Sequence record: PP988008.1
DNA length: 51,468 nucleotides
Reading direction: 5' to 3' (one strand)
Source of the DNA: Escherichia phage phiE31-2
Within the stretch, counting starts at the first letter, position 1. The number at the start of each line of letters is the position of its first letter. Shown here in pieces: positions 1 through 51,468 of the stretch. The position numbers and the translations under genes were made by a program. Below the pieces are notes generated by a model that had not been told where the DNA came from, did no database searches, and saw only the letters and a list, made by a program, of their open reading frames with translations.

Positions 1-539
1 ACGGTCTAACCAACCAAATGGCTACATTCCTTGCAACAGGAAAGGCAAACTTTAAGAGCTTCGCAACGTCAATCATCCAAATGATTATCCAGATGATCAC
101 GAAGATGGTTATCTTTAATGCCATATCCGGTGCGATTGGCGGTGACACTTGGACGATTGGAAGCCTTCTTAAAAATGTTGGATTTGCAACTGGTGGATAC
201 ACTGGCGACGGCGGGAAGTATGAGCCAGCAGGTGTTGTCCATAAAGGCGAGTTTGTCATGACGAAGGAGGCCACGAAGCGGATCGGAGTTGGAAATCTTT
301 ACAAAATGATGCGCGGTTATGCAAATGGCGGCGTTGTTGGCGGCACTTCATACACTGGCGGCGGAGTTTCATCTGGAGCAACAAATCTTAATATTGGCGG
401 GATCAGCGTTGATATTAACAGCGGAAACGATCCGAAAGGGTTGGAGACTGGCGTAAAAATGATTTTCACTGATATGATTAAGCGATCCTGTACGCAAGGT
501 GGGGAAGTTTACGAATTTGTTATGTCTAAGCGGGGGTGA
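1..539 (+). CDS. tail tape measure protein, C-terminal segment (5' end outside window)
   Basis: Frame open from nt 3 to stop at 537-539; Gly-rich TMP-like C-terminus; directly followed by lambda-like M/L/K/I/J genes; in frame with 49335..51468 across the junction. Confidence 0.8.
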
Positions 540-892
540 TAGTGAAACTTGAGCAATTCAAATGGTGTACGCAAACGCAAGGAGGCGGCGGCACTATGAC
601 CACATCAAATAACGACAGGGAAATCTCATTTGGTAATGGTTACACGCAGGTTGCTTCAGGAGGGTTTAACACGGTACGCAGGGAGTTTTCCATTGTCTAT
701 GTGGGTAATGATTACCGAGATGTTGTTGACTTCCTGAATGGTCACAGGTTGAAGCCGTTTTTATGGTTTATGCCTGACGGTCAACCTGGTCTATTCAGGG
801 TGAAATCCGGTAGCGTTGGATTGACTCCAATATCAGCAACCGTTCAGGAAGTGAAAGCAACATTTACTGAGCAATTTACATCAATGCAATAA
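536..892 (+). CDS. minor tail protein (lambda gpM-like)
   Basis: 118 aa; FKW..FGNGY..FLW pattern resembles lambda M; GTG start overlaps TMP stop; alternative ATG at 596 preceded by AGGAGG. Confidence 0.7.
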
Positions 893-896
893 TTCA

Positions 897-919
897 AGCC
901 GCCTTTGTGCGGCTTTTTT
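897..919 (+). terminator. rho-independent terminator-like hairpin after M
   Basis: GCCGC-loop-GCGGC followed by TTTTTTATT. Confidence 0.55.
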
Positions 920-953
920 ATTGATGATACAATGCACGAAAGGAGGTGCAATT

Positions 954-1715
954 ATGGCTAATGAAACAACAGGTCGCGCGGATCTTGAAAATTGTCTGCA
1001 AAGCCTTTACCCTGGCGAGATTATCACGCTAATTGAAATTGACGGCACAAAGTTTGGCGCAAACATTTACCGCATACACAATGAGAACATCTCATACACT
1101 GCGGAAGAATTATTGCAGGCGCGAGAAACTGGAGTTCTTCCGCCGAAAGAGATTACATTCCGTGGTGAGGTTTACGGAGCGCGCCCGTTCGGAATATCTG
1201 GAATCAACTTCACAAGCAACGGAAAGGCTGATAAGCCACAATTGATACTATCAAACCTTGATAGCCAGGTGAGCGCGATGATTCGCAACTTTAACGGCAT
1301 GATGCAAGCTAAGGTTACAATCTGGATCACGCCAGCGGAATTAATGGGGAAAGATGGCAGCATTAAAGATGGAGCATCAAGAAAGCTGGTTTACTACATT
1401 GAGCGCCCAAGCCATTACAATAGAATGATGGCGAAATTTGACCTGACATCGCCTTATGATATGGATGGAATAATGATTCCTCCGCGAATAACTCAAAGCG
1501 TTTGTTATTGGGCGCAGCGTGGATGGTATCGAAGCGGAAAAGGTTGCGGATACAATGGATCGCGAATGTTTGACAAAGACAACAATCCTGTAACCGATCC
1601 ATCTCAAGACTTTTGCGCAGGAACTGTAACAGCGTGCAAACTTCGTTTTGGTGCAGATAAGCAGCTTGATTTTGGCGGTGCACCAGTAGCAAGCCTGTTA
1701 AGGAGAAATCAGTGA
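954..1715 (+). CDS. minor tail protein (lambda gpL-like)
   Basis: ATG preceded by AGGAGG; size and position after M; Cys-rich C-terminal region as in L-like proteins. Confidence 0.8.
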   Translation: MANETTGRADLENCLQSLYPGEIITLIEIDGTKFGANIYRIHNENISYTAEELLQARETGVLPPKEITFRGEVYGARPFGISGINFTSNGKADKPQLILSNLDSQVSAMIRNFNGMMQAKVTIWITPAELMGKDGSIKDGASRKLVYYIERPSHYNRMMAKFDLTSPYDMDGIMIPPRITQSVCYWAQRGWYRSGKGCGYNGSRMFDKDNNPVTDPSQDFCAGTVTACKLRFGADKQLDFGGAPVASLLRRNQ

Positions 1716-2446
1716 TGATTAGTGCAAAAATAAAACTTGAAATAATGCAGCACGTAAAAGATGAATACCCGCGCGAGGCGTGCGGGGTTATCACTCAAAA
1801 ATCACGCGTGCAAAAATACCACCGCATAACCAACGTGCATGATGATCCTGAAAATCATTTTGAGATGAACGCAATTGAATACGTTGAGGCGTGTGAAAGT
1901 GGCGAGCTTATTGCTGTTGTGCATAGCCACACTGGAGACGGGGCAAGTACAATTCCAAGCGCCCATGATACATGCATGTGTGATGAAATGGGTGTTTCAT
2001 GGGTTATTGTGTCATGGCCCGAAGGTGATATGAGAATCATTGAGCCTGAATCTCGTCCTCTGATTGGTCGCCCGTGGTCGCTTGGTGCGTATGATTGCTG
2101 GGGGCTTATTATGGCATGGCACAAGCAACATGGCGTTATCCTTAATGATTTCAGGAAACCATATGAATGGTGGAAGCCTGAGTACGGTGAAAATCTTTAT
2201 CAAGAAAATTATCTGAAAGAGGGTTTTGTTGAAACAGGAGAGCCGCCAAAACCTGGTGATATGGTTATCTTTCAGCTTTCCGCGCCAGTGTGGAATCATG
2301 CAGGCATTTATCTTGGCAACAATCAGTTGCTTCATCATGCCTTTGGTAAGTTGTCGAGGGTTGATTTGTATTCTGGATGGTATCAGGAACATGCAAAAAT
2401 GGTTTGTAGACATAAGGATCTGAAATATGACTTTGAAGGTAATTAA
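1715..2446 (+). CDS. tail assembly protein (lambda gpK-like; MPN/JAB plus NlpC/P60-like)
   Basis: ATG overlaps L stop (ATGA); HSH-x-D metal-binding-like motif (VVHSHTGDG) and C-terminal Cys/His peptidase-like region; synteny. Confidence 0.8.
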   Translation: MISAKIKLEIMQHVKDEYPREACGVITQKSRVQKYHRITNVHDDPENHFEMNAIEYVEACESGELIAVVHSHTGDGASTIPSAHDTCMCDEMGVSWVIVSWPEGDMRIIEPESRPLIGRPWSLGAYDCWGLIMAWHKQHGVILNDFRKPYEWWKPEYGENLYQENYLKEGFVETGEPPKPGDMVIFQLSAPVWNHAGIYLGNNQLLHHAFGKLSRVDLYSGWYQEHAKMVCRHKDLKYDFEGN

Positions 2447-3023
2447 ATTATCTGGATCTTTAGGGCGAAGATTTGGTGTATTTCATAAGCTGGCTGTTGA
2501 CTCATACCCTGAAGCAATCCGTGCGCTATCTTCGCAGGTGGAAGGATTCAAGGACTACATGCAAAGCGAAGTAGGATCGCGAATGCGTTACGCTGTATTT
2601 GTTGACGGTAAGAATGTAGGACAGCACGATGAAAAAGCGTGGCAATGCGCAAAGGAAGTGAGGATTATTCCAATCCCAACAGGTTCAAAGTCTGGCGGGT
2701 TGTTTCAGGTTGTTCTTGGCGCGGTTATTATGGCGACTGCATTTTTCACTGGCGGCGCTTCACTTGCTTTGATGGGCGCTTTTGCATCTTCTGCTTTCAT
2801 GATGGGTGGTGCTATGGTGCTTGGCGGAGTAATGCAAATGATCTCACCGCAGCAAGGAGGATCAAGATTGTCATCCCAATCAGCAAAAAACAAGCCGTCT
2901 TATGCTTTCGGTGGCGCTGTTAACACAACGGCAGCAGGATACCCAATACCATTGCCATATGGTCAAAGGACCGTCGGCGGAGCTATCTGGTCGGCTGGGA
3001 GTTATGCAGAAGATAAGGCTTAA
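2427..3023 (+). CDS. tail assembly protein (lambda gpI-like)
   Basis: 198 aa; hydrophobic Gly/Ala-rich C-terminal half typical of I-like proteins; overlaps K end; lies between K and J. Confidence 0.75.
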   Translation: MTLKVIKLSGSLGRRFGVFHKLAVDSYPEAIRALSSQVEGFKDYMQSEVGSRMRYAVFVDGKNVGQHDEKAWQCAKEVRIIPIPTGSKSGGLFQVVLGAVIMATAFFTGGASLALMGAFASSAFMMGGAMVLGGVMQMISPQQGGSRLSSQSAKNKPSYAFGGAVNTTAAGYPIPLPYGQRTVGGAIWSAGSYAEDKA

Positions 3024-3031
3024 TATAAAAG

Positions 3032-3058
3032 AGTCGCGCGTTGCGCGGCTTTTTTTTT
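3032..3058 (+). terminator. rho-independent terminator-like hairpin between I and J
   Basis: CGCGCG inverted repeat followed by nine T. Confidence 0.6.
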
Positions 3059-3103
3059 GCCCGTATAATTCAACAAATCAAATAGCACAAAAGGTGAAAA
3101 AGC

Positions 3104-6100
3104 ATGGCTGAAAATATGATAACGGGCAGTAAGGGTGGATCATCAAAACCTTATGTTCCGAAAGAGATGGAAGATAACCTGATCTCAATCAACAAAATCA
3201 AAATCCTTCTTGCCGTTTCCGATGGTGAGTGTGATCCAGATTTTACACTTCGCGATCTGTATCTTGATGATGTTCCGGTAATTGCAGACGACGGAACTGT
3301 TAACTACCAGGGTGTGAAAGCTGAATTTCGACCTGGAACGCAGACGCAAGATTACATCAAGGGGTTTACTGACACATCAAGCGAAGTGACGCTGGCGCGT
3401 GACATTACTACATCAAATCCTTATGTAATTTCTGTAACCAACAAAACATTATCGGCTATCAGAATCAAAATGCTAATGCCAACAGGCATTAAGCAAGAGG
3501 ATAACGGCGATCTTGTCGGAGTTAAGGTTACTTATGCTGTTGATATGGCTGTTGACGGAGACTCTTACAAAGAAGTATTGCGAGACACTATCGAAGGTAA
3601 AACGCGTTCCGGTTACGACAGAAGCCGAAGGATTGACCTTCCGGCATTTAATGATCGCGTATTGCTTAGGGTTAGAAGGGTTACGGCAGACAGCGCATCA
3701 TCTCGCGTTACTGATCTGATTAAGCTACAAAGTTACGCTGAGGTTATTGATGCAAAATTCCGTTATCCTCTGACTGGTCTTGTATACGTTGAATTTGACA
3801 GTGAGTTGTTCCCTAACCAGATCCCTAACATTTCAATCAAGAAGAAATGGAAGCTGATTAACGTTCCGAGTAACTACGATCCTGTTTTGAGAGAGTATCA
3901 TGGTTCATGGGATGGTACTTTCAAGAAAGCGTGGTCGAACAATCCGGCGTGGGTTCTTTATGACATTATCACAAACCAGCGATACGGATTAGATCAGCGA
4001 GAACTTGGTGTGCAGGTTGACAAATGGAGTCTTTACGAAGCGGCGCAATACTGCGATCAGAAAGTGCCGGATGGAAAAGGCGGTACAGAGCCGCGTTATC
4101 TATGCGACGTTGTGATTCAAAGCCAGATTGAGGCTTATCAGCTTATTCGTGATATTTGCTCAATCTTCCGAGGCATGAGCTTTTGGAATGGCGAGAGCTT
4201 GTCAATCGTCATTGATAAGCCGCGCGATCCGTCGTACATCTTCACCAATGACAACGTTGTTGATGGTGATTTTCAGTACACAACAGCAAGCGAAAAGAGC
4301 ATGTACACGCAGTGCAACGTGACGTTTGACGACGAACAAAACATGTATCAACAGGACGTAGAGGGCGTATTCGACACAGAGGCCGCATTGCGCTTTGGAT
4401 ACAATCCGACAAGCATAACAGCGATCGGATGTACACGCAGGAGTGAGGCTAATCGTCGCGGTCGATGGATACTAAAAACCAACTTGCGCAGCACTACGGT
4501 AAACTTTGCTACTGGACTGGAAGGCATGATCCCATCAATAGGTGATGTGATTGCTATTGCTGACAACTTTCACAGCAGCAACCTGAAGTTAAACCTATCA
4601 GGGCGCGTGATGGAAGTTTCCGGCTTGCAGGTGTTCGTTCCGTTTAAGATTGACGCGCGACCAGGTGATTTCATTATCATCAACAAGCCGGACGGAAAGC
4701 CAGTTAAGCGCACAATCTCAAAAGTAAGCGGTGACGGAAAAACCATTGAGCTAAACATTGGGTTTGGGTTTGAAGTTAAGCCGGATACAGTTTTTGCAAT
4801 CGACCGCACTGATATTGCATTGCAGCAATACGTTGTAACGAGTATCGGCAAAGGTGATGATGATGATGAATTTACATACTCCATCACGGCTGTTGAATAT
4901 GACCCGAACAAATACGACGAGATTGATTATGGAGTAAACATTGACGACAGGCCAACTTCAATTGTCCAGCCTGACACAATGGCAGCGCCTGAAAATGTGC
5001 AAATATCCTCATACTCGCGAATTGTCCAGGGTGCAAGCGTTGAAACAATGGTTGTGTCGTGGGATAAAGTACCTTACGCATCGCTGTATGAAATGCAATG
5101 GCGAAAGGGTGATGGCAACTGGCTGAATACACCACAGACAGCAAACAAAGAAATTGAGGTTGAAGGTATTTATTCAGGAAACTACCAGGTAAGGGTTAGA
5201 TCTGTTTCCGCTTCAGGTTCTACGTCTCCGTGGTCCAGAATTGTGACAGCATCACTGACTGGTAAGGTAGGAGAGCCAGGCGCGCCAGTTAACTTAACCG
5301 CATCCGACAATGAAGTGTTTGGCATTCGTGTTAAGTGGGGGATGCCAGAAGGGAGCGGAGACACTGCATACATTGAGCTTCATCAGTCGCCAGATGGAAC
5401 AGCGGAAAACTCAAGACTGCTAACGCTGATCCCGTATCCACAATATGAATACTGGCATGGAACGCTTCCGGCTGGTCATGTTGTATGGTATCGGATCAGG
5501 AGCGTAGACAGGATCGGTAACGTTTCCGGTTGGACTGATTTTGTTAGAGGTATGGCTTCAGATGATGTGGAGGCTGTTTTAGGAGATATTCTTGATAAGA
5601 TTTTTGATACTGAAGCAGGTCAGGATCTTAAAGAGAACGCCATTGACAGTGCAAACAAGATAAAGGACCAGGCGCAAGCAATCATCCAGAATGCTCTTGC
5701 TAATGATGCTGATATTAAGTGGACGCGAGTACAAAATGGAAAGCGAAAGGCTGAATATGGTCACGCGCTTGAGCTTATCGCCACAGAGACTGAGGCGCGA
5801 GTTACGCAGATTGAAGAATTGAGGGCGTCAATCGACGAGGATATTGTTTCAAGCATAAAGACAGTGCAGGAGGCTATCGCCACAGAATCTGAAACGCGAG
5901 CAACTCAAATAAATGCTTTGGATTCAAAATTCACAACTGAAATTGACGGTGTAAAACGCGATACAGCCGCAAGCATTAATCAGGTGAATCAAACCATTGC
6001 CAATGAGTCAGAAGCGCGCGCGCAGGCCGTTAACGCGCTTGATGCGAAGTTCACAAAGGAGATCGAAGATTTAAACGGAGTCATTAAGACTGAGGTTGAG

Positions 6101-6682
6101 GCTAACATCTCTGAAGTGAAACAGGCTATCGCTAATGAGACAGAAGCAAGGGTGCAGGCTGACCAAGCGTTAACAGCTAAGTTCGGAGACGTTGAATCTG
6201 CATTAGCTCAAAAACTTGATTCGTGGGCTAACGTTGATTCGGTTGGCGCTAAGTACGCCATGAAATTGGGCCTTACTTACAACGGGCAGAAGTACAGCGC
6301 AGGAATGGTAATGCAGCTTTCTCAGAGTTCATCCGGCCTTATCTCGCAAATTTTGTTTGATGCGAATAGGTTTGCGATTATGACTAGCTCGACTGGCGGA
6401 GTGTATACGCTGCCTTTCGTTGTTGAAAATAACCAGGTATTCATCAATAGCTTGTTAGTTAAAAACGGATCAATAAACAATGCGATGATCGGTAACTTCA
6501 TCCAATCAAACAATTACGTTTGGAATCAAACAGGATGGAGGTTGGATAAAAACGGCACGTTTGAAAATTATGGTTCTACTCCTGGAGAGGGAGCCATGAA
6601 AATGACAAACGAAACGATCAGCGTTAGGGATGCAAACGGCGTTTTGCGTGTTCAGATTGGGCGTATCACAGGTTATTGGTAA
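3104..6682 (+). CDS. central tail fiber / host specificity protein (lambda gpJ-like)
   Basis: 1192 aa ORF after I; RBS AAGGTGA; coiled-coil repeat region in C-terminal third; position in tail module. Confidence 0.85.
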   Translation: MAENMITGSKGGSSKPYVPKEMEDNLISINKIKILLAVSDGECDPDFTLRDLYLDDVPVIADDGTVNYQGVKAEFRPGTQTQDYIKGFTDTSSEVTLARDITTSNPYVISVTNKTLSAIRIKMLMPTGIKQEDNGDLVGVKVTYAVDMAVDGDSYKEVLRDTIEGKTRSGYDRSRRIDLPAFNDRVLLRVRRVTADSASSRVTDLIKLQSYAEVIDAKFRYPLTGLVYVEFDSELFPNQIPNISIKKKWKLINVPSNYDPVLREYHGSWDGTFKKAWSNNPAWVLYDIITNQRYGLDQRELGVQVDKWSLYEAAQYCDQKVPDGKGGTEPRYLCDVVIQSQIEAYQLIRDICSIFRGMSFWNGESLSIVIDKPRDPSYIFTNDNVVDGDFQYTTASEKSMYTQCNVTFDDEQNMYQQDVEGVFDTEAALRFGYNPTSITAIGCTRRSEANRRGRWILKTNLRSTTVNFATGLEGMIPSIGDVIAIADNFHSSNLKLNLSGRVMEVSGLQVFVPFKIDARPGDFIIINKPDGKPVKRTISKVSGDGKTIELNIGFGFEVKPDTVFAIDRTDIALQQYVVTSIGKGDDDDEFTYSITAVEYDPNKYDEIDYGVNIDDRPTSIVQPDTMAAPENVQISSYSRIVQGASVETMVVSWDKVPYASLYEMQWRKGDGNWLNTPQTANKEIEVEGIYSGNYQVRVRSVSASGSTSPWSRIVTASLTGKVGEPGAPVNLTASDNEVFGIRVKWGMPEGSGDTAYIELHQSPDGTAENSRLLTLIPYPQYEYWHGTLPAGHVVWYRIRSVDRIGNVSGWTDFVRGMASDDVEAVLGDILDKIFDTEAGQDLKENAIDSANKIKDQAQAIIQNALANDADIKWTRVQNGKRKAEYGHALELIATETEARVTQIEELRASIDEDIVSSIKTVQEAIATESETRATQINALDSKFTTEIDGVKRDTAASINQVNQTIANESEARAQAVNALDAKFTKEIEDLNGVIKTEVEANISEVKQAIANETEARVQADQALTAKFGDVESALAQKLDSWANVDSVGAKYAMKLGLTYNGQKYSAGMVMQLSQSSSGLISQILFDANRFAIMTSSTGGVYTLPFVVENNQVFINSLLVKNGSINNAMIGNFIQSNNYVWNQTGWRLDKNGTFENYGSTPGEGAMKMTNETISVRDANGVLRVQIGRITGYW

Positions 6683-6688
6683 AAGCAA

Positions 6689-6716
6689 AGGGAGGCGCAT
6701 TGCCTCCCTTTTTTTA
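6689..6716. terminator. bidirectional terminator between J and convergent leftward operon
   Basis: GGGAGGC-GCATT-GCCTCCC followed by TTTTTTT, A/T-rich on the other side. Confidence 0.65.
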
Positions 6717-7331
6717 TTAGTCATATTTTGATGCGTCTATAGCAAGTATTGATGAAGAATAATAAACCCCAAGCGGACCAGGCGTTTGAGCAACCTGCTT
6801 TGATATTGAGTAAATATTTGATCCAGATGCGCCGGATTGTGATTCAAATATCATGTGACCGCCAAGTTGAGGATTTGGAACGGAGTTTATTGCCGTTTGA
6901 AATGGCGTTACAGCGCATGTATAACCCAAATAAACATCAAATGTTATTCCGCTAACTGGTATTTGGTGAGCCTCTAAAGGCTTCATTTTTCCGTGGTATG
7001 TCATTTGACCAGCGGAATTATAAAACGCTATTCCGTGACTACCAGGACTTGTTACCATATCGCTAAAAGCGTAAACCCTAATCCATCCAGGGTTGTCCGT
7101 CCTATCAATCCTAAGTGCATGATAACCACCATTATTTATGTGAGAAAAAGCAGTGTATGCACGAGATCCCATTCTCACAAAGAAAAAGCATACACGATCA
7201 AATGGTATTGATGTTTGATAAATGGAGCCGTTATAAACCCCCATATCACCTCGATTAATTAAATTCACAGGCGTAAAATCAGGACTTAGCCAAATTGACC
7301 CATCCGGCTTTGTGATCTGCATTCCGTACAT
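6717..7331 (-). CDS. hypothetical protein, candidate receptor-binding module component
   Basis: 204 aa; ATG 2 nt after stop of upstream gene (TAAcATG) with GGGGG RBS; Gly/Ser/Asn-rich; convergent with J and co-transcribed with lipoprotein. Confidence 0.5.
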   Translation of the reverse strand: MYGMQITKPDGSIWLSPDFTPVNLINRGDMGVYNGSIYQTSIPFDRVCFFFVRMGSRAYTAFSHINNGGYHALRIDRTDNPGWIRVYAFSDMVTSPGSHGIAFYNSAGQMTYHGKMKPLEAHQIPVSGITFDVYLGYTCAVTPFQTAINSVPNPQLGGHMIFESQSGASGSNIYSISKQVAQTPGPLGVYYSSSILAIDASKYD

Positions 7332-7332
7332 G

Positions 7333-7608
7333 TTACCCCCAAAACGTATATATATATCTTGACTCGCCAGCATTAAGACCAGACCACGAAACAGTATTCC
7401 CGCTAACGTTTATTGTTGGTGCTCCCCAGTTAACTCCAGCCCACGTCTGCGTTCCAATATATCCAGCCTTTAATGTTTTTCCTGGTGGCTGATTGTAATA
7501 TGTCTTGCTTCCTGATGGTTGTGTGAATCTATCCAGGAAGAATACAGGAGTTAATAAACCAGTAACATCCCTTCCTTGTTCGTCGTAAATTGCGTAACCG
7601 TATGCCAT
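7333..7608 (-). CDS. hypothetical protein, candidate receptor-binding module component
   Basis: 91 aa; ATG overlaps stop of lipoprotein gene (TAATG); N-terminus resembles that of the downstream 204-aa protein. Confidence 0.5.
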   Translation of the reverse strand: MAYGYAIYDEQGRDVTGLLTPVFFLDRFTQPSGSKTYYNQPPGKTLKAGYIGTQTWAGVNWGAPTINVSGNTVSWSGLNAGESRYIYTFWG

Positions 7609-7877
7609 TATTTGCACTCCACATAATCAAAATTATCCTCGCTTTGCCACCTGTGAACGAAAGTTACATATTTTTGTGATGGAGCTACGCGATAGTGTTT
7701 TTCACCGAATCTGTTTTCGCGCACAGCGTTTATTTTCACAGGATAGCTATCATTTACAGGGAATGTTTTCACCATGTATGAGCCAACGCAATCAACCTCT
7801 TTATAGCCCCCATCCATTGACGCAGAACAACCAGTCAGGGCAACGGCGGCAATCAAAACGGCTATTAACTTTTTCAT
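7608..7877 (-). CDS. outer-membrane lipoprotein, putative superinfection exclusion (Cor/Llp-like)
   Basis: Signal peptide MKKLIAVLIAAVALTGC with lipobox LTGC; AAGGAGA RBS; adjacent to tail-tip genes. Confidence 0.6.
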   Translation of the reverse strand: MKKLIAVLIAAVALTGCSASMDGGYKEVDCVGSYMVKTFPVNDSYPVKINAVRENRFGEKHYRVAPSQKYVTFVHRWQSEDNFDYVECK

Positions 7878-7910
7878 TTTTGGTGTCTCCTTAGTTGTTG
7901 TTGGTTGCAA

Positions 7911-7952
7911 CTATACACGATCTTGCGGTGGGCGTTTAGCAAAAAGTGCCAC
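7911..7952 (-). promoter_or_regulatory. conserved-motif promoter-like element (lipoprotein/RBP operon)
   Basis: Minus strand TGGCACTTTTTGCTAAAC - 18 nt - TATAGT, then RBS and ATG of lipoprotein. Confidence 0.5.
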
Positions 7953-8062
7953 TCTGTTCTTTTTGTTCTCCTGCGTTCTCAAATCTGCGGAGGCTTAAAT
8001 TTAGCTCAAAATGTGAGCAACAATAGAGCGATATACATACAGATAAATATATATACATACAT

Positions 8063-8190
8063 ATAAATCAATAAGTTAGTAGTATATATATTTATATTTG
8101 TTCTTTATTGTTATCTATGTTTTGTGTGATTTTGTGTGTCTGGTGATTTTTCTGTGATTATGTATGTGTCAGTGGTTGTGTGTGTCTATA
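8063..8190. repeat. AT-rich conserved core plus GTGAT(T) iteron cluster, copy A
   Basis: ~50-bp core (ATAAATCAATAAGTTAGT...ATTTATATTTGTT) ~85-90% identical by eye to 30350..30399; followed by repeated GTGATTTT/GGTGATTTTT units. Confidence 0.6.
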
Positions 8191-8322
8191 TATCTATATC
8201 CGGCGCAAATTGAGGAGCAAGAGAACAAAAAGACAACAAAGATATTTATCAATCACTTACATGTAAGTTTTGTTATCAAAGATGTCTAGAACGTTGTTAG
8301 AACAGAAAAAACAAAATAACTA

Positions 8323-8350
8323 TTGACTAAACGCATCAAATAGCTACAAT
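8323..8350 (+). promoter_or_regulatory. sigma70-like promoter for recombination operon
   Basis: TTGACT - 16 nt - TACAAT about 30 nt upstream of exonuclease ATG. Confidence 0.55.
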
Positions 8351-8379
8351 GCAGACATACCAACCAATGAGGGCAAATC

Positions 8380-9441
8380 ATGAATAAGTTTATGGCGTAC
8401 ACCAGCGAAGAAATGAGCAACGAGCTTTATCACAATCCAGAAGCGTGGACTGCTGATTATGTTAGCGGTTCAAGCCTGGCAGAGATTTACAGCACATGCC
8501 CGGCAGCGTGGAAGTTCAAGCCGCGTGACGACAAGAGCAAGGCGCTAGTTTTTGGTACGCAGTCGCATACCAATTTTGAAAGCAAGGAGCTTTTCGAAAA
8601 AACCTATCGCCGTGCGCCAGCGCCAGAAGACTTTAAGGATCTGATAACCAGCCAAACGGAGCTTGCTGCAAAGCTAAAATCATTTGGCCTGAAAGGTACA
8701 ACAGGAAAGACTTACCCTGAACTTATAAAAATGTTGGTTGACTGCGGAGAAGACCTTAACGTCATGTGGTTAATCGACATGATCGCAGAAAGTCAAGCCA
8801 GGGCCGATGGGGTTCAGTTAATCGAAGCTAAAGATTACGATGCGTGCGTGGCAATGCGCCAGGTTCTGGAATCAATACCGGAACATAACGCATGTATGAA
8901 TAGCAAGACGGCACAACGTGAATTATCGTTATTCGGTGAAATCAACGGCGTAAAAGTCAAAGTGCGATGCGATCACGTTGACGTAACAAAGAACGTGACA
9001 GCAACTCTTATTGATGGTTACGATGAAAAAGGTCAGCCGATTTGCCGCGATATTATTTATCCAGAAGCTATTGTGATCACTGACTACAAAACAACAATGA
9101 GCGCTAATCCGGTTGAGTTTATGCGCCTGGCTTACAATCACGGCTATTATTTGAAAATGGCGTTGCAATGTGATTTATTCAGAAAAGCGTATCCAGAAGA
9201 AAAGCGACCTATAGTTGTGCGACTGTTAGCGCAAGAGAAGAAAGAGCCTTATTTGCCGTTGGCTTTCCGCATGAACAGCGAGCAATTGAAGATCGGGCGC
9301 ATTCAGTACATGAGCGTAATTAACCAGTTTGCCATGTGCCAGCAACATGACGTTTGGCCTTCGTATTCAAACGGTGAGCCGGAGGTTTGCCTTGATACTC
9401 CTGATTGGGTGCGACGCCAGTTTAAGCAATATCTTATTTAA
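8380..9441 (+). CDS. PD-(D/E)XK-family recombination exonuclease
   Basis: 353 aa; nuclease-like D..(ITDYK) motif; precedes Erf and SSB genes; strong upstream sigma70-like promoter. Confidence 0.65.
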   Translation: MNKFMAYTSEEMSNELYHNPEAWTADYVSGSSLAEIYSTCPAAWKFKPRDDKSKALVFGTQSHTNFESKELFEKTYRRAPAPEDFKDLITSQTELAAKLKSFGLKGTTGKTYPELIKMLVDCGEDLNVMWLIDMIAESQARADGVQLIEAKDYDACVAMRQVLESIPEHNACMNSKTAQRELSLFGEINGVKVKVRCDHVDVTKNVTATLIDGYDEKGQPICRDIIYPEAIVITDYKTTMSANPVEFMRLAYNHGYYLKMALQCDLFRKAYPEEKRPIVVRLLAQEKKEPYLPLAFRMNSEQLKIGRIQYMSVINQFAMCQQHDVWPSYSNGEPEVCLDTPDWVRRQFKQYLI

Positions 9442-9522
9442 ACAGCACAAATAGCTAAACAAATGAAAAATGCGGTGTTATAATTCACCGCATAAGTTAA
9501 CAACAAGCGTAAGGAAATAAAC

Positions 9523-9801
9523 ATGGAAAACAAACAAGTGTCAGAGGTGGCAGTTCATATCAATAATTTTGCAACTGGCATGGCTATGTTGCTTCGTGAC
9601 TTTGTAGCGCCGCTCGATCCAACGGCAGGCGCAGAAGAAATGGAGTACATAAGAAAAGTAATGTATGCAGTAGATAACGTCGTACTTGTTGCAACAATGA
9701 GCGAAGACAACGAGGAAGCAGTCAAGGCGGTAAAAGAAAGTTCTGATCGCATGATGGAAAATCTGATTAAATTACACACCAAAGAAGAAACAAAACATTA
9801 A
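9523..9801 (+). CDS. hypothetical protein
   Basis: 92 aa ORF with AAGGAA RBS between exonuclease and Erf genes. Confidence 0.5.
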   Translation: MENKQVSEVAVHINNFATGMAMLLRDFVAPLDPTAGAEEMEYIRKVMYAVDNVVLVATMSEDNEEAVKAVKESSDRMMENLIKLHTKEETKH

Positions 9802-9846
9802 CAGCAATAAGGCGGCGAAAGCCGCCATTAATTACGGGAATTAATC

Positions 9847-10503
9847 ATGAAACTATCAGAGCAATTCGACAAGGTTTTACCAGCACTGCATAAGGCGCGC
9901 AGTTTGTTTGTAAAGGTGAAGAAGGATAAGCAAAATACGCACCTTAAAAACCGTTACGCAACGCTTGATGCCGTACTTGATGCAATCACTCCAGCATTGA
10001 ATGATAACGAGCTAATGTTGATGCAGGACATGATTGAAAGCGAACAACCAAACAGAATCAAGGTTGAAACAACAGTTCTTCATGTTTCCGGTCAGTGGGT
10101 GAAATTTTACGCAGAGCTACCAATCGTTAAAAACGATCCTCAAGGTGTCGGATCCGCATTCACATACGCTCGTCGTTATGCAGCCGCAGCTGCATTTGGC
10201 TTAAGCCAGGCAGACGACGACGCACAAATTGCTGTTAAATCTGCAAACGACTGGAAGCGTGACATTGAAAAATGCGAAAGCGTAAACGAATTACAAGAAG
10301 TGCTCAAATCAGCATGGAAGGCAAGCGATCCGGCAAGCAAGCAGGTAATTAAAGAGCATTACGAAAAACGTAAAGCAGAGCTTGAGATCGGAAAAGCACG
10401 AGGATTTAATCCAGCGCAACCAAAACAAAATCTTGCCGCTCAAGACGTTGACACAAAAAACGACGAGCAAGTAAAATCACAAAGCATAACTGACTTTGAA
10501 TAA
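9847..10503 (+). CDS. Erf-family single-strand annealing protein
   Basis: 218 aa; N-terminal [11 protein letters not shown] and ...[14 protein letters not shown]...DDD motifs typical of Erf-type SSAPs; next to exonuclease and SSB. Confidence 0.7.
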
Positions 10504-10510
10504 TTGACAT

Positions 10511-10532
10511 GGGGCGCTTGCGCCCCTTTCTT
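10511..10532 (+). terminator. terminator-like hairpin after Erf gene
   Basis: GGGGCGC-TT-GCGCCCC then TTTCTT. Confidence 0.45.
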
Positions 10533-10547
10533 ACAGGAGAATAAATA

Positions 10548-11000
10548 ATGCATATTATTACTGGTGAGATCCGAAAAGAGCCGCGAGTAAAGCAAATGCC
10601 TAACGGCAGCACACTTTATGTGGTTGAACTTTCAGAGCGATATAAAGATAAAGATGGAAACTGGCAATATACAAACTACAGTTTCTTTTTTAATGCGAAA
10701 ACTGACGGACTTAATGGTTGGTATGCTGAGGCGTTCCAGGTTGGCAAGGTTATTTCTGTTTCTTGTGACACCCTGCGCATTGAAACGCGAGAATACAACG
10801 GAAAGATGTATTCAAGTTTAATGCCAGGAGGATTTGCAAATCTTATCTTCAGTCAGCGCGGGGAAAGCCAGCAACAATATCAGCAGCGAACGCAAGGAGG
10901 ATGGGGCCAACCACAACAACAGAATCAACCGCAACAACCGCAACAGCCAAGACAAAGCAATCAACCTCCTATGGACTTTGACGACGACATTCCTTTCTGA
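10548..11000 (+). CDS. ssb: single-stranded DNA-binding protein
   Basis: 150 aa OB-fold-like N-terminus, Q/P-rich linker and acidic C-terminal tail DFDDDIPF; RBS CAGGAGA. Confidence 0.85.
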   Translation: MHIITGEIRKEPRVKQMPNGSTLYVVELSERYKDKDGNWQYTNYSFFFNAKTDGLNGWYAEAFQVGKVISVSCDTLRIETREYNGKMYSSLMPGGFANLIFSQRGESQQQYQQRTQGGWGQPQQQNQPQQPQQPRQSNQPPMDFDDDIPF

Positions 11001-11007
11001 TCAACAA

Positions 11008-11029
11008 AGGGGCATTACGCCCCTTTTTC
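11008..11029. terminator. bidirectional terminator between ssb and convergent leftward cluster
   Basis: AGGGGC-ATTAC-GCCCCT then TTTTT. Confidence 0.6.
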
Positions 11030-11272
11030 ACTTTCAGCCATCCCAAGCACGGCAATAACCTTAACAGCAATTCGCTTTGCAAGTTCAGTTTGATGAGCAT
11101 TCAACTTTCCGGTAGTCATTATTGACAACATGCCGCTCATGCTACCTAGTCCGTTAAAATCTGACATTGCAGATTTCATTATTGATATTGGTGAATGACC
11201 TTCATCAGCTATTGTGTGCGCTCTCTCTGACAGGTCTTTAACTACCTGATCAATTCCTTCACTTTTCGTCAT
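11015..11272 (-). CDS. hypothetical protein
   Basis: 85 aa ORF, last gene of leftward cluster before bidirectional terminator. Confidence 0.4.
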   Translation of the reverse strand: MTKSEGIDQVVKDLSERAHTIADEGHSPISIMKSAMSDFNGLGSMSGMLSIMTTGKLNAHQTELAKRIAVKVIAVLGMAESEKGA

Positions 11273-11750
11273 TTGCTTTTCCTTCAGGAGTTGATTGCTG
11301 TTCTGGCATTACAGGCCACGGGCTAATTGATTCCCTTTCTGCTACTGGCTTTTCAGGTTCAATTCCTAAAAACTTTCCTACAAACTCACCAACAAAATTT
11401 GAGCTATCGCTTACATAAACATGCATCCTGTCTAGATCTGCAACAGTAACGCTATTTGGTGCGATCATGATCCTCTGTTGGTGAAAACCGATATACATCA
11501 CATTAGCCGGACGCTCAAGAGTTCCCATATTTGGCGCAATTACGCCCATTATCCAACAATAATGAATGTTGCCATCAAGCGGTTCACATCCTGCGTTAAG
11601 CCAGTTTACTTTCTGGTGTGGGAATGCCATTGATGAATCAGTAGCATCACGCCGTAACGACCATTTAACGCCGCCAATCTCAATGATTTGTTTCGGCCTC
11701 ATCCCGTTGAATTGAGTCACGCCAGCGCCATTTTGATTAATGTTTTGCAT
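11259..11750 (-). CDS. hypothetical protein
   Basis: 163 aa ORF in leftward cluster. Confidence 0.5.
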   Translation of the reverse strand: MQNINQNGAGVTQFNGMRPKQIIEIGGVKWSLRRDATDSSMAFPHQKVNWLNAGCEPLDGNIHYCWIMGVIAPNMGTLERPANVMYIGFHQQRIMIAPNSVTVADLDRMHVYVSDSSNFVGEFVGKFLGIEPEKPVAERESISPWPVMPEQQSTPEGKANDEK

Positions 11751-11764
11751 ATCGGTTAACCTTT

Positions 11765-12088
11765 TTACATTGATTTCATTTTACGCAATGCGCAGATACA
11801 AGCGGCAGCAAGATCGGTTAATTCTTTCTCTATGCCATGATGCGAGCCGTCTGCCTTTTCGGTCATTAGCTCTTTGTATTCCATTTCTACAATCGACATT
11901 AAGCCGCCTGGCTTGTCAATGTGCGCGTCCCATGTCTTAGGATAGCGCTTAGTTCTTTCCATAACACTTCCCATAACTGAATCATTTTTGCTATCTCGCT
12001 CATAATCATCATCATGATCATCACTACCGATTAAAACTCGCGGCAAATGAATGCGCGGTATTTTATAGCCAGCATAACGGATCTTCAT
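11765..12088 (-). CDS. hypothetical protein
   Basis: 107 aa ORF with AGAGGG RBS; acidic HDDDYERD stretch. Confidence 0.5.
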   Translation of the reverse strand: MKIRYAGYKIPRIHLPRVLIGSDDHDDDYERDSKNDSVMGSVMERTKRYPKTWDAHIDKPGGLMSIVEMEYKELMTEKADGSHHGIEKELTDLAAACICALRKMKSM

Positions 12089-12137
12089 TATCTCGCCCTC
12101 TTGATGAAAAGCGCCCCGAAAGGCGCTTGATTTATTA

Positions 12138-12839
12138 TCAGCCGCAACAGCCAGTAGGCGGAGTCTGAGGAGTAGGCAACTTGAAGTTTACCAATTGCTC
12201 TACCTGGTTGATTTTGCAATTCAGTGCGGCGGTCTGGTTTGCCTGAGATAGAGCAAAACGCGCTTCCTGCAACTGAGCTTTCATATCGCAAATCAAAACA
12301 GCCTGAGAATCAGCAAACTGTTGACGAATCAGATCTCGCGTTGCGTTACCTTGTCGCTCAATGTTCAGGTTAGTCTCGCAGCAACATCTCTCCGCTGCAA
12401 TCTGTGCCTGATAGGAACGCTCAAGAGCATTAACATCAGCAGCATTAATCGCAGCAACTGTCTGGTTAGTACCGCTAACAATAGCGGTATTCAGTCCGGC
12501 AAAACCTTGCACCGATGCAAGCAGGCTTTGCGTATTCTGGCTGGTAATGCCGTTAAATGTTGATGCGGCGGAGCGCTCAACGGTAAGGTTTGTGGAGTTT
12601 TGGCCTTGCAGAGTTTGCAGCCCCAGGTTGTTTACGCCTGTCTGGATGTTATTAATACCATCAAGAACAGCGTTAGCACCGACAGCAACAGCAGCACCAT
12701 CACCACCATAACCACCACGACCATTAAAGCCATTACCAAACCAAGACCCAATCAGGCCACCAACAGCACCGCCAAGACCAGCCGCGCCAGCTTCGCCACC
12801 AAAACCACCACCAGTAGGGAGTAAAGTCATATCTGACAT
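12138..12839 (-). CDS. glycine-rich, cysteine-rich hypothetical protein
   Basis: 233 aa from ATG with AGAGGA RBS; N-terminal ~60 aa almost entirely Gly/Ala (GGGFGGEAGAAGLGG...), Q/N/T-rich middle, C-terminal cysteine clusters (CCC...GCCG). Confidence 0.55.
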   Translation of the reverse strand: MSDMTLLPTGGGFGGEAGAAGLGGAVGGLIGSWFGNGFNGRGGYGGDGAAVAVGANAVLDGINNIQTGVNNLGLQTLQGQNSTNLTVERSAASTFNGITSQNTQSLLASVQGFAGLNTAIVSGTNQTVAAINAADVNALERSYQAQIAAERCCCETNLNIERQGNATRDLIRQQFADSQAVLICDMKAQLQEARFALSQANQTAALNCKINQVEQLVNFKLPTPQTPPTGCCG

Positions 12840-12975
12840 AGTAAATTCCTCTTTGACGTTAAAAAAATTAAAAAAAGTTTGTAACATTTGCGTTACGACA
12901 AATAGTATGCGCCTAACTGTCAGGAATAGATATAAAGCATTTGTAAGCGATATGTCAGCAACTGGCATAAAGGCG

Positions 12976-13002
12976 AAAAAAGGCGCAGCCTGAGCCGCGC
13001 CT
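12976..13002 (-). terminator. terminator-like hairpin after fiber-like gene (leftward)
   Basis: GC-rich inverted repeat followed by T-run on minus strand. Confidence 0.45.
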
Positions 13003-13024
13003 TGTGATTAAATTTTGTTATTTT

Positions 13025-13672
13025 TTATTGATTCAATTTGGCTTTTAATTGCTCTATTTCTTCTTTCATCCGTTTCACATGATGAATTAGCGGAACAACC
13101 AAACGCTCATACATAACGCCTTCTGCAACCATGCCATTGCTTGAGGCGATTTCTGGATCATCACCTTCTTGTAATGGCCTCCAGTGAACGTATTCAGGCG
13201 CAATCTCTCCCACTTCTTCGGCGATCAGTCCATACCAACCCCAATCTTTTCTGTCATTCTCGCAAATCGACCGATACCAGACAGGACGCATGTCAAACAT
13301 TCGATCTGCATATTCATCCATAACAGTTTCAACAGATCTTTTGTATCTTTCGGAAGACGTTGAACGAAGAACGCTTGACACTGCGGCATCTGGATTGAGA
13401 TACAAGTTTGCGCCAGCGGTTGTTGTTCCAAGTCTAAAAAAGTAAACGTCCTCTTGTGCTGTTAATGGGTAAAATTTTCCGCTATGTGTTCCGCCCTCTA
13501 ATTCATTTGAAAGCTCGCTTTTCTTCATGTACGTCTTTAACTTGTTGTCAACGTCAGAGCTTGATGGCTTTGTGTTAACTTCTTGCTGCAACGTGGAAAC
13601 ATTGCCTTGCAACGTGGAAACATTGCCTTTTAAAGCAGTTATATCAGCCGGAATATTTGTTACGGTAGCCAT
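13025..13672 (-). CDS. short tail-fiber-like protein carrying a C-terminal intramolecular chaperone (peptidase S74-like) domain
   Basis: 215 aa; C-terminal SERYKRS...RPVWYR...GLIAEEVGEIAPEYV...ERLVVPLI...EEIEQLKAKL matches auto-cleaving fiber chaperone domains; N-terminal coiled-coil with duplicated GNVSTLQ. Confidence 0.7.
   Translation of the reverse strand: MATVTNIPADITALKGNVSTLQGNVSTLQQEVNTKPSSSDVDNKLKTYMKKSELSNELEGGTHSGKFYPLTAQEDVYFFRLGTTTAGANLYLNPDAAVSSVLRSTSSERYKRSVETVMDEYADRMFDMRPVWYRSICENDRKDWGWYGLIAEEVGEIAPEYVHWRPLQEGDDPEIASSNGMVAEGVMYERLVVPLIHHVKRMKEEIEQLKAKLNQ
13588..13629. repeat. perfect 21-bp tandem duplication inside fiber-like gene
   Basis: GCAACGTGGAAACATTGCCTT x2 (encodes duplicated GNVSTLQ on minus strand). 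Confidence 0.8.
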
Positions 13673-13674
13673 GA

Positions 13675-13953
13675 TTAAGCCCACTCCCTAAGTTTTTGAT
13701 CCGTCACAACGGTTCTGCTATTGAATAATTTCGCATCGTAATTATCATTAATGATGCGAGCGTTCACAAAATAACCATCATTTTTCTCTACAATTTCCTC
13801 TCCTTCTTCCGTTACAGATACAACAGTGTAAGTGTTCCCGATAACGTCGAGAAGAATTGCATCCTGAATGGATTCGTTTTCGTTCCATTCAATTTCTTCA
13901 AGAAAGGCAGAAAACTCTGCCTTGTCTGCAAATTTCAGTGTTAAATCTCTCAT
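13675..13953 (-). CDS. hypothetical protein
   Basis: 92 aa; ATG overlaps stop of tail fiber gene (TAATG). Confidence 0.5.
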   Translation of the reverse strand: MRDLTLKFADKAEFSAFLEEIEWNENESIQDAILLDVIGNTYTVVSVTEEGEEIVEKNDGYFVNARIINDNYDAKLFNSRTVVTDQKLREWA

Positions 13954-15908
13954 TATACAATTTCCCCCAATTGATGATCTGTTAATGCCTTATGCCAGAT
14001 CCTAAAGTTTCTAATGTGTCCAAACAAATGGCGCTCTCCAGTTCCTGTTTGTCCGCCAAACCTGATATTTTTATCTCCTGTTACGCCTATGTAATCGCAG
14101 TATGAATCAGACACTGCTATAGCATTGGTGACAACATGAAATTTGCCATCAGATTTTGCAATGCATCCAAAAGTGGATTTTTTTGCAAACACATCAGATG
14201 CCGCACTATTAATATATGCCCCAGCAGGCGTTGATAAACTCATGTATAATTTTCCACTTCCTCTATTTATTGCCGCAATTGCTGATTGACCAGTATTTGC
14301 AGCAGCTATATCCCAAACACGAGGGGCAGCATTTGGAGCAACATCCCAACACTTACTAACCTCAAGCAAAAAAGTAAACGGCAATTTATATAGGTTGTTT
14401 TTTGTTGGAATGCTAACAAGATCGCTAGCTCTCGTTGTTGGCATTGAAGTTATAATAAATGACGATGCTGTATTTCCAAGTTCAATTTGCGGCGTAGCCA
14501 TCGTTAACGTTGAATCAGAATAAAATGGTTCGTTGTTAATTTTATTAGTCATGTAAAATGCACAATTAACAGTGTCAACATTTTTATTGGCTGTATATGT
14601 CGCTTGATAATACATCCATTCGCCATCCTGTTCCACTTTAGCGGTTATAAGTGAAGTGTCGCCACTTACCGATGCAACCAAAGTATCAAGATCCAAATAA
14701 GAATCAGCAGAAAATGTATCTACTCCATCAATAATTGTAGACACTCGAAGCCTGCATCTTGCTTTAGCACCTTTAACCCTACAAGAAAAGGTGAAACTTT
14801 CACCTGACACCAAAGGGAATCTATCGGCTGTAACAACTCCATGAACGGTATAACCTCCAGTAGTACCAACAATACTTTCTACAGGGGTGACTGTAGCGTA
14901 GTTAAAACCACGATCATCCGTTCCGAAAGTTTTATTTAAAGAAGAATGAATAGTCCAAGAATCTGTTTTATTTGAGTTTCTTAGATAGTTAGTTCTTTGC
15001 CCTTCGATTAAAAGACCTTCTTTTTCAAAACGAGGTTCGTCAATCTCCGCAACAGTCAATACACCTGATTTGTTAATATAAGTTGCTGTTGAAGCGCGTG
15101 AAAATGTAACTACTTTATCTGTTGGCATAGTTATAACATCATTACCAACTGTTATTTTTTTGTAACCAGGCGCAAAGCCTGTAATCATCTCAAGAGAATC
15201 ATTAAACGGTATCCATACATCCGGCAGCGGTTGAAGCACATCTTTGTAAGGTTCTCCAGCTTGTTTTGCATATTCCTCCGCTTGATCGCGCGCAGTTTCA
15301 GCACCTGTCTTTGCGGTGTTAGCTGCATCGCGCGCTGATTCTGCGGCAGCCTTTGCACTTTCCGATCCAGTCTTTGCAGTGTTAGCTGCATCGCGCGCGG
15401 ATTCAGCAGCAGTCTTTGCAGAATCAGCGCCTTTCTTACTGTTTTCTGCATTTGTTGCGCTTATCTTCGCGTTATTCTCGCTAGTTTTAGCGGCATTCTG
15501 GCTTGCTGCGGCCGCAGCAGCATCGCTCTTTACGTCAGCCTGTATCTGTTGAAGTTTATCCCAATCAAATGTTTCGATGATCTCAATGAATCTGGCAAAT
15601 TCAGTTTCTTTACCCTGGTAATATCGCAGTGTTTCAGCGACATCTTGCGCCAGGCCATCAACAGTTATTGAATCATGAAGCATGATCAGATAGTTTGTCT
15701 TTGCTACAACAGCTCCGCCAGTAGTAATGGCGCGAATGCTTGTGTCGCTAATAACCTCAGTGATTACAGCGGCTTGCATTGGATTTGTTAAGAAAAATAT
15801 TGTTGCACCAGGGCGAATGAGTGTTAGCTGTTCGCGCCATTTTGTGCCGTATCCAGTTATATAACCTTGCGCGTCCATTGACGCCTGTCCGGTTCTGTAA
15901 ATTGCCAT
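13953..15908 (-). CDS. lateral tail fiber protein
   Basis: 651 aa from ATG with GGAGAAA RBS; N-terminal fiber-attachment-like region, Ala-rich repeated [15 protein letters not shown] motifs, beta-rich C-terminus. Confidence 0.75.
15290..15435. repeat. imperfect ~63-bp tandem repeats inside lateral tail fiber gene
   Basis: TCTTTGCRGTGTTAGCTGCATCGCGCGC...GATTC..GC.GCAG.CTTTGCA repeated with 63-bp period (Ala-rich protein repeats). Confidence 0.7.
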
Positions 15909-16007
15909 GCGTTTTCTCCAATGTTGCATGTTAATGTCAATGCAGATAATAGCATTTGCTAAGGCAAAAAAAAACCCCGCAATGCGGGGTAAAAGTAGCA
16001 GTGACAT

Positions 16008-16940
16008 TTAGAGAAGAGATTCAGGTTTGTAAACCTTCCTCTCTATCCCTTGCCTGTAATTATCATTAATCGGCATCATAATTTCAAGACCTCTTTCCTC
16101 TGCGGCAATGATAGCGTCACGATCTGTGCTCTTACAGACAACTCGCATTCTTCTGTTGCCTTTATACCTGTAAGCCACAATCTCAATGTTAGTTGCATCA
16201 AAGCAGGCCCAAACCTCTTGACCAGTTGCAAGATGGATGTGTTGCGCATCAATCCAGTCAACGCAAAGATAGATCGCCTTATCTGTGCTTCCTGTTCTCA
16301 CAATCGACCCGCGCGTGTAGTCCTTTGCGAGAAAAGACTTATTACCTTCTTCATCAATGAAAAGCACATTGCACATTTCATCATCAATTTCATCTGAATG
16401 TACCAGGTAACATGGGAGCGCGTGAATGTATCGACCATCTTTTACGCCGCAATCATAATGACTATCTTCAGGCGGGTATATTCCTTCATATGTGCTTAAC
16501 GGCGTGCGATCAAATTTTAGTGTTTTTGACATAACGCGCTCGCAGCATTCATGGCTTGCCTGTTTCCCAAACGAATAACCAGAATCACGAGATACTCGCT
16601 TATTTGACTTGATCCTATAGTCCTGCGGAACTTTTCCAAGAAAGCGGCCCAAAATATTGATCACTTCGCTGTAAGGTTCTCCGGTTAGCTTCATGATCCA
16701 ACCAATTCCAGTATCATTACCGCACACGTTGCAGATCGCACCGCCATCGCCTTTTTTATCGCCAAGTTTATCAGTCCACCTGAAGCGATCCTTTCCGCCG
16801 CAGTGGGGGCAAGATTGATGCTTGCCGTTAAAAACTTCATTTGGAAGACCGCAAATACTTTGTAGCGCCTCACGCCACAATCCTTGCATATATGGGAGAA
16901 CATCTTCCTTTTGATAAACCATAAAGTTTTCGTTATTCAT
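16008..16940 (-). CDS. DNA primase (zinc-binding CHC2-like plus TOPRIM-like)
   Basis: 310 aa from ATG with GAGGTG RBS; CPHCGG...C..C zinc-binding motif; acidic TOPRIM-like segment. Confidence 0.75.
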   Translation of the reverse strand: MNNENFMVYQKEDVLPYMQGLWREALQSICGLPNEVFNGKHQSCPHCGGKDRFRWTDKLGDKKGDGGAICNVCGNDTGIGWIMKLTGEPYSEVINILGRFLGKVPQDYRIKSNKRVSRDSGYSFGKQASHECCERVMSKTLKFDRTPLSTYEGIYPPEDSHYDCGVKDGRYIHALPCYLVHSDEIDDEMCNVLFIDEEGNKSFLAKDYTRGSIVRTGSTDKAIYLCVDWIDAQHIHLATGQEVWACFDATNIEIVAYRYKGNRRMRVVCKSTDRDAIIAAEERGLEIMMPINDNYRQGIERKVYKPESLL

Positions 16941-16952
16941 ATACACCTCAAA

Positions 16953-16988
16953 CAAAAAAGCCTGACAGATGATAACATCATGCCAGGC
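16953..16988 (-). terminator. hairpin with T-run between HTH gene and primase (leftward)
   Basis: GCCTG...CAGGC stem followed by TTTTTTG on minus strand, directly upstream of primase RBS. Confidence 0.4.
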
Positions 16989-16995
16989 ATTGTTT

Positions 16996-17469
16996 TTAGC
17001 AATTAGTGCTTTCAGGTTTATACAGGAATCCGCCAGGTTCATAATCTGACATTCTTACCACTCGCAACATTTCACGCTTATCACATCTCTTTGTGAGCGG
17101 TTTACCATTGGAATCAAATCGCAGATCTGGACGGCAGAATGACGCGCGATAGCCTTGACAACCATATTTCTTGTAATCGTTATGCACCTTTTGAGCGCCA
17201 GCGGCTGAAATCATACCGCGAACACGCCACTGATTTACAGTTTGCTGGCTAACGTTAAGACGTTTTGCCATTGCTGACACACTTCCGTAATACTCAATAA
17301 GGATGTCAAGTCGCGCTTTTAGCCCGGCGCGCACCTCATCTTTTAGAACATAATAACCTGTCGGTCGCTTGCGCTTCTTCTTGTCCTTGCCTCGTCTTGT
17401 TCCGTTATTGCCATTAATTGTGCGCTTGTCAATCTTGCCTGTTGATACTGCGATTCTTTTCTCTTTCAT
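16996..17469 (-). CDS. HTH DNA-binding protein, putative transcriptional regulator
   Basis: 157 aa; basic N-terminus (KDKKKRKR) and helix-turn-helix-like SAMAKRLNVSQQTVNQWRVRG; divergent from helicase gene. Confidence 0.6.
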   Translation of the reverse strand: MKEKRIAVSTGKIDKRTINGNNGTRRGKDKKKRKRPTGYYVLKDEVRAGLKARLDILIEYYGSVSAMAKRLNVSQQTVNQWRVRGMISAAGAQKVHNDYKKYGCQGYRASFCRPDLRFDSNGKPLTKRCDKREMLRVVRMSDYEPGGFLYKPESTNC

Positions 17470-17483
17470 TATTCATTCTCCAA

Positions 17484-17525
17484 TAGCATTTTTTGTTAAA
17501 CGATGATTTAATGATTGTGTATTAT
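17484..17525 (+). promoter_or_regulatory. conserved-motif element in helicase/HTH divergent region
   Basis: TAGCATTTTTTGTTAAAC - 18 nt - TATTAT; on the opposite strand a TTGAGT-16-TATAAT promoter for the HTH gene overlaps. Confidence 0.5.
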
Positions 17526-17558
17526 ACACGCCAAATGGCATTACTCAAAGGTTTTAGA

Positions 17559-19598
17559 ATGATTCCAAACATTGAAAAGCAAATATCAGCACTTGGTGAA
17601 GCGGTAATTAAATCCATTCAGGAGCGATTCACTGTTGGCGAGATTGTGCCTTACCCTTACCAGTGCATTGCATACGCTGAGATCGCAAAGCGTATGAAAA
17701 ATTATGAGCATCCATTCTTTGTTAAAGCGTCCGTATCTGCTGGCAAAACATTGATGTTTGCAATGGTTGCTCACCAGTGCCGGAAAATGGGCTTAAAAAT
17801 GATGGTACTTGCTCGCCAGGCTGAGATTGTGGATCAGGATTCTGAAGAGATAACAAATCTTGGTGTGCCGAACTCCATCTATTGTGCAGGACTGAAGACA
17901 AAAAGCGCATACTTTCCGATCGTTGTTGGTTCTGAGGGAACTGTAGTTAATGGACTTTTTAAAGCGCTTGGCGACTATGTTCCGCACGTTATCGGGATTG
18001 ACGAGTGTCACCAGGTGGATTGGGAAGACCTTGCCGACGCAATAGAGAAAGACGAATCATTTTTACAAATGACTACGAAGAAAGGCGAAAAAGTACCAAA
18101 TCCAGATTATGACATAGCGAGCGATAACGAATGCGAAGAGTTCCTGATTGGTGAGGATGGCTTGCCAATGGAGGGAACAGGTCGCACACAATACACTGTC
18201 ATTATCATGGAAATGATGCGCCGCTGCCGGAAAACATATGGTCATGAACTACGCATATTTGGTATGACTGGTTCTGAGTTTCGCGGCGTAGTCCCGATCC
18301 TGGTAGAAGACAAAAAACAAAAAGGATTTTGGCGTGAACAGGTTACTAATATTGACACCAACTACCTGATCAAATTCGGTTCTGTTGTGCCAACAAATTT
18401 TGGCGACGTTGGCGATCTAGGGTATGACCTTTCAGAGTTTGAGGCATCCAGCGAGGATGGCGTTGCAGACTTTGACGCTAAAACGCTTCGCAGGATGGAA
18501 CAAAAAATTCATGAAGAAGCGACCATGACAAAGAGCATCATGGCGAAAGTTCACGAGATCTGTAAAAACCGCAACGGCGTACTTGTGACATGTGCAGGAG
18601 AAAGGCATTGCAAAGAGGCAGCGGCAGCGTTGCCACTTGGAACTACTTACAGGATCATTACTGGTAAGACTGGCGACAATCAGCGCAAGGAGTGGTTGAG
18701 GGAAGCATACGAAGGGAAGGTAAAATACATCTTCCAGGTTCAGGCGCTAACTACTGGCGTTAACGTGCCGTTTTGGGATACGTCTGTTATTCTGCGTAAG
18801 ATTGGATCGCTAACTTTGCTGATTCAGCTTTTAGGACGAGGAATGCGACTTCTTAAGAAATGGCATAAGGAACAAGGCTTCAAGAAAGATGATCACCTTG
18901 TTATGGATTTTTCAGGAACGATGGACGAGTTAGGTGAGCTTTATTTTGATCCGATACTTGAACAGGCGCAACATCAGAAGCGATTCAGGAACGGTAAAGA
19001 TCCGAAGCCTTGTCCTGTTTGCGGAACTCTTAACAGCTATTACGCTCGTCGTTGTATGCACGTAGACGAAAACGGAAACAGATGTGAGTGGTTCTTTAAA
19101 TTCAGGACATGTGATGATCAGATTGACCCGCGCACTAAAAAGATTATTCAGCGCGGTTGTGGAACGAAAAATGATATTGCGGCCAGGGTATGCAGACATT
19201 GCGACATGTCATTGATTGACCCTAACGAGAAATTAAGCGGAAAGCACTACACAAAAAACGACTGGTTCCAGGTGCAATCTTTCTCGGTTGACATGACGAA
19301 AAACCAGAAAGGGATAATATTTAATTATGAGCTTTCCGATGGCATAGATACTTTCAGAGCGCGGGAAATATTTTTCCCTGAATCAGAAAGCCAGATTTGC
19401 CGCGCAAAATGGAGAAATGTTGCTCTTAAGCACATACCGGATCGCCGTATTGCTGGCATGGTGGCGAGCTATCGTAATGCACGAAAAATAATGCAATATG
19501 TGAATCACATCATGCCTCCATCGCGTGTTACTCACAGAAAGACTAGTAAGGGAGAAGATAATTTGTACAAGAAGGACTTTAATTATGGCAATGACTGA
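17559..19598 (+). CDS. DNA helicase (superfamily 2, DEAD/DEAH-like)
   Basis: Walker A SAGKT, motif II DECH, C-terminal Zn-ribbon-like CxxC pairs; start uncertain (ATG 17559 chosen downstream of promoter-like element, alternatives 17511/17535). Confidence 0.8.
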   Translation: MIPNIEKQISALGEAVIKSIQERFTVGEIVPYPYQCIAYAEIAKRMKNYEHPFFVKASVSAGKTLMFAMVAHQCRKMGLKMMVLARQAEIVDQDSEEITNLGVPNSIYCAGLKTKSAYFPIVVGSEGTVVNGLFKALGDYVPHVIGIDECHQVDWEDLADAIEKDESFLQMTTKKGEKVPNPDYDIASDNECEEFLIGEDGLPMEGTGRTQYTVIIMEMMRRCRKTYGHELRIFGMTGSEFRGVVPILVEDKKQKGFWREQVTNIDTNYLIKFGSVVPTNFGDVGDLGYDLSEFEASSEDGVADFDAKTLRRMEQKIHEEATMTKSIMAKVHEICKNRNGVLVTCAGERHCKEAAAALPLGTTYRIITGKTGDNQRKEWLREAYEGKVKYIFQVQALTTGVNVPFWDTSVILRKIGSLTLLIQLLGRGMRLLKKWHKEQGFKKDDHLVMDFSGTMDELGELYFDPILEQAQHQKRFRNGKDPKPCPVCGTLNSYYARRCMHVDENGNRCEWFFKFRTCDDQIDPRTKKIIQRGCGTKNDIAARVCRHCDMSLIDPNEKLSGKHYTKNDWFQVQSFSVDMTKNQKGIIFNYELSDGIDTFRAREIFFPESESQICRAKWRNVALKHIPDRRIAGMVASYRNARKIMQYVNHIMPPSRVTHRKTSKGEDNLYKKDFNYGND

Positions 19599-20004
19599 TA
19601 AAGGCGATTATCTAGAGTTTTACGAAAGAGATCCGACGGATACGCTAAAAGAGGAATCACACCAGATCGGGGCGTTTCAATGGTTGACTTATGCTTACCC
19701 TGAATTACTGGCATGGCATACGAAAAACGAGGGCGACAAGGGAATCGCCACCGCAATGATGGATCAGCAAGCTGGACTCGTTAAGGGAGTAAGTGATTTT
19801 ATCATCCTGATTGGATTAAAAGGCCGTTACCCGTTCGCGGCTATTGAGATGAAACGCGTCAATAAGTCTGGCAAGGGTAAGGCTTCACCAGTCAGCAAGG
19901 AGCAAAAAGCCTTCTTGCGCCGTGTGCGTGAACTTGGCGGATTCTCTGCCGTAACATACGGATATAAGCAATTCATGATCGCTGTAGAATACATGATGAA
20001 ATAG
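19585..20004 (+). CDS. VRR-NUC domain nuclease
   Basis: 139 aa; D..(AIEMK) PD-(D/E)XK core; overlaps helicase stop. Confidence 0.65.
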   Translation: MAMTDKGDYLEFYERDPTDTLKEESHQIGAFQWLTYAYPELLAWHTKNEGDKGIATAMMDQQAGLVKGVSDFIILIGLKGRYPFAAIEMKRVNKSGKGKASPVSKEQKAFLRRVRELGGFSAVTYGYKQFMIAVEYMMK

Positions 20005-20044
20005 CACTTTTTGTTAAAACAGGCGCGAAGGATTGCGCCATAAT
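20002..20044 (+). promoter_or_regulatory. conserved-motif promoter-like element (upstream of dam)
   Basis: TAGCACTTTTTGTTAAAAC - 18 nt containing GGCGC/GCGCC inverted repeat - CATAAT; TAG is stop of upstream gene. Confidence 0.55.
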
Positions 20045-20078
20045 AACACCAGTTCAACAAGCAACAGGTAATTAAGAA

Positions 20079-20780
20079 ATGAGTAAAGAAACTGAAGTGA
20101 CATTTGAACAAATAGAACGAGAAACATTCATTGGCAATGCTCTTGCTACTGGTGGTCATTACCAGGCTGTTAAACCAAATCAATATTTCAAAGTTACTGG
20201 CAACCGCTATAACGGCAGCAATACGCCGGACGTTGTGCGCGATTTGTGGTCTACGCCGTATGAGCTTGTCGAATGGATGGAAAGCGAATACGGTGATTAT
20301 GACATCGACGCGGCGGCAAGCAAAGAAAATGCTGTATGTGAAAAATTCTACAGCAAGGAAACAAATTGTTTAAAGCGTTGGTGGGGTAGTAATAAGCATA
20401 TATGGCTGAATCCACCGTACAGCAATATTACGCCATTTGTTAAGAAGGCGATTGAGCAAATGGAGCACGGAAACCAGATCGACATGCTTTTACCTTGCGA
20501 CACGTCAACAGGATGGTTTTATGAGGCGCAACAGCACGCAGCGGAAATAATCTGGATCACTGGAGAAGTTTACCAGGAGGACGGAACAGAATATTCCCGC
20601 ACCGGACGCTTGGCGTTTACTTCCGCGCTCACAGGTAAGCCAGTGCAGGGAAACAACAAAGGCAGCGTTATTTTCATCATGCGCGAACTGAAAGAAGGTG
20701 AGCAGCAGAAAACGCGATACGTTAAAATCAGCGACATTTGCCCTTCGGTGGCAGACCGTCGCGCACGGAAACGGAGCTAA
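20079..20780 (+). CDS. dam: DNA N6-adenine methyltransferase (phage Dam-type)
   Basis: 233 aa; catalytic NPPY motif (WLNPPYSN); phage-Dam-like N-terminus. Confidence 0.8.
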   Translation: MSKETEVTFEQIERETFIGNALATGGHYQAVKPNQYFKVTGNRYNGSNTPDVVRDLWSTPYELVEWMESEYGDYDIDAAASKENAVCEKFYSKETNCLKRWWGSNKHIWLNPPYSNITPFVKKAIEQMEHGNQIDMLLPCDTSTGWFYEAQQHAAEIIWITGEVYQEDGTEYSRTGRLAFTSALTGKPVQGNNKGSVIFIMRELKEGEQQKTRYVKISDICPSVADRRARKRS

Positions 20781-20784
20781 AACC

Positions 20785-21024
20785 ATGCAAAAAGAAAGAA
20801 GCGTTTATTTAAATGAAACTGGAGAATGGTTGTTATTTCGCGCTATGGTTTGCGATGCGCTTGATAAAAACGATTTCATAAAACCGCTATTATGTTGCGA
20901 TCCGTGGGAGTTTACAAGCGCGCTTGACATGAGCTTTGAGGAAACAAGAAAGCTACCGCTTGAAAAATGGCATGAGCAGATCTGTAAAGACTTGCAAGAG
21001 TTTTACGAATCCGCGTCAAAATAG
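20785..21024 (+). CDS. hypothetical protein
   Basis: 79 aa from ATG after ACGGAG RBS; stop TAG embedded in conserved motif. Confidence 0.5.
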   Translation: MQKERSVYLNETGEWLLFRAMVCDALDKNDFIKPLLCCDPWEFTSALDMSFEETRKLPLEKWHEQICKDLQEFYESASK

Positions 21025-21064
21025 CACTTTTTGTTAAAACGCCCGGCCTTGTGTCGGGCATAAT
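21022..21064 (+). promoter_or_regulatory. conserved-motif promoter-like element
   Basis: Identical 19-mer - 18 nt (GCCCG/CGGGC inverted repeat) - CATAAT. Confidence 0.55.
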
Positions 21065-21096
21065 TATTTCATCAAAACGAACAAGAGGAAAATAAA

Positions 21097-21276
21097 ATGG
21101 TTGTTTACGATCCACGCGCTTTTAAAATTGCTCAAGAAGTTTCACGCGAATCTGTTGCTGGCGGTTCGGTTAACGGCTATCAGTTTGATTGGTCGGCAGC
21201 AATGACCTTGCTTAAGGTTGCATATGGTCACGCGCCAATTGAAACAGCGGAGGCATATTATAAGCATGAAGGTTGA
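21097..21276 (+). CDS. hypothetical small protein
   Basis: 59 aa ORF (below ORF-track cutoff) with AAGAGGAAA RBS directly downstream of promoter-like motif. Confidence 0.4.
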   Translation: MVVYDPRAFKIAQEVSRESVAGGSVNGYQFDWSAAMTLLKVAYGHAPIETAEAYYKHEG

Positions 21277-21508
21277 ACAAGGTAGGCAGGCTGTATGGGA
21301 TCACGCAAAGGAATGCGGGATCGCAGAAGACATAGCCAGGATAGCGAAATATTTTGATATTGCCGACATAAGCATTATCAGCGGCGACAAAATGACATTT
21401 CTCAATGAGCGACCGCGCAAAATGCATCGCGTACCTGCAATACCAACAAAGATTGATTTCAAAGAGGCTATGGCGAAAATTCGCGAGCCGCGCAAATACT
21501 ACAAATGA
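21266..21508 (+). CDS. hypothetical protein
   Basis: 80 aa from ATG with GGAGG RBS; overlaps preceding small ORF by 11 nt. Confidence 0.45.
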   Translation: MKVEQGRQAVWDHAKECGIAEDIARIAKYFDIADISIISGDKMTFLNERPRKMHRVPAIPTKIDFKEAMAKIREPRKYYK

Positions 21509-21519
21509 GGATTATTATC

Positions 21520-21594
21520 ATGTGGCGTTTGTTACTTTTGCCCTTACCTGTTATGATGGCGATCTCTATTGTATATGTTGTCATAATGAGATAA
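21520..21594 (+). CDS. possible small hydrophobic peptide
   Basis: 24-aa ORF MWRLLLLPLPVMMAISIVYVVIMR with GAGG RBS; its stop lies in the RBS of the next gene. Confidence 0.25.
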   Translation: MWRLLLLPLPVMMAISIVYVVIMR

Positions 21595-21606
21595 GGAGAA
21601 TTTTTG

Positions 21607-22722
21607 ATGAAGCAAATCAAAATCACAGATGAACAATTTATCAATGAGCGCAAGCAGGGAAAGACATATAAGCAGATCGCTAATGAGTATGGTATGAACG
21701 TTCGCAGCATTGAGCGACGCGCGGCACGATTAGCAAAGCAAGGTAAAGTTACAACCATCGGATCACCTGGTTTTGGTGTTACTGGAGAATCAAAGCTAAT
21801 TGATAAAGATGGCAATGTGGTTATGACATGGATTAAGACAAGTAAGGACCGCGAACAGTTAGAAGCATTAATGCAGGCCGCTATGGATGCATTTAGCGAA
21901 GAAGTTCCTCGACTTGATCCACAGCCAGAATCACAAAAGGATTATAGCGAGACGTTATCACTGTATCCGATCTTTGACATGCACTTGGGAGCAATGGCGC
22001 ATAAGCATGAATGCGGCGAGAATTGGGATACAGCAACAGCAGAGCGCGTAATGAATAATTTCATTGATTATTCCATCCAGTGCGCGCCGGATAGTGAAAA
22101 GGCTGTTTTACTGATTGGTGGTGACATGCTTCACAGCGACGGACTGGAGGCGGTGACACCTGCAAGCGGTCACGTATTGGATCAAGATAGTCGATATGCA
22201 AAACTTGTTTATGTTGCCATCCGGTCAGTGCGTCGAGCAATTACAAAGCTGTTATCAAAACACAAAAACGTCGAGATTCAGATCATTGAAGGCAACCACG
22301 ACCAAAGCGGCATGATCTGGTTGCGCGCAGCAATGGCGGCAGCATATGAGAATGAGCCACGAGTGCATGTTGATGTTTCTCCGCGAGTAGTTCATCACAC
22401 ACAATATGGCAAAACATTCCTGGCATACCATCACGGGCACACTATCCGCAAGCCTGAAACATTGCTCATGATGTGCGCGGCAGACTGGCGCGAAGACTTC
22501 GGCAATTCAAAAATGATGTATGCTCACGTAGGGCACTGGCATCATCAAACAGTAACTGAAACAAGCCTGGGCATTGTTGAAGTGCATAGCACTATGGCGG
22601 CAAAAGATGCATATGCGGCGCGCGGTGGGTGGCGCTCTCGTCGCCGTGCGGCTGTTATTGTTTACGATAAAGAATACGGAGAAGTCGGGCGATTTATGCA
22701 TTATCCTGAAATGGCTGGTTGA
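21607..22722 (+). CDS. HTH domain fused to calcineurin-like metallophosphoesterase
   Basis: ATG after AAGGAG; N-terminal HTH-like YKQIANEYGMNVRSIERRA; phosphoesterase motifs DMH, GGDMLH, GNHD, GHWHH in order. Confidence 0.65.
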   Translation: MKQIKITDEQFINERKQGKTYKQIANEYGMNVRSIERRAARLAKQGKVTTIGSPGFGVTGESKLIDKDGNVVMTWIKTSKDREQLEALMQAAMDAFSEEVPRLDPQPESQKDYSETLSLYPIFDMHLGAMAHKHECGENWDTATAERVMNNFIDYSIQCAPDSEKAVLLIGGDMLHSDGLEAVTPASGHVLDQDSRYAKLVYVAIRSVRRAITKLLSKHKNVEIQIIEGNHDQSGMIWLRAAMAAAYENEPRVHVDVSPRVVHHTQYGKTFLAYHHGHTIRKPETLLMMCAADWREDFGNSKMMYAHVGHWHHQTVTETSLGIVEVHSTMAAKDAYAARGGWRSRRRAAVIVYDKEYGEVGRFMHYPEMAG

Positions 22723-22765
22723 ACTTTTAATCATTGAAATATAAATATAAATCATCAATTTAATT

Positions 22766-22797
22766 GGGCGTGGCATTTTGCTTCGCCCTTTTTTTAT
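22766..22797 (+). terminator. rho-independent terminator after phosphoesterase gene
   Basis: GGGCG-13 nt-CGCCC then TTTTTTTTT. Confidence 0.6.
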
Positions 22798-22868
22798 TCC
22801 TTTTTGTGCGTTCAATGGTTAGGATACAATCAATTAATTGTTGACTTTTATATACAGGAGATCTAATC

Positions 22869-23084
22869 ATGAAAGATTTTTTAAACGCTGCAACTTCCGG
22901 CACTGGCGGAGCGTCAATCACTGGCGCGGTAACTGGTCAAACAACAATCGCAATAGCCAGTTTGGTTTTGATGGCTGCATTTGGTATGTGGGGCGCTTAT
23001 CTTCGTTGGCGTGACAGTAAGGCGCTACGTGACGCGCTTGAATGCGGTGATATTAAGAAAGCTATTGAGATCAGAGGTAAATAA
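22869..23084 (+). CDS. holin
   Basis: 71 aa, single TMD ([20 protein letters not shown]), charged C-terminus; immediately upstream of endolysin. Confidence 0.6.
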
Positions 23085-23572
23085 TGAGTATAAAACAAAG
23101 AGTGACCGCTGCGGCTTTTGGCGTTGCTCTTGCCCTTACTTCTCCGCTACTGGAGGAAATAGAAGGAGTAAAACATAAGCCGTACAAAGATATTGCTGGG
23201 ATATGGACGGTTTGCGCCGGAATAACTGGACCTGACGTAATACCAGGTAAAACGTACACACAAAGAGAGTGCGATGCACTACTGGCAAAGCATGTCAAGA
23301 TCGCAAAGGATGAAGTTGATAAACGTGTAAAGGTTGACATTCCTGATACAATGCGCGCAGCAATGTATTCATTCACATACAATGCTGGAACTGGAGCTTT
23401 TAGAAATTCAACCATGCTTAAGCTGATTAATAACGGTCGTTATATGGAAGCGTGCAATCAGTTATGGCGATGGACAAAATACACCAATCCAAAAACAGGA
23501 AAGAAAGAAACGTCTAAAGGACTGCGCAACCGCCGCGCGGTGGAATTTAAATATTGCATTAAGGATCTGTAA
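23084..23572 (+). CDS. SAR endolysin (T4-lysozyme-like glycoside hydrolase)
   Basis: N-terminal weakly hydrophobic signal-anchor-release-like segment ([15 protein letters not shown]) then E-x8-D-x5-T catalytic triad; TAATG overlap with holin. Confidence 0.8.
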
Positions 23573-23574
23573 TC

Positions 23575-23973
23575 ATGAGAAAGTTATCAGCAATCGCGAT
23601 CGCTGTTATTTTGTCTGGATGTTCAAGCGTTACGCCACTGACCGGATTAATCGGTAGTAAGCCGGAAATCACAGCACAGGCAGGAGCGGAGAACGTAAAG
23701 CAGACCGTTGGCGTTACCGCAAAGCAGGACGCCAGCACAAAACAGGAAACTACAATAAAGGAATCTGCGGTTGATAAGGTGGACACTTCCAGCAAGAAGG
23801 ATTTCACTACGTCAACCATTCAGGCAAACACCATCAAGGCTGATAAAATCCAGGTTGTGCAGGGTGAGCAAAGGAAGTGGTACGATCCTATAATCTATTG
23901 CGCTGCAATTTTCAGTGGTCTTTTGTCAATGCTTTACTTTTCCTACCGCAAAGGCAACAAAAAGGAGGCTTAA
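23575..23973 (+). CDS. unimolecular spanin (u-spanin)
   Basis: 132 aa; N-terminal lipoprotein signal with lipobox LSGC plus C-terminal TMD (IIYCAAIFSGLLSMLYFSY); last gene of lysis cassette as in T1. Confidence 0.75.
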   Translation: MRKLSAIAIAVILSGCSSVTPLTGLIGSKPEITAQAGAENVKQTVGVTAKQDASTKQETTIKESAVDKVDTSSKKDFTTSTIQANTIKADKIQVVQGEQRKWYDPIIYCAAIFSGLLSMLYFSYRKGNKKEA

Positions 23974-23988
23974 CGCCTCCTTTGTTTT
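23963..23988. terminator. bidirectional terminator after spanin
   Basis: GGAGGC-TTAAC-GCCTCC then TTTGTTTT; spanin stop codon in loop. Confidence 0.55.
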
Positions 23989-24208
23989 ATAGTGAATCCA
24001 TCAAATCTTGAAAGCTGTTTCCGCTATAATCATTCTCGACAAGAATGTAAGCACCTTTCTTCTTTATATCCCATAGCATTTCATTGTATTCGTAACGATT
24101 TATTTCAAACGTGCTGCCATCTTCTCTTGTCGCAGTTCCTTTGTCGTTGAAAACATCAAAAGTTACATTGATGATTTTTGTCTCTTTCTTTGTTACTTTG
24201 ATAGCCAT
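23987..24208 (-). CDS. hypothetical protein
   Basis: 73 aa from ATG with GAGGA RBS downstream of promoter-like motif. Confidence 0.5.
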   Translation of the reverse strand: MAIKVTKKETKIINVTFDVFNDKGTATREDGSTFEINRYEYNEMLWDIKKKGAYILVENDYSGNSFQDLMDSL

Positions 24209-24241
24209 TTTTAAAATCCTCATATTCGTTCCGATGAAACA

Positions 24242-24284
24242 AATATACCCGATACGAGATCGGGAGTTTTAACAAAAAGTGCTA
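24242..24284 (-). promoter_or_regulatory. conserved-motif promoter-like element
   Basis: Minus strand TAGCACTTTTTGTTAAAAC - 18 nt - TATATT upstream of 23987..24208. Confidence 0.55.
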
Positions 24285-24476
24285 TTCAATACGCTTTACA
24301 GTAACCAACAAAACGCCGTCCTCATCACACAAATTATGCTCTGATATATCAAACGCTCGCATGTCAGAATGAATGAGCGTTAACATTGCGTGCATGAAGT
24401 CGTCATGTGAGATTGAACTTACGGCGCAGAACTTCAATATTTTGTCTATTAGCATTTGACGTAAACAATTCTTCAT
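24282..24476 (-). CDS. hypothetical protein (start uncertain; overlaps upstream ORF)
   Basis: 64 aa ORF; stop TAG embedded in conserved motif; overlaps 3' end of 24403..24795 in another frame. Confidence 0.3.
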   Translation of the reverse strand: MKNCLRQMLIDKILKFCAVSSISHDDFMHAMLTLIHSDMRAFDISEHNLCDEDGVLLVTVKRIE

Positions 24477-24795
24477 CGCTCATTTCTCCGATCCTTAAAA
24501 CATCCCTTACCCATTCGTTTTGCATACCTTCAAGGCTGTAAAGTTCAAACGAGAAAGGGCGATTTGCTGATCCTTTCTTACACCAGAACTTTCCACCAAC
24601 TCCATCAAGATAACCAGCGGTCATCATTCTTGCGCAAAACTCTTTTGAAACGGCGGTTGCAAACATTCTCGGCGTAAATCCTGCGGCCCTTGCGAGCCGC
24701 TCACATTCTCTATGCTGAAAGATAAATTTTGCTATATGTTGACGCGTAAACCATTCGAAAGACTCACACCAGCGATAAATATCAAGTAGAAACAT
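24403..24795 (-). CDS. hypothetical protein
   Basis: 130 aa ORF starting 2 nt after stop of upstream gene. Confidence 0.5.
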   Translation of the reverse strand: MFLLDIYRWCESFEWFTRQHIAKFIFQHRECERLARAAGFTPRMFATAVSKEFCARMMTAGYLDGVGGKFWCKKGSANRPFSFELYSLEGMQNEWVRDVLRIGEMSDEELFTSNANRQNIEVLRRKFNLT

Positions 24796-24797
24796 AA

Positions 24798-26381
24798 TTA
24801 CCCCAGCAATGTTGGATTTACGAAAACAACGCCATTAATCACACAAATATAATTTCTTTCCTCAAGCATCGGAAGCAGTTGCGTTTCCATTCGCTTCATT
24901 ACGCCAGCCTGACCAACAAACGGCTTAACTTTTCGTGCAGCCTCATATATGGCGCGAACATTCAAGATTCCCTTATTAGCCTTTCCGTGTCGAGTGATGA
25001 TCTCGATTAGTTTACCCATTTCAGCATCATCACCAGCGTAGCCAGAAGCGTTGGCGGCGCTAATGTATGTTTTGCTCAACTCGCTAAACATCAGCAGTGC
25101 TTCCTGAACGGTTTCAACCTCAATCTCTTTCGACTTTTGAGGGTATCCGCAAGGATTAAACCAATTGCGGATAGTGTGCAAAACCGAAGCAATCCTGATC
25201 ACCTGCTTATCCATTTTGCCAAGCGCACCGCGCAGCATTGTATGCGAATACTTTCCGCCATCGGCAAGGTGCGGTTCCATCTCCTGACGAGCCATGTTAA
25301 GAACTCGCATTGCTGATTTGCTGATCTTAAGCTGGATGTTTGATTCGCTCATGATGTTATGGATCAGCTTAAAATATTGGCTTTTCAGTTCCCCATCAAC
25401 AGGCTCATAAGTCGAATCACCGTTATCATCAACAAACTTTCTACGGCCTAAAAATGATTCCTCACGCACAAGCAAATAACGCTCACTTACACCGATACCG
25501 CGCGATCCTGCATCCATGATGGCATTGATTGTTTCATCCTGGGCAATTACCGCCATACAGCCAAGAGCTTTAAAACTCATATTGTTGTCAGCGTTTGCAC
25601 GAGCTATAGAAACATGACCATGATCCCATGCTTTCAGCACAAGTTCGCTGTTGGTTTTACGTTCGCTATTGGCATATGTCAGACCTAAAAGGCTGTTAAT
25701 ACTCGTTGCCTCGTCTGAAATTACAGCAAAGTTACCCTGGCGATTATTGATTCTTGCAAGTCCTTCCGGCGTGGTGTCGGACACAGGGAAAACAATGTCA
25801 CACATCTTTTCCAGCTTTTCTTCAAGATCTTCTTTCTCCTGGTATAGCGATTCCATATCAGCGCCGGAGCGCTCGCTTTTCATCTCTTTTGCAAGACCTG
25901 CCAACTTTGCCTGAATCTTTTTTCTTTCCTTCTTTCGCTGATCGTTAATTCTTTCCACTTCCGCAACCATTGGAGCAAGTGCCAGGCTGTTAACGGCAGA
26001 TTTACCAGTTGAAGGAGGTTGGCTTGTAACAACGTACAGAGCGGTTGGTTGATCCGTTCCGTGATACTCAACAGTGAAGCGTCCAAGCATTGCAGCAGAC
26101 ACGCATCCGATAAAATGCATATATGCCGATGATTCAGGGAATTGAACAGATCGAGCAATGTTGCGCGCCAACTTTCCAACAACATCAACATCATTGCCAA
26201 GAGAAATTACAGGGTAGCGATCGTTTCCGTTATTAACATCATTAACCTCACCCCAAAAGCTGGACGATTGACGGTATCCGTTTGCCTGAATGGACACGCG
26301 CACCGGAGACAATCCTTGCGCATCAGCTAATTCGATAATTTGTTTTGGTGTTAGTTTATTGGTTTCAAACGAAAAATTCAT
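24798..26381 (-). CDS. P-loop NTPase, putative replication-associated protein
   Basis: 527 aa from ATG with AAGGAG RBS; Walker A-like QPPSTGKS; coiled-coil K/E-rich segment; large early leftward gene. Confidence 0.6.
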   Translation of the reverse strand: MNFSFETNKLTPKQIIELADAQGLSPVRVSIQANGYRQSSSFWGEVNDVNNGNDRYPVISLGNDVDVVGKLARNIARSVQFPESSAYMHFIGCVSAAMLGRFTVEYHGTDQPTALYVVTSQPPSTGKSAVNSLALAPMVAEVERINDQRKKERKKIQAKLAGLAKEMKSERSGADMESLYQEKEDLEEKLEKMCDIVFPVSDTTPEGLARINNRQGNFAVISDEATSINSLLGLTYANSERKTNSELVLKAWDHGHVSIARANADNNMSFKALGCMAVIAQDETINAIMDAGSRGIGVSERYLLVREESFLGRRKFVDDNGDSTYEPVDGELKSQYFKLIHNIMSESNIQLKISKSAMRVLNMARQEMEPHLADGGKYSHTMLRGALGKMDKQVIRIASVLHTIRNWFNPCGYPQKSKEIEVETVQEALLMFSELSKTYISAANASGYAGDDAEMGKLIEIITRHGKANKGILNVRAIYEAARKVKPFVGQAGVMKRMETQLLPMLEERNYICVINGVVFVNPTLLG

Positions 26382-26409
26382 TGATGATAACTCCTTTTTG
26401 ATGCGGCAA

Positions 26410-26452
26410 TAATACCGCACCAATGCTACCCGCATTTAACAAAAAATGCTAT
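26410..26452 (-). promoter_or_regulatory. conserved-motif promoter-like element
   Basis: Minus strand TAGCATTTTTTGTTAAATG - 18 nt - TATTAT upstream of P-loop gene. Confidence 0.5.
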
Positions 26453-26670
26453 TTGATCCGCTCTATGCTAACTAAGATTTTTTCTGGTTCCTTTGCACTA
26501 TGGCAATGCGCGGTTACAGAATCAACAAAATCAAAGTAAAGTGATTTGTGATATGAGAATCCAATCAGCCACCCAACCATCGTTTTCTTTATTGGCCTGA
26601 CTATATCGCCAGGCTTAAAGGTTTTTGTTGCCGAATGAGTCACCTTATAGCGATATTCAGCCTTGATCAC
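26449..26670 (-). CDS. hypothetical protein
   Basis: 73 aa ORF with GTG start overlapping upstream stop. Confidence 0.4.
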   Translation of the reverse strand: MIKAEYRYKVTHSATKTFKPGDIVRPIKKTMVGWLIGFSYHKSLYFDFVDSVTAHCHSAKEPEKILVSIERIK

Positions 26671-27053
26671 TTATACATAGCCTCAAACAAATGACAGCCA
26701 CCAGCGGAAAATCCAACTTCTTCGCGGTATAGCGTCCAGCGGTCGCCAGCTTCATCAAACACATAACCAGCAACAGCGCCAAGCGCGCGGCCTTGCTCAA
26801 TCTGGTAGCGCTTTCCTTCTTTGAAATGCTTTTTACACGGGATCTTGTGATCTACAAAGGTGCATTTAATTGTTTTTGTCTTGATATGACGATAGTCAGA
26901 CTCAACAGCGTTTTGCCACTTGCTACCCTTTGTAATGCTCTTTACCTGGAATTGTTCCAACTCGATCACATCATCGCTACCAGCAATTTTTTCGTATACA
27001 GCTTTATAACGACCGTTCATCAAAACGTTGGTTTTATTGCAGATAACTTTCAT
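26667..27053 (-). CDS. hypothetical protein
   Basis: 128 aa with AAGGAG RBS downstream of promoter-like motif. Confidence 0.5.
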   Translation of the reverse strand: MKVICNKTNVLMNGRYKAVYEKIAGSDDVIELEQFQVKSITKGSKWQNAVESDYRHIKTKTIKCTFVDHKIPCKKHFKEGKRYQIEQGRALGAVAGYVFDEAGDRWTLYREEVGFSAGGCHLFEAMYK

Positions 27054-27084
27054 CGTTTATTTCTCCTTTCGTTTCGGTGAAGTG

Positions 27085-27127
27085 ATTATGCCAGGCTTTT
27101 ACACCTGGCTTTTAACAAAAAGTGCTA
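27085..27127 (-). promoter_or_regulatory. conserved-motif promoter-like element
   Basis: Minus strand TAGCACTTTTTGTTAAAAG - 18 nt (GCCAGG/CCTGGC hairpin) - CATAAT. Confidence 0.55.
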
Positions 27128-27835
27128 TTTTGCGTTAGCTTCAAAGACGGCGCGAGCAAAACCTCGCGGAGTGAGGGAGCGGATCATCTTTGTGCGAGAT
27201 GATTTTCCGCCAGTTTTGGCCCAACCAGGATTATCCTTGTCATCCTCTTTAGGAAGGATTGTTGCGCGCGGAGGAATAACAAATCCGTTTCCAGTCCAAA
27301 GGCATGTTTTCTTAAAGTACCGATCGCGCGCAGGAATAATATCAGGAAAGTCGGGATGTTTATCATCTTCCGGCAGATAGCCAGCATAATCGCACGGATG
27401 GAACGTATAATCAGGCTTGCGCCATAACGTTGACAGCTTTCCTACAGGATTCTCTATCATGTACGGAACACCGAAATAATCAGCGATATGCGCCGCAATT
27501 TTGCAAGTGTCGGCGGCTTCATCCTGGAAAGCTGGATTCTCAAGGCGTTTTTTGGTCCAATGGCGAGATCCGCTATTCGCAAGGTCAGTGCACGGCGGAA
27601 ATGCCATAATGAAATCAGGCTTGCCCCAATTTTCAAGTTTTGCGGTATATTTGAATAGCTCATCAATCCACACATTAACGTAAAAAATATTATCATGGAT
27701 TATGCGCACTGATTGGTAATCTCCGTGATCGGCATCATCGTAATTAAAGCAAATGCATTTATATCCAGCATCAGCCCAATCTTTAACGGCCTTACCAGAT
27801 CCATCAAACAAAGAGAAAATTAAACCTTTATACAT
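27125..27835 (-). CDS. compact DNA (cytosine-5)-methyltransferase-like protein
   Basis: 236 aa; C5-MTase-like motifs in canonical order and spacing: I FDGSG (aa 10-14), IV FPPCT (79-83), VI ENP (128-130), VIII PARDR (168-172), IX-like RSLTPRGFARA (219-229); only ~45 aa where a target-recognition domain would be; no motif X. Confidence 0.55.
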   Translation of the reverse strand: MYKGLIFSLFDGSGKAVKDWADAGYKCICFNYDDADHGDYQSVRIIHDNIFYVNVWIDELFKYTAKLENWGKPDFIMAFPPCTDLANSGSRHWTKKRLENPAFQDEAADTCKIAAHIADYFGVPYMIENPVGKLSTLWRKPDYTFHPCDYAGYLPEDDKHPDFPDIIPARDRYFKKTCLWTGNGFVIPPRATILPKEDDKDNPGWAKTGGKSSRTKMIRSLTPRGFARAVFEANAK

Positions 27836-27844
27836 TTCATCACC

Positions 27845-28069
27845 TCAAAACGGAAAGCATCTAGGACAGTTCGGATCAAAATTGCAACCACAATCATTAA
27901 CAATCATTGTTGGATCTGCAAATGCAGCGCCGCATTCATGGTCCATATCCATTTCACCCAACGCATCATCAAGCGTCCTGATTTTATATGCGACTTCAAG
28001 CGCTGCCTCTTTATTCAGTCCGGCATCTTCTGCTTTTTGCAGTCGCTCAAAAAAACCGTCTTGACTCAT
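27845..28069 (-). CDS. hypothetical Cys-rich protein
   Basis: 74 aa; C-terminal CGCNFDPNCPRC cluster suggests metal binding. Confidence 0.45.
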   Translation of the reverse strand: MSQDGFFERLQKAEDAGLNKEAALEVAYKIRTLDDALGEMDMDHECGAAFADPTMIVNDCGCNFDPNCPRCFPF

Positions 28070-28179
28070 TTAATAAACTCCTTAACAACAGCAAGAATAA
28101 TCACAAGCCCAGCAGTAAAAGCAAGCAAACCGACAAGGCCGATCATAACACCAAATAAAATATCAAGCGCCTTAATCAT
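28066..28179 (-). CDS. possible small membrane peptide
   Basis: 37-aa hydrophobic ORF with GGTGA RBS; stop overlaps ATG of next gene (ATGA). Confidence 0.3.
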   Translation of the reverse strand: MIKALDILFGVMIGLVGLLAFTAGLVIILAVVKEFIK

Positions 28180-28226
28180 TTATTCACCATTTATAAAATG
28201 GGAGGCGGAAACCTCCCATTGATTAA

Positions 28227-28454
28227 TCATACAGCTTTCCAGCTTTCAATAAACATGCTGTTTTCTTCCAGCAATTTAATCAATTCTTCGCGTGTATATT
28301 TGCGGATTTTACTACCTGGATGTGAGCCAACAACAAACACACCTTTACCACTCGTGATGGTTAACTGGTTTATTCCGCAAGATTTATCCATCTTAATGGC
28401 GACGCGGTGATGTGCATCAACAGTGTGCATGATGTTAGTGACTTTAGCTTTCAT
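28227..28454 (-). CDS. hypothetical protein
   Basis: 75 aa from ATG with GAGGA RBS downstream of promoter-like motif. Confidence 0.45.
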   Translation of the reverse strand: MKAKVTNIMHTVDAHHRVAIKMDKSCGINQLTITSGKGVFVVGSHPGSKIRKYTREELIKLLEENSMFIESWKAV

Positions 28455-28484
28455 TATGCAATCCTCATTATATTTGGCGTGGTA

Positions 28485-28526
28485 ACTATACCAGGTTTGA
28501 GAAATATTGTTTAGCAATTCGTGCTA
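28485..28526 (-). promoter_or_regulatory. conserved-motif promoter-like element (variant)
   Basis: Minus strand TAGCACGAATTGCTAAAC - ~18 nt - TATAGT. Confidence 0.45.
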
Positions 28527-28628
28527 TTAGTTGAAATAGCTATGGCGCTTTGCTCGCTTGCCGTCTCCACCATAATGATCATTAGAAACGGCAATCATCC
28601 AGGCATTATGGAATATTATTAGCTTCAT

Positions 28629-28910
28629 CTAATTAATGCCAACAACGTTAAAACTTACAGATTTTGTTGCGCTAAATACATACGCTTCAACAGCTTCACC
28701 AAATACACGAATTTTTCCATAGCCGTACTGCGCATTCATATTGCGCCAAACCGTTCTGTTAGAACAGAACGCGTTACCAGTCTTGATAAGATTATCCATC
28801 TCTTTTCTTAGGTCATGATAATCAAGCCAGAATCTATAAGCGCGTTGTTTAATGAGTTGCGCCTTGATGGTTTCGGCTGAGTTTTTAAAATCGCTGTTTT
28901 TGTAGGCCAT
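28629..28910 (-). CDS. hypothetical protein
   Basis: 93 aa; TAATG overlap with upstream gene. Confidence 0.5.
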   Translation of the reverse strand: MAYKNSDFKNSAETIKAQLIKQRAYRFWLDYHDLRKEMDNLIKTGNAFCSNRTVWRNMNAQYGYGKIRVFGEAVEAYVFSATKSVSFNVVGIN

Positions 28911-29104
28911 TACACAACCTCCATAAAAGTATTGAATCCACGCAGTTTGAAAGCATTGCCATGTTTAACAACGTTCCATGTCAGGCCGGAGTGATACGCA
29001 ACCATATCCTCAAGATCAATTGTGATGATAGCTCCTTTCTTAAAGATTCCTTTCTCGTGAGTGGCGTCACGCTGTACAACTTTAACGTCAACCTGATTTT
29101 CCAT
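28910..29104 (-). CDS. hypothetical protein
   Basis: 64 aa with GAGGA RBS downstream of promoter-like motif. Confidence 0.5.
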   Translation of the reverse strand: MENQVDVKVVQRDATHEKGIFKKGAIITIDLEDMVAYHSGLTWNVVKHGNAFKLRGFNTFMEVV

Positions 29105-29135
29105 TTTTAAATCCTCGTTCGTTGTCGATGCGCAT

Positions 29136-29178
29136 AATATACCAATCAGAGGCGCATCGGTTTTAACAAAAAGTGCTA
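29136..29178 (-). promoter_or_regulatory. conserved-motif promoter-like element
   Basis: Minus strand TAGCACTTTTTGTTAAAAC - 18 nt - TATATT, the hexamer sitting in the loop of a GATGCGC/GCGCATC hairpin. Confidence 0.5.
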
Positions 29179-29179
29179 T

Positions 29180-29446
29180 TTAGTCCAGGAATTCGATTTC
29201 GCGCTCGCCAGTTAACGGATCTTTAATCCAGAATCCAAGCGCCTCACCGTAAATACCGCCATAGAATCCAAGCGCCGACAGATCCTCACCTTTAACAAAT
29301 ACCAGATCTCCGCTACGGCTTACGTGAGATACGTTAACGATAACCGGAAAGGTGCGATCCTTAAATGCAGGCCGCAGGGCGTAACACCCGTTATTGAGCA
29401 AACGTGCTTTGCGCTTAACTGGAATAGGTGCATTGATTCGCGCCAT
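29180..29446 (-). CDS. hypothetical protein
   Basis: 88 aa with AAGGAG RBS. Confidence 0.5.
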   Translation of the reverse strand: MARINAPIPVKRKARLLNNGCYALRPAFKDRTFPVIVNVSHVSRSGDLVFVKGEDLSALGFYGGIYGEALGFWIKDPLTGEREIEFLD

Positions 29447-29459
29447 CTTTATTTCTCCT

Positions 29460-29705
29460 TCATTGTTGATCGTGTTTAACGGCCATCAGAACATCACAGG
29501 ACTCGTTAATGAATTTTGCCATGCGCTTATCATCACCAACAGGGATTAGCGCATTACACTCGCGTTTGCTACTGAATACCGTCACTTTATGAAACGATGC
29601 GAACGGCATCGACGGGAACTCGACTGTTTGCGTCAAGATCCGCAATCCCATCTTTTTGGCCCTTACCTGGGCCTCGGCAAGTTCAAAATCAACTTCACTA
29701 ATCAT
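29460..29705 (-). CDS. hypothetical protein
   Basis: 81 aa; ATGA overlap with upstream gene. Confidence 0.5.
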   Translation of the reverse strand: MISEVDFELAEAQVRAKKMGLRILTQTVEFPSMPFASFHKVTVFSSKRECNALIPVGDDKRMAKFINESCDVLMAVKHDQQ

Positions 29706-29974
29706 TTCTTGATCTCCTCAGCAATAAACTTCAGGACTTTGCGCAAAAACACTTCATTATTGATGGTCGCTGGCAATTCCTCTTTCACTTCTTGCGGCAG
29801 GTAAACGTTGCCATGCCAGGTTAAGCAATCGTAGTTGATACGATAAGAGCAAAGCCACTCGCAATCGTTATCCGCTTCCCAAATGCAGAGTTGCAGAACA
29901 TCGCCGAAGTCTTCAACAGTCAGGTCCAGACCATGACGCTTGGCGAAATTGAAAGTGGTTTTGCTGATGTTCAT
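29702..29974 (-). CDS. hypothetical protein
   Basis: 90 aa from ATG with CAGGAGA RBS downstream of promoter-like motif. Confidence 0.5.
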   Translation of the reverse strand: MNISKTTFNFAKRHGLDLTVEDFGDVLQLCIWEADNDCEWLCSYRINYDCLTWHGNVYLPQEVKEELPATINNEVFLRKVLKFIAEEIKK

Positions 29975-30012
29975 TTGCTTTCTCCTGATGGGTATCTCGT
30001 TTCGATGAGATA

Positions 30013-30055
30013 AATATACCAGGTTATTCCGATCGTGTTTTAACAAAAAGTGCTA
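30013..30055 (-). promoter_or_regulatory. conserved-motif promoter-like element
   Basis: Minus strand TAGCACTTTTTGTTAAAAC - 18 nt - TATATT upstream of 29702..29974. Confidence 0.55.
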
Positions 30056-30269
30056 TTTGCTGACTGGTTATTATTCCATCTATTCCATTAATCAGGAATA
30101 ACAGGAATAAATCATTCGCGATCACCTGGATTGTGAGACTTTGAGTTTGATCAATTTTAATCAGTTGATTAACTTTTTGTGTGGAGGGGATAGAGAAACG
30201 CGGTCCTCTTGCGTCCTTTCCGGCAATCCTGGCGCGCGCATCTGTTATTTCTGTTCCCTGTGTTATCAC
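30024..30269 (-). CDS. possible first leftward early protein
   Basis: GTG start 7 nt after GGAGG; ~81 aa; 3' end reads through the promoter-like motif of the next gene. Confidence 0.3.
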   Translation of the reverse strand: MITQGTEITDARARIAGKDARGPRFSIPSTQKVNQLIKIDQTQSLTIQVIANDLFLLFLINGIDGIITSQQIALFVKTRSE

Positions 30270-30349
30270 AATCAAGCCTCCGCACTTTTAGATAACAGAT
30301 TCGGCGTTCATCAACAAAAAGAACAAAATAAATTTTATATATATACCCA

Positions 30350-30520
30350 TAAAATCAATAAGTTAGTTATATATGTATTTATATTTGTTATTTACTGTTG
30401 AGCTTGTTCTATGGGTATATGGTGGTGTTGTATTGTTTGTGGTGATATGTATGTGTGATTGTATATTTTTTAATCAATGGTGATGCGTGGTGATTTTTGT
30501 ATGTATATATATGGGTATGG
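30350..30520. repeat. AT-rich conserved core plus GTGAT(T) iteron cluster, copy B
   Basis: Homologous core and four or more GTGAT units; lies in the divergent early control region. Confidence 0.6.
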
Positions 30521-30645
30521 GGGAATCCTCCGTCAACCAAGTCAACAAGGTCATTTTTAACAGAGAAACCAATGTCTTAACTGAAGCATTTTGTTATCTT
30601 TAAACGCGCCACATGCCAAAAATTGTTATTAAAACACAAAATATA

Positions 30646-30674
30646 TTGACATGTAGGAAAGGCAAGGCAATAAT
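30646..30674 (+). promoter_or_regulatory. sigma70-like rightward early promoter
   Basis: TTGACA - 17 nt - AATAAT upstream of first rightward early gene. Confidence 0.5.
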
Positions 30675-30710
30675 GCATCCAGTTTAAACGCAACAAAAGG
30701 AGTAGACGCC

Positions 30711-31181
30711 ATGAATGAAGAAAATGTTAGTTCTATGTCGCGTAGTGAGTTCTGCGATATGCTTCGCGACTTGGGCGCGGCAATTGGTAGCGGCGAGCGT
30801 AACAATGTATTCATGCCAGCACTTTTCTTGTGCGCTAACGTGGAAAACGGCGACGCAATTACAGCCTCGTACATGCGCCAGGTGGTCAACCGTGTTCCAG
30901 AAGTAAAGCAAAAAGGCGTGATCAGCATTAAGCGAAAGGTGACTGATGAGGGTGATGGCTTTGTGTTTACGCTCACTGAAGCCAAAAGCAAGCCTCGCGT
31001 TCTGACTGGTGAAGATATAGCGAAACTTGAAATCAAGTGGCGAGCAAAGTTTATCGCTCAACTTCTGAAAACTCAGCCGAGAATCAGCGACCTGGAAGGC
31101 GAGCGCCTGGAGGGTGCAGCAATCGCACTTGAGCGAATGAATGAAATGCTTAGCGAGATGGTGAAGATGGGGGATGAATAA
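30711..31181 (+). CDS. hypothetical early protein
   Basis: 156 aa with AAAGGAG RBS; first rightward gene after AT-rich control region. Confidence 0.55.
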   Translation: MNEENVSSMSRSEFCDMLRDLGAAIGSGERNNVFMPALFLCANVENGDAITASYMRQVVNRVPEVKQKGVISIKRKVTDEGDGFVFTLTEAKSKPRVLTGEDIAKLEIKWRAKFIAQLLKTQPRISDLEGERLEGAAIALERMNEMLSEMVKMGDE

Positions 31182-31441
31182 TGAATAAGGCATTAATTGG
31201 AGTTTTGATTGCAATTGCTACCCTGACCGGATGCGAAAAGGCATCGGAATCAACAGTTGTCGTAGGAGTGGAGTCAGATTTTAAAGTCGGTCGCCTGTTT
31301 ACTGTTGATGGATGCACTGCGTACCGATTCTATGACAACGGTCGAGCAATCTATTACACCAATTGTAATGGCGCAACGGATAGCACATACCGCAGCGGCA
31401 AAAACGTAATGCACCAGCAAGTCACAACAGATATGAAATAG
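31181..31441 (+). CDS. early lipoprotein
   Basis: 86 aa; signal peptide with lipobox LTGC; TAATG overlap with upstream gene. Confidence 0.65.
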   Translation: MNKALIGVLIAIATLTGCEKASESTVVVGVESDFKVGRLFTVDGCTAYRFYDNGRAIYYTNCNGATDSTYRSGKNVMHQQVTTDMK

Positions 31442-31481
31442 CACTTTTTGTTAAAACGCCAGGTGCAAATCCTGGCATAAT
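31439..31481 (+). promoter_or_regulatory. conserved-motif promoter-like element
   Basis: TAGCACTTTTTGTTAAAAC - 18 nt (GCCAGG/CCTGGC) - CATAAT; TAG is stop of lipoprotein gene. Confidence 0.55.
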
Positions 31482-31513
31482 AGCCTCATCGAAACGAGAT
31501 TGAGGAAAACAAA

Positions 31514-31699
31514 ATGGCACGTCGCATCACCAAAGACCTTAAAGTCCTGAACAAAGAAAACGTAGTTAAAATCCTGGTTATCTGGGGCTACAACGAAGAA
31601 ACAGCAAAGCAGAAGGTAGAGGCAGGTTATGACCTGGCTGTAAAAGCAATGCCAAACGACGACGCCAAAGGCATTGCAAACTATGTAGCTTTCTTTTAA
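31514..31699 (+). CDS. hypothetical protein
   Basis: 61 aa with GAGGAAAA RBS downstream of promoter-like motif. Confidence 0.5.
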   Translation: MARRITKDLKVLNKENVVKILVIWGYNEETAKQKVEAGYDLAVKAMPNDDAKGIANYVAFF

Positions 31700-31714
31700 T
31701 TAGCAGGTGAATAA

Positions 31715-31900
31715 ATGAAAACGAAATTAGTCCATAAATCAGAAATCAAGATCGGCGATACTGTGATTCACAACGGCGAGCTTAGAACGGTTGGCAAAGA
31801 GTCAATAAGCCACGATGAATTTATGGGGATCTTGTTGTTCGGTGACTCTTATCGGCTGGGTTATAAAATGGTTGAGCTTGTGGAAGAGGTAAAATTCTAA
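31715..31900 (+). CDS. hypothetical protein
   Basis: 61 aa with AGGTGA RBS. Confidence 0.5.
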   Translation: MKTKLVHKSEIKIGDTVIHNGELRTVGKESISHDEFMGILLFGDSYRLGYKMVELVEEVKF

Positions 31901-31901
31901 A

Positions 31902-31944
31902 TAGCACTTTTTGTTAAAACTCAAAAACGATAACCAGGCATAAT
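31902..31944 (+). promoter_or_regulatory. conserved-motif promoter-like element
   Basis: Same 19-mer - 18 nt - CATAAT, followed by GGGCG/CGCCC hairpin in the leader. Confidence 0.55.
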
Positions 31945-31998
31945 AAATCACATAGGGCGGCACGGCGTCGCCCACAAAACCAATCAGGAGAAAGCACC

Positions 31999-32892
31999 AT
32001 GTTAAAACTTGCTGACATTAAATTCCCGATCACCTTCGAATCTCGCGGAATTGGTCATTACACGTTCGCAGATAAGAACACTTGTTATAAGTTTTGGTCG
32101 CATAGCGACAAGCCAGAGCTATCAACTATGGAAATTGATCACTTCATTGATGCGCATAATAGCCTTTATGAGAAAACGAAGGACTACGGTTACGCAATGC
32201 CAGGCTACACTTGTTTGCACTACAAACCATATAAAGGCCAAGTGTTACCAGTGCGCTCAACTGAGCGATCAGAGATTAATACGGTCGAGATGAAAACTTG
32301 CGACTATAAAAAGTTATGGTGCTTAAACGTTGACAATATCAAGTATCCGATCACGTTCTACACGGTTGGTAATTCAACGATTCGCTTCACATCGCGCGAC
32401 AATGGCGTTTATAGTGATGGTACGAAATCAGAGTTGAAAGTTGATTTCTTTGTTAATGCTCATAACAAATTCAATCCGCACAATGAAAAAGATAAGGTGT
32501 ACTACGTGGAAGATATTACGAAACACTTGTTTGGAGAAACTCCATTCGGCGGCGGGAAGACGTCAATTCAGCAAATCATTGGCGAAGAGATCCATAAGGC
32601 GGCTACCAAAATGAAAGCGCCTGGAGGCTGGCGTATTGACAAGAGCGCCTTTGCCTATCAAGAAATCGTAACGCAGGGCGCTATTGAAGACATGCCGCTT
32701 GGCGCTTCAATCATCGGCATCAGAGACAATAACGGCTACTGGCATGATGTTTCATTCCCTGTCAAGCGGATCGAGTTGCACGAAGACCTGATTTGCATCC
32801 TGGCGCATCATGGCAGCTATAAGGACAAGCCATTCGCCGCAGAGCTTAACATCAAGCGCGGAACGATGGTTAAGTGGAAGGTGAAAGTGTAA
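31999..32892 (+). CDS. hypothetical protein with internal duplication
   Basis: 297 aa; two repeated segments (IKFPITF... and IKYPITF...); CAGGAGA RBS. Confidence 0.55.
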   Translation: MLKLADIKFPITFESRGIGHYTFADKNTCYKFWSHSDKPELSTMEIDHFIDAHNSLYEKTKDYGYAMPGYTCLHYKPYKGQVLPVRSTERSEINTVEMKTCDYKKLWCLNVDNIKYPITFYTVGNSTIRFTSRDNGVYSDGTKSELKVDFFVNAHNKFNPHNEKDKVYYVEDITKHLFGETPFGGGKTSIQQIIGEEIHKAATKMKAPGGWRIDKSAFAYQEIVTQGAIEDMPLGASIIGIRDNNGYWHDVSFPVKRIELHEDLICILAHHGSYKDKPFAAELNIKRGTMVKWKVKV

Positions 32893-32893
32893 A

Positions 32894-32935
32894 TAGCACG
32901 AATTGTTAAAACTCAAATGTGGGGCCAGGTATAAT
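32894..32935 (+). promoter_or_regulatory. conserved-motif promoter-like element (variant)
   Basis: TAGCACGAATTGTTAAAAC - 17 nt - TATAAT. Confidence 0.5.
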
Positions 32936-32965
32936 GGCCTCACTTTCAACGAAGGGGATAAAACG

Positions 32966-33196
32966 ATGTACATTAACAAGAAGATGAGATGCGTTTCCGT
33001 TAATTATGGTTGTGCTGGCATGTTCAAGCCTGGCGAAATCTATACGGCGCAAAAACTGAAATCATCAACCGGATCCTTTTACGTAAGCAACAGTAAAGGG
33101 CATCGCATGTTCCTGAACGGTGGCGAAGGCACTAAGGTTATGGCGCACGCTATGGTGATTGCTGAATTTGAGGAAGTGAAGGATGGAGACAAATAA
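32966..33196 (+). CDS. hypothetical protein
   Basis: 76 aa from ATG after GGGGA RBS downstream of promoter-like motif. Confidence 0.5.
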   Translation: MYINKKMRCVSVNYGCAGMFKPGEIYTAQKLKSSTGSFYVSNSKGHRMFLNGGEGTKVMAHAMVIAEFEEVKDGDK

Positions 33197-33404
33197 GCGC
33201 GTTAAACACAAGTTTATTGATCATCATGGCGATGCACTTGAGGTATACAAGTTCGGCGACCGTGTGTTTATTGATGGCACGTTTGAAGGTGGGCGCAGGC
33301 CGGATTTTAGGTCGATACTCACTATTGACCAGGTGCGCAAGCTGGCGGATAAGTTAAATGATCTGGCAGATGAAATCGAATACAAGCAAATTCATTTTAA
33401 TTGA
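33183..33404 (+). CDS. hypothetical protein
   Basis: 73 aa; overlaps upstream gene; GAGGAAG RBS. Confidence 0.5.
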   Translation: METNKRVKHKFIDHHGDALEVYKFGDRVFIDGTFEGGRRPDFRSILTIDQVRKLADKLNDLADEIEYKQIHFN

Positions 33405-33415
33405 TAGGTTTGATA

Positions 33416-33955
33416 ATGAAAAAATACGAATTTGAACTTTGGGGCAGCAAATACCATTTTTCCACGAGCAAGCCGATTGTTATCGTTGACCTGGACGGAA
33501 CGTTATCAGACGGAACGCATCGCTTGCACCTGCTTCCGACAGAAGATTTGCACCTTACAGAAAGTTGGTCTGAGTTCAATAAGGCGGCTGTTGGCGATTC
33601 GCCGATTAAGAGCACGGTTGCAGTGGTTAACGGTTTGTGGATGTCGGGATTTGCCATTGTTATCCTGACCGGACGTAGCGACGAAGTGATGGCGGATACC
33701 TGCAAGTGGCTTAACGAAAACGGCATCAAGTACGATGCGTTAATCATGCGCCGCAGGGAAGACAACCGCAAAGACACAATCATCAAAGAAGAAGTCTTGC
33801 GCGCTATCGGACTGGAAAACATTGTGTGCGCTTTTGATGATTCGCCGAACGTGGTTAAGCACTTCCGCAGCCTGGGAATCACAACCTATCAGGTAACGGA
33901 ATACGACAAGCCACATTCTCACATCCAATCGCACGGCGTGGAGGAATTGAAATGA
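33416..33955 (+). CDS. HAD-superfamily phosphatase (polynucleotide 3'-phosphatase / 5'-deoxynucleotidase-like)
   Basis: HAD motif I VIVDLDGTL and C-terminal Asp-containing motif CAFDDSPN; ~180 aa. Confidence 0.6.
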   Translation: MKKYEFELWGSKYHFSTSKPIVIVDLDGTLSDGTHRLHLLPTEDLHLTESWSEFNKAAVGDSPIKSTVAVVNGLWMSGFAIVILTGRSDEVMADTCKWLNENGIKYDALIMRRREDNRKDTIIKEEVLRAIGLENIVCAFDDSPNVVKHFRSLGITTYQVTEYDKPHSHIQSHGVEELK

Positions 33956-34113
33956 CCTGGTTACTTTTAATCTTTGTCACAAGTTACAACTCCGCCGCTA
34001 TTGAATCGCAAGAGTTCTACGGAGAATCAAGATGCCAGGAAGCACGAAAACAAGTTGTTCTCCACATGTCAGATAGCGGGAAAGATGTAACAGCGTTATG
34101 CGTTCGTAAGTAG
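33952..34113 (+). CDS. possible small membrane protein
   Basis: 53-aa ORF; ATG overlaps upstream stop (ATGA); hydrophobic N-terminus; stop TAG embedded in conserved motif. Confidence 0.35.
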   Translation: MTWLLLIFVTSYNSAAIESQEFYGESRCQEARKQVVLHMSDSGKDVTALCVRK

Positions 34114-34153
34114 CACTTTTTGCAAAAACACATTATCGGGCTTGCGGTATAGT
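34111..34153 (+). promoter_or_regulatory. conserved-motif promoter-like element (variant)
   Basis: TAGCACTTTTTGCAAAAAC - 18 nt - TATAGT. Confidence 0.5.
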
Positions 34154-34184
34154 AAGCCCATCGACAACAAACGAGGATTAAATC

Positions 34185-34445
34185 ATGGCTAACAAGATCG
34201 AGTTTTTTAAAGCGGTAGACAAGATTGACGGCGCGCCAAGTTTCTTTGCTATCCAGTCAATTGACGGTGAGGATATGGCATACAACGTTATCAGAGAAAA
34301 GAATCACAGCGTAAACGAGCTTATCATGCTTGTGGTTAAGTTCGGTAAATGTGGGTGGCTGGATTCTGGAGTAGAGCCGCGCCGCCGCGACATGGTAGAT
34401 CCTGTTCTGCTTTACACGCTAGTAATTGAGAAAGATAATAGTTGA
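34185..34445 (+). CDS. hypothetical protein
   Basis: 86 aa with GAGGA RBS downstream of promoter-like motif. Confidence 0.5.
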   Translation: MANKIEFFKAVDKIDGAPSFFAIQSIDGEDMAYNVIREKNHSVNELIMLVVKFGKCGWLDSGVEPRRRDMVDPVLLYTLVIEKDNS

Positions 34446-34473
34446 TTCTTACAGCAAATAAGGAGACGAAGAA

Positions 34474-35064
34474 ATGAAACGAGACATTATCATCCTTAAC
34501 GGACCGCCAGGAGTTGGCAAAGATACGCTTGCCGCATACTTAACGGGCCATCGTTACGCAGCGGTTAAAGCGTCGTTTAAACAGCCTATGTTCGATATTG
34601 CATTCTCCATGCTTGGCGTTTACAGATATGACGAGTTCATTGATCTGTATAACGACCGCGAGCAGAAAGAAAAGCCTCAAGCAATCTTGCAAGGTAAGTC
34701 TCCGCGACAATTCATGATCTGGATTAGTGAAGAAGTCATGAAGCCAGCTTTTGGCGAGCAATATTTTGGAAATCGCATGGTTGAGCAAGTACACGAGATG
34801 TACAGGGATTTAGCTGTTGTAATTAGTGATGGCGGATTCCCTGAAGAAATAAAGCCTCTCGTTAAGGCAGGCCATGAAGTTCACATTTGCCGACTGCATC
34901 GCGAAGGTTTCACGTTTGATGGAGATTCGAGAAACTATATTGACCTGAGCGGATACCATCACCGAGTCAAGCATTACGACTTCACAATGACTGATGGCGA
35001 TCCAGAAAAGACTGTTGACGAGATCATCAAAACGGTCCAGTGGAAACACATTAAGATCAAATAG
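34474..35064 (+). CDS. P-loop nucleotide kinase (T4 gp1-like dNMP kinase)
   Basis: Walker A LNGPPGVGKDT near N-terminus; ~196 aa; AAGGAGA RBS. Confidence 0.65.
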   Translation: MKRDIIILNGPPGVGKDTLAAYLTGHRYAAVKASFKQPMFDIAFSMLGVYRYDEFIDLYNDREQKEKPQAILQGKSPRQFMIWISEEVMKPAFGEQYFGNRMVEQVHEMYRDLAVVISDGGFPEEIKPLVKAGHEVHICRLHREGFTFDGDSRNYIDLSGYHHRVKHYDFTMTDGDPEKTVDEIIKTVQWKHIKIK

Positions 35065-35104
35065 CACGAATTGCTAAAAGAGGGGCGCAATGCCTCGCTA
35101 TAAT
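35062..35104 (+). promoter_or_regulatory. conserved-motif promoter-like element (variant)
   Basis: TAGCACGAATTGCTAAAAG - 18 nt - TATAAT. Confidence 0.5.
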
Positions 35105-35135
35105 GCAAACACCAATCAACGAGAGGGCTTGGAAC

Positions 35136-35537
35136 ATGTTAGAACTTAAAGACATTCGCGTTGGAACAAAATTTCGCGTAACCTGGGCAGATGAATATTG
35201 CGGCGTTAGCAAGGGCCAGGTTGTTACTGTGGATAGTATTTATCGCGGATGCAGCAAAGACTTTCGCCGCCCACGCATCAAGAATGGCTATATCATTACT
35301 CGCCGTTTTGGCTTTGATCATTATTGCGTAGTGTCAACTCAAGGCGCTTTAATTGAGCTTAAGCGAATAAGCGATCATCGCGGCTGTCATGTTAAGACAA
35401 TGAAGACACCATTTCAGCGAGCGCGATACGATGCGCGACGGATGCGCCGACTTGCTCGAAATGCGATCAAGTTCAAAAAGCCTGGTGGTAACTTTTACCG
35501 AATGTACAAAGGGATTGCGCGAAATGCTGGAAAATAA
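35136..35537 (+). CDS. hypothetical basic protein
   Basis: 133 aa from ATG after GAGAGGG RBS; Arg/Lys-rich C-terminus. Confidence 0.5.
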   Translation: MLELKDIRVGTKFRVTWADEYCGVSKGQVVTVDSIYRGCSKDFRRPRIKNGYIITRRFGFDHYCVVSTQGALIELKRISDHRGCHVKTMKTPFQRARYDARRMRRLARNAIKFKKPGGNFYRMYKGIARNAGK

Positions 35538-35655
35538 CAACAACGCAACCAATCCAAAGCCGCCATTTGATTTTCATGAAATCATGATTGTGTTATTCTT
35601 GATTCTCTTAGTTGTTTATTCAGTGAGGGCCGCAATATGGTTTTTAATGCATTAA
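35524..35655 (+). CDS. possible small membrane peptide
   Basis: 43-aa ORF with one TM helix (IMIVLFLILLVVYSV); overlaps both neighbours. Confidence 0.3.
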   Translation: MLENNNNATNPKPPFDFHEIMIVLFLILLVVYSVRAAIWFLMH

Positions 35656-35900
35656 AACGAATCTTTAAACCTGAATACCGGATCGTTGCTTGCACAGAAT
35701 GCAAGATTTATTACCTGCAACGCCGCCGCGTTATTGGTGGGGATTGGGAATATCTGACGGATGATGCTTTCGGCTTTTGGGCTATGGAGTTTAATAGTTA
35801 CAGTGAAGCGCGCGAATACGCTAAAAAGTTGCACAAGTTCCGACCTTACAAGCTGCGTTTGCTGGTTGTCAAAAAATGCGATGTGTGGGATCACGTATGA
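35637..35900 (+). CDS. hypothetical protein
   Basis: 87 aa ORF. Confidence 0.5.
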   Translation: MVFNALKRIFKPEYRIVACTECKIYYLQRRRVIGGDWEYLTDDAFGFWAMEFNSYSEAREYAKKLHKFRPYKLRLLVVKKCDVWDHV

Positions 35901-36076
35901 AAAGAGTAATTATCATTTTTATTGCCGTTATCGCTGGTTGTTACCTGGCTTATAATTATAGCGGTATTGTTGAGTCAATCGGCGGGTTGATTATCTTCAT
36001 GGCTGGTGGATATGCTGGCTATTGTGATGGATTCGAAAACGGAAAGCGTTACATGCTGACTGGAAAAAAGAAGTAA
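35897..36076 (+). CDS. small membrane protein
   Basis: 59 aa, two hydrophobic helices; ATGA overlap with upstream gene. Confidence 0.45.
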   Translation: MKRVIIIFIAVIAGCYLAYNYSGIVESIGGLIIFMAGGYAGYCDGFENGKRYMLTGKKK

Positions 36077-36118
36077 TGTTAACCGCGCCGCTTCGGTGGC
36101 GCTAAAAGGAGGAAACAA

Positions 36119-36406
36119 ATGGCTAAAAGCAATCGCAAAATGTTGATTAACGCATTCGAAAAGGCAGCGCGTGAGCGTGGTTGGAATGACTCATTCCACA
36201 CAGCAAACTGTATCCGCCGTTACGGATTCAAGAATTGCCGATCATGGGCGCGTGAAATGGCTTCATGGTATGATCTTGATGCGCATTACCTTGATATGGA
36301 TTGCGCCCTGGTTGAAATGATTGAGCAGGCAGCATTAGAGGATCGACCATTAACGCAATCTGATTTTGACGATTTTGTGCGCGATGAAATTTATTATATG
36401 AGCTAA
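36119..36406 (+). CDS. hypothetical protein
   Basis: 95 aa with AAAGGAGG RBS. Confidence 0.5.
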   Translation: MAKSNRKMLINAFEKAARERGWNDSFHTANCIRRYGFKNCRSWAREMASWYDLDAHYLDMDCALVEMIEQAALEDRPLTQSDFDDFVRDEIYYMS

Positions 36407-36449
36407 TAGCACTTTTTGTTAAAACTTCCGCGAGGGCATTTGTTAAAGT
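36407..36449 (+). promoter_or_regulatory. conserved-motif promoter-like element
   Basis: TAGCACTTTTTGTTAAAAC - 18 nt - TAAAGT. Confidence 0.45.
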
Positions 36450-36481
36450 GTCCTCATTGAAGCGAAACAGAGGAAATAAAA

Positions 36482-36694
36482 ATGAAAATTCGAATCACCA
36501 GGGTTGACATTGACCGCAACGACGGAAGCATTACCCTTGAGCAATGCGGGTTCAAAGTTGGTGACATTGTAGAGGTTGACGGATTCTTTCGCGATGGTTC
36601 TTACTGTGTGTTAGCAATCCGCAACACAGAAGAAATTCGAATCGGTGATAACATCGGCGTAAACCATGACGAATGCGAGGTAGTAGAAGAATGA
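36482..36694 (+). CDS. hypothetical protein
   Basis: 70 aa with AGAGGAAA RBS downstream of promoter-like motif. Confidence 0.5.
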   Translation: MKIRITRVDIDRNDGSITLEQCGFKVGDIVEVDGFFRDGSYCVLAIRNTEEIRIGDNIGVNHDECEVVEE

Positions 36695-36954
36695 TCACGA
36701 TTAACCTTTCAGAAGAACAAGCGCGCATTATGTTAGCGGCTTTTGGTTGGCGGGATGATGACGGTATTCAGGCAACGGTTAAAATTCCTGAGACAGTAGC
36801 GCGTGAAGTTTTTAGCCAGTTGGAGCGCGCATTTGTTCCTGTTGGCACTGATCAGGCAGAAACAGCAGCCTGGTTTGGTGAGAACGGATACCGCGATCAG
36901 CAGATTGAAGACTGGAAGCGCAAAAACGAGACTGCGGAGGATTCAGGATTATGA
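36691..36954 (+). CDS. hypothetical protein
   Basis: 87 aa; ATGA overlap with upstream gene. Confidence 0.5.
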   Translation: MITINLSEEQARIMLAAFGWRDDDGIQATVKIPETVAREVFSQLERAFVPVGTDQAETAAWFGENGYRDQQIEDWKRKNETAEDSGL

Positions 36955-37265
36955 TTTACATTCACTACTACCAGATCGGGACAAACGAGAACAAGAAAGA
37001 GCATCGTTTCATTCATGATGATTTTGACAAGGCAAAAGCCCAGCAACAGGTTTTAGGCGGTGTTATTCAGGCTTTTGAGCCAGTGGAAGACATAGAGCAC
37101 CGAGAGCATTTGAAAGAGATTGTTGTTGATGAAATTTCATCACTAATCGACGACATGACAAATCACGGGCCTGGTTCTCCGTGGGAAGAAGCCGGATCGA
37201 CGGAGTGGGATTGCGCTAAGGTTGCAACGCTTAACAACTTTCGTGAGTTGCTCGACGATTTTTAA
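36951..37265 (+). CDS. hypothetical protein
   Basis: 104 aa; ATGA overlap. Confidence 0.5.
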   Translation: MIYIHYYQIGTNENKKEHRFIHDDFDKAKAQQQVLGGVIQAFEPVEDIEHREHLKEIVVDEISSLIDDMTNHGPGSPWEEAGSTEWDCAKVATLNNFRELLDDF

Positions 37266-37336
37266 TTAAAATTGAATGCCTTATACAGCGAACAGGACGC
37301 ATTTTGACGAGGCATTTTTTTAGGTAAGGTGATTCA

Positions 37337-37465
37337 ATGGATAGCTACATAAAACCGTCGCAATGGTGCGCACAGAAGCAAGAGGAAGCATTAGAGCGCG
37401 GCGATACTGAAACAGCAATGCACTATTTCGAAATGTACAACTTGTGGAAGGGTAGAGGTCTGTAA
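37337..37465 (+). CDS. hypothetical small protein
   Basis: 42-aa ORF with AAGGTGA RBS; stop overlaps next ATG (TAATG). Confidence 0.35.
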   Translation: MDSYIKPSQWCAQKQEEALERGDTETAMHYFEMYNLWKGRGL

Positions 37466-37695
37466 TGTTTGGAATGAATGAGGCGCAATTCAACGCTGCA
37501 AAACGCCAGGCTAAGAAGTGCGGCGAGGCAATGAAGGCGGATGTTGAAAAGCGCGGGAAGTATGTTGATGAAGTTATGAAGGGCATTATTGCCGAACATT
37601 ATCAGCCAGTTGCGCCAATGCTGACAATTACCCAATTCATCTGGTTGTGTGGTTATCTTCGTGGGAGATGGGGAAACGCATTTGACCGCGAATGA
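37465..37695 (+). CDS. hypothetical protein
   Basis: 76 aa ORF. Confidence 0.5.
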   Translation: MFGMNEAQFNAAKRQAKKCGEAMKADVEKRGKYVDEVMKGIIAEHYQPVAPMLTITQFIWLCGYLRGRWGNAFDRE

Positions 37696-37724
37696 TTGAC
37701 AACGATTTCCTGATTGGTTAGCAT
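37696..37724 (+). promoter_or_regulatory. sigma70-like promoter
   Basis: TTGACA - 17 nt - TAGCAT; followed ~60 nt later by hairpin and T-run. Confidence 0.45.
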
Positions 37725-37787
37725 ATTCAACGTTTACATAAGAGCGGCATTAGTGCCGAACGGGTGGCGCGGTTGCCACGCAACAAC

Positions 37788-37830
37788 GGCGATATGCAGG
37801 TTTTTACCGTAAGACGTATCGCCTTTTTTA
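37788..37830 (+). terminator. hairpin plus T-run immediately upstream of gene 37842
   Basis: GGCGATA...TATCGCC stem followed by TTTTTTAT. Confidence 0.45.
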
Positions 37831-37841
37831 TAGGTGAATAT

Positions 37842-38075
37842 ATGGAAAAGTACAAATTAACTTTCATGTTTAATAGCATGGTGATGAATCCCTTAAATGG
37901 TTACGCTTGCAATAGCTTTTCTGTTACCGTTAATGAGGATGAAATTGATGATGATGGCAAATTCATTCGAATTGGTGAATACTTGTACCCCGTGCACAAT
38001 ATCAATTGCATCAAACGCGAGATCGTAAAAGATGAAGTACAAGGTAAGGTTGACGATCAGGCGAATGGGGCGTAA
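37842..38075 (+). CDS. hypothetical protein
   Basis: 77 aa from ATG with AGGTGA RBS, after a promoter-hairpin-terminator leader. Confidence 0.5.
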   Translation: MEKYKLTFMFNSMVMNPLNGYACNSFSVTVNEDEIDDDGKFIRIGEYLYPVHNINCIKREIVKDEVQGKVDDQANGA

Positions 38076-38213
38076 TTGCTCGTCATGTAGACAAAGTTTT
38101 GAATGTGAGGTTGAAGCGTGCGGAGAGCTTGAGGCGGCAGCAATAGCAAAAGAGTTGTCCGGCGCTAATCAAGACACTCACCAGTTTTCAATAGATCTTG
38201 TAAGGAAAATGTC

Positions 38214-38453
38214 ATGAGTTCTGTAATTATTGGTTTGGTTGCTTTAATCATTGGTGTTCTAATCGGCTTTGTTGCTGTATCTTTCGTGGTGGCTGTTGGT
38301 GTTCGCTATAAGTCAAAAAAAGGTGAATTTGCTTTAGCGTTTTGGGATGAAGATCAGAAAGTTTGGCAGGTTCGCGGTCACTACTTATCAATCGGTGGCA
38401 GGATTCACAGCACTATGAAGACAAATCCAGAAAAAGTAAAATACAAGTATTGA
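38214..38453 (+). CDS. small membrane protein
   Basis: 79 aa with N-terminal TM helix (VIIGLVALIIGVLIGFVAVSFVVAV). Confidence 0.5.
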   Translation: MSSVIIGLVALIIGVLIGFVAVSFVVAVGVRYKSKKGEFALAFWDEDQKVWQVRGHYLSIGGRIHSTMKTNPEKVKYKY

Positions 38454-38460
38454 ACAACTA

Positions 38461-38483
38461 CCCGCCAAATGGCGGGTTTTTTA
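38461..38483 (+). terminator. rho-independent terminator at end of rightward early region
   Basis: CCCGCC-AAAT-GGCGGG then TTTTTT; a perfect TATAAT lies ~15 nt downstream. Confidence 0.65.
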
Positions 38484-38533
38484 TTGCCTGCAATTTGTCT
38501 ATAATGATGCTTTGTTATAAAGGAGGGCGCATT

Positions 38534-39055
38534 ATGGCTAAAAACGTTGAGCCAGCAGTAAAGGCTTGCAATTTTAAAAAACTATATAATAAGCAATATG
38601 GCGATATAGCAAAAATGACAAAGGCGCACAAGTACACGCCGGAGCAGGTATTTGATCTGGCTGTTCGTTACTTTACGTGGGCTGAGGAAAACCATATACA
38701 GGCTGCGGAAACGGCATCCTTTCAGGGTGACGTATACGAAAGCAAGATTCACAAGCCGCGCGTGTTCACCTTAAACGGATTCCGATTATTCGCTGGCCTT
38801 TCTGCTTCCGTGCTTGAAAAATGGCGACGTGAGCCAGGATTCAGCGAGGTTATGGACTTTATCGACGGCGTTGTTTACGAGCAAAAATTCCAGCTTGCCG
38901 CAAACAATATTGTTAACGCCGGATTCATTGGTAAGGAGATCGGCATTGAAAAGCCAGCCACCGTTACCATTGAGAATAACACAAGCGCCAGCGTTGACGC
39001 TGTAACGGCGGAGGAAGTCAAAGAGGCGGTAATTGACATTCTGGAGAAGATATAA
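38534..39055 (+). CDS. terminase small subunit
   Basis: 173 aa from ATG with AAAGGAGGG RBS immediately upstream of and overlapping (TAATG) the large terminase gene. Confidence 0.6.
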   Translation: MAKNVEPAVKACNFKKLYNKQYGDIAKMTKAHKYTPEQVFDLAVRYFTWAEENHIQAAETASFQGDVYESKIHKPRVFTLNGFRLFAGLSASVLEKWRREPGFSEVMDFIDGVVYEQKFQLAANNIVNAGFIGKEIGIEKPATVTIENNTSASVDAVTAEEVKEAVIDILEKI

Positions 39056-40623
39056 TGCTTATTTGGGAAGACTTAACAGCGGCGCAAAAACGCGCCGTTA
39101 AGGAAATGAGCGAATATTCATTCGAAAAGATGATCCGCATTTGGTTTCAACTTCTCCAGGGGCAAAGGTTCTTAGGAAACTGGCATTTCAGTTACCTATG
39201 CAGCGAAGTTGAAAAAATAATCAAAGGCGAGTCACAGAACGTAATTTTCAACATAACGCCAGGCAGTGGTAAAACAGAGATATTCTCGATCCACATGTCA
39301 CCTTATGCGTCATTGAAAAGTAAGAAGGTGAGAAATCTTAATTTGTCGTTTAGTGATGGCCTTGTCCAGCAGAATAGCAACCGCATCAAAGAGATTATTG
39401 GTTCTCCAGAATGGCAGGAGCTATGGCCTGGAAAGTTGGCAAAGGCGAGCGCAAAGGATCTGATTGTAACCGATGGCGGCAAGGTTAAATTGCAAGTTAA
39501 CTCGCGTTCTATCGGTGGTCAGGTTACTGGTCTGCGTGGCGGCTACATGGACGATGGATTTACTGGTATGCTGGTTCTTGACGATCCAGACAAGCCGGAT
39601 GATATGCTTTCTAAGGTGAAGCGCGAAGCCGGACACATGCGCCTAAAGAACACGGTGCGATCGCGTCGAATGAAGGACACCACGCCAATTGTGATGGTTC
39701 AGCAACGTCTACACGTCAATGATTCAACATGGTTCATGACAAACGGCGGCATGGGCGGCATCCAGTTTAAGGTGGTTAGTATTCCGGCGCTCGTTACTAA
39801 GGAATATCGCGAAACGCTTCCTGACTGGTTAAAGCCTGAGTTTGATCGCGATGTTTTGTCCAGTAAGCCAGTGATGATTGATGGTGTTGCCCATTATTCG
39901 TTCTGGCCTGCTAAGGAAAGCGCGGAGGAATTACTTGCACTTCGAAATGCTGATCCGTACACGTTCGCTAGTCAGTATCAGCAACAGCCTGTTGCGCTTG
40001 GCGGTAACGTGTTTAAAACAGAGTGGTTCCAGTATTACGGCAGCAGCGAGAAATGCACGCTACCAAAACCGGATCGCTTTGAATATACATTTATCACGGT
40101 TGATACCGCGCAGAAAACAGGTGAGCTTAACGACTACTCCGTGATCTGTTATTGGGGGATGTATAAAGATCGTGTCTACTTCATTGATGGCGTTCGCGGA
40201 AAATGGGAAGCACCGGACCTTGAGACGAATTTTGTTGCATTCGTTAATCAGTGCTGGAAGCGCAATAAAGAATGCGGAACGTTGAGAAGGATTCATGTTG
40301 AAGATAAATCGTCTGGCACTGGTTTGATTCAGAGTGCAGCGAAAAGAATCATGATCAAGATCAATCCCGTTCAGCGCGATAAAGATAAGGTTACGCGAGC
40401 AATGGACGCAGCGCCAGTAATGCGCGCCGGACGCGTAGCACTTCCAGAATCACATCCTATGCTGGCTGAGATACTTGCAGAGGTTGCGGCTTTTGCTTAT
40501 GATGATTCAGCGCCACACGATGATATTGTTGATAACATCATTGATGCGGTTAACATTGAAATGAACATGGCAGATGATCCGGTTGGAAGAATGAAAAAAT
40601 TGGCAGGTTTGCGGAACAAATAG
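39055..40623 (+). CDS. terminase large subunit
   Basis: 522 aa; Walker A-like NITPGSGKTE; C-terminal RNaseH-like nuclease acidic motifs (VDTAQ..., DDSAPHDDIVD). Confidence 0.85.
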   Translation: MLIWEDLTAAQKRAVKEMSEYSFEKMIRIWFQLLQGQRFLGNWHFSYLCSEVEKIIKGESQNVIFNITPGSGKTEIFSIHMSPYASLKSKKVRNLNLSFSDGLVQQNSNRIKEIIGSPEWQELWPGKLAKASAKDLIVTDGGKVKLQVNSRSIGGQVTGLRGGYMDDGFTGMLVLDDPDKPDDMLSKVKREAGHMRLKNTVRSRRMKDTTPIVMVQQRLHVNDSTWFMTNGGMGGIQFKVVSIPALVTKEYRETLPDWLKPEFDRDVLSSKPVMIDGVAHYSFWPAKESAEELLALRNADPYTFASQYQQQPVALGGNVFKTEWFQYYGSSEKCTLPKPDRFEYTFITVDTAQKTGELNDYSVICYWGMYKDRVYFIDGVRGKWEAPDLETNFVAFVNQCWKRNKECGTLRRIHVEDKSSGTGLIQSAAKRIMIKINPVQRDKDKVTRAMDAAPVMRAGRVALPESHPMLAEILAEVAAFAYDDSAPHDDIVDNIIDAVNIEMNMADDPVGRMKKLAGLRNK

Positions 40624-40653
40624 CACGAATCGACAAACCAATATATAATCAAA

Positions 40654-40677
40654 GGCTGGAAAATCCAGCCTTTTTTA
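40654..40677 (+). terminator. terminator-like hairpin between terminase and portal
   Basis: GGCTGGA-AAA-TCCAGCC then TTTTTT. Confidence 0.55.
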
Positions 40678-40691
40678 TTGGAGGAAAGATA

Positions 40692-41972
40692 ATGAGTAAA
40701 TCACGAATCGTTAAGGCTGACGGCTACAACGAGATCTTTAAAGGCGAGAATTGCAACTCGCGAGTAGAGCAACCATTCTACATGCAATCAATGCCATACA
40801 AGACGCTTGCTGACTTTTACGAAAAAGATGGCCTGGCAAAAAGGGTTATTGACGTAGTACCAGAGGAAATGGTTTCCCCTGGCTTCACGGTTGACGGAGT
40901 GGCAGACGAGGCGGCATTCCGTTCTTTATGGGATGAGAAACGACTCAATGCAAAAATCATTGACGCTCTTTGTTGGTCGCGTTTGTTTGGCGGATCTGCA
41001 ATCATTGCTCTTGTTCAGGATGGGCGAGCGCTCAAATCACCTGTAAAGCCTGGGGCCATGCTGGAAGATGTGCGAGTTTATGATCGTTATCAGATTCGCG
41101 TTGAAGCGCGAGAAACTAATCCCCGCAAGGTTCGCTATGGTGAGCCAGTGCTTTACACTGTAACTCCAGGCGGAGATTTGCCGGAATACCAGGTACACTA
41201 CACGCGCGTTTGCATTATCGACGGTGAGCGGATACCTAACGCAAAGCGACGCAGCAATGATGGCTGGGGTGAGTCAGTTCTTAACAAGCGACTTGTTGAG
41301 GCTATTGTTGATTATAACTATTGTGAAACATTGGCAACGCAATTATTGCGGCGGAAGCAACAGGCTGTATGGAAGGCTAAAGGACTCGCTGACTTGTGCG
41401 ATGATGAGGAAGGTGTTAGCGCGGCACGCCTGAGACTTGCGCAGGTTGACGACGAGGGCGGTGTTGGAAAAACAATTGGTATTGATACTGAGGATGAGGA
41501 ATATGATGTTCTTAATTCTGACATCAGCGGCGTTGATTCTTTCTTGGAAAAGAAAATGGATCGCATCGTTTCCCTTTCAGGTATTCATGAAATCATCCTG
41601 AAAAATAAAAACGTTGGCGGCGTTAGCGCAAGCCAAAACACGGCGCTTGAAACATTCTATAAACTTATTGAGCGAAAACGCGTCGAGGATTACAAGCCTA
41701 TCCTTGAATTTCTATTGCCGTTCATCATTAGTGAGCAGGAGTGGAGCATTGAGTTTTCACCTTTGAGTGTGCCTAGCGATAAAGATCAGGCTGAAATTCT
41801 GAATAAGAATATCGACTCAATCAGCAAGGCTATTGATGGTCAGTTCCTTGATGTTGAAGAAGCGCGAGACACATTGCGAGCAATTGCCCCAAGCGTTAAA
41901 CTAAAGGACACTAATAAAATCAAGCTGCCGGAGCCAACTGAGCCGGAGCCAGGCACACAGGGGAATGAGTAA
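40692..41972 (+). CDS. portal protein
   Basis: 426 aa with GGAGG RBS directly after terminase; acidic C-terminus. Confidence 0.75.
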   Translation: MSKSRIVKADGYNEIFKGENCNSRVEQPFYMQSMPYKTLADFYEKDGLAKRVIDVVPEEMVSPGFTVDGVADEAAFRSLWDEKRLNAKIIDALCWSRLFGGSAIIALVQDGRALKSPVKPGAMLEDVRVYDRYQIRVEARETNPRKVRYGEPVLYTVTPGGDLPEYQVHYTRVCIIDGERIPNAKRRSNDGWGESVLNKRLVEAIVDYNYCETLATQLLRRKQQAVWKAKGLADLCDDEEGVSAARLRLAQVDDEGGVGKTIGIDTEDEEYDVLNSDISGVDSFLEKKMDRIVSLSGIHEIILKNKNVGGVSASQNTALETFYKLIERKRVEDYKPILEFLLPFIISEQEWSIEFSPLSVPSDKDQAEILNKNIDSISKAIDGQFLDVEEARDTLRAIAPSVKLKDTNKIKLPEPTEPEPGTQGNE

Positions 41973-42736
41973 TGAAAGTGAAAGGCGTTGTTAAACAATG
42001 GCGCTTTCCTGAAGCAAGCGAGCGGCAATTTAGCCGCTCAATTCAGGAGGCAATTAGGGATCTGGTAGTCATCATGCGCAAGCGAACAAAAGCGATGAAG
42101 TTTGACGCAACAGATAATGAGATCAACAGCGCAGAAGATGAAATTAACAACCTGGCAACTTACCTTATAGCTGGCATTGTTTCAACTCTTCCCGCAATCG
42201 CGTTGACCATTTATAAATTCAATGCGAAGCAGTTTATCAATGTTGCCAAGTCAACTGGCGGAAAGGATAATACGGCGGTAATTGTTTTGATCGCGGTTGG
42301 CGCTAACGCTAACGAGGATTGGTATCAGACGCTCTACGGTCAATGGCACGGGCTTACAGAATCATCGCTAAGGAAGTTATTCACAAACATTGTTTCTGAT
42401 TGGTCAACAAACATTCGCAATGCAAACTTTCGCGGAAGCAATGATAAACAGGTTAATGATCTTGCAGAAAAGAGATTTGCTGTTTATAGCTCTTGGGGTA
42501 AAACGAGATCAGAAAACATTATCGGCGCGTGGAATAGTCGCCTGATGCGCCAGCGCCTTTATGATGCTAAGGTGACTCATTATTTCTGGCATGGAATGTT
42601 AGATGATAGAGAGCGCTTGCAGCATGTGTTATGGGAAGGTAAAAGAATAGCGCTTGATGCAATTCATGATTTCCCTGGTGAGCCGTGGGGTTGCCGTTGC
42701 TGGGCGATTCCAGATTGGAATAATAAAGGAGAGTAA
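41972..42736 (+). CDS. minor head / head morphogenesis protein (Mu F-like)
   Basis: 254 aa; TAATG overlap with portal; position typical of F-like head protein. Confidence 0.6.
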   Translation: MKVKGVVKQWRFPEASERQFSRSIQEAIRDLVVIMRKRTKAMKFDATDNEINSAEDEINNLATYLIAGIVSTLPAIALTIYKFNAKQFINVAKSTGGKDNTAVIVLIAVGANANEDWYQTLYGQWHGLTESSLRKLFTNIVSDWSTNIRNANFRGSNDKQVNDLAEKRFAVYSSWGKTRSENIIGAWNSRLMRQRLYDAKVTHYFWHGMLDDRERLQHVLWEGKRIALDAIHDFPGEPWGCRCWAIPDWNNKGE

Positions 42737-42739
42737 TTA

Positions 42740-43852
42740 ATGAAGGCAAAGCAAAGATTTGATAGCGTCCAGGTTAAGGCGCATTTTGATGATAATGGCT
42801 TTTTAGTGGATCGCCCAATTGTGGCGCGAATTGGTTTGCAGGAGTACCGCACACCGTATGGAATCAGACGAGAGTTCCGACCAGCGTCAGAGGTGTTTAA
42901 GGCTGATTCGCTTGCTACGTTCGCAGGCAAGCCGATCACTATCGGTCACGTCACGGTAACGCCAGACAATGCGGATCAGGTTGTTGTTGGTTCATGCGCT
43001 GGCGCTGGTGTTCCAAATGGGATTGGCGTTGAAGTTCCGTTAAGCATTTATTCAAAGCGAGCAATTGAGAGCGCAAAAAAGAAAGACACGGCGGAAATTT
43101 CAGTTGGTTACACATCGGTTGATATTGACAAGCCAGGCTGGGGTAATAATAAAACAGGTGATTACTTGTTTGAGGAAGACCTAAAGGAAGACTGGAATCC
43201 TGATTCTCCTGATTGGGTTAAATTTGACGCCATTCAGACGAATATCCGTGTTAATCACATTGCACTTGTCTTTCGTGGTCGTGCTGGCATTGCCAAATTA
43301 AATCTTGATAGTGAACAGGATTTTCCGTATAGTGACGAGGTTCTAAATGACAAAGGAGATGAGGAAATGACAGTAAAAATTAAACTTGATGGCGCGGTAG
43401 AATTTGATGTTCCAAAGGCCGTTGCTGATCATATTGAGGCGTTAAAGGCAGATGCAAAAGCTGCAACCGAAAAAGCTGATGGCCTTGAGGCTGAGCGCGA
43501 CGCCCTGAAAAATAAAGTCGATGGCATTCCGGCGCAGATTGCAGAAGCTGTTAAGAAGGCAAAGACTGACGCAGAAGAACACGCCAAGCTGGTTGCAGAT
43601 GCAACTGAAATTGGCATCAAGTGTGACGGCTTGGACGCTAAAGCGATCAAGGTTGCTTACGTCAAAGAAGTCACTGGCGCTGATATTTCAGAAAAAGCCG
43701 ATGCATATATTGAAACAGCTTTTGACCTTGCGAAGCAGTCTGATAAAATGGCGGCGCAGCGTAAATCTGTCAAGGGCGATTCTTTCGAGTCTGGCAAGAG
43801 TGAAAAAACCGACTCCCTTGATCCGACTGCGCGTTTGAAAAAACTTAAATAA
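42740..43852 (+). CDS. head scaffolding protein (possibly fused to prohead protease-like N-domain)
   Basis: 370 aa; C-terminal half Ala/Lys/Glu-rich coiled coil; position before capsid genes. Confidence 0.55.
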   Translation: MKAKQRFDSVQVKAHFDDNGFLVDRPIVARIGLQEYRTPYGIRREFRPASEVFKADSLATFAGKPITIGHVTVTPDNADQVVVGSCAGAGVPNGIGVEVPLSIYSKRAIESAKKKDTAEISVGYTSVDIDKPGWGNNKTGDYLFEEDLKEDWNPDSPDWVKFDAIQTNIRVNHIALVFRGRAGIAKLNLDSEQDFPYSDEVLNDKGDEEMTVKIKLDGAVEFDVPKAVADHIEALKADAKAATEKADGLEAERDALKNKVDGIPAQIAEAVKKAKTDAEEHAKLVADATEIGIKCDGLDAKAIKVAYVKEVTGADISEKADAYIETAFDLAKQSDKMAAQRKSVKGDSFESGKSEKTDSLDPTARLKKLK

Positions 43853-43864
43853 GGAGAAATAAAC

Positions 43865-44377
43865 ATGGCTACAATTGGAGCAAGTTATTTTGCTGTAATG
43901 TCTCGTGCGTTACCTGGTCAGGTTTCTGACACTTCAGCTTATAATATTGATGGCGCTTGTGTTCTTGAGAATGCGGCAGGAAATCAGAATCAGTCTGTTT
44001 TTGTTGGTGTGGCGGTCCAGCATGGCGGCGTTGATGCGATGGGTAATAAACTGATCAAGCCTATGGCGGCAAGCGGCAAGGCTTACGGTGTTGCAATTCG
44101 ATCCCACTTCCAGACTACTTCGGCTGACGGTCGAATGATTTATGAATCTGGCGGCGGAATCAACGTAATGACTGAAGGGCGTGTTTGGATGTTGGCTAAA
44201 GACGCATCCGCGCCAGCGTTCGGCACTACAATCAAACTGTCTGATGATGGTCAGGTTGATACCGGGTCTGGTACTATCGAAACCAACTGGATCGCGACTG
44301 GTGATTTCACCAAATTTCAAGACTTGAAGCTGGTAGAGGTTCAGGTGCAAAAAGTTCCGGCAGTTTCAGCAGGTTAA
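43865..44377 (+). CDS. hypothetical head-associated protein (paralog A)
   Basis: 170 aa with AAGGAGA RBS; shares VGVA...GRVWML...DG...W motifs with next gene. Confidence 0.5.
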   Translation: MATIGASYFAVMSRALPGQVSDTSAYNIDGACVLENAAGNQNQSVFVGVAVQHGGVDAMGNKLIKPMAASGKAYGVAIRSHFQTTSADGRMIYESGGGINVMTEGRVWMLAKDASAPAFGTTIKLSDDGQVDTGSGTIETNWIATGDFTKFQDLKLVEVQVQKVPAVSAG

Positions 44378-44384
44378 TAAATAT

Positions 44385-44407
44385 GGCGCTCACTGAGCGC
44401 CTTTTTT
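44385..44407 (+). terminator. terminator-like hairpin within head gene cluster
   Basis: GGCGCTC-ACT-GAGCGCC then TTTTTT. Confidence 0.55.
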
Positions 44408-44422
44408 ATATTTGGGGTTATC

Positions 44423-44857
44423 ATGAGTGATTATTCAGTAATTGTTGGCGCTGAGTCGCCAGGGTGCATGGTCGATTCTTCAATAATGGTGATTAACGGC
44501 TCTTTCGTGTGCGGAGATGAATTTATTGCGCCAGGTAAGATTGTGCGACTATCACATATAACAAATGGATACAAAATGGCAAGTGTTAATGGGGATCTCG
44601 TTATTGGCGTGGCAGTAAGACCGCCGGACTCGTGCATATATGAGGAGGGTGATCCCGTTAATGTGGTTAGTAGAGGTAGTGTGTGGTGCTTAACTTCTGA
44701 GAGCGAAGCGCCAGAATATGGAGATAAAGTATTTGTAACGCAAGATGGAGATGCGGCATACAGTGAAGGCGACTTGCTGATTGGTTGGAGCTTTACTGGC
44801 GAGCATGTAAAGTTTGATCATGATTCATATATTGTCGGGGTAAGCATTATCGCATAA
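44423..44857 (+). CDS. hypothetical head-associated protein (paralog B)
   Basis: 144 aa; similar motif pattern to 43865..44377. Confidence 0.5.
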   Translation: MSDYSVIVGAESPGCMVDSSIMVINGSFVCGDEFIAPGKIVRLSHITNGYKMASVNGDLVIGVAVRPPDSCIYEEGDPVNVVSRGSVWCLTSESEAPEYGDKVFVTQDGDAAYSEGDLLIGWSFTGEHVKFDHDSYIVGVSIIA

Positions 44858-44874
44858 CACAAAATTATGTTGCA

Positions 44875-44893
44875 CGTTTAACAAAAAATGCTA
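44875..44893 (+). promoter_or_regulatory. inverted copy of conserved motif upstream of major capsid gene
   Basis: CGTTTAACAAAAAATGCTA (reverse complement of motif) about 45 nt upstream of ATG; overlaps a TTGCAC-16-TATCAT promoter-like pair. Confidence 0.4.
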
Positions 44894-44940
44894 TCATTGG
44901 GGCGTTACATACTAACGGCCTTTATATATGGAGGAAGAAA

Positions 44941-45915
44941 ATGGAAAAAGAAAAATTTGATCAGCTAGATGCGGATATTGTTTCTAGCTATCTGGCTACT
45001 CGCGGCGTTAAGGGTGATGCTTCTGATATGGGTATCTGGACGGCGCAAGAGCTTCACAAGATCCGCTCTAATGCTTACGAGAAAGAGTATCCGGCAGGTT
45101 CAGCGCTTCGTGTGTTCCCTGTAACTAATGAGCTTTCTGATACTGATAAGACTTTTGAATATCAGATGTTTGATAAGGTTGGTTACGCAAAAATTATTGC
45201 TGATTACACCGACGACCTGCCGACCGTTGACGCGCTGATGTCTAGCGAATTTGGTAAAGTGTTCCGCTTGGGTAACGCGTTCTTGATCTCCATTGACGAA
45301 ATCAAGGCTGGTCAGCGTACTGGCAAGAGCCTTTCCACTCGCAAGGCAAACGCAGCGCAAAACGCGCATGATCAGGAAGTTAACCGCCTGGTGTTTAAGG
45401 GTTCAAAACCGCATAAGATTCTTTCGGTGTTCGAACATCCTAACCTGACAAAGATCGTGTCTTCTGGCTGGTTAAGTAATGATGAAAACACTAAGTTCCC
45501 GCAGGATGCATCTGATGAACTGGAAAAGGCTATTGAAACCATTCAGACCATCACCAATGGTCAGCACCGAGCAACCAACATCCTGATTCCGCCGTCTATG
45601 CGCAAGGTTCTTTCCGTTCGAATGGAAAACACCACTGAAAGTTATCTGGAATACTTCCAGAAACAAAACAGCGGAATCACCATTGACTCAATCGCAGAGC
45701 TTGAGGATATTGATGGCGCTGGAACGAAAGGTTGCCTGGTATATGAGAAAGACCCGATGAACATGTCGATCGAAATTCCAGAAGCATTTAATATGCTTCC
45801 GGCGCAACCAAAAGATCTGCATTTCAAAGTTCCGTGCACTTCAAAATGTACTGGCCTGACGATTTACCGTCCGTTTACGCTAGTGCTTATTACTGGCTTG
45901 AAAAAATCAAGTTAA
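44941..45915 (+). CDS. major capsid protein
   Basis: 324 aa with GGAGG RBS; position after scaffold and before head-tail connector genes; followed by strong terminator. Confidence 0.7.
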   Translation: MEKEKFDQLDADIVSSYLATRGVKGDASDMGIWTAQELHKIRSNAYEKEYPAGSALRVFPVTNELSDTDKTFEYQMFDKVGYAKIIADYTDDLPTVDALMSSEFGKVFRLGNAFLISIDEIKAGQRTGKSLSTRKANAAQNAHDQEVNRLVFKGSKPHKILSVFEHPNLTKIVSSGWLSNDENTKFPQDASDELEKAIETIQTITNGQHRATNILIPPSMRKVLSVRMENTTESYLEYFQKQNSGITIDSIAELEDIDGAGTKGCLVYEKDPMNMSIEIPEAFNMLPAQPKDLHFKVPCTSKCTGLTIYRPFTLVLITGLKKSS

Positions 45916-45927
45916 TCGTATAACATT

Positions 45928-45956
45928 GGGGAATCCTTAACTGGATTCCCTTTTTA
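45928..45956 (+). terminator. rho-independent terminator after major capsid gene
   Basis: GGGAATCC-loop-GGATTCCC then TTTTT. Confidence 0.6.
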
Positions 45957-45970
45957 TTGGAGGTTATGAA

Positions 45971-46243
45971 ATGGCTAAAGAAAAAACTGTAACGCTAAAG
46001 GTTTCCGGCGTGTGCCTTATCATTGTTGATGGTGAGCATTATCATCCAGGCAAAGAGTTTGACGTAGAAGAATCAAAATTGAAAACAAGCGCGTTTGAAT
46101 ATCTAATTGCAAAAGGCGATCTGGAGGTTAAAGACAACTCCGCATTGAACGAAGAAATCAAACAGAGCGCAGCAAGCAAACGTAAAAAAGACCCGCGAGA
46201 GGGCAAGAGCAAAGCCGAACTTGAAGACGGCGGCATCTATTAA
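45971..46243 (+). CDS. hypothetical protein
   Basis: 90 aa with GGAGG RBS between capsid and connector genes. Confidence 0.5.
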   Translation: MAKEKTVTLKVSGVCLIIVDGEHYHPGKEFDVEESKLKTSAFEYLIAKGDLEVKDNSALNEEIKQSAASKRKKDPREGKSKAELEDGGIY

Positions 46244-46290
46244 TAAAGAGGGCGCTATAAGCGCCCTTTGTCATATCTGGAGGAAACAAA

Positions 46291-46707
46291 ATGGTTGATG
46301 AATTTTTCACTGACGCAGAAATCACGCAGCAAATCGTGAAATTAGCTCCACCGATGAAACAGATTGATCCAGATTTAATGGTGGCATGGATTGACCTGGC
46401 AAAGGAATTTGTTTGCAAGAAGCGGTTTAAAGAATCATATCCTAAAGCGGTTGCCCTTTATACTTTGCACCTTATGACGCTTGACGGAGCTATGAAGCAA
46501 GAAGGGGAAAGCGTAGAGAGTTACTCACGGCGCGTGGCGTCATTTTCCCTGACTGGTGAATTTAGCCAGACATTTGATCGCGTGTCCGGCGATTCAAGCG
46601 GAAAAGAGATTAGACAAACTCCGTGGGGCAAAATGTATGAGACGTTAAATAGAAAAAAAGGCGGTGGATTTGGCCTTGTGACTGGATTTCGGAGGCGCTG
46701 CAAATGA
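46291..46707 (+). CDS. head-tail connector protein
   Basis: 138 aa with GGAGG RBS; first of four coupled small genes preceding major tail gene. Confidence 0.5.
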
Positions 46708-47075
46708 ACTATAACGAGATCGCAAGAATGGCAACCGAAGGAATTAACTTCTTTAGTGATGGCAACGGTGAGTTTAAGTGCATAACGCAGCGTGGAAGCG
46801 TTGAAATCATCGGAGGCGAAGAAGTAGAAAAGCCAGAGATTAGTGTAATGATTAAGGGTTTAATTAGATCACCCAAAGTCCGAGAGATTGACGGCGAGAC
46901 AATACGAGTAACCGATAAGTTGGGAGTTTTTAACAATAAAGTTGAAATTAAGAACGGGTATCATATTGATGTTGATGGTGAATTATATGTTGTAGTTGAA
47001 GCAAGACCAATCAGACAAACCAATGTCACTGTTGCTTATCGGCCTATTTTGAGAAGGATTTCTGTACATGGCTAA
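46704..47075 (+). CDS. head-tail joining protein
   Basis: 123 aa; ATGA overlap. Confidence 0.5.
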
Positions 47076-47511
47076 AAACTACACGATAAGGGAATTTCAC
47101 GGCAACATTGATGCGTGGATAAACGCCGTTGATAGTGGACTAAAAGATTGCGTGGAGTTGTTCGCCGAAAAAGTACACACAGATTTGGTTAAGCGTTCTC
47201 CGGTAGATACTGGTCGTTACCGTGGAAACTGGCAGGTAACAGCAAATAAGCCGCCATTGTATGCGCTTAACCAGTACGACAAGCACGGCGACAAAACTAT
47301 CGCGGAAGGCAAGCGCGCCATATACGCAATATTACGAGGTGGCGGCGCAGTAAGAGCTATTTATTTTTCTAACATGCTTATTTATGCTAACGCGCTTGAG
47401 TACGGTCATTCAAAACAAGCGCCAGCGGGTGTGCTTGGTATTGTTGCCGTGAAATTGCGTTCATATATGGCTGAGGCAATAAAAGAGTCGAGGGCAAAAA
47501 ATGCACTATGA
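47068..47511 (+). CDS. neck protein (HK97 gp10-like)
   Basis: 147 aa; overlapping start; position. Confidence 0.5.
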   Translation: MAKNYTIREFHGNIDAWINAVDSGLKDCVELFAEKVHTDLVKRSPVDTGRYRGNWQVTANKPPLYALNQYDKHGDKTIAEGKRAIYAILRGGGAVRAIYFSNMLIYANALEYGHSKQAPAGVLGIVAVKLRSYMAEAIKESRAKNAL

Positions 47512-47899
47512 ATTAATGCTATCGGCGCGTAAGGCGCTGGCGACTGAATACGAAAGCAGATTCATGATCGCTTATGAAAACGTAGAGTTTACGCCACCTG
47601 GTGACGGTTCGCCGTGGTTGAAGTTTGACTATGCCGAAGTTGACACAGAATACTTGTCATTGGATCGAAAATGCGTTTCTTATATCGGAATGATTCAGAT
47701 TGGTATTGTGTTTCCACCAGGTTACGGAACTGACAGGCCGCGCGTTCTCGCTAAAGAGATTGCGCAATTCTTTTACGATGGTAAAATGCTGGAGCATGGT
47801 TATATATATGAGGGTGCAAGAGTTCACAAACCGCTCAAGAGTGAAAGCGGATGGCTTCTCCCTATAAGGTTTTATGTTCGAATTGAAACAAAGGAGTAA
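47501..47899 (+). CDS. tail completion / terminator protein
   Basis: 132 aa directly upstream of major tail gene. Confidence 0.5.
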   Translation: MHYELMLSARKALATEYESRFMIAYENVEFTPPGDGSPWLKFDYAEVDTEYLSLDRKCVSYIGMIQIGIVFPPGYGTDRPRVLAKEIAQFFYDGKMLEHGYIYEGARVHKPLKSESGWLLPIRFYVRIETKE

Positions 47900-47904
47900 A
47901 AATT

Positions 47905-48567
47905 ATGCATTTACCAAATGGATCGCAAATTTTCGTTGAGAGCAATCGCGGAAGCGAAATCCAAGCAACAGCAGTGTCAAACGCCAAAGATCCTGTTTTC
48001 ACTGTTGCATCTGGCGGCACTGCGTACAAGAAAGGTGATTATGTGATCATCACTGCGTCTTCTTGGGGTAAGCTGATTGATCGTGTTATGCGTGTAAAAG
48101 AAAACGGTCAAGAAACAAGCGTGACTCTTGAAGGCGTAGATACTACTGATCAGAACGTTTTCCCATCTGGCGGTACTGCATCTTTTGCCAAAATTGATGC
48201 ATGGACTGAGATCCCTTGCGTTCAGGATTTGTCGCAGGACGGCGGCGAACAGCAATACTACACTTATCAGTGTTTGGCAGACGATCAGGAACAGCAGTTA
48301 CCTACCTATAAGAGCGCCGTTTCTCTTACCTACACTTTTGCGCACGAATACGATAACGCGATCTATCCGTTACTTCGTGCAGCAGATGAATCCGGCGCTG
48401 TAACGGCGCTTCGTATGTATGTACCAAAAGCAAAAGAGATGCGTTGCTGGGCTGGTGTATTTTCATTTAACGAGATCCCACAAACGACAGTTAACGAAAT
48501 GGAAACCGTTTCCCTGTCTGTATCCCTGAAAGGTCGATTCACCTTCCTACCTTCTCAAGTATCATAA
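47905..48567 (+). CDS. major tail protein
   Basis: 220 aa with AAGGAG RBS; followed by strong terminator then G/GT chaperone genes and tape measure. Confidence 0.7.
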   Translation: MHLPNGSQIFVESNRGSEIQATAVSNAKDPVFTVASGGTAYKKGDYVIITASSWGKLIDRVMRVKENGQETSVTLEGVDTTDQNVFPSGGTASFAKIDAWTEIPCVQDLSQDGGEQQYYTYQCLADDQEQQLPTYKSAVSLTYTFAHEYDNAIYPLLRAADESGAVTALRMYVPKAKEMRCWAGVFSFNEIPQTTVNEMETVSLSVSLKGRFTFLPSQVS

Positions 48568-48574
48568 TCACAAG

Positions 48575-48596
48575 GGGCGTTGCGCCCCTTTTTTTG
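48575..48596 (+). terminator. rho-independent terminator after major tail gene
   Basis: GGGGCG-TTG-CGCCCC then TTTTTTT. Confidence 0.6.
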
Positions 48597-48633
48597 TTAC
48601 TGTACAATCAAGCTACACGATTCATAATCAATT

Positions 48634-48652
48634 CTTTTAACAAAAAGTGCTA
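48634..48652 (+). promoter_or_regulatory. inverted copy of conserved motif upstream of gpG
   Basis: CTTTTAACAAAAAGTGCTA ending 14 nt before the gpG ATG. Confidence 0.4.
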
Positions 48653-48666
48653 TCAAGGGGAAAGAA

Positions 48667-48984
48667 ATGTCAAAAATGAAATTGACGATTGGGCCGCTTC
48701 CTGACTTTAAATTACCAGTGAAATTTGCAATGCCTAACGGAGAAGATCAAACAATTATCTTCACAGTTCGCCACCGCAAAACAAGTGAGATTCACGAGCG
48801 CTACACGTCAGATACTCCAATGAGCGATGTTGAAATGATCACCTTCCTTGCTTCCGGTTGGAATCTTGATGATGAATTTAACGAAGAAAATATTAAACAG
48901 CTTCTTGATTACTACCCAGCGACAGCAATCGGATTAACTAGCGCATACATGAAAGCGCTTGCGGGGCAGCGAGTAAAAAACTAA
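48667..48984 (+). CDS. tail assembly chaperone (lambda gpG-like)
   Basis: 105 aa immediately upstream of tape measure; ends at slippery A_AAA_AAC. Confidence 0.7.
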   Translation: MSKMKLTIGPLPDFKLPVKFAMPNGEDQTIIFTVRHRKTSEIHERYTSDTPMSDVEMITFLASGWNLDDEFNEENIKQLLDYYPATAIGLTSAYMKALAGQRVKN

Positions 48985-49295
48985 AAAGGGCGGTTTACCT
49001 GTTTTATCAGAAACCGCCGACAGATGCAGAGCTTGAGGCCGTTGGCCTTACAAGGGCAGACTATGAAGGAGAAGATCCGCCAGAGGTTATATTTGATGAA
49101 AGCATGATGCAATCATGGGATATATTTTGCGCAATGCAAACGCAATGGAGATGTTATGGCGGTGGCGCTTACGGATTTGATTATAATGTCTTGCCTATGC
49201 TTTTTGAGATTTACAAGGTTGAGGATCGCGAGATGGCGCTAAACGACTTGCGAATCATGGAGCAAAAAGCACTTGAAATGATGCATTCAAAATAA
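48667..49295 (+). CDS. tail assembly chaperone frameshift product (gpGT-like; -1 shift at 48975..48981)
   Basis: -1 frame after A_AAA_AAC stays open to stop at 49293-49295 and merges with ORF 49104..49295. Confidence 0.6.
48975..48981 (+). other. -1 programmed ribosomal frameshift slippery heptamer A_AAA_AAC
   Basis: X_XXY_YYZ heptamer 3 nt before gpG stop; -1 frame open for 104 further codons. Confidence 0.65.
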
Positions 49296-49316
49296 GCGCC
49301 TACGGGCGCTTTTTTA
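49295..49316 (+). terminator. terminator-like hairpin between GT and tape measure
   Basis: AGCGCC-TACG-GGCGCT then TTTTTT. Confidence 0.55.
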
Positions 49317-49334
49317 TTACCTGGAGGATTAATA

Positions 49335-51468
49335 ATGTCAGAACAATACGCAGGCTTGACGCTTGGGGTTGACGTTTCTCAACTCAACAATGCTGTAAAG
49401 TCTTTGCAGCAATTCAAGAAGGCAAACGACGACGCAAAGGGAAGCGTTGAGAGTTTTGTTGATTCAGAGGTTGTTGCAAGACAAAGAGCCAAACAACTGG
49501 CTGAGGAATTGGCAAAGCAGAGGCAAGAATTTAAAGCAATTCAGTCGGCAATAGATCCGACAGCAAGCAAAATGGATAAGTTGCGCCAGGCTGCAACACA
49601 GCTTGATGCGCTTTGGAAAAAAGGAATTGTGCCGGATGATACATTCTTTGAGTTAGGATCAATTCTTGAGACGCAGCAAAATAAACTGATCGCAACGAAA
49701 AAAGCGCTAACTGAAGAAGGCCGCGCGGCGCTTGAGGAAGCAAAAAATAAGGCAAGAGCAGAGGCTGAGGCAAGAAAGTTTATTGCGGCATTGCAGGCGC
49801 AAGCTGACGCAGCGGAAAAAACGAAATCAGAGCTTGTCGAAATGAGAGCCGCACAACTTGGAGTCAGTGCAGAAGCTGCGCCATTTATTGCAAAAATGAA
49901 GGAGCAGGAAAAACAAGCCTCAAAACTTGGCGTTTCTATGGGGCAGTACAAGCAAGCAATGGCGCAATTGCCAATGCAGATCACTGACGTTGTTACTTCT
50001 CTTGCTTCAGGTATGCCAGTATGGATGATCGCAATCCAGCAGGGTGGGCAAATCAAGGACTCATTCGGCGGTGTTGCTAATACGTTTAAAGCGCTAATGA
50101 CATTTGTCACGCCTTTAAGTGTAGGAATGACGGCGCTGACTGGTGCTCTTGGTTATGCTGCATATAATGCATACAAAGCAAATGCACAATTGAAGGAGAT
50201 TACAAAAACCGTTCAGGAGGCAACAGGTCTTTCCGGTGAGTTTGCAGAGCGGATCGCAACTGGAATCCAGGCGCTATCTGACAAGACAGGAGAGAGCGCA
50301 GACAATATCGCAAAGGCTTACATAAGCACTAAGGATGGAGCAAGCGAGGCTATACAAAAACTCGTCGATGTTGGATTTACCTATGACGAAGCAAAGGCAA
50401 AAGTAAATGAATACAAAAACGCATCAAGTTTTGTAAGTCTTAACAATGAAATTGCTGATCACAAAAACAAAGTTCTTGAGCTTGGCGATTCATGGTATGC
50501 GGTCTTAAAAGCAAAACGTGATTATGCTTCACCGTCCGGCGGGCTGTTGGGGAAAGAGCTTGGTTATGTGAATCCAATGCTGCAATTTGCGAAGAACACC
50601 TATGAGGATATAGGAAAGATTGTAAAAGATGCGAATAAGGATATGGCGGAACGAGCAGCACGCATCGACAGAGAAAACCTTTCCTTAAACAGAGTTCGAG
50701 CGGCGCAAGAGGCTTTAAACAAAGCCATAGAGGATCAGAAGAACGTAGCAAGGACAGCAGACGAAGAGTTGAAAAAGCGCGCGGCTGAGAACGTGGAGTT
50801 CAGGCGAAAAGAGCTTGAAGAGGCGAAGAAGGCGCAGCAGCAAAAGGAAAAAGTTGGTGGAGTTGTAAAAGCACCAACAGAGCAGCTTGATAAGGAGCTA
50901 TATGTTCTCAAGGCGCAACTTGAAACGCTGAAAGAGCACCGAACTGTAAATGATGTTATTTCACGCCAGAGGCAATCTTTGTGGAGCATTGAAAAGCAGA
51001 TCCAGATCCTTGAGGAAGCGCAAAGTAAACGCAAGCTGACAAAAGCGGAACAGGCGTTACTAAACGAGCAAAAAGCAGTTATTGCTATGGCAAAAGAAAA
51101 GGCAGAGATAGGCGATCAGATTGTTTTGCAACAGAGAAAGAACAAGCAATACCAGGAAGGGCTTAAATTCATTCAGCAAACATCAGATGCTATTGACGCT
51201 ATGAACTTGCGACAGTCTGGAGCTACAGATCTGCAAATCCAGCGAGAGCTTGAGTTGAAGAAGTTGCGAACTGATTATGTTGCTGGCGGCGGTAGTATCG
51301 ACGATGAAATTTATCAGCAGATGGAAGCAAAGCTGAAGGAGTATTACGCCACTGAGGATCAGCTTAGAAATAACTGGATTGCAGGAGCAAAAAACGCATG
51401 GGAGGTTTACGGACAAGATGCAATGGATATGTACGGCAACGTGCAAGATATTGCAAGCGAGGCGCTCA
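49335..51468 (+). CDS. tail tape measure protein, N-terminal segment (3' end runs off window)
   Basis: ATG with GGAGG RBS; open through window end; Ala/Lys/Glu/Gln-rich coiled-coil typical of TMP; after G/GT. Confidence 0.85.
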   Translation, partial: MSEQYAGLTLGVDVSQLNNAVKSLQQFKKANDDAKGSVESFVDSEVVARQRAKQLAEELAKQRQEFKAIQSAIDPTASKMDKLRQAATQLDALWKKGIVPDDTFFELGSILETQQNKLIATKKALTEEGRAALEEAKNKARAEAEARKFIAALQAQADAAEKTKSELVEMRAAQLGVSAEAAPFIAKMKEQEKQASKLGVSMGQYKQAMAQLPMQITDVVTSLASGMPVWMIAIQQGGQIKDSFGGVANTFKALMTFVTPLSVGMTALTGALGYAAYNAYKANAQLKEITKTVQEATGLSGEFAERIATGIQALSDKTGESADNIAKAYISTKDGASEAIQKLVDVGFTYDEAKAKVNEYKNASSFVSLNNEIADHKNKVLELGDSWYAVLKAKRDYASPSGGLLGKELGYVNPMLQFAKNTYEDIGKIVKDANKDMAERAARIDRENLSLNRVRAAQEALNKAIEDQKNVARTADEELKKRAAENVEFRRKELEEAKKAQQQKEKVGGVVKAPTEQLDKELYVLKAQLETLKEHRTVNDVISRQRQSLWSIEKQIQILEEAQSKRKLTKAEQALLNEQKAVIAMAKEKAEIGDQIVLQQRKNKQYQEGLKFIQQTSDAIDAMNLRQSGATDLQIQRELELKKLRTDYVAGGGSIDDEIYQQMEAKLKEYYATEDQLRNNWIAGAKNAWEVYGQDAMDMYGNVQDIASEAL

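What the first reader, a model, noticed from the sequence alone, without database searches (positions are those of the whole stretch)
6717..7952. Leftward three-gene locus downstream of J: lipoprotein plus two translationally coupled small proteins, a likely receptor-binding / superinfection-exclusion module
An OM lipoprotein gene (7608..7877) is followed by a 91-aa and a 204-aa gene joined by TAATG and TAAcATG junctions. The unit is convergent with J, ends at a bidirectional terminator and is driven by a copy of the conserved promoter-like motif. In T5-like and T1-like phages the receptor-binding protein and a receptor-blocking lipoprotein are linked next to the tail tip genes. The two Gly/Ser/Asn-rich proteins share a similar N-terminus, hinting at duplication and possible host-range diversification.
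Basis: partly seen in the sequence, partly recalled or inferred. Interest (0 to 1): 0.6.

Follow-up and report, generated by a model that had tools for sequence, protein, structure and literature searches.

The report
Phage receptor-binding and self-exclusion gene cassette

Summary
The window is Escherichia phage KarlJaspers (Bas06, Drexlerviridae), 99.8% identical. The three leftward genes exist exactly as described: an 89-aa lipoprotein, a 91-aa protein and a 204-aa protein, with TAATG and TAAcATG junctions, a hairpin terminator shared with J, and a copy of a phage-wide promoter-like motif.

This is the "bona fide RBP locus" of Maffei et al. 2021. Bas06 was shown there to need BtuB.

My tests support the receptor-binding / exclusion reading:
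- The 91-aa protein is fused to the N-terminus of the 204-aa family in natural 309–325-aa relatives. Together the two look like a split version of a single-chain RBP.
- Bas06 (BtuB) and its congener Bas07 (FhuA) differ essentially only in window 6713–7826.
- The lipoprotein is a distant Cor-like outer-membrane lipoprotein, below curated family cut-offs.

No function has been shown experimentally for the BtuB-type proteins. The "shared N-terminus / duplication" idea is only weakly supported for small versus large. It is well supported between the two halves of the large protein.

Verdict: real, correctly interpreted, already known.

The parts
7910..7950 (-). Promoter-like element. It is a slightly divergent copy (GGCACTTTTTGCTAAA, 7935-7950) of the phage-wide conserved motif, followed about 21 nt later by a -10-like TATAGT (7910-7915).
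   Evidence: The motif occurs 15 times in the window against 0.12 expected. The region is 94-95% conserved with herni and Bas07, outside the exchanged cassette. Function as a promoter is inferred, not shown, and the spacing is non-canonical.
7608..7877 (-). 89-aa prelipoprotein (bas06_0026). It has a signal peptide with lipobox LTG|C (Cys17), Ser at +2, and conserved Cys30 and Cys88. It is a Cor-like putative BtuB-directed superinfection-exclusion lipoprotein.
   Evidence: Pfam LPAM_1 matches at E 3.7e-4. phrog_1119 Cor matches at 4.3e-11 for the whole protein but only 0.025 for the mature part. NCBIfam Cor scores 19.5 bits against a cut-off of 31. It is 35% identical to herni Cor, with a shared W-x-S-x-DNF-x4-C C-terminal motif. 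Invariant cysteines are shown. Its first 50 nt lie in the conserved flank.
7333..7608 (-). 91-aa all-beta protein (bas06_0025), phrog_557. Proposed role: the tail-proximal module of a split receptor-binding protein.
   Evidence: phrog_557 matches at 5e-22. The AF2 model has pLDDT 80 with six strands. There is no signal peptide or TM segment. It is fused N-terminally to the large-protein family in 309-325-aa relatives. No PDB fold match was found.
6717..7331 (-). 204-aa two-domain beta-sandwich protein (bas06_0024), phrog_425. Proposed role: the BtuB-binding part of the RBP.
6687..6711 (.). Hairpin terminator shared by the convergent J gene and the three-gene unit.
   Evidence: It also marks the left recombination boundary of the cassette: homology to Bas07 ends at 6712.
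6470..6679 (+). Last 70 codons of the J-like tail tip protein. Proposed role: docking domain for the small+large pair.
   Evidence: This segment is 94-96% identical between Bas06 (BtuB), Bas07 (FhuA) and herni, although their cassettes differ. In Dhillonvirus, PTXU06 (pair-type) and Oekolampad (single-chain LptD RBP) have J proteins 98% and 90% identical upstream but only 43% identical in the last 70 aa. The PTXU06 tip is 64% identical to KarlJaspers, against 31-33% for the rest of J. The docking role is inferred.

Best explanation
The locus is the BtuB-type host-recognition cassette of a T1-like siphovirus.

Shown:
- Three co-oriented, tightly packed genes lie convergent with J. They run from a phage-wide promoter-like motif to a shared hairpin terminator.
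- The phage needs BtuB (literature).

Inferred, step by step:
1. The 204-aa protein is the receptor-binding protein. It has two beta-sandwich modules and the same fold as the solved LptD-binding RBP of Oekolampad. Its C-terminal module contacts the extracellular side of BtuB.
2. The 91-aa protein corresponds to the tail-proximal N-terminal module of single-chain RBPs. It joins the 204-aa protein to the last ~70 residues of the J fibre. The RBP is therefore split into two chains made in fixed proportion through translational coupling.
3. The 89-aa product is exported and lipidated at Cys17. It is sorted to the inner leaflet of the outer membrane (no Asp at +2) and is probably disulphide-bonded (Cys30-Cys88). 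It binds the periplasmic face of BtuB and makes it unusable for BtuB-dependent phages. This protects progeny from debris and excludes competitors, as Llp does on FhuA and Rtp45 does on LptD.
4. Receptor specificity changes by replacing the whole cassette. Recombination occurs between the J 3' end / terminator and the lipoprotein signal-peptide / promoter region.
For: Identity: the window is 99.8% identical to KarlJaspers.

Receptor: Bas06 = BtuB, Bas04 = BtuB, Bas07 = FhuA. The locus concept comes from Maffei 2021. AF3 Bas06-BtuB models are reported in the preprint 10.64898/2026.04.02.716166.

Sequence-profile links of the large-protein family to the LptD-RBP family phrog_1265: E 1.2e-3 (KarlJaspers), 2.8e-5 (herni) and 6e-3 (933W). 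All align to the C-terminal two thirds of that profile.

Positional equivalence: Oekolampad has J(+), then RBP 321 aa(-), then lipoprotein 73 aa(-). PTXU06, of the same genus, has J(+), then 204 aa, 92 aa and lipoprotein 89 aa on the - strand.

Natural fusions: 9 of 10 tested relatives of 309-325 aa match phrog_557 at the N-terminus and phrog_425 at the C-terminus. One sits directly after a tail-tip-like gene.

Neither the 91-aa nor the 204-aa protein has a signal peptide or TM segment.

Cassette mapping: Bas06 versus Bas07 has the J tip 94% identical, small 34%, large 22%, mature lipoprotein 30%, signal peptide 88%. DNA homology is lost only between 6712 and 7827.

Mobility: the cassette is 79-84% identical in a Dhillonvirus whose J body is 31-33% identical.

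Lipoprotein: lipobox, conserved Cys pair, Cor-like C-terminal motif.

Precedent mechanisms: Llp-FhuA (PMC9586334) and Rtp45-LptD (10.1101/2025.07.07.663478).
Against: - No experiment shows BtuB binding, virion location or exclusion for any BtuB-type protein. The evidence is correlation, fold and analogy.
- The 91-aa model has no structural match. Its similarity to the large protein is weak.
- RBP_Oeko shows no direct sequence similarity to either protein in hhalign.
- The mature lipoprotein is below curated Cor cut-offs.
- By gene order, the homologues of the pair in the short-tailed Stx phage Sp5 are ORF72/73. These are not among the genes essential for infecting K-12 (PMC5155283).
- Virion mass spectrometry of the T1-like phage SH6 did not list the gene at this position, ORF49. 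A protein present at three copies per virion is easily missed.
- One promoter driving both an exclusion factor and a late structural protein is unusual for timing.
Confidence: 0.75

Rival explanations
1. The 204-aa protein alone is the RBP. The 91-aa protein is an assembly chaperone or specificity accessory that is not a stable part of the virion, in the manner of tail-fibre assembly proteins.
For: The 2026 preprint speaks of one RBP plus 'one or two accessory proteins'. The 91-aa model has no fold match. Small proteins next to fibre genes are often chaperones (general knowledge).
Against: Natural covalent fusions place the small module at the N-terminus of the large one in at least 9 divergent relatives. 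A chaperone is rarely fused permanently to its client. The single-chain RBP_Oeko (321 aa) is about as long as small+large together (295 aa), and the large family aligns only to its C-terminal two thirds.
Confidence: 0.17
2. The two proteins are membrane-associated helpers of the Cor-like lipoprotein and belong to the exclusion mechanism, not to the virion. This was proposed for the T1/KanT1 cassette in PMC13164509.
For: [quoted passage not shown] Linkage to cor is constant in FhuA phages. The Sp5 homologues appear non-essential.
Against: Neither protein has a signal peptide, lipobox or hydrophobic segment; the maximum 19-residue hydropathy is 0.5 and 1.1. The fold is that of a solved RBP. The pair occurs without any cor-like gene, directly after tail-fibre genes, in 933W. 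Fused forms sit in tail modules.
Confidence: 0.05
3. The C-terminus of J itself binds BtuB, as lambda J binds LamB. The cassette proteins would then be morons unrelated to adsorption.
For: TolC- and LamB-specific small siphoviruses use J extensions. J-tip k-mers are predictive of receptor in the preprint.
Against: The J tip is 94% identical between Bas06 (BtuB) and Bas07 (FhuA), while the cassette is replaced. The tip co-varies with the class of RBP (pair versus single chain), not with the receptor.
Confidence: 0.03

Closest known systems
BtuB-type 'bona fide RBP locus' of small siphoviruses (Maffei et al. 2021, PLoS Biol, PMC8594841; Bas04, Bas06, PTXU06 and relatives)
   Same: It is this locus. 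It has the same position downstream of the gpJ homologue and the same three genes. The phage is Bas06 itself, and its receptor BtuB was determined experimentally.
   Different: Nothing differs. The published work assigns the locus by correlation and AF3 models and does not dissect the three proteins.
LptD-type locus: RBP_Oeko/Rtp44 plus the exclusion lipoprotein Rtp45 (PNAS 2025, PMC12685063; PDB 9RPT, 9RPS)
   Different: The receptor is LptD rather than BtuB. The RBP is one chain of 321 aa instead of 91 + 204. There is no significant direct sequence similarity. The lipoproteins belong to different PHROGs, 4281 versus 1119/27799. The J tip domain differs.
FhuA-type cassette of T1, N15, phi80, HK022, herni and Bas07: phrog_557 + phrog_425 + Cor
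   Same: Both loci have the same two protein families plus a Cor-type lipoprotein next to J. The J tip is nearly identical in Hanrivervirus.
   Different: The receptor is FhuA. The proteins are only about 20-34% identical. There the pair is on the J strand and cor is opposite, whereas here all three genes are inverted into one leftward unit.
T5 pb5 (oad) / Llp and the BF23 equivalents
   Same: The logic is the same: a dedicated RBP attached non-covalently to the central fibre, plus an adjacent lipoprotein that blocks a TonB-dependent transporter from the periplasmic side (PMC9586334).
   Different: No sequence or fold relation to pb5 was detected. The gene location in the genome differs, and the RBP is much larger (about 640 aa).

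Membership tests
Bona fide RBP locus of small siphoviruses (Maffei 2021) | Encoded immediately downstream of the gpJ homologue | tested here: met
   J ends at 6682 and the cassette spans 6717-7877.
Bona fide RBP locus of small siphoviruses (Maffei 2021) | The allele of the locus matches the terminal receptor, independently of phage phylogeny | tested here: met
   Bas06 and Bas04 (BtuB) share the allele. Bas07 (FhuA, same genus as Bas06) has another allele between identical flanks. A Dhillonvirus carries the Bas06-type allele at 79-84% identity.
Bona fide RBP locus of small siphoviruses (Maffei 2021) | The product binds the receptor and is displayed on the J tip | not testable with these tools
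   This needs binding assays, virion proteomics or complex prediction. Only AF3 models from a preprint exist.
phrog_557 / phrog_425 pair (T1 ORF31/32, N15 gp22/23 type) | Sequence match of both proteins to the two family profiles | tested here: met
   E-values are 5.1e-22 and 1.5e-44, both full length.
phrog_557 / phrog_425 pair (T1 ORF31/32, N15 gp22/23 type) | Small gene directly upstream of the large gene, next to tail-fibre genes | tested here: met
   The same order is seen in herni, Bas07, SSU5, 933W, PTXU06 and atuna.
Single-chain LptD-type RBP (phrog_1265, RBP_Oeko/Rtp44) | Fold of the solved RBP (9RPT chain C) | tested here: met
Single-chain LptD-type RBP (phrog_1265, RBP_Oeko/Rtp44) | Significant full-length sequence match to the family | tested here: not met
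   Only a partial match was found: E 1.2e-3 over residues 82-168. hhalign to RBP_Oeko gives nothing. It is therefore a structural relative, not a member.
Cor / Llp-type exclusion lipoproteins | Sec/LspA signal peptide with lipobox, small mature protein, no Asp at +2 | tested here: met
   The lipobox is LTG|CSA. LPAM_1 matches at E 3.7e-4. The mature protein is 73 aa.
Cor / Llp-type exclusion lipoproteins | Score above the curated threshold of the Cor model | tested here: not met
   NCBIfam NF047972 scores 19.5 bits against a cut-off of 31. The mature part alone gives phrog_1119 E 0.025. The protein is Cor-like, not a Cor equivalog.
Cor / Llp-type exclusion lipoproteins | Conserved cysteine pair for an intramolecular disulphide | tested here: met
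   Cys30 and Cys88 are invariant in 16 homologues. Cysteines lie at equivalent positions in herni and Bas07 Cor. The disulphide itself is inferred.
Cor / Llp-type exclusion lipoproteins | Expression blocks phages that use the cognate receptor | not testable with these tools
   This needs plating assays on cells expressing bas06_0026.
T5 pb5-type RBP | Sequence or fold similarity to pb5 | tested here: not met
   There is no pb5 hit in the PDB sequence search or either fold search.

The most novel reading that the evidence does not exclude
The 91-aa and 204-aa proteins together are a three-module receptor-binding protein split into two chains. It is homologous to the single-chain LptD-binding RBPs. 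If so, the FhuA-, BtuB- and LptD-specific 'unrelated' RBP families of small siphoviruses descend from one ancestor. They would dock through a conserved N-terminal hairpin onto a class-specific ~70-residue J tip domain. The same adhesin pair, 43-54% identical, sits behind the tail-fibre genes of short-tailed Shiga-toxin phages, where it may provide an unrecognised, non-essential receptor interaction.
Probability: 0.5. Interest if true: 0.45.

Novelty: already known. Interest (0 to 1): 0.25.

Why it matters
The locus decides which outer-membrane protein a T1-like phage uses, and it can be swapped as a unit. That makes it useful for predicting and engineering host range. For this phage both the locus and its receptor are already published, so the finding adds nothing new.

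The follow-up adds three modest points:
- The proteins that PHROGs/RefSeq annotation calls 'membrane associated' and 'outer membrane' are soluble tail-tip adhesin parts with the fold of a solved RBP.
- The RBP occurs in split and fused forms.
- The exchange boundaries lie at the J terminator and inside the lipoprotein signal-peptide coding region.

These points bear on a disagreement in the recent literature over whether the two proteins are RBPs or exclusion helpers. They also give concrete junctions for cassette swaps.

Tried and rejected
- Pfam and NCBIfam gave nothing for the two proteins.
- A PDB sequence search for all three proteins gave only chance-level hits.
- BLASTP of small against large found no similarity.
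- hhalign of the shallow alignments picked out only a 14-residue hairpin, at probability 8%.
- hhalign of both families against the RBP_Oeko sequence found nothing.
- Foldseek of the 91-aa model against the PDB gave no hit below E 0.4.
- The Foldseek PCSK9 C-terminal-domain hits for the 204-aa model reflect a generic beta-sandwich repeat and were not pursued.
- Rfam on 6400-8500 gave only sub-threshold hits on the terminator hairpin.
- The sigma-70 scan found no canonical promoter upstream of the lipoprotein gene.
- The virion proteome of the T1-like phage SH6 does not list the gene at this position, which is uninformative for a low-copy protein.
- Wietzorrek et al. 2006 (Rtp genome) is not held in the library.
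Full report
**Identity of the window.** Megablast of window 6500-8200 gives Escherichia phage KarlJaspers (MZ501090, BASEL phage Bas06; Drexlerviridae, Tempevirinae, Hanrivervirus) at 99.8% identity over 100% of the query. The record annotates the same three genes as hypothetical proteins bas06_0024 to bas06_0026, directly after the 'J-like tail tip protein' bas06_0023.

**Check of the observation.** The ORF list and the minus-strand sequence confirm all three genes.
- The 89-aa gene is at 7608-7877. It has an AAGGAG ribosome-binding site and the N-terminus MKKLIAVLIAAVALTG|C.
- The 91-aa gene is at 7333-7608. Its ATG shares base 7608 with the preceding TAA (TAATG).
- The 204-aa gene is at 6717-7331. 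It starts one base after the TAA of the 91-aa gene (TAAcATG).
- The longer mechanical ORFs are not supported, because all homologues begin at MKK and MYG.
- Between the J stop (6682) and the 204-aa stop (6717) lies an 11-bp GC-rich hairpin at 6687-6711. It is stable as RNA on both strands (-21.3 and -18.1 kcal/mol; z -4.8 and -4.2) and is followed by U-tracts on both.
- Upstream of the lipoprotein gene lies GGCACTTTTTGCTAAA (7935-7950, minus strand). This is a 2-mismatch copy of a motif that occurs 15 times in the window against 0.12 expected. The other copies read AAATAGCACTTTTTGTTAAAAC, then about 22 nt that often form a hairpin, then YATAAT. The hexamer spacing is not the canonical 17 nt, and the sigma-70 scan does not call it. 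'Promoter-like' is therefore a fair description, but function is unproven.
- The claimed similarity of the two N-termini is the weakest part. BLASTP sees nothing. Profile comparison of the small protein with the first half of the large one gives probability 11%, E 0.003 over 82 columns. The two halves of the large protein match at probability 88.7%, E 2.5e-6.
- A short motif, Y/H-G-x-phi-x-D/N-x-x-G ... P, opens the small protein and both halves of the large protein.

**What the literature already says.** Maffei et al. [quoted passage not shown] - Their supplementary table lists KarlJaspers (Bas06) with terminal receptor BtuB, Bas04 with BtuB and Bas07 with FhuA.
- A 2026 preprint (10.64898/2026.04.02.716166) confirmed the correlation in 64 T1-like phages. 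It showed an AlphaFold3 model of a Bas06 RBP on BtuB and described 'one or two accessory proteins' next to the RBPs.
- For the LptD-type locus there is experimental proof. Cryo-EM shows the Oekolampad RBP on the extracellular face of LptDE, and the lipoprotein Rtp45 on its periplasmic side (10.1101/2025.07.07.663478 = PMC12685063).
- A 2026 paper on phage KanT1 (PMC13164509) found no structural match for the two proteins upstream of cor. It suggested that they are membrane proteins involved in exclusion.
- The general reading is therefore established for this locus. The roles of the individual BtuB-type proteins are not.

**The 204-aa protein.** It belongs to phrog_425 (E 1.5e-44) and has a weak partial hit to phrog_1265. 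It has no Pfam, NCBIfam or PDB sequence match.
- An AlphaFold2 model from an 11-sequence alignment is confident (pLDDT 88.1, pTM 0.84). It shows two beta-sandwich domains, residues ~1-95 and ~96-204.
- Foldseek ranks the same chain second with probability 0.99.
- RBP_Oeko is itself the founding type of phrog_1265 (E 2e-122).
- Large proteins of three different alleles hit that profile: KarlJaspers at 1.2e-3, herni at 2.8e-5 and 933W at 6e-3. They always hit its C-terminal two thirds, positions ~154-302 of 332.
- The protein has no signal peptide or hydrophobic segment. The database name 'membrane associated protein' therefore has no basis in the sequence.

**The 91-aa protein.** It belongs to phrog_557 (E 5e-22). 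It is predicted as a six-stranded beta protein (pLDDT 80) without a PDB fold match and without export signals.
- The decisive observation came from the exhaustive HMMER search with the large-protein profile. Among 130 cluster representatives, 14 are 309-325 aa long and match the profile only from about residue 95-115 onward.
- Their N-terminal ~80 residues match the small-protein profile, with E down to 6e-8. In 9 of 10 tested, the N-terminus matches phrog_557 and the C-terminus matches phrog_425.
- One such fusion lies directly after a gene with a weak Phage_Tail_Tip match, in a tail-gene cluster.
- The single-chain RBP_Oeko is 321 aa long, close to 91 + 204 = 295.
- In the genus Dhillonvirus the single RBP gene of Oekolampad and the small+large pair of PTXU06 occupy the same slot in the same orientation. 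Both lie between the lipoprotein gene and the end of J.
- In the cryo-EM work the tail-proximal part of RBP_Oeko is poorly ordered, and receptor contacts include C-terminal residues.
- I therefore read the small protein as the detached tail-proximal module of the RBP. This is an inference from fusions, lengths and position. No structure comparison of the small module was possible.

**The lipoprotein.** The signal peptide and lipobox are clear (LPAM_1). Residue +2 is Ser, which by the established Lol sorting rule sends it to the outer membrane.
- Two further cysteines, C30 and C88, are invariant in 16 homologues.
- The whole protein hits the Cor PHROG at 4.3e-11. It is 35% identical to herni Cor, with a shared C-terminal W-x-S-x-DNF-x4-C motif.
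- Much of that score comes from the signal peptide. The mature part alone gives E 0.025, and the NCBIfam Cor model scores 19.5 bits against a cut-off of 31.
- It is therefore a distant Cor-like lipoprotein, not a Cor equivalog.
- Homologues of the mature part occur in 82 phage records, all of them small siphoviruses. About the same number of records carry the large protein at 60% identity or more. This is consistent with co-inheritance of the lipoprotein with this RBP allele.

**Comparative mapping.** Bas06 (BtuB) and Bas07 (FhuA) belong to the same genus.
- DNA homology runs through the end of J to window 6712 and resumes at 7827, 50 nt inside the lipoprotein gene. It then continues at 94% through the intergenic region and the exonuclease gene (the same holds for herni).
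- Protein identities are 94% for the last 70 residues of J and 88% for the signal peptide. They are only 34%, 22% and 30% for the small, large and mature lipoprotein parts.
- In Bas07 and herni the pair is on the J strand and cor is on the opposite strand. In KarlJaspers all three genes point leftward.
- The KarlJaspers-type cassette is 79-84% identical in the Dhillonvirus PTXU06, whose J body is only 31-33% identical.
- The last 70 residues of J follow the class of RBP rather than the phage lineage or the receptor. PTXU06 and Oekolampad are 98% and 90% identical upstream but 43% identical in the tip, while the PTXU06 tip is 64% identical to that of KarlJaspers.
- This argues that the J tip is a docking platform for the pair, and that the receptor is chosen by the cassette.

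**Mechanism proposed.** Transcription runs leftward from the motif-bearing region to the shared terminator. Translational coupling gives fixed ratios of the three products.
- The lipoprotein goes to the inner leaflet of the outer membrane. By analogy with Llp on FhuA and Rtp45 on LptD, it holds BtuB in a state that cannot be used by BtuB-dependent phages.
- The small and large proteins assemble in the cytoplasm onto the J tip. The C-terminal module of the large protein binds BtuB.
- The gene structure, the fold relation, the fusions, the cassette boundaries and (from the literature) the receptor are shown. Every binding step is inferred.

**Caveats.**
- By gene order the pair corresponds to ORF72/73 of the Stx2 phage Sp5 (933W p64/p65; the mapping is anchored by the 2,793-aa ORF80 = p72). 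These are not among the nine genes essential for infecting K-12. At least in podoviral Stx phages the pair is therefore dispensable.
- SH6 virion proteomics did not list the gene at this position.
- A single promoter for an exclusion factor and a structural protein leaves the timing unexplained.

**Verdict.** The extra results are incremental: the fold link to a solved RBP, the split versus fused forms, the recombination boundaries, and the J-tip co-variation.

Noticed in passing
window 17485-48651 (15-17 copies; e.g. 20003-20018 +, 27111-27126 -, 31440-31455 +): A phage-wide conserved element reads AAATAGCACTTTTTGTTAAAAC, then about 22 nt that often form a GC-rich hairpin, then (TG)GYATAAT, and often a second conserved block TCATCGAAACGA..GAGGA before the start codon. 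It occurs 15 times against 0.12 expected. The hexamer spacing is too long for a standard sigma-70 promoter, which suggests an extended -10 promoter with an upstream regulator or UP-like site.
   Followed up: partly
window 7951-8379 and 30352-30461: The 430-bp intergenic region between the lipoprotein gene and the exonuclease VIII gene is AT-rich, low-complexity DNA with TGTGTG/ATATAT-type runs. A 110-nt stretch at 8065-8174 has a 72% copy at 30352-30461 (D6/D11). The region is 94-95% conserved with herni and Bas07. Its function is unknown; it could be curved DNA, a regulatory region or an origin.
   Followed up: no
L002 (phage 933W) 5768-6618; Stx phage records: Short-tailed Shiga-toxin phages (933W, Sp5/VT2-Sakai, phi24B and about 100 records) carry the same small+large pair. 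It is 53% and 43% identical at full length, lies directly after the tail-fibre genes, is followed by lom, and has no cor-like gene. By the >30% identity rule used for siphoviruses this would fall in the BtuB-type family, although BamA is the proposed receptor of these phages. The Sp5 homologues appear non-essential.
   Followed up: partly
window 7827-7877: The right-hand recombination boundary of the host-range cassette lies inside the coding region of the lipoprotein signal peptide. The promoter, 5' UTR and signal peptide are thus shared between FhuA-type and BtuB-type phages, and only the mature lipoprotein is exchanged.
   Followed up: yes
hits H2-H5 and H12 (MG065643, MG065649, MG065657, MG065680, MG065681): Several GenBank records named 'Campylobacter phage' with host C. 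jejuni are 95.6-97.5% identical (97.5% for the partial H12 match) to this E. coli Drexlerviridae region, including the BtuB-type cassette. They are probably coliphage contaminants or mislabelled records.
   Followed up: no
window 6470-6679 (J, last 70 codons): The C-terminal ~70 residues of J behave as a separately exchangeable module. They track the class of RBP (two-chain pair versus single-chain LptD type) rather than the phage genus or the receptor.
   Followed up: yes
L003 (Salmonella phage SSU5) 4747-5854: The phage-plasmid SSU5 carries the full small + large + Cor cassette after its tail fibre and 'tail fiber adhesin' genes, all on one strand. The cassette therefore also circulates in 100-kb phage-plasmids.
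   Followed up: no

Follow-up and report, generated by a model that had tools for sequence, protein, structure and literature searches.

Early genes of phage phiE31-2 are preceded by a repeat closely matching the host marbox

A 21-nt direct repeat, aaATAGCACnnnTTGnTAAAA, has already been described in the phages TLS, T1 and Rtp, and the TLS paper left its role as a question. Its authors described repeats lying between genes and co-oriented with transcription, raised a possible UP-like role, and found just three canonical promoters. Class II marbox sites are forward-oriented, centred near -41, and overlap a non-recognisable -35. In the 51,468-nt stretch of phage phiE31-2 DNA analyzed here (the window), the repeat takes the form of a 20-mer, ATAGCACnnnTTGyTAAAAC, which by its sequence is a near-perfect marbox, the site of MarA, SoxS and Rob, and stands before about 18 early genes. 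The repeat itself is not new; what is added here is its match to the marbox.

Copies of the repeat and their likeness to the marbox

A sequence-only reading of the window had listed 16 copies, and all are real: with up to 3 mismatches on both strands, the 19-mer gave 16 matches, compared to 0.04 expected by chance from shuffles. Motif searches directly recovered 15 of the 16 listed coordinates. The other, 28509-28526, is authentic too: it belongs to the GAA subclass (ATAGCACGAATTGCTAAACA, 28508-28527(-)) and escaped the 19-mer search only because 6 of its positions differ from the TTT consensus. Five additional copies were found, at 9442-9461(+), 16993-17012(-), 40620-39(+), 44875-94(-) and 48634-53(-). 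The promoter cassette described in that reading (motif, fixed gap, -10, RBS and ATG; Table 1) was borne out, and cassettes precede most early and replication genes. A TATAAT-like hexamer follows the end of the 20-mer after 17-18 nt at all gene-proximal copies, and most of the 420 unique instances that T1-like contigs yielded have a gap of exactly 18 nt. Copies are co-oriented with the downstream gene, the exceptions being two in the late region. By comparison of ORF ends with copy positions, at least 11 copies carry the stop codon of the upstream gene, as TAG within aTAGcac or as an abutting TAA.

Table 1. Gene-proximal cassettes and late-region copies in the window (the gap runs from the 20-mer to the -10; driven genes are predictions)
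Span	Strand	Marbox	Gap (nt)	-10	Gene driven	Other features
7903..7952	-	GTGGCACTTTTTGCTAAACG, 7933-7952	17	TATAGT 7910-7915; predicted +1 7903	7608..7877, lipoprotein-like (Pfam LPAM_1)	leads leftward unit; no strong hairpin
9442..9491	+	ACAGCACAAATAGCTAAACA, 0 mismatches to 20-mer consensus	17	TATAAT 9479-9484; +1 9491	9523..9801, between recE-like and erf-like genes	not in earlier list; -10 bracketed by 8-bp hairpin
16962..17012	-	AAAGCACTAATTGCTAAAAA, 16993-17012, overlaps stop codon of Cro-like regulator gene	18	TATCAT 16969-16974	16008..16940, primase	not in earlier list; terminator-like hairpin GCCTGGCATGATG..CATCTGTCAGGC then TTTTTT, -10 in loop
17483..17532	+	ATAGCATTTTTTGTTAAACG	17, AT-rich	TATTAT 17520-17525	17559..19598, helicase	leads rightward unit; no GC hairpin; divergent canonical sigma70 promoter for regulator, 17548->17521 (minus strand)
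20001..20051	+	ATAGCACTTTTTGTTAAAAC	18	CATAAT 20039-20044	20079..20780, Dam-like methyltransferase	hairpin GGCGCG..GCGCC in gap; stop of upstream VRR-NUC gene is TAG inside motif
21021..21071	+	consensus		CATAAT 21059-21064	21097..21276	hairpin GCCCGGC..GTCGGGC ends at -12; TATTTC after CATAAT; labelled terminator-like in scan
24235..24285	-	consensus		TATATT 24242-24247; +1 24235	23987..24223	hairpin CCCGAT..ATCGGG
26402..26452	-	ATAGCATTTTTTGTTAAATG		TATTAT 26409-26414	24798..26381, second helicase	hairpin GGTGCGG..GCCGCATC around -10, -18 kcal/mol
27078..27128	-	ATAGCACTTTTTGTTAAAAG		CATAAT 27085-27090	26667..27053	hairpin GCCAGGT..GCCTGGC; after Dcm-like methylase gene
28478..28527	-	ATAGCACGAATTGCTAAACA, GAA class	17	TGG-TATAGT 28485-28490	28227..28454	
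29129..29179	-	consensus		TATATT 29136-29141	28910..29104	-10 within 8-bp inverted repeat CGATGCGC..GCGCATCG
30006..30056	-	consensus		TGG-TATATT 30013-30018	29702..29974	leads leftward unit; no strong hairpin; leader CATCGAAACGAG
31438..31488	+	consensus		CATAAT 31476-31481	31514..31699	hairpin GCCAGG..CCTGGC; leader CATCGAAACGAG
31901..31951	+	consensus		CATAAT 31939-31944	31999..32892	no hairpin in spacer; GGGCG..CGCCC hairpin in leader
32893..32942	+	ATAGCACGAATTGTTAAAAC, GAA class	17	TATAAT 32930-32935	32966..33196	hairpin GTGGGGCC..GGCCTCAC around -10
34110..34160	+	GTAGCACTTTTTGCAAAAAC		TATAGT 34148-34153	34185..34445	hairpin GGGCTTGC..GTAAGCCC around -10
35061..35111	+	ATAGCACGAATTGCTAAAAG, GAA class		TATAAT 35099-35104	35136..35537	after P-loop NTPase gene
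36406..36456	+	consensus		TAAAGT 36444-36449	36482..36694	hairpin GAGGGCATTTG..GTGTCCTC around -10
40620..40680	+	ATAGCACGAATCGACAAACC, marbox-like		none at class II distance		between large terminase and portal genes; canonical intrinsic terminator AAGGCTGG-aaaat-CCAGCCTT-TTTTT downstream
44844..44894	-	ATAGCATTTTTTGTTAAACG		TATGCG (poor)		antisense to late genes, just upstream of major capsid gene; position conserved in T1, 15067-15086(-)
48603..48653	-	ATAGCACTTTTTGTTAAAAG	18	TAGCTT		antisense to late genes; points into major-tail-gene terminator GGGGCG..CGCCCC; position and orientation conserved in T1, 18831-18850(-)

The 20-mer fits both published marbox consensi. Of the 420 unique instances, 367 matched the consensus gcannwwntgnnaaa perfectly, and none had more than one mismatch to it. 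At most one mismatch was likewise found in 348 of the 420 to a second, 20-mer consensus. This consensus, AYnGCACnnWnnRYYAAAYn, was reportedly given by Martin et al. in 1999. Positions 9-10 and 14 had been left as N in the search, which makes them an independent test of the consensus; 9-10 were W-W in 279 and 14 was Y in 271 of 284 cassettes. Cassettes found by the host consensus alone carried A1 in 92%, Y2 in 95%, C7 in 97% and Y15 in 97%. The host-only pattern GCANNWWNTGNNAAA-N20-TANNNT matched the window 9 times, compared to 0.01 expected, and its version with 17-19 nt and YAnnnT gave 18 matches in the window, 17 in KarlJaspers, 15 in T1, 14 in KP36 and none in an unrelated Aeromonas phage. 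Among the bases contacted in the Rob-micF cryo-EM paper (G-47, A-45, G-38, T-37 and the A:T pairs -35 and -34), five of six positions are invariant in the phage motif (G4, A6, G13, A16, A17), with T or C at the remaining one, position 14. The motif had been suggested as a possible phage-specific promoter class; a near-perfect copy of a host marbox in class II position and orientation argues against that description, even as the cassette and its embedded stop codons stand.

Core promoter elements and the nature of the motif

The cassettes have a sigma70 -10 (TAtaaT), G at -14, C-1/A+1 and no -35 hexamer. As the earlier reading recognized, the motif takes the place of a -35 hexamer but is not one and bears no likeness to TTGACA; its internal TTGyTA is separated from the -10 by 22 nt, too far to serve as a usable -35. 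In a core-promoter set selected by requiring A-11 and T-7 (hence 100% each), the frequencies were T-12 77%, G-14 86%, C-1 73% and A+1 86%. Canonical -35/-10 promoters were rarer than in shuffles (27 vs 41), and no cassette was among the 27.

The G-14, together with T-15 (46%) and a good -10, would suit extended -10 promoters at which sigma70 holoenzyme needs no activator; the T and A tracts within the motif could then form a UP-like or bending element for the alpha C-terminal domains, as raised in the TLS paper. We consider this improbable: near-invariant G/C bases (G4, C5, C7, G13, 97-100%) are not needed by an A/T-rich UP element, and the A/T tracts, at -43..-32, fall outside the -40 to -60 UP-element region. 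They are also off the UP-element consensus, which Estrem et al. reportedly placed at -59..-38 in 1998. In the Rob, SoxS and MarA complexes, the DNA-binding determinant of the alpha C-terminal domain is moreover already taken by the activator.

The sequence-only reading had also offered the HTH protein encoded at 16996..17469(-) as the ligand. A Pfam scan identified it as Cro/YdaS-like. Cro-type regulators bind palindromic operators as dimers. The protein is an unlikely ligand because the motif is asymmetric and instead fits the AraC type of site, bound by a monomer with two HTHs. The same asymmetry weighs against the motif being an operator of this regulator or a stoperator-like repressor or roadblock site that shuts early genes off, to which we give very little credence. 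Intergenic placement in the direction of transcription, noted by the TLS authors, and conservation of the regulator beside one cassette would fit such a role, but a fixed 18 nt to a -10 with C-1/A+1 is a trait of promoters, not of roadblocks, and the marbox match would be left without explanation.

Hairpins, cassette boundaries and late-region copies

The GC-rich inverted repeats, noted earlier as differing between copies, are statistically real. Perfect stems of at least 5 bp occurred in 210 of 284 non-redundant cassettes, compared to 93.5 +/- 5.8 in shuffles, and stems joining the two halves in 197, compared to 77.7 +/- 6.3 in chimeras that preserved column composition. The mean folding energy of -31..-2 was -7.9 kcal/mol vs -3.8 kcal/mol in shuffles, and a covarying helix spans -24:-1 to -19:-6. 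Strong hairpins tracked the upstream gene: they were present in 179 of 219 cassettes that have an upstream ORF next to them vs 2 of 9 that lack one (Fisher p = 2.8e-4) and, by our own reading of ORFs and cassettes in the window, in 13 of 14 with an upstream gene vs 0 of 6 without. Since their presence follows an upstream co-directional gene, the repeats probably fold as hairpins at the 3' end of the RNA from that gene, where they overlap with the promoter that follows, and annotators of T1 and KP36 labelled several of them rho-independent terminators. We propose that the repeat, in the spacer or around the -10, is a separate layer, in which the hairpin of the preceding co-directional gene would terminate transcription leakily or stabilise the 3' end, within sequence that also carries the next promoter.

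Flanking of many small ORFs by ∼75 bp of near-identical sequence could instead mean that the cassettes are chiefly recombination modules that shuffle small early genes, like the promoter-early stem-loops of T4, with a secondary promoter role. Homology breakpoints between genomes did fall within 25 nt of a cassette more often than random positions (13% vs 7%), but this enrichment is weak, the variable spacer interrupts the homology, and shuffling is compatible with a promoter model and leaves the marbox match unexplained; we find it most unlikely as the chief role.

Two copies antisense to late genes count against the marbox model, as do two marbox-like sites that lie directly beside late start codons or terminators and lack class II geometry. 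The site at 40620 is either a relic or differently used. Occupancy at such odd late-region copies could be negative, given that MarA-family proteins repress at some sites.

Candidate activators and comparison with micF

The same motif occurs in Tempevirinae, Tunavirinae (T1) and the Klebsiella phages of Webervirus, whose large terminases are ∼61-65% identical, and the same cassettes were found in T1 and KP36. An unchanged motif across diverged lineages fits a conserved host ligand. In the six-frame translation no MarA/SoxS homologue was found (best E 0.48) with probe sequences validated as HTH_18/HTH_AraC, nor was an AraC domain found among 28 ORFs scanned against Pfam.

Taken together, these data lead us to favor, with some confidence, a model in which every copy forms the upstream half of a class II marbox sigma70 promoter driven by a host activator; the phage probably borrows MarA, SoxS or Rob to switch on its early genes. 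The 20-mer at -50..-31 would be a high-quality site for these monomeric AraC-family activators, and for RamA in Klebsiella and Salmonella. One bound molecule would substitute for -35 recognition by touching region 4 of sigma70 and one alpha C-terminal domain, and so bring host RNA polymerase to the tGnTAtaaT -10 element 18 nt downstream. Starts at the conserved C-1/A+1 would yield mRNAs with the A-rich leader AUCGAAACGA..GAGG..AUG. Because the phage has no RNA polymerase or sigma factor of its own and no detectable AraC-type protein, some 18 transcription units (early, replication and modification genes) would run through a host stress-response factor. The marbox match, its placement and orientation, its conservation, the missing -35 and the tie of hairpins to upstream genes are direct observations; from them we infer that an activator binds and is needed, where transcripts start, and which of the three or four paralogues serves, the default being most likely the constitutively abundant Rob, with MarA and SoxS acting under stress.

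Against this model, T1-like phages grow well on K-12 in broth, even though unstressed cells contain little MarA or SoxS and standard media leave Rob largely sequestered; either a small active Rob pool suffices, or basal activity via G-14/TGn is substantial. Also against it, an RB-TnSeq screen with two Klebsiella Drexlerviridae returned no rob, ramA, marA or soxS hits; paralogue redundancy could mask a requirement in single knock-outs.

The motif is tighter than the host consensus needs (A3 98%, T11 99%), with A at position 19 vs Y in the 20-mer consensus, and this extra conservation (A3, T11, A19) could reflect an additional or different ligand. It would suit a phage-encoded activator or co-sigma-like factor, comparable to T4 MotA, whose specificity coincides with the marbox, making the cassettes middle promoters that follow an immediate-early protein. 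Many small ORFs have no assigned function, a strong canonical sigma70 promoter (TTGACA-17-AATAAT) at 30646(+) is a possible immediate-early start, and a conserved 372-aa protein (21604..22722) has a weak N-terminal HTH, which the KP36 record labels sigma70 region 4-like. A phage protein of unrelated fold with marbox specificity could also lie beyond the reach of sequence searches. We nevertheless think a phage activator unlikely. The searches described above gave no AraC-type domain, and the motif is unchanged across subfamilies with strongly diverged proteins. Since the cassettes drive helicase, primase, methylase and the first genes of units, nothing obvious is left to be expressed first. 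A ∼25-bit match to the host consensus that also shares its position, orientation and 18-nt spacing with micF is very unlikely to be coincidence.

The host-activator model draws on E. coli micF, a class II promoter of solved structure that reads ACAGCACTGAATGTCAAAAC-18 nt-TAGAAT-7 nt-+1 in the K-12 genome (NC_000913.3). The phage cassettes have the geometry of micF, with a forward 20-mer at -50..-31, 18 nt (79% of the unique instances) and then the -10, and the micF marbox also has A3, A19 and C20.

Repeat copies and cassette layout in T1-like genomes

The window is a complete T1-like genome (Drexlerviridae, Tempevirinae, Hanrivervirus), and most of its length is 95% identical to Escherichia phages KarlJaspers and herni and to Shigella phage pSf-1. 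A search for the 19-mer TAGCACTTTTTGYTAAAAC at up to 3 mismatches returned 16 matches against 0.04 expected. Every one of the 16 copies listed in the sequence-only reading proved genuine, including 28508-28527(-) of the "GAA" subclass, and we found five sites beyond that list, at 9442(+), 16993(-), 40620(+), 44875(-), and 48634(-). The 18 gene-proximal copies share a layout that begins with (a)aATAGCACnnnTTGyTAAAAC and a variable 17-18 nt, GC-rich in most, and that in all of them continues with (tG)g-YAtaaT, ∼5 nt, C-A-TCGAAACGA, GAGG, and ATG. In 18/18, GCAC...AAA points toward the -10 and the gene. We note that ∼20 GenBank records titled "Campylobacter phage" (e.g., MG065636, MG065649, MG065657), which are ∼50 kb and carry no annotation, are 92-93% identical to the window across most of the early region. 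By sequence, these are T1-like enterobacterial phages, and their stated host looks doubtful.

The repeat itself is already published and is not new. The 2024 re-annotation of phage TLS described a 21-nt direct repeat, aaATAGCACnnnTTGnTAAAA, also present in T1, Rtp, and Rogue1, and posed its function as a question, with a stoperator, an enhancer site, or an UP element as speculations. Its authors located only three sigma70-like promoters and stated that the phage has a gene for neither an RNA polymerase nor a sigma factor; the annotation of the window also has neither. The TLS repeat and the element studied here agree in consensus, in the T/G/A central-triplet subclasses, in orientation, and in the ∼76 nt to the start codon, but the TLS paper tied the repeat neither to a -10 at 18 nt nor to a marbox, the binding site of MarA, SoxS, and Rob. 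What we add is the proposal that it belongs to a known promoter class, here found in an unexpected setting. In the literature full text that we searched, whose coverage leaves out most subscription journals, we found no link of the motif or of "marbox" to phage or bacteriophage.

We enlarged the sample by scanning IMG/VR with the TLS consensus, which gave 120 stretches, nearly all from T1-like contigs of 40-52 kb; together with the window and KarlJaspers, these yielded 420 unique instances. The distance from the 20-mer to the hexamer was exactly 18 nt in 79% of the 420, and 17-18 nt in the gene-proximal copies of the window. Base composition was determined for 284 nonredundant cassettes with correct spacing, for whose selection A-11 and T-7 were required: the hexamer has T-12 in 77%, T-10 in 83%, and the preselected A-11 and T-7 in 100%, with G-14 in 86% and T-15 in 46% upstream. 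The seventh base 3′ of the hexamer is A in 86%, preceded by C in 73%. This composition is that of a textbook sigma70 -10 with a predicted start site and a partial extended -10. Numbered from that predicted start, the 20-mer occupies -50..-31, and the -35 window reads AAAACn, without a recognizable -35 hexamer. The central triplet at positions 8-10 is TTT in 192, GAA in 129, TAA in 36, and AAA in 13 of the 420 instances. The first three occur in the window, and every subclass in all genomes keeps W-W at positions 9-10.

This fixed arrangement bears on two of the functions raised for the repeat. Stoperators of the L5 type are roadblocks at which a repressor with its own cognate gene binds inside transcription units, at no set distance from a -10. 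Neither these nor Cro operators would explain the cassettes, in which the 18-nt link to the -10 and to C-1/A+1 is constant; a Cro-like protein is the sole HTH regulator available as a candidate repressor. UP elements are A/T-rich, have no requirement for G/C, and are contacted by the alpha C-terminal domain. An activator-independent promoter of the extended -10 or UP-like kind is contradicted by the near-invariance (97-100%) of G4, C5, C7, and G13 and by the A/T tracts of the cassettes, which at -43..-32 are in the wrong position for an element placed at ∼-40 to -60 by the Rob structure paper.

Other promoter classes were tried and rejected. A consensus -35/-10 scan for canonical sigma70 promoters (TTGACA-like, 16-19 nt from the -10) did not call the cassettes, and TTGyTA within the motif is not a -35, lying 22 nt from the -10. 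In the same scan, canonical promoters were rarer in the window than in shuffles (27 versus 41), and the few that exist sit at unit starts; the one facing the Cro-like regulator gene diverges from the helicase marbox promoter. Sigma54 promoters have the consensus TGGCAC-N5-TTGC with a strict GG-N10-GC and a start ∼12 nt downstream. TAGCAC...TTG resembles it, but the spacing is 2 nt short, AG/GT mostly replaces GG/GC, and a conserved sigma70 -10 sits 18 nt beyond the motif. The T4 MotA box is centered near -30 and needs phage MotA and AsiA. TTTGyTAAA resembles it (TTTGCTTTA), but its position is off by ∼8-10 bp, and no motA or asiA homologues were found among the 28 window ORFs scanned. The spacings of the sigma32, sigma28, and sigmaS consensi misfit by eye.

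The leader from +1 to ∼+25 (e.g., 31488-31513) is also conserved, with A+1 TCGAAACGA in an A-rich, G/U-poor stretch ahead of GAGG, and this conservation reaches T1 and Klebsiella phage KP36. It suggests selection on the 5′ untranslated region, which may enhance translation by being unstructured or may serve stability or promoter escape. An Rfam search of the window, leader included, found no known RNA family.

Match to the marbox and to micF

The 20-mer marbox consensus is reportedly AYnGCACnnWnnRYYAAAYn (Martin et al., 1999), and the phage motif deviates from it only at position 19, which is A and not Y; micF deviates likewise. The shorter consensus of the Grainger laboratory, 5′-gcannwwntgnnaaa-3′, fits 367 of the 420 instances perfectly, and no instance has more than one mismatch to it. 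Because the instances had been gathered with a phage-derived pattern, we tested the positions left free in that pattern against the consensus, and they follow it (W-W at 9-10 in 279/284 and Y at 14 in 271/284). In the reverse test, cassettes were gathered by the host consensus and TAnnnT at the micF distance alone, and the remaining positions were A1 in 92%, Y2 in 95%, C7 in 97%, Y14 in 98%, and Y15 in 97%. The host-only pattern at fixed spacing matched the window 9 times against 0.01 expected. With 17-19 nt and YAnnnT allowed, it matched 18 times in the window, 17 in KarlJaspers, 15 in T1, and 14 in KP36, and the relaxed pattern had 0 matches in an unrelated Aeromonas phage used as the negative control.

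The micF promoter of K-12 (NC_000913.3) consists of ACAGCACTGAATGTCAAAAC, 18 nt, TAGAAT, 7 nt, and +1, and is like the phage cassette in its 20-mer frame, its 18-nt gap, and its AAAAC end. The marRAB marbox (reverse strand ATGCCACGTTTTGCTAAATC) has 16/20 bases in common with the phage consensus. As a further class II example, the fumC marbox was recovered in E. coli, although its -10 is ambiguous; the inaA site was not recovered at the thresholds used. Class II promoters of the MarA/SoxS/Rob regulon have been described as carrying a forward marbox over the -35, clustered at ∼-41, without a recognizable -35 hexamer, and RamA likewise sits on micF at ∼-41, with 5′-CACT-7X-AAA in the direction of transcription. 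In the cryo-EM structure of Rob, micF, and RNA polymerase, one Rob monomer occupies a 20-bp robbox, with GCAC as the A site and CAAA as the B site over the -35. Rob in these structures keeps sigma70 region 4 off the -35 and contacts the alpha C-terminal domain, for which the authors called it a "co-sigma" and compared it to MotA-type sigma appropriation. Its base contacts at micF are to G-47, A-45, G-38, T-37, and the A:T pairs at -35 and -34. Among the corresponding positions of the phage motif, G4, A6, G13, A16, and A17 are invariant, and position 14 is T or C. The triplet subclasses may tune the preference for Rob, MarA, or SoxS, or timing.

Some copies depart from the early cassettes (see the table). 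The two late-region antisense marboxes have T1 L124 equivalents in the same places and orientation, at 15067-15086(-) and 18831-18850(-), and the window copy that follows the major tail gene aims directly into the terminator hairpin. They could give rise to a short antisense RNA or cause transcriptional interference or a roadblock. The marbox-like sites ahead of the tail-tip gene, in the window and in T1, and ahead of the T1 small terminase lack a -10 at class II distance and so would be unable to work like the early cassettes. In the large terminase-portal interval, the degenerate site resembles a cassette that lost its promoter half or had it replaced.

Atypical marbox copies and canonical sigma70 promoters (window positions unless T1 L124 is named)
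Feature	Position	Strand	Context
Marbox	44875-44894	-	Antisense to late genes, just upstream of the major capsid gene
Marbox	48634-48653	-	Antisense, between the major-tail-gene terminator and the tape-measure chaperone gene; TAGCTT at 18 nt
Marbox-like, ATAGCACAAAAGGTGAAAAA	3082-3101	+	J-like tail-tip gene; site ends ∼3 nt ahead of the start codon
Marbox-like, ATAGCACAAAAAGGTAAACA	T1 L124 25021-25040	+	J-like tail-tip gene; site ends ∼3 nt ahead of the start codon
Marbox-like	T1 L124 8362-8381	+	Ends ∼15 nt before the small terminase start
Degenerate marbox, ATAGCACGAATCGACAAACC	40620-40680	+	Followed by textbook intrinsic terminator AAGGCTGGaaaatCCAGCCTT and TTTTT; large terminase-portal interval
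TTGACA-17-AATAAT (11/12)	30646-30674	+	Upstream of the DUF7174 gene 30711..31181
TTGAGT-16-TATAAT	17548-17521	-	Leftward into the Cro-like regulator gene

Hairpins between the marbox and the start site

The short, copy-specific inverted repeats that the sequence-only reading saw in the gap are real, the folding being stronger and stems more numerous than in shuffles. The mean folding energy of -31..-2 was -7.9 kcal/mol versus -3.8 in shuffles, and a perfect stem of at least 5 bp was present in 210/284 cassettes versus 93.5 ± 5.8. In half-swapped chimeras that kept the column composition, 77.7 ± 6.3 stems formed versus 197 observed; the loss of stems on mixing halves of different cassettes indicates covariation. 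The stems fall in two registers, one inside the spacer with its end at -12/-13 and the other around the -10, pairing -24:-1 through -19:-6.

These hairpins do not belong to the micF-type design, and their distribution follows the gene upstream. In the window, by our reading, a hairpin of -8 kcal/mol or lower was present in 13/14 cassettes lying directly after a codirectional gene versus 0/6 others, and in the large set, a strong hairpin accompanied 179/219 cassettes with an upstream codirectional gene versus 2/9 without (Fisher P = 2.8e-4). Hairpins are weak or absent at unit-starting or lone cassettes (7933-, 17483+, 30037-, 44875-, and 48634-), and a role as a promoter element is disfavored, as unit-starting cassettes do without them. 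Several hairpins in T1 and KP36 that are followed by T-rich sequence have been annotated as rho-independent terminators. Clear T tracts follow the hairpins at 16962-17012 and 40620-40680, and weak ones those at 21041-59 and 24248-64, whereas most hairpins that bracket the -10 have ATCGAAAC downstream and no U tract; these would therefore be at best pause sites or 3′-end-stabilizing structures. Given the tie to an upstream codirectional gene and this mixture of T-rich and U-less flanks, we place the hairpins at the 3′ ends of the upstream genes. Each would be the 3′-end structure of the upstream RNA, a leaky terminator or stabilizer, overlaid on the next promoter. This reading fits the "transcripton" picture proposed for T1, as presented in the TLS paper.

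A strong 9-bp hairpin of another kind, AAAGGAGGCttaacGCCTCCTTT, lies at 23961-23983 between A and T tracts, exactly where the rightward (17.5-24 kb) and leftward (24-30 kb) early units converge. It is probably a bidirectional terminator.

The cassettes are less likely to be purely recombinational modules. In mobile cassettes of that kind, boundaries would coincide with breakpoints in gene content between related phages; here, 13% of homology breakpoints fall 25 nt or less from a cassette versus 7% of random positions, a weak enrichment of about two-fold.

Candidate ligand, implications, and known systems

The sequence-only reading had proposed a phage-specific promoter class or an operator for a phage regulator such as the HTH protein at 16996..17469(-). 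The promoter half of this idea is partly right, with a -10 at 18 nt. The HTH protein is an unlikely ligand, being Cro/YdaS-like; regulators of this type would be expected to act as dimers on palindromes and not on an asymmetric 20-mer. A less likely alternative to a host factor is a phage-encoded one that recognizes marbox-like sites, and this would account for positions 3 and 11 being more invariant than expected. A phage MarA-like protein was rejected as a candidate: phmmer with MarA and SoxS, probes that we validated as HTH_18/HTH_AraC, found no homologue among the six-frame ORFs of the window (best E 0.48), and none of the 28 window ORFs scanned against Pfam has an AraC-type domain. Apart from the Cro-like regulator, the only DNA-binding candidate that we noticed is a conserved 372-aa protein at 21604-22722(+), annotated as a phosphoesterase/DNA repair exonuclease, which has a weak N-terminal HTH (HTH_28, E 0.003) and whose homologue has a sigma70 region 4-like match in the KP36 record.

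The cassettes are kept essentially unchanged in T1 (Tunavirinae, ∼20 copies) and KP36 (Webervirus, ∼17 copies), phages whose large terminases are only ∼61-65% identical to that of the window. The motifs of the four host factors are reported to be almost indistinguishable across enterobacteria. Since the same motif recurs in T1 and KP36, the simplest reading is that the ligand would be a conserved host factor. Taken together, these comparisons lead us to favor, with moderate confidence, as the most likely mechanism one in which host MarA, SoxS, or Rob activates the cassettes as class II promoters, overlaid by a layer of terminator-like hairpins. Rob would be the natural default activator, with MarA and SoxS acting under stress and RamA available in Klebsiella and Salmonella. 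Counting against a host activator are the low levels of MarA and SoxS and the sequestration of most Rob in ordinary medium. Likewise, none of rob, ramA, marA, and soxS is among the hits of an RB-TnSeq preprint on Klebsiella in which two Drexlerviridae were screened; in single knockouts, a requirement would be masked by redundancy among the paralogues.

We put forward more tentatively, as less likely than not, that in Drexlerviridae a host stress activator is an obligatory co-sigma for nearly the whole early program, such that Rob, or induced MarA, SoxS, or RamA, licenses phage expression. If this were true, infection would vary in efficiency with bile salts, fatty acids, oxidative stress, or mar-type antibiotic-resistance mutations. 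The promoters, needing no -35 recognition, could stay on while phage or host silences ordinary sigma70 promoters, and ∼18 high-affinity sites per replicating genome would titrate the regulators off the host resistance regulon. If the class II marbox reading is correct, a virulent phage family would have most of its early promoters wired to the host activators of multiple antibiotic resistance and the oxidative stress response, tying phage success to gut signals and mar-type resistance states, with relevance to the use of Drexlerviridae in phage therapy (E. coli, Klebsiella, Shigella, and Salmonella) and to control of T1 contamination. This reading would also explain the near-absence of sigma70 promoters in the output of prediction tools for these genomes, and it makes the function of the T1-like repeat, the question posed in the TLS paper, open to simple experiments. 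The cassettes themselves would be compact activator-responsive promoter/terminator units for engineering.

Several known systems combine some of these features. Intrinsic terminators, some of which overlap promoters, have a GC-rich hairpin with a U tract directly after it; several of the spacer hairpins have a T-rich 3′ flank, but most of those bracketing the -10 have no U tract. The promoter-early stem-loops (PeSLs) of T4 carry ordinary sigma70 early promoters and were proposed as recombination substrates. Like the cassettes of the window, they repeat an intergenic early promoter and stem-loop beside small early ORFs of unknown function; they differ in having ordinary sigma70 promoters, and breakpoints in the window are enriched about two-fold. 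T4 middle promoters have a box in place of the -35, displaced sigma region 4, and a good -10, and the window cassettes are alike, with the sigma part proposed; the MotA box, however, lies at ∼-30 and serves phage factors, whereas the window box lies at ∼-41 and matches a host-factor site. With the class II marbox promoters of E. coli, of which micF is the prototype, the phage cassettes share an asymmetric 20-bp site in forward orientation centered at ∼-41. Host marboxes are degenerate, whereas those of the phage are near-consensus and nearly identical, with ∼18-20 copies per 51-kb genome, and the cassettes go beyond the E. coli class II promoters in the invariance at positions 3 and 11, the GC-rich hairpin on the spacer or -10, and the A-rich leader.

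What the first reader, a model, noticed from the sequence alone, without database searches (positions are those of the whole stretch)
7981..8379. AT-rich noncoding region with GTGAT(T) iterons (copy A) upstream of the recombination operon
About 470 bp without a credible ORF contains a ~50-bp core (8063-8110) that recurs at 30350-30399 with roughly 85-90% identity by eye, followed by clustered GTGATTTT/GGTGATTTTT repeats and GT-rich tracts, then a near-consensus promoter (TTGACT-16-TACAAT at 8323-8350). Iterons in an AT-rich setting suggest an origin of replication, a packaging-related site, or a binding array for a phage or host protein. Two homologous copies 22 kb apart on a ~51 kb circle is notable.
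Basis: seen in the sequence. Interest (0 to 1): 0.65.

Follow-up and report, generated by a model that had tools for sequence, protein, structure and literature searches.

The report
Twin origin-like elements in T1-like phage
This T1-like coliphage carries two copies of a conserved ~400-bp noncoding element, built like a replication origin (an easily melted AT-rich core flanked by short phased repeats), which gives a testable candidate for the still unmapped origin of T1-like phages.

Summary
The window is a permuted genome of a Hanrivervirus (Drexlerviridae) close to phage KarlJaspers. The interval 7911-8379 is noncoding, the core 8063-8112 recurs at 30350-30399 (43/50 identical), and the promoter at 8323-8350 is real and conserved.

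The GTGAT(T) "iterons" are not exceptional. The repeats that stand out are TGTT[CA]T/A[TG]AACA hexamers: 7-8 per element against about 1 expected, in groups spaced 9-10 bp apart, in both orientations around the AT core.

Both copies lie in the genome's two long divergent intergenic regions. Their AT cores are the two least stable duplex segments in each of six Drexlerviridae genomes. A and B are paralogous within every genome.

Distant phages that share the MCM-like DUF3987 helicase have the same architecture beside that gene, with unrelated lineage-specific repeats (GGTAAG, CGCCCA, TGGGGT).

My best reading (about 0.5) is a SaPI/P4-type iteron origin for a self-loading helicase, present in two copies and coupled to the early sigma-70 promoters. 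The main rival is an early-promoter control array. The mapped pac site of T1 and TLS lies beside copy B, outside the shared element. No experiment supports any of these readings yet.

The parts
7934..7954 (-). Degenerate copy of the 21-nt DR promoter-associated repeat, serving the leftward cor operon. It is followed by a TATAGT -10 box at 7910-7915 on the minus strand. This marks the left edge of element A.
   Evidence: Read from the sequence. DR consensus taken and the TLS paper PMC11447400. This copy has 3 mismatches.
7955..7979 (+). Outer-left iteron triplet TGTTCT-TGTTCT-CGTTCT, spaced 9-10 bp apart.
   Evidence: Aligned positions in the T1 clade carry TGTAAC.
7985..8005 (.). Left GC box (CTGCGGAGGCTTAAATTTAGC). 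It corresponds to CCGGCGTAAAT in relatives and is repeated at 8200-8215.
   Evidence: The box changes together at both positions in the Henu7 clade, where it reads CCCACCG(C/T)A(A/G)AATC.
8030..8098 (.). AT-rich core of element A, a candidate DNA unwinding element.
   Evidence: Least stable duplex of the genome at 40, 80 and 150 bp windows, z=4.4-5.5. The same holds in five other genomes.
8066..8078 (+). IHF consensus match AATCAATAAGTTA inside the most conserved part of the core.
   Evidence: The identical 13-mer occurs at 30353-30365. It is conserved in tonijn and Henu7 A and B copies.
8099..8123 (+). Inner-right iteron triplet TGTTCT-TGTTAT-TGTTTT, spaced 10 and 9 bp, directly abutting the AT core.
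   Evidence: Present at +19 to +56 from the core centre in all eight Tempevirinae elements examined.
8118..8185 (+).
   Evidence: the top keto-skew window of the genome is 8085-8184. for conservation of the GGTGATTT box.
8200..8215 (.). Right GC box CCGGCGCAAATTGAGG.
8222..8239 (-). Outer-right iterons in the opposite orientation: AGAACA followed by AGACAACA, spaced 9 bp.
8247..8259 (+). Second IHF consensus match, TATCAATCACTTA.
   Evidence: This block (AATCAnnnACTTA) is conserved in 8 of 8 Tempevirinae elements.
8294..8313 (-). Promoter-proximal iterons TGTTAGAACA followed by AAAACA.
8323..8350 (+). Sigma-70 promoter TTGACT-16-TACAAT driving the recE-like exonuclease, erf and ssb operon.
   Evidence: Conserved across Drexlerviridae.
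30059..30240 (.). Left extension found only in copy B. It includes the palindrome TTAATCAgtTGATTAA at 30156-30171. It is homologous in position to the place where the T1, TLS and Rtp records start (the mapped pac site or left end). It is not part of the shared element.
   Evidence: PMC7718038 and PMC11447400 for pac mapping.
30243..30266 (+). Element B outer-left iteron triplet TGTTAT-TGTTCC-TGTTAT, spaced 9 bp.
30311..30325 (-). Element B inner-left iterons in the opposite orientation: TCAACA and AGAACA, spaced 9 bp.
30316..30395 (.). AT-rich core of element B, including the IHF consensus match at 30353-30365.
   Evidence: Second least stable duplex segment of the genome, z=4.0-5.1. for the IHF match.
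30386..30410 (+). Element B inner-right iteron triplet TGTTAT-TGTTGA-TGTTCT.
30410..30526 (+). Element B G+T-rich tract, with C-free runs at 30410-30474 and 30487-30526.
30646..30674 (+). Sigma-70 promoter TTGACA-17-AATAAT driving the rightward block of small early genes. The first of these is a DUF7174 protein at 30711-31181.
24798..26381 (-). Inferred trans-acting partner: a DUF3987 (SF6, MCM-like) helicase of 527 aa with a C-terminal winged-helix domain (residues about 451-527).
   Evidence: Pfam E=2.6e-43. AlphaFold2 model with pLDDT 87.7. Foldseek best hits are MCM2-7, archaeal MCM and Cdc6/Orc1. The C-terminal domain matches winged-helix folds. PMC4889955 classifies the family. Binding to the iterons is inferred, not shown.

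Best explanation
Each copy is a phage replication origin of the iteron type.

Anatomy (shown): an extremely AT-rich core that melts easily is flanked on both sides, in opposite orientations, by groups of two or three hexamer iterons. The iterons read TGTT[CA]T here and are spaced one helical turn apart. There are two IHF-type bending sites and a strand-skewed G+T tract. The whole element lies between outward-firing promoters.

Mechanism (inferred):
1. Host RNA polymerase fires the consensus sigma-70 promoter on the right edge soon after infection.
2. Divergent transcription drives negative supercoiling into the AT core.
3. A phage protein binds the phased iterons. The leading candidate is the MCM-like DUF3987 helicase, acting through its C-terminal winged helix.
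4. With IHF-type bending, that protein melts the core and loads itself, as SaPI Rep and P4 alpha do.
5. The P4-alpha-like primase and host Pol III then take over.

The two copies would be either redundant origins or a cooperating pair like P4 ori and crr.

What is shown: the sequence architecture, its statistics, its conservation, the A/B paralogy, the synteny with the helicase in distant phages, and the fold of the helicase. What is inferred: binding, melting and initiation.
For: 1. The iterons are real and confined to the two loci. There are 7 and 8 TGTT[CA]T/A[TG]AACA sites per 400 bp against 0.65 expected, and the next-best window has 3. None of 2000 dinucleotide shuffles of the same DNA reached the observed count. 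Spacing is 9-10 bp.

2. The layout relative to the AT core is conserved in eight Tempevirinae elements. The nearest iterons on the two sides point in opposite directions: A[GT]AACA at -35 to -63 and TGTTMT at +19 to +56.

3. The AT cores are the first and second least stable 80-bp duplex segments in each of six genomes from three subfamilies (z=4.7-6.3; the third best is 3.5 or lower).

4. A and B are paralogous in all six genomes, with z=8-27. The noncoding region is about as conserved as the flanking genes: 92-96% within the genus and 68-75% between genera.

5. The iteron sequence is lineage-specific. It is TGTAAC/TGTAAT in the T1 clade and Rtp, and TGTTCT in Tempevirinae. That points to a phage-encoded reader rather than a host factor.

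6. Distant phages whose DUF3987 helicase is only 37-40% identical have the same design. In L054, L060 and L062 it lies directly upstream of the helicase gene or its operon. In L056 it lies about 5.4 kb upstream of the helicase gene. In each case the least stable segment of the locus is flanked by 10-11 lineage-specific hexamers. These are GGTAAG in L054 and L060 (clearly spaced 9-10 bp), CGCCCA in L056 and TGGGGT in L062.

7. The phage encodes no recognisable separate initiator or loader. Its DUF3987 protein models as an MCM-like AAA+ helicase with a C-terminal winged helix. PMC4889955 describes the family the same way.

8. SaPI Rep helicases, which include SF6 members, recognise 5-6-nt iterons through a C-terminal winged-helix domain. 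Their origins have 6-12 iterons split around an AT-rich centre in opposite orientations (PMC9371898).

9. The primase is homologous to the N-terminal primase domain of P4 alpha (E=1e-13). P4 has phased 8-bp iterons at two distant cis sites, ori and crr.

10. Five of the 15 IHF consensus matches in the genome lie in A or B.
Against: - There is no experimental evidence of initiation, binding or melting for any T1-like phage. I found none in the searchable literature. The T1 (2004) and Rtp (2006) genome papers could not be read.
- Both copies sit exactly between divergent promoters and carry the consensus early promoters. A transcriptional operator or enhancer array with a co-evolving regulator predicts the same lineage specificity and the same synteny with the helicase operon.
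- Iteron type does not track the helicase cleanly. Rtp has T1-type GTAAC iterons, but its helicase, including the putative recognition helix, is closer to Tempevirinae (72% against 56%).
- In Drexlerviridae neither copy is adjacent to the helicase gene. Copy B is about 4 kb upstream of it.
- In the T1 B copy the TGTAAC count is low and other repeats dominate, including three copies of GATTAAC.
- T1 replication may rely largely on recombination, since it has a terminally redundant genome and RecE/Erf functions. If so, a defined origin may matter little.
Confidence: 0.5

Rival explanations
1. The elements are early-transcription control regions only. The iteron arrays are operators or enhancers for a phage regulator that shuts off or boosts the two consensus sigma-70 early promoters and the facing leftward promoters. 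Candidates are the Cro/YdaS-like HTH protein at 16996-17469 or a small early protein. The AT-rich and (GT)n-like tracts would act as UP-like, curved or supercoil-absorbing DNA between divergent promoters.
For: - Both copies occupy the only two long divergent intergenic regions and end in 10/12 and 11/12 sigma-70 promoters.
- The TLS paper found only three intergenic sigma-70 promoters in that genome (PMC11447400), so these are probably the early promoters.
- Iterons lie immediately upstream of the -35 box (8294-8313) and next to the leftward DR promoter (7955-7979).
- An HTH regulator homologue sits next to the primase gene even in the distant phage L054.
Against: - The arrays span about 370 bp and are centred on the genome's most meltable segment, not on the promoters.
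- The best conserved A/B core lies 220-300 bp upstream of the -35 box.
- The regulator's recognition helix does not track iteron type. TLS differs from the window although both have TGTTCT-type iterons, while T1 resembles the window although its iterons differ.
- The inverted-iteron, AT-core geometry and the 9-10 bp phasing match described origins (PMC9371898; P4 record).
Confidence: 0.3
2. The shared element is packaging-related, for example a terminase small-subunit binding array. Copy B would be pac and copy A a secondary or decoy pac-like site.
For: - The T1 record starts, with an annotated 2.8-kb terminal repeat, inside the B intergenic region. The TLS and Rtp records start at the same place.
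- PMC7718038 states that pac lies in this untranslated region, and PMC11447400 maps the TLS pac site by restriction analysis.
- TGAT(T)-type repeats occur both in the pac-proximal stretch and in the GT tracts.
Against: - Position 1 of T1, TLS and Rtp lies 200-215 bp to the left of the B AT core, in a stretch that copy A lacks. B is about 200 bp longer than A in every genome examined.
- Classical work describes one pac site and one packaging series for T1 (my own knowledge, together with PMC11447400).
- TGATT and GTGAT clustering in this window does not exceed chance.
- In L054, L060 and L062 the same architecture accompanies the helicase gene, not the terminase genes.
Confidence: 0.05
3. The A/B similarity is a by-product of recombination. 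The elements would be module-boundary sequences or hot spots for the phage RecE/Erf system, kept alike by gene conversion, with no sequence-specific binding function of their own. Alternatively they are sites where recombination-dependent replication starts.
For: - Copy A heads the recE-erf-ssb operon.
- The window is 99.6% identical to KarlJaspers at A but only 95.4% at B, which indicates mosaic exchange at B.
- Within a genome, A and B cores resemble each other more than orthologous cores do across subfamilies.
Against: - Gene conversion alone does not explain the phased, oriented, lineage-specific hexamer arrays.
- It does not explain their conserved positions in eight elements.
- It does not explain why the same design recurs with unrelated repeats in distant phages that show only one array in the stretch examined.
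Confidence: 0.07
4. The region encodes a small RNA or micro-ORF, and the conservation reflects that product.
For: The region is conserved without an annotated gene. Some GenBank records annotate short hypothetical proteins in it.
Against: - No Rfam family matches, even at E<=1, in either region or in the whole window.
- Only the outward-facing promoter passes the scan inside either element.
- The alignments show indels that do not preserve a reading frame, and conservation concentrates in short repeat blocks.
- ORFs in the region are 53 aa or shorter.
Confidence: 0.03

Closest known systems
SaPI/PICI origins served by self-loading Rep helicases (Staphylococcus aureus pathogenicity islands; PMC9371898)
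   Same: - Short 5-6-nt iterons, 6-12 copies.
- An AT-rich centre with iterons on both sides pointing in opposite directions.
- Lineage-specific iteron sequences.
- An initiator-helicase of SF3 or SF6 (MCM-like) type with a C-terminal winged helix.
- No separate loader, and a primase encoded nearby.
   Different: - SaPI origins lie immediately downstream of rep and are single. Here there are two copies 22 kb apart, each between divergent promoters and 4 kb or more from the helicase gene. In the distant phages L054, L060 and L062 the array lies directly upstream of the helicase gene or its operon.
- The element here is larger, about 370 bp.
- It has extra conserved GC boxes, IHF-type sites and a G+T-skewed tract.
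- Binding by the helicase is untested.
Satellite phage P4 ori and crr, bound by the alpha primase-helicase
   Same: - Two distant cis elements carry the same short iteron (TGTTCACC) in groups spaced 9-11 bp, in both orientations (P4 record).
- The T1-like primase is homologous to the alpha N-terminal primase domain (E=1e-13).
- The first five bases of the iteron (TGTTC) happen to match the Tempevirinae iteron.
   Different: - P4 alpha is a single polypeptide with an SF3 helicase and its own C-terminal origin-binding domain. BLASTP found no similarity between it and the window's DUF3987 helicase, SF2 helicase or HTH regulator.
- P4 ori and crr are 4.8 kb apart and are not full-length paralogues of each other.
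- The P4 ori is not the least stable segment of its genome.
- The TGTTC resemblance is probably coincidence, since T1 and Rtp use GTAAC.
Bacillus phage SPP1 oriL and oriR (from my own knowledge, not checked here)
   Same: A virulent pac-type siphovirus with two homologous origin copies far apart. Each has initiator-binding boxes next to an AT-rich region.
   Different: The SPP1 initiator G38P is a separate origin-binding protein that works with a DnaB-type helicase and a loader. One SPP1 origin lies inside the initiator gene. I could not verify the details with the tools available.
Lambda ori and T7 or T4 transcription-activated origins (from my own knowledge)
   Same: Iterons plus an AT-rich region (lambda), and dependence of origin opening on nearby transcription (lambda pR, the T7 phi1.1 promoters, the T4 oriF/oriG promoter plus DUE).
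   Different: - Lambda ori lies inside the O gene and has 18-19-bp iterons.
- T4 and T7 origins use a transcript that runs into the DUE. Here both detected promoters fire away from the core, and no inward promoter was found.

Membership tests
Iteron origin for a self-loading helicase (SaPI/PICI type) | Six to twelve short (5-6 nt) iterons clustered at one locus | tested here: met
   Seven to eight TGTT[CA]T/A[TG]AACA sites per element, plus degenerate copies. Expected 0.65 genome-wide and about 1.1-1.2 from dinucleotide shuffles of the same DNA. 0 of 2000 shuffles reached the count.
Iteron origin for a self-loading helicase (SaPI/PICI type) | AT-rich region near the centre, with at least two iterons on each side pointing in opposite directions | tested here: met
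   The AT cores rank first and second for duplex instability. Iterons lie at -35 to -63 (A[GT]AACA) and +19 to +56 (TGTTMT) in most of the eight Tempevirinae elements. Copy A of the window has only a weak inner-left site (GCAACA at 8017).
Iteron origin for a self-loading helicase (SaPI/PICI type) | Origin immediately downstream of the rep/helicase gene | tested here: not met
   The helicase is at 24798-26381. Copy B is about 4 kb upstream in the same leftward transcription unit, and copy A is 16 kb away. In the distant phages L054, L060 and L062 the array lies directly upstream of the helicase gene or its operon, in L056 it lies about 5.4 kb upstream, and in L061 a weaker candidate lies directly downstream.
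Iteron origin for a self-loading helicase (SaPI/PICI type) | Helicase-initiator of SF3 or SF6 type with a C-terminal winged-helix domain | tested here: met
   DUF3987 by Pfam. AlphaFold2 model pLDDT 87.7 with MCM and Cdc6/Orc1 as best Foldseek hits. The C-terminal 90 aa has a1-b1-a2-a3-b2-b3 topology and hits winged-helix folds, though no hit has E<=0.001. PMC4889955 agrees.
Iteron origin for a self-loading helicase (SaPI/PICI type) | Iteron specificity co-varies with the helicase winged-helix domain | tested here: inconclusive
   The start of the putative recognition helix is invariant (GVMKR) in four genera with TGTT-type iterons and differs in every other iteron class. However, Rtp has GTAAC iterons like T1 with a Tempevirinae-like helix.
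Iteron origin for a self-loading helicase (SaPI/PICI type) | Specific binding, melting and initiation of replication at the site | not testable with these tools
   Needs EMSA or footprinting, marker-frequency analysis, or plasmid amplification assays.
P4-type ori/crr pair | Two distant cis sites sharing the same phased iteron | tested here: met
   A and B are 22,287 bp apart and share iterons spaced 9-10 bp. P4 has type-1 repeats spaced 9-11 bp at 4291-4590 and 9310-9413.
P4-type ori/crr pair | Alpha-type multifunctional protein whose own C-terminal origin-binding domain reads the iterons | tested here: not met
   Only the primase domain of alpha has a homologue, the 310-aa primase (E=1e-13). 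BLASTP found no match to the alpha helicase or origin-binding domains in the four replication-module proteins compared (primase, DUF3987 helicase, SF2 helicase, HTH regulator).
pac site (headful packaging initiation) | Coincides with the mapped first-cut or left end of virion DNA | tested here: not met
   The T1, TLS and Rtp records begin 200-215 bp to the left of the B AT core, in B-specific DNA that copy A lacks. Ends of this particular phage were not available.
Sigma-70 early promoter region | Consensus -35 and -10 hexamers with 16-18 bp spacing, facing the downstream operon and conserved in relatives | tested here: met
   8323-8350 matches 10/12 and 30646-30674 matches 11/12. TTGACT...TAnAAT is conserved in about 18 of the 20 aligned A regions; L045 is gapped there and the TLS locus was truncated in that alignment. 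Membership as a promoter does not exclude origin function.
Known RNA families (Rfam 15) | Covariance-model match | tested here: not met
   No hit at gathering threshold in the window. No hit at E<=1 in 7900-8400 or 30000-30720.

The most novel reading that the evidence does not exclude
Drexlerviridae, and more broadly phages that replicate with a DUF3987 MCM-like helicase plus a P4-alpha-like primase, use a SaPI-like self-loading origin whose hexamer iterons co-evolve with the phage. In T1-like phages this origin has been duplicated and fused to the two host-polymerase early promoters. Early divergent transcription would then license two origins 22 kb apart. Alternatively, the two copies would synapse like P4 ori and crr. 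If true, this would be the first defined origin for the classical phage T1 group. It would also give a general sequence rule for finding origins in this replication-module family.
Probability: 0.4. Interest if true: 0.7.

Novelty: new variant of a known kind. Interest (0 to 1): 0.6.

Why it matters
T1 is one of the original T phages, yet its origin of replication has not been identified. Recent genome papers state that no oriC-like site or iterons could be found (PMC7718038, PMC11447400).

This analysis points to two specific ~400-bp elements with a defined iteron, a defined unwinding core and a candidate initiator. The same architectural rule holds in distant phages with unrelated iterons. 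That makes the open question directly testable by marker-frequency sequencing, plasmid amplification and EMSA.

It would also extend the self-loading MCM-like helicase origin paradigm from staphylococcal islands to a large family of virulent enterobacterial phages that matter as laboratory and fermentation contaminants and as therapy candidates. If the elements turn out to be purely transcriptional, they still define the early control regions of the family.

Tried and rejected
1. GTGAT(T) as the iteron. Clusters of equal size occur elsewhere in the genome, so I rejected it as the defining repeat.

2. TGATT arrays as a motif shared between the pac-proximal DNA and the GT tracts. They are not exceptional in this window. 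They are the top cluster in the B-left stretch of T1, TLS, Henu7 and Rtp (tied with other sites in some of these), so I recorded them only as a side note.

3. ncRNA. Rfam found nothing at gathering threshold or at E<=1.

4. Inward-facing promoters that could feed an R-loop into the G+T tract. None passed the consensus scan.

5. GC skew as an origin indicator. The skew simply follows transcription direction.

6. Homology between the DUF3987 helicase and solved structures or P4 alpha by sequence. None found. Only fold comparison gave MCM.

7. Covariation of iteron type with the Cro-like regulator. Not supported.

8. Covariation of iteron type with the helicase winged helix, using Rtp as a mosaic test case. 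Inconclusive.

9. Plasmids carrying the element. None found. The single plasmid hit for the helicase is a mislabelled T1-like phage genome.

10. Literature. No paper in the library reports an origin for T1-like phages. A search for TGTTCACC returned only primer sequences. The T1 (2004) and Rtp (2006) genome papers are not held.

11. DnaA boxes. I only inspected the sequence by eye and made no systematic scan, so no claim is made.
Full report
**What the window is.** The window is a circular permutation of a T1-like phage genome. It is 99.6% identical over 7600-8700 to Escherichia phage KarlJaspers (Bas06; Drexlerviridae, Tempevirinae, Hanrivervirus).

The finding's interval, 7911-8379, is the divergent intergenic region between a minus-strand Cor-like lipoprotein gene (7608-7910) and the RecE-like exonuclease gene (8380-9441). 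That gene heads an exonuclease-Erf-SSB operon. The second copy lies in the other long divergent intergenic region, about 30059-30710. It sits between a leftward block of small genes that leads to a DUF3987 helicase and a rightward block of small early genes that starts with a DUF7174 protein.

**Checking the observation.**
- The core is real. 8063-8112 and 30350-30399 are 43/50 identical without gaps, and the central 37-mer is 34/37 identical. The next best match of that 37-mer in the genome is 23/37.
- The local A-B alignment scores z=16 against shuffles that keep local composition.
- The promoter TTGACT-16-TACAAT at 8323-8350 is found by the scan. It is conserved in relatives from several subfamilies. 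Copy B ends in TTGACA-17-AATAAT at 30646-30674.
- The G+T-rich tracts are the two most keto-skewed 100-nt windows of the genome.
- The GTGAT(T) repeats exist, but equally dense clusters occur elsewhere. Only one GGTGATTT box is conserved in orthologues.

**The repeats that do stand out.** These are TGTT[CA]T and its complement A[TG]AACA. There are 7 in 7928-8327 and 8 in 30226-30625, against 0.65 expected per 400 bp and a maximum of 3 anywhere else. None of 2000 dinucleotide shuffles of either region reaches the observed count.

They come in groups of two or three spaced 9-10 bp apart. On the + strand they start at 7955/7964/7974, 8099/8109/8118, 30243/30252/30261 and 30386/30396/30405. Opposite-orientation copies lie at 8222/8231, 8299/8308 and 30311/30320.

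**The core is physically extreme.** With nearest-neighbour energies, 8030-8109 and 30316-30395 are the first and second least stable duplex segments of the 51.5-kb genome at 40, 80 and 150 bp windows (z=4.0-5.5). The same holds for the A and B regions of T1, TLS, Henu7, tonijn and Rtp. In those genomes z=4.7-6.3, and the third-ranked segment never exceeds 3.5.

**Comparative anatomy.**
- The A region is conserved as noncoding DNA: 92-96% within Hanrivervirus and 68-75% in other genera. That is about the level of the flanking genes.
- A and B are paralogous within each of the six genomes examined (z=8-27). In tonijn the homology spans roughly 370 nt, essentially the whole element, and in Rtp it is 123 nt at about 85% identity.
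- An alignment of eight Tempevirinae elements (four genomes, A and B) shows a fixed order of blocks:
  1. outer-left iteron triplet
  2. GC box (CCGGCGTAAAT-like)
  3. inner-left iterons in the opposite orientation
  4. AT core holding a perfect IHF consensus (AATCAATAAGTTA)
  5. inner-right iteron triplet
  6. G+T tract
  7. second GC box
  8. outer-right iterons in the opposite orientation
  9. second IHF-type block (AATCAnnnACTTA)
  10. promoter-proximal iterons
  11. sigma-70 promoter
- The positions of the iteron groups relative to the core centre are conserved.
- Five of the genome's 15 IHF consensus matches fall in A or B.
- In the T1 clade and in Rtp the aligned iteron positions carry TGTAAC/TGTAAT/TGTATA instead of TGTTCT. 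All these phages share enterobacterial hosts, so a lineage-specific motif argues for a phage-encoded reader.

**Relation to pac.** The B regions are about 200 bp longer than the A regions, and the extra DNA is on the left. The GenBank records of T1 (with an annotated terminal repeat 1..2800), TLS and Rtp all begin inside this B-specific stretch. Their B AT cores lie at 208-287, 202-281 and 216-295. The SU57 paper states that pac lies in this untranslated region in T1-like phages (PMC7718038). The TLS paper maps pac by restriction analysis (PMC11447400). So pac is a neighbour of copy B and is not part of the sequence that A and B share.

**The trans side.**
- The phage has no DNA polymerase and no recognisable initiator or loader.
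- It encodes a primase with a T7/P4-type zinc ribbon, homologous to the N-terminal domain of P4 alpha (22% identity over 250 aa, E=1e-13).
- It also encodes an SF2 helicase, a Cro/YdaS-like HTH protein, and a 527-aa DUF3987 protein.
- An AlphaFold2 model of the DUF3987 protein (pLDDT 87.7) finds MCM2-7, archaeal MCM and Cdc6/Orc1 as its best structural matches.
- Its last ~75 residues have winged-helix topology. Modelled alone, they match winged-helix domains including the MCM4 winged-helix domain, although no hit reaches E<=0.001.

**Test in distant phages.** If the array belongs to the replication module, it should travel with the DUF3987 helicase.
- *L054 and L060:* two related metagenomic phages whose helicase is 37-39% identical to the window's. 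A 500-590-bp divergent intergenic region directly upstream of the helicase gene contains the least stable segment of the locus. That segment is flanked by 11 GGTAAG/CTTACC copies, spaced 9-10 bp in L054.
- *L062:* the region upstream of the helicase operon holds all 11 TGGGGT/ACCCCA copies of the 8.3-kb locus. They are arranged in inverted fashion around the least stable segment.
- *L056:* ten CGCCCA/TGGGCG copies flank the least stable segment of a divergent intergenic region about 5.4 kb upstream of the helicase gene.
- *L061:* only a weak candidate, downstream of the helicase.

So at least five iteron classes share one architecture linked to this helicase-primase module.

**Interpretation.** The architecture matches the published description of SaPI origins almost point for point. 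Those origins have 5-6-nt iterons, 6-12 copies, an AT-rich centre and opposite orientations on the two sides. They are read by the C-terminal winged helix of a self-loading SF3 or SF6 helicase (PMC9371898). The architecture also recalls P4, whose annotated type-1 iterons (TGTTCACC) are spaced 9-11 bp apart, occur in both orientations, and sit at two distant cis sites, ori and crr.

I therefore favour a replication origin, present in two copies. Divergent early transcription and IHF-type bending would help an iteron-bound phage protein open the core and load the MCM-like helicase.

The main rival is that the arrays are only operators or enhancers for the early promoters. Location and lineage specificity fit that reading equally well. 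The extreme meltability, the size of the array and the inverted phased geometry fit it less well.

The regulator's recognition helix does not follow iteron type. The helicase winged helix is invariant at the start of helix 3 in the four TGTT-type genera. However, Rtp combines T1-type iterons with a Tempevirinae-like helicase.

**Novelty.** In the accessible literature, the origin of T1-like phages is explicitly reported as not found, and iterons as absent. I could not read the original T1 and Rtp genome papers. The kind of element is known. Three features are new: its identification in this family, its duplication, and its fusion to the early promoters. Everything functional remains inference until tested.

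Noticed in passing
window 16994-36424 (16 copies), plus 44876-44894 and 48635-48653: The 21-nt repeat ATAGCACnnnTTGnTAAAA occurs 18 times with 2 or fewer mismatches (0.2 expected). Most copies are oriented with transcription. Where checked, the repeat lies about 22 nt upstream of a CATAAT-like -10 box, too far to act as a -35. This suggests an activator-dependent promoter class. The repeat is known from the TLS paper, where its function is listed as an open question. Two copies are antisense to the late structural genes.
   Followed up: partly
window 30059-30240: This stretch is specific to copy B and absent from copy A. It holds the palindrome TTAATCAgtTGATTAA (30156-30171), which gives two overlapping IHF consensus hits. 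The homologous stretch in T1, TLS and Rtp is where the GenBank records start (the mapped pac site or left end). In T1, TLS, Henu7 and Rtp that stretch is the top or joint-top TGATT cluster of the genome, which makes it a candidate terminase small-subunit binding array.
   Followed up: partly
window 7600-8700 versus 30276-30710: The window is 99.6% identical to KarlJaspers around copy A but only 95.4% identical at copy B, where Henu8 and others are closer at 97%. This indicates mosaic exchange at or near copy B.
   Followed up: no
GenBank MG065636-MG065681 (hits to window 7600-8700): Eighteen records labelled 'Campylobacter phage' with host Campylobacter jejuni matched this region of the coliphage. 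The ones listed are about 94-95% identical. The host assignment looks doubtful.
   Followed up: no
L059 (CP124687.1, 1-19172): A 49.6-kb record labelled as a Paraclostridium bifermentans plasmid is a T1-like phage genome with many frameshifted genes; the helicase is in five pieces. Its B-like intergenic region again holds the least stable segment (z=5.8) and GGTAAGAT-like repeats.
   Followed up: partly
window 15292-15417: A 63-bp tandem duplication (84% identity) lies inside the large minus-strand ORF 13953-16007, which by position corresponds to the lateral tail fibre gene annotated in KarlJaspers.
   Followed up: no
L058 (Rtp) 42193-43776 and 39259-40395: Most Rtp proteins are about equally distant from T1 and from Tempevirinae (about 50%). 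The DUF3987 helicase is Tempevirinae-like (72% against 56%). The DNA repair exonuclease is T1-like (87% against 55%). This shows module exchange within the replication and repair region.
   Followed up: partly
L061 8388-8918: In one distant phage the only large gap near the helicase lies directly downstream of it, the SaPI-like position. It holds a TTACTTACTTACTTAC run and a GGTTGCCC direct repeat next to the least stable segment. This is a weaker case than the other loci.
   Followed up: no

What the first reader, a model, noticed from the sequence alone, without database searches (positions are those of the whole stretch)
13025..13953. Stand-alone intramolecular-chaperone (S74-like) domain gene separated from the lateral fiber by a small ORF, with a perfect 21-bp tandem duplication
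The S74-type auto-cleaving chaperone domain usually sits at the C-terminus of a long fiber, but here it follows only ~95 residues of coiled-coil in a 215-aa protein. A 92-aa ORF lies between it and the 651-aa fiber gene. A perfect 21-bp duplication (13588-13629) in its N-terminal part suggests recent repeat expansion, recombination, or repeat-number variation. This may be a second short fiber or a remnant of fiber module exchange.
Basis: partly seen in the sequence, partly recalled or inferred. Interest (0 to 1): 0.5.

Follow-up and report, generated by a model that had tools for sequence, protein, structure and literature searches.

The report
Self-cleaving mini tail fibre gene
This is a small gene of a T1-like coliphage for a very short tail-fibre protein with a built-in folding domain that probably cuts itself off; it belongs to a conserved three-gene side-fibre cassette, is already annotated in near-identical phages, and is only moderately unusual.

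Summary
All genes lie on the minus strand of a Hanrivervirus genome 98% identical to phage KarlJaspers. The order is fibre (15908-13953, 651 aa), a 92-aa ORF (13953-13675), then a 215-aa protein (13672-13025) followed by a terminator. Residues 106-215 are a genuine S74 intramolecular-chaperone domain: it passes the Pfam cut-off, a family profile hits two solved chaperone-bearing structures, and Ser106 and Lys111 are invariant. The perfect 21-bp duplication (13587-13629) is real and encodes heptad GNVSTLQ twice. A close relative has one copy fewer. In all 30 homologues that have both anchoring motifs, the coiled-coil spacer is an exact multiple of seven residues.

It is not a recombination remnant. 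The trio of fibre C-terminal domain, ~92-aa protein and short S74 protein recurs in about 47 T1-like phages, a Seuratvirus and lambdoid E. coli prophages. dN/dS is below 1 in comparisons outside the near-identical KarlJaspers pair.

My best reading (confidence ~0.5) is a conserved accessory mini-fibre. It would self-cleave at Thr105|Ser106 and dock through its invariant N-terminus. It is probably not the specificity determinant, because the fibre's residues 301-600 are the hypervariable part. A trans-acting chaperone role is not excluded. Interest is modest.

The parts
13025..13672 (-). Gene for the 215-aa short S74 protein (mini-fibre). The stop codon is 13025-13027. The ATG at 13672 is conserved in all orthologues. 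The KarlJaspers record instead annotates the upstream GTG at 13684.
   Evidence: ORF list. It is 97% identical to KarlJaspers bas06_0035. It matches phrog_3299 at E=6e-92 and Pfam S74.
13637..13672 (-). Codons 1-12, MATVTNIPADIT: an almost invariant N-terminal motif and the proposed docking element.
   Evidence: M1, T3, T5, I7, P8, D10, I11 and T12 are invariant in 20 homologues. The same motif heads the 510-aa third gene of KurtStettler, whose downstream sequence is otherwise different.
13553..13636 (-). Codons 13-40: the heptad (coiled-coil) spacer, four heptads in this window.
   Evidence: The spacer is 21, 28, 35, 42 or 63 aa in 30 of 30 homologues that have both anchor motifs. AlphaFold predicts a helix at residues 12-33. 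There are weak matches to the P22 gp26 needle and T4 fibritin heptads.
13587..13629 (-). Perfect 21-bp tandem duplication (2.0 copies), in frame, encoding GNVSTLQ twice.
   Evidence: KarlJaspers and IMG/VR contig L009 have it too. morffagbaw has one copy. WaterSpirit has two slightly diverged copies.
13358..13552 (-). Codons 41-105: a conserved segment ahead of the cleavage site. It has a short helix and then beta strands, and would form the tip of the mature product.
   Evidence: It is conserved in the short homologues and also in longer fibres P0031, P0032, P0041 and P0042. The secondary-structure assignment comes from a low-confidence AlphaFold model.
13340..13357 (-). Codons 106-111, SSERYK: the predicted autocleavage site (Thr105|Ser106) with the Ser106/Lys111 dyad.
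   Evidence: The Pfam S74 model starts at residue 106. S106 and K111 are invariant in 29 sequences. In the profile alignment K111 pairs with a lysine in both DT57C and MYRF; at the position of S106, DT57C has serine and the MYRF chain has alanine.
13028..13357 (-). Codons 106-215: the S74 intramolecular-chaperone domain, including a C-terminal helix. After cleavage it would be released as a 13.1-kDa fragment.
13043..13046 (-). Homopolymer run one base shorter than in three relatives (A4 instead of A5 on the coding strand). The frameshift changes the last residues to KAKLNQ* instead of KSQIESIKNNNI*.
   Evidence: DNA alignment with KarlJaspers, morffagbaw and IMG/VR contig L009.
12974..13003 (-). 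Intrinsic terminator directly after the S74 gene: a 10-bp stem followed by six U.
   Evidence: RNA fold gives -18.8 kcal/mol, z = -3.6. It is conserved in relatives.
13675..13953 (-). 92-aa ORF between the fibre and S74 genes (phrog_1361). Its function is unknown. Its ATG at 13951-13953 shares base 13953 with the last base of the fibre stop codon (13953-15908 includes the stop).
13953..15908 (-). Lateral tail fibre gene, 651 aa. It has an N-terminal anchor, an Ala-rich coiled coil, and a C-terminal region with a GTA-spike-fibre-like segment and a weak LamG-like match. It has no S74 domain of its own.
   Evidence: NF048003 at E=1.7e-18, residues 300-494; Laminin_G_3 at residues 524-646, below the Pfam cut-off.
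14109..15008 (-). Fibre codons 301-600: the hypervariable, presumed receptor-binding segment, flanked by conserved blocks.
   Evidence: Identity to morffagbaw is 22-42% here but 64-100% in the other fibre bins. Nucleotide similarity is lost between 14060 and 14986.
15974..15990 (-). Terminator-like hairpin upstream of the fibre gene. It marks the start of the fibre / 92-aa / S74 transcription unit.

Best explanation
The 215-aa protein is a conserved accessory subunit of the phage's lateral tail fibre: a minimal 'mini-fibre'.

Shown:
- It has a genuine C-terminal S74 intramolecular-chaperone domain (residues 106-215), with the Ser106/Lys111 dyad intact.
- It sits in one terminator-bounded unit with the fibre gene and a 92-aa ORF.
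- This trio is conserved across several phage lineages.

Inferred from how S74 domains work in the K1F endosialidase, T5 pb1 and phi29 gp12:
- Three chains are brought together and folded by the C-terminal domain.
- The domain then cuts itself off between Thr105 and Ser106.
- This leaves a trimer of 11.3-kDa chains, each made of an invariant 12-residue N-terminus, a four-heptad coiled coil and a small beta-rich cap.

Inferred from conservation patterns:
- The invariant N-terminus docks the stub onto a conserved partner within the cassette. Candidates are the conserved parts of the fibre (residues ~200-300 or the last ~50) and the 92-aa protein.
- The protein is not the host-range determinant. 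That role belongs to the hypervariable fibre residues 301-600.

The 21-bp duplication:
- It adds exactly one heptad.
- It is the latest of many whole-heptad length changes, each of which alters rod length without breaking the coiled-coil register.
For: S74 identity:
- Pfam PF13884 is above its cut-off.
- A family profile hits the DT57C fibre chaperone region at E=6.5e-5 and MYRF at E=0.006, with Lys111 aligned to a lysine in both.
- S106 and K111 are invariant in 29 sequences.

The region upstream of the cleavage site matters in its own right:
- dN/dS for residues 1-105 is 0.17-0.45 in the informative comparisons with this window. Other pairs give 0.20-0.76, the highest from only seven differences.
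- The N-terminal motif is invariant.

The N-terminus looks like a docking module:
- KurtStettler carries the same cassette. Its fibre C-terminus is 43% identical and its 92-aa ORF is 49% identical.
- Its third gene starts with the same motif and heptads but then has about 150 extra residues before its own S74 domain (E=1e-14).
- Maffei et al. 2021 (PMC8594841) note that fibre proteins of this family are conserved only where they attach.

Related tip-plus-chaperone modules sit at the ends of real fibres:
- These include P0041, which has a tail-collar N-terminus, and P0032 and P0042.
- phrog_3299 aligns this whole protein to positions 1164-1381 of a 1385-position fibre family.

The cassette is conserved:
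- 47 phage records carry full-length matches.
- Synteny was checked in KarlJaspers, morffagbaw, WaterSpirit, SECphi27, JLBYU07 and IMG/VR L010.
- It occupies the stf-tfa slot of lambdoid prophages.
- 806 of 5426 complete E. coli genomes have a nucleotide match of 90% or more to part of the prophage cassette; in most of the rows shown the match covers only the S74 gene.

Heptad quantisation.

The fibre, not this protein, is the variable part.

Precedent for two-protein lateral fibres: PMC4728585 and PMC10713586.
Against: - No experiment or virion proteomics for this protein was found in four literature searches.
- Cleavage, trimerisation and docking are all inferred.
- The monomer AlphaFold model is poor (pLDDT 51), and no multimer prediction was possible. 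There is therefore no structural support for a stable 105-residue trimer or for any interface.
- A 105-residue mature product is very small for a fibre.
- Its sequence conservation fits an assembly factor just as well.
- The authors of the KarlJaspers record chose the name 'putative lateral tail fiber chaperone'.
- Several isolates carry nonsense or frameshift mutations in the gene. This window itself has a 3'-terminal frameshift. So the gene is dispensable, at least on laboratory hosts.
Confidence: 0.5

Rival explanations
1. It is a trans-acting assembly chaperone. The protein, alone or with the 92-aa protein, transiently helps the 651-aa fibre to trimerise or fold, since that fibre lacks its own S74 domain. 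It is not retained in the virion.
For: - The main fibre has no S74 domain, whereas the alternative single-gene fibre of the same genus (aaroes) has one fused at its end.
- The gene always travels with the fibre's C-terminal domain.
- It is conserved while the fibre's binding region is hypervariable, as expected for a general helper.
- GenBank annotators named it a chaperone.
Against: - S74 domains are described as intramolecular: they fold the segment immediately upstream in the same chain and are then released. This rests on general knowledge of the K1F endosialidase and T5 pb1. My recollection that in-trans supply fails for the endosialidase was not checked here.
- The protein has its own conserved substrate-like segment (residues 41-105), homologous to the region ahead of the cleavage site in long fibres.
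- It has an invariant N-terminus plus a coiled coil under purifying selection. A pure chaperone would not obviously need these.
- In KurtStettler the equivalent gene carries a sizeable extra domain, like a real fibre.
- There is no similarity to known tail fibre assembly families.
Confidence: 0.25
2. It is a second, independent receptor-binding fibre forming a branched lateral fibre, like LtfB of DT57C. Its small tip would recognise a second, conserved surface structure.
For: - It shares gene order and operon with the main fibre.
- It has its own chaperone domain, as LtfB does.
- The KurtStettler homologue has a larger domain ahead of the cleavage site.
- The tip segment is shared with the ends of long fibres.
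Against: - Only about 65 residues lie between the coiled coil and the cleavage site, and no binding domain was detected.
- The protein is conserved (92% identical to morffagbaw) where the main fibre's binding region has been replaced, so it does not track host range.
- No functional data exist.
Confidence: 0.15
3. It is a decaying remnant left when a long fibre with a fused chaperone was split by insertion of a foreign fibre module.
For: - The downstream recombination junction with the aaroes-type locus lies inside the last ~15 codons of this gene.
- Several isolates carry stop codons or frameshifts.
- This window has a 3' frameshift.
Against: - The same short architecture, with the same N-terminus, is kept in about 47 T1-like phages and in lambdoid prophages. 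The Seuratvirus KurtStettler keeps the N-terminus, but its third gene is 510 aa.
- dN/dS is well below 1 in both halves over deep divergence.
- The catalytic residues are invariant.
- Length changes are restricted to whole heptads, which implies selection on the coiled coil.
Confidence: 0.05

Closest known systems
C-terminal intramolecular chaperone (peptidase S74 / ICA domain) of phage fibres and spikes: K1F endosialidase, T5 pb1, phi29/GA-1 gp12, DT57C LtfA and LtfB
   Same: - The domain family is the same (Pfam PF13884; profile hit to the DT57C fibre chaperone region).
- The Ser/Lys pair is conserved, with Lys five residues after Ser.
- The domain is C-terminal and ends in a helix.
   Different: - In those proteins the domain follows hundreds to more than a thousand residues of fibre or spike.
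- Here it follows only 105 residues, with no recognisable binding or enzymatic domain.
- The protein is a separate gene product beside a fibre that has no such domain.
Two-protein branched lateral tail fibres of T5-like phages DT57C and DT571/2 (LtfA + LtfB), PMC4728585
   Same: - Two fibre genes lie adjacent in one locus.
- The second protein lacks the virion anchor and has its own N-terminus, proposed to dock on the first.
- The second protein carries a self-cleaving chaperone domain.
- The fibres are dispensable on rough laboratory strains.
- Tandem repeat copy-number change was also seen in that fibre system.
   Different: - LtfB is 767 aa with its own receptor specificity, and LtfA also carries a chaperone domain.
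- Here the second protein is tiny and conserved, the first fibre has no chaperone domain, and a conserved 92-aa gene sits between them.
- Homology of the N-terminus to LtfB or phiEco32 gp15 was not tested.
Orthologues already in GenBank: KarlJaspers bas06_0035 and PeterMerian ('putative lateral tail fiber chaperone'), SECphi27 gp79 and JK16 ('chaperone of endosialidase'), E. coli prophage 'tail fiber domain-containing protein'
   Same: - It is the same gene: 97% identical to KarlJaspers, and 58-70% identical to most of the other phage records with near-full-length matches.
- Gene order is the same.
   Different: - These are annotations only.
- No functional study was found in the searched literature.
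T4 fibritin (wac) and the P22 gp26 needle: short trimeric coiled-coil fibres
   Same: - The heptad sequences resemble each other weakly.
- The design is similar to fibritin's: a short coiled-coil rod whose trimerisation is nucleated from the C-terminus.
   Different: - The matches are below significance (E = 0.017-0.35).
- Fibritin keeps its foldon, whereas here the nucleating domain is predicted to be cleaved off.
- No homology is claimed.
Lambda Stf/Tfa side tail fibre locus
   Same: In lambdoid prophages the cassette sits after gpJ and lom, exactly where stf-tfa lies, and a tfa remnant follows it.
   Different: The 92-aa and S74 proteins show no similarity to Tfa-type assembly proteins.

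Membership tests
Peptidase S74 / intramolecular chaperone auto-processing domain (PF13884) | Match to the family model above its curated threshold | tested here: met
   24.6 bits against a cut-off of 22, E=3.1e-5, residues 106-162 against model positions 1-57 of 58. Many homologues carry precomputed PF13884 hits.
Peptidase S74 / intramolecular chaperone auto-processing domain (PF13884) | Similarity to proteins whose chaperone domain has been solved | tested here: met
   A profile of 20 homologues hits the DT57C fibre 8hqz_d (residues 951-1074 of 1076) at E=6.5e-5 and the MYRF domain 7dc3 at E=0.006. The single-sequence search was weak (E=0.14).
Peptidase S74 / intramolecular chaperone auto-processing domain (PF13884) | Cleavage-site serine with a lysine five residues downstream | tested here: met
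   Ser106 is at model position 1 and Lys111 follows. Both are invariant in 29 sequences. Lys111 aligns to a lysine in both the DT57C and MYRF alignments. That this dyad is catalytic rests on established knowledge of the K1F endosialidase and MYRF.
Peptidase S74 / intramolecular chaperone auto-processing domain (PF13884) | Located at the C-terminal end of the chain and ending in a helix | tested here: met
   The domain spans residues 106-215, and a predicted helix covers residues 192-214. The last ~11 residues are altered by a frameshift in this window.
Peptidase S74 / intramolecular chaperone auto-processing domain (PF13884) | Autoproteolytic release after trimer folding | not testable with these tools
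   This needs protein expression with S106A and K111A controls, or virion mass spectrometry.
Branched two-protein lateral tail fibre (LtfA/LtfB type) | A second fibre gene adjacent to the anchor-bearing fibre gene and co-transcribed with it | tested here: met
   The three genes lie between terminators at 15974-15990 and 12974-13003, with overlapping or near-abutting ends.
Branched two-protein lateral tail fibre (LtfA/LtfB type) | The second protein has a conserved N-terminal module distinct from the virion anchor | tested here: met
   The motif MATVTxIPxDIT is invariant and is shared with the otherwise different 510-aa KurtStettler protein. There is no similarity to the fibre's N-terminus.
Branched two-protein lateral tail fibre (LtfA/LtfB type) | The second protein carries its own receptor-binding domain that varies with host range | tested here: not met
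   No binding domain was detected in residues 1-105. The protein stays 92% identical to morffagbaw while the main fibre's residues 301-600 drop to 22-42%.
Branched two-protein lateral tail fibre (LtfA/LtfB type) | Physical attachment of the second protein to the first | not testable with these tools
   No multimer prediction was available, and the monomer model is poor.
Trans-acting tail fibre assembly proteins (lambda Tfa, Mu U, T4 gp38/gp57A types) | Sequence membership in a known assembly-protein family | tested here: not met
   Neither the 215-aa nor the 92-aa protein hits such a family in Pfam, PHROGs or NCBIfam.

The most novel reading that the evidence does not exclude
The short protein could be a stand-alone S74 chaperone that works between chains. 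Its N-terminal motif and coiled coil would dock onto the separately encoded fibre, which has no chaperone domain of its own, and its chaperone domain would nucleate that fibre's trimerisation before being cleaved off. That would make it the first S74 domain shown to act in trans, within a portable three-gene host-range cassette shared by virulent T1-like phages and lambdoid prophages.
Probability: 0.15. Interest if true: 0.6.

Novelty: new member of a known kind. Interest (0 to 1): 0.3.

Why it matters
If the mini-fibre reading is right, this is about the smallest natural substrate of an S74 chaperone: 105 residues.

- That would make it a convenient model for how these domains nucleate trimer folding and then cut themselves off.
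- It would also be a compact trimerisation and docking module for engineering phage receptor-binding proteins.

The wider point is that the unit exchanged between phages appears to be a three-gene cassette rather than a single fibre gene. It consists of a variable fibre head, a 92-aa protein and the short S74 protein, and it moves between virulent T1-like phages, Seuratviruses and lambdoid E. coli prophages.

- Anyone swapping fibre specificities between such phages may need to carry the two small genes along.

None of this overturns current understanding. Two-protein lateral fibres and S74 chaperones are both well known.

Tried and rejected
- **AlphaFold2 monomer of the 215-aa protein** with a 29-sequence alignment. 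Mean pLDDT was 51, too poor for fold search, as expected for an intertwined trimer. No multimer tool was available and both prediction jobs are used.
- **phmmer of the N-terminal 61 residues against 1.84 billion representatives**. It returned 264 hits, dominated by long proteins with many heptad-like stretches, so it could not show which other proteins begin with the docking motif.
- **IMG/VR scan.** It returned only two loci.
- **Single-sequence PDB search.** It gave only weak hits; the profile search was needed.
- **Rfam scan of 12000-16200.** Nothing was found.
- **Literature searches**. I read the two BASEL papers, the two DT57C papers, the Cronobacter fibre paper, the fibre atlas preprint and the FhuA coliphage paper. 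None characterises this short protein.
- **Phase-variation switch reading of the 21-bp repeat.** I set this aside because there are only two copies and the change is in frame.
- **Assembly artefact reading of the repeat.** Rejected because two independent records share the duplication.
Full report
**What the window is.** The region 12900-16100 is 98.1% identical over its full length to Escherichia phage KarlJaspers (Bas06; Drexlerviridae, Tempevirinae, Hanrivervirus). All genes of the finding are on the minus strand.

In transcription order they are as follows.
- A terminator-like hairpin lies at 15990-15974.
- The lateral tail fibre gene runs 15908-13953 and encodes 651 aa.
- A 92-aa ORF runs 13953-13675, and its ATG shares a base with the fibre stop.
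- The S74 gene runs 13672-13025 and encodes 215 aa.
- A strong intrinsic terminator lies at 13003-12974 (-18.8 kcal/mol).

The three genes therefore look like one transcription unit.

**Checking the observation.**
- The 21-bp duplication is real. Tandem Repeats Finder gives 13587-13629, 2.0 copies and 100% identity.
- It is the only perfect tandem duplication with a unit of 12-59 bp in the window.
- It is in frame and encodes GNVSTLQ twice.
- The S74 assignment passes the Pfam cut-off (24.6 bits against 22, residues 106-162).
- A single-sequence search of solved structures was weak.
- A profile of 20 homologues hit the chaperone region of the DT57C lateral fibre (8hqz_d, E=6.5e-5) and the MYRF auto-processing domain (7dc3, E=0.006).
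- Ser106 sits at model position 1, and Ser106 and Lys111 are invariant across 29 sequences.
- Predicted cleavage between Thr105 and Ser106 would give an 11.3-kDa N-terminal product and a 13.1-kDa released domain.

- The part before cleavage is 105 residues, of which only about residues 13-40 are heptads.
- The 215-aa length results from a one-base deletion in a homopolymer (13043-13046). It shifts the last codons relative to three relatives.

**The repeat.**
- KarlJaspers and a metagenomic contig (L009) carry the identical duplication, so it is not an assembly artefact of this genome.
- Phage morffagbaw is 92% identical in this protein and lacks exactly one unit.
- WaterSpirit has two near-identical but not perfect copies of its own version.
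- I measured the distance between the invariant N-terminal motif (...DIT) and the next conserved motif (VDNKLK) in every available homologue. It is 21, 28, 35, 42 or 63 residues in 30 of 30 cases.
- The segment therefore evolves by gain and loss of whole heptads, which keeps a coiled coil in register. The perfect 21-bp duplication is the most recent such event, or a recent homogenisation.

**Not a remnant.** A protein search of cultured phages found 47 records with near-full-length matches at 58-97% identity, nearly all T1-like coliphages. The large protein database shows the same short architecture, 221-269 aa, many times. It includes E. coli prophage clusters of 2928 and 650 member sequences.

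The gene order fibre, ~92-aa ORF, short S74 gene is kept in many places.
- Among T1-like phages it is kept in KarlJaspers, morffagbaw, WaterSpirit, SECphi27, JLBYU07 and an IMG/VR contig.
- Among lambdoid E. coli prophages it follows gpJ and lom, in the position of lambda stf-tfa.
- In those prophages the fibre has a different N-terminal anchor, but its C-terminal ~420 residues are 38-42% identical to the window's. The small ORF is 31% identical and a prophage S74 protein about 60%.
- 806 of 5426 complete E. coli genomes have a nucleotide match of 90% or more to part of the prophage cassette; in most of the rows shown the match covers only the S74 gene.
- dN/dS is below 1 in both halves wherever it could be estimated. 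For example, morffagbaw against KarlJaspers gives 0.37 for residues 1-105 and 0.07 for the chaperone domain. In deep comparisons dS is saturated while dN is only 0.16-0.34.
- The one exception is the window against KarlJaspers (ratio above 1). That pair has almost no synonymous differences, and the 3' frameshift inflates the non-synonymous count.

**Module exchange does occur at this locus.**
- Phage aaroes, of the same genus, has a single 685-aa fibre with its own fused S74 domain.
- Its nucleotide similarity to the window stops at 13069, inside the last ~15 codons of the short gene, and resumes at 15601, within the fibre's N-terminal anchor.
- The exchanged unit is therefore the whole cassette, and the short gene is an intact member of it.

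**What varies and what does not.**
- Within the cassette, fibre residues 301-600 are only 22-42% identical even to morffagbaw. The other fibre bins are 64-100% identical, and nucleotide similarity vanishes between 14060 and 14986.
- This segment overlaps a match to the 'phage head spike fiber' domain (NF048003, E=1.7e-18, residues 300-494) and a weak LamG-like match. It is the likely glycan-binding specificity determinant.
- The last ~50 fibre residues, the 92-aa ORF and the short S74 gene lie on the conserved side.
- The short protein is therefore a conserved accessory and not the host-range determinant.

**A clue from KurtStettler.**
- This Seuratvirus has the same cassette. Its fibre C-terminal region is 43% identical and its 92-aa ORF is 49% identical.
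- Its third gene is 510 aa. It begins MVTKTIIPTDITKLK followed by heptads, as the window protein does. It then has about 150 unrelated residues before its own S74 domain at 208-259 (E=1e-14).
- The only part the third-gene products share, apart from the S74 domain, is the N-terminal motif and coiled coil.
- In phage fibres, conservation confined to the N-terminus usually marks the attachment point. Maffei et al. make this point for the fibres of this family (PMC8594841).
- Relatives of the tip-plus-chaperone module also sit at the ends of real fibres with other N-termini (P0041, P0032, P0042).
- PHROGs aligns the whole protein to positions 1164-1381 of a 1385-position fibre family.

**Best explanation.** I favour a minimal accessory fibre subunit.
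- The C-terminal domain brings three chains together and folds the segment ahead of it.
- It then cuts itself off at Thr105|Ser106.
- The remaining stub docks by its N-terminus on a conserved part of the cassette.
- The cleavage and folding steps are inferred from the established behaviour of S74 domains in the K1F endosialidase, T5 pb1 and phi29 gp12. The docking step is inferred from conservation patterns.
- The closest described system is the branched LtfA/LtfB fibre of DT57C (PMC4728585; PMC10713586). There, however, the second protein is large and carries its own specificity.

**Rivals.**
- A trans-acting chaperone role cannot be excluded. The main fibre lacks an S74 domain, the short protein is conserved while the binding region varies, and annotators have named it a chaperone.
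- Against that reading, the protein keeps its own substrate-like segment and a selected N-terminal rod. S74 domains are also described as working within one chain.
- A second independent receptor-binding fibre is less likely, given the tiny and invariant tip.
- A decaying remnant is largely refuted.

**Dispensability.**
- Several isolates and contigs carry stop codons or frameshifts in this gene: JLBYU07, L009, several truncated database proteins, and five phage records whose match is split in two.
- Many of the phage records list E. coli K-12 strains as host. K-12 has no O-antigen, and the literature reports that lateral fibres are dispensable on such rough hosts.
- This fits a fibre-related accessory function but does not distinguish between the readings.

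**Novelty.**
- The gene is already annotated in near-identical and related genomes, and both S74 chaperones and two-protein lateral fibres are well known.
- Added here are three points: the short protein is part of a portable three-gene cassette, it has a conserved N-terminal module, and its rod length is quantised in heptads.
- I rate it a new member of a known kind with modest interest.

Noticed in passing
window 13043-13046 (minus-strand gene 13025-13672): The homopolymer is one base shorter than in KarlJaspers, morffagbaw and IMG/VR contig L009. The resulting frameshift makes the protein end KAKLNQ* instead of KSQIESIKNNNI*. It may be a sequencing error or a real mutation in the C-terminal helix of the chaperone domain.
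   Followed up: yes
window 12138-12839 (minus strand); L012 4501-6033: The next gene downstream (233 aa, phrog_9288) has a Gly-rich N-terminus and CCCETN and C-terminal CC motifs. KarlJaspers annotates it as 'putative sugar-binding protein'. It is 69% identical to the C-terminal 180 residues of the KurtStettler third gene, where it is fused in frame after the S74 domain. It occurs in 219 phage records of several families. Its Gly-rich stretch weakly resembles the N-terminal region of influenza HA2 chains (E~0.05, not significant). Its function is unknown, and it may be linked to the fibre locus.
   Followed up: partly
window 14109-15008 (fibre codons 301-600): This segment of the fibre is hypervariable. 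It is 22-42% identical to morffagbaw while the other fibre bins are 64-100% identical, and conserved blocks flank it. This is the pattern expected of a swapped receptor-binding domain.
   Followed up: yes
L009 493-1158; L006 2359-3054; proteins P0023-P0026, P0189, P0195, P0225: Several relatives carry in-frame stops or frameshifts in the short S74 gene. Examples are JLBYU07, a metagenomic contig, and orkinos-type split ORFs. This suggests the gene is often lost or broken, perhaps during growth on rough laboratory hosts, or that some records contain sequencing errors.
   Followed up: partly
[not shown]
   Followed up: partly
window 13600-15200: The G+C content of the cassette (0.37-0.40) is lower than that of the flanks (0.42-0.51), which fits a horizontally exchanged module.
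   Followed up: no
window 15185-15450 (fibre codons ~150-240): The Ala-rich coiled-coil part of the fibre contains an internal near-repeat ([15 protein letters not shown] appears twice). A blastn self-type match to SECphi27 at 15292-15391 hints at repeat-number variation here too.
   Followed up: no
window 15908-16007: The mechanical ORF list extends the fibre to 684 aa from an ATG at 16007. That extension runs across the terminator hairpin at 15974-15990. The start at 15908 (MAIYRTGQ...) matches the annotated orthologues.
   Followed up: partly
L011 6653-6946; L013 5216-5509; L007 2957-3244: In lambdoid prophages a fourth small gene (95-97 aa, no Pfam match for the one scanned (L011) and none on record for L007) follows the short S74 gene. 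In L011 and L013 a tail fibre assembly gene lies further downstream (a remnant in L011). This fourth gene is absent from the T1-like phages.
   Followed up: no
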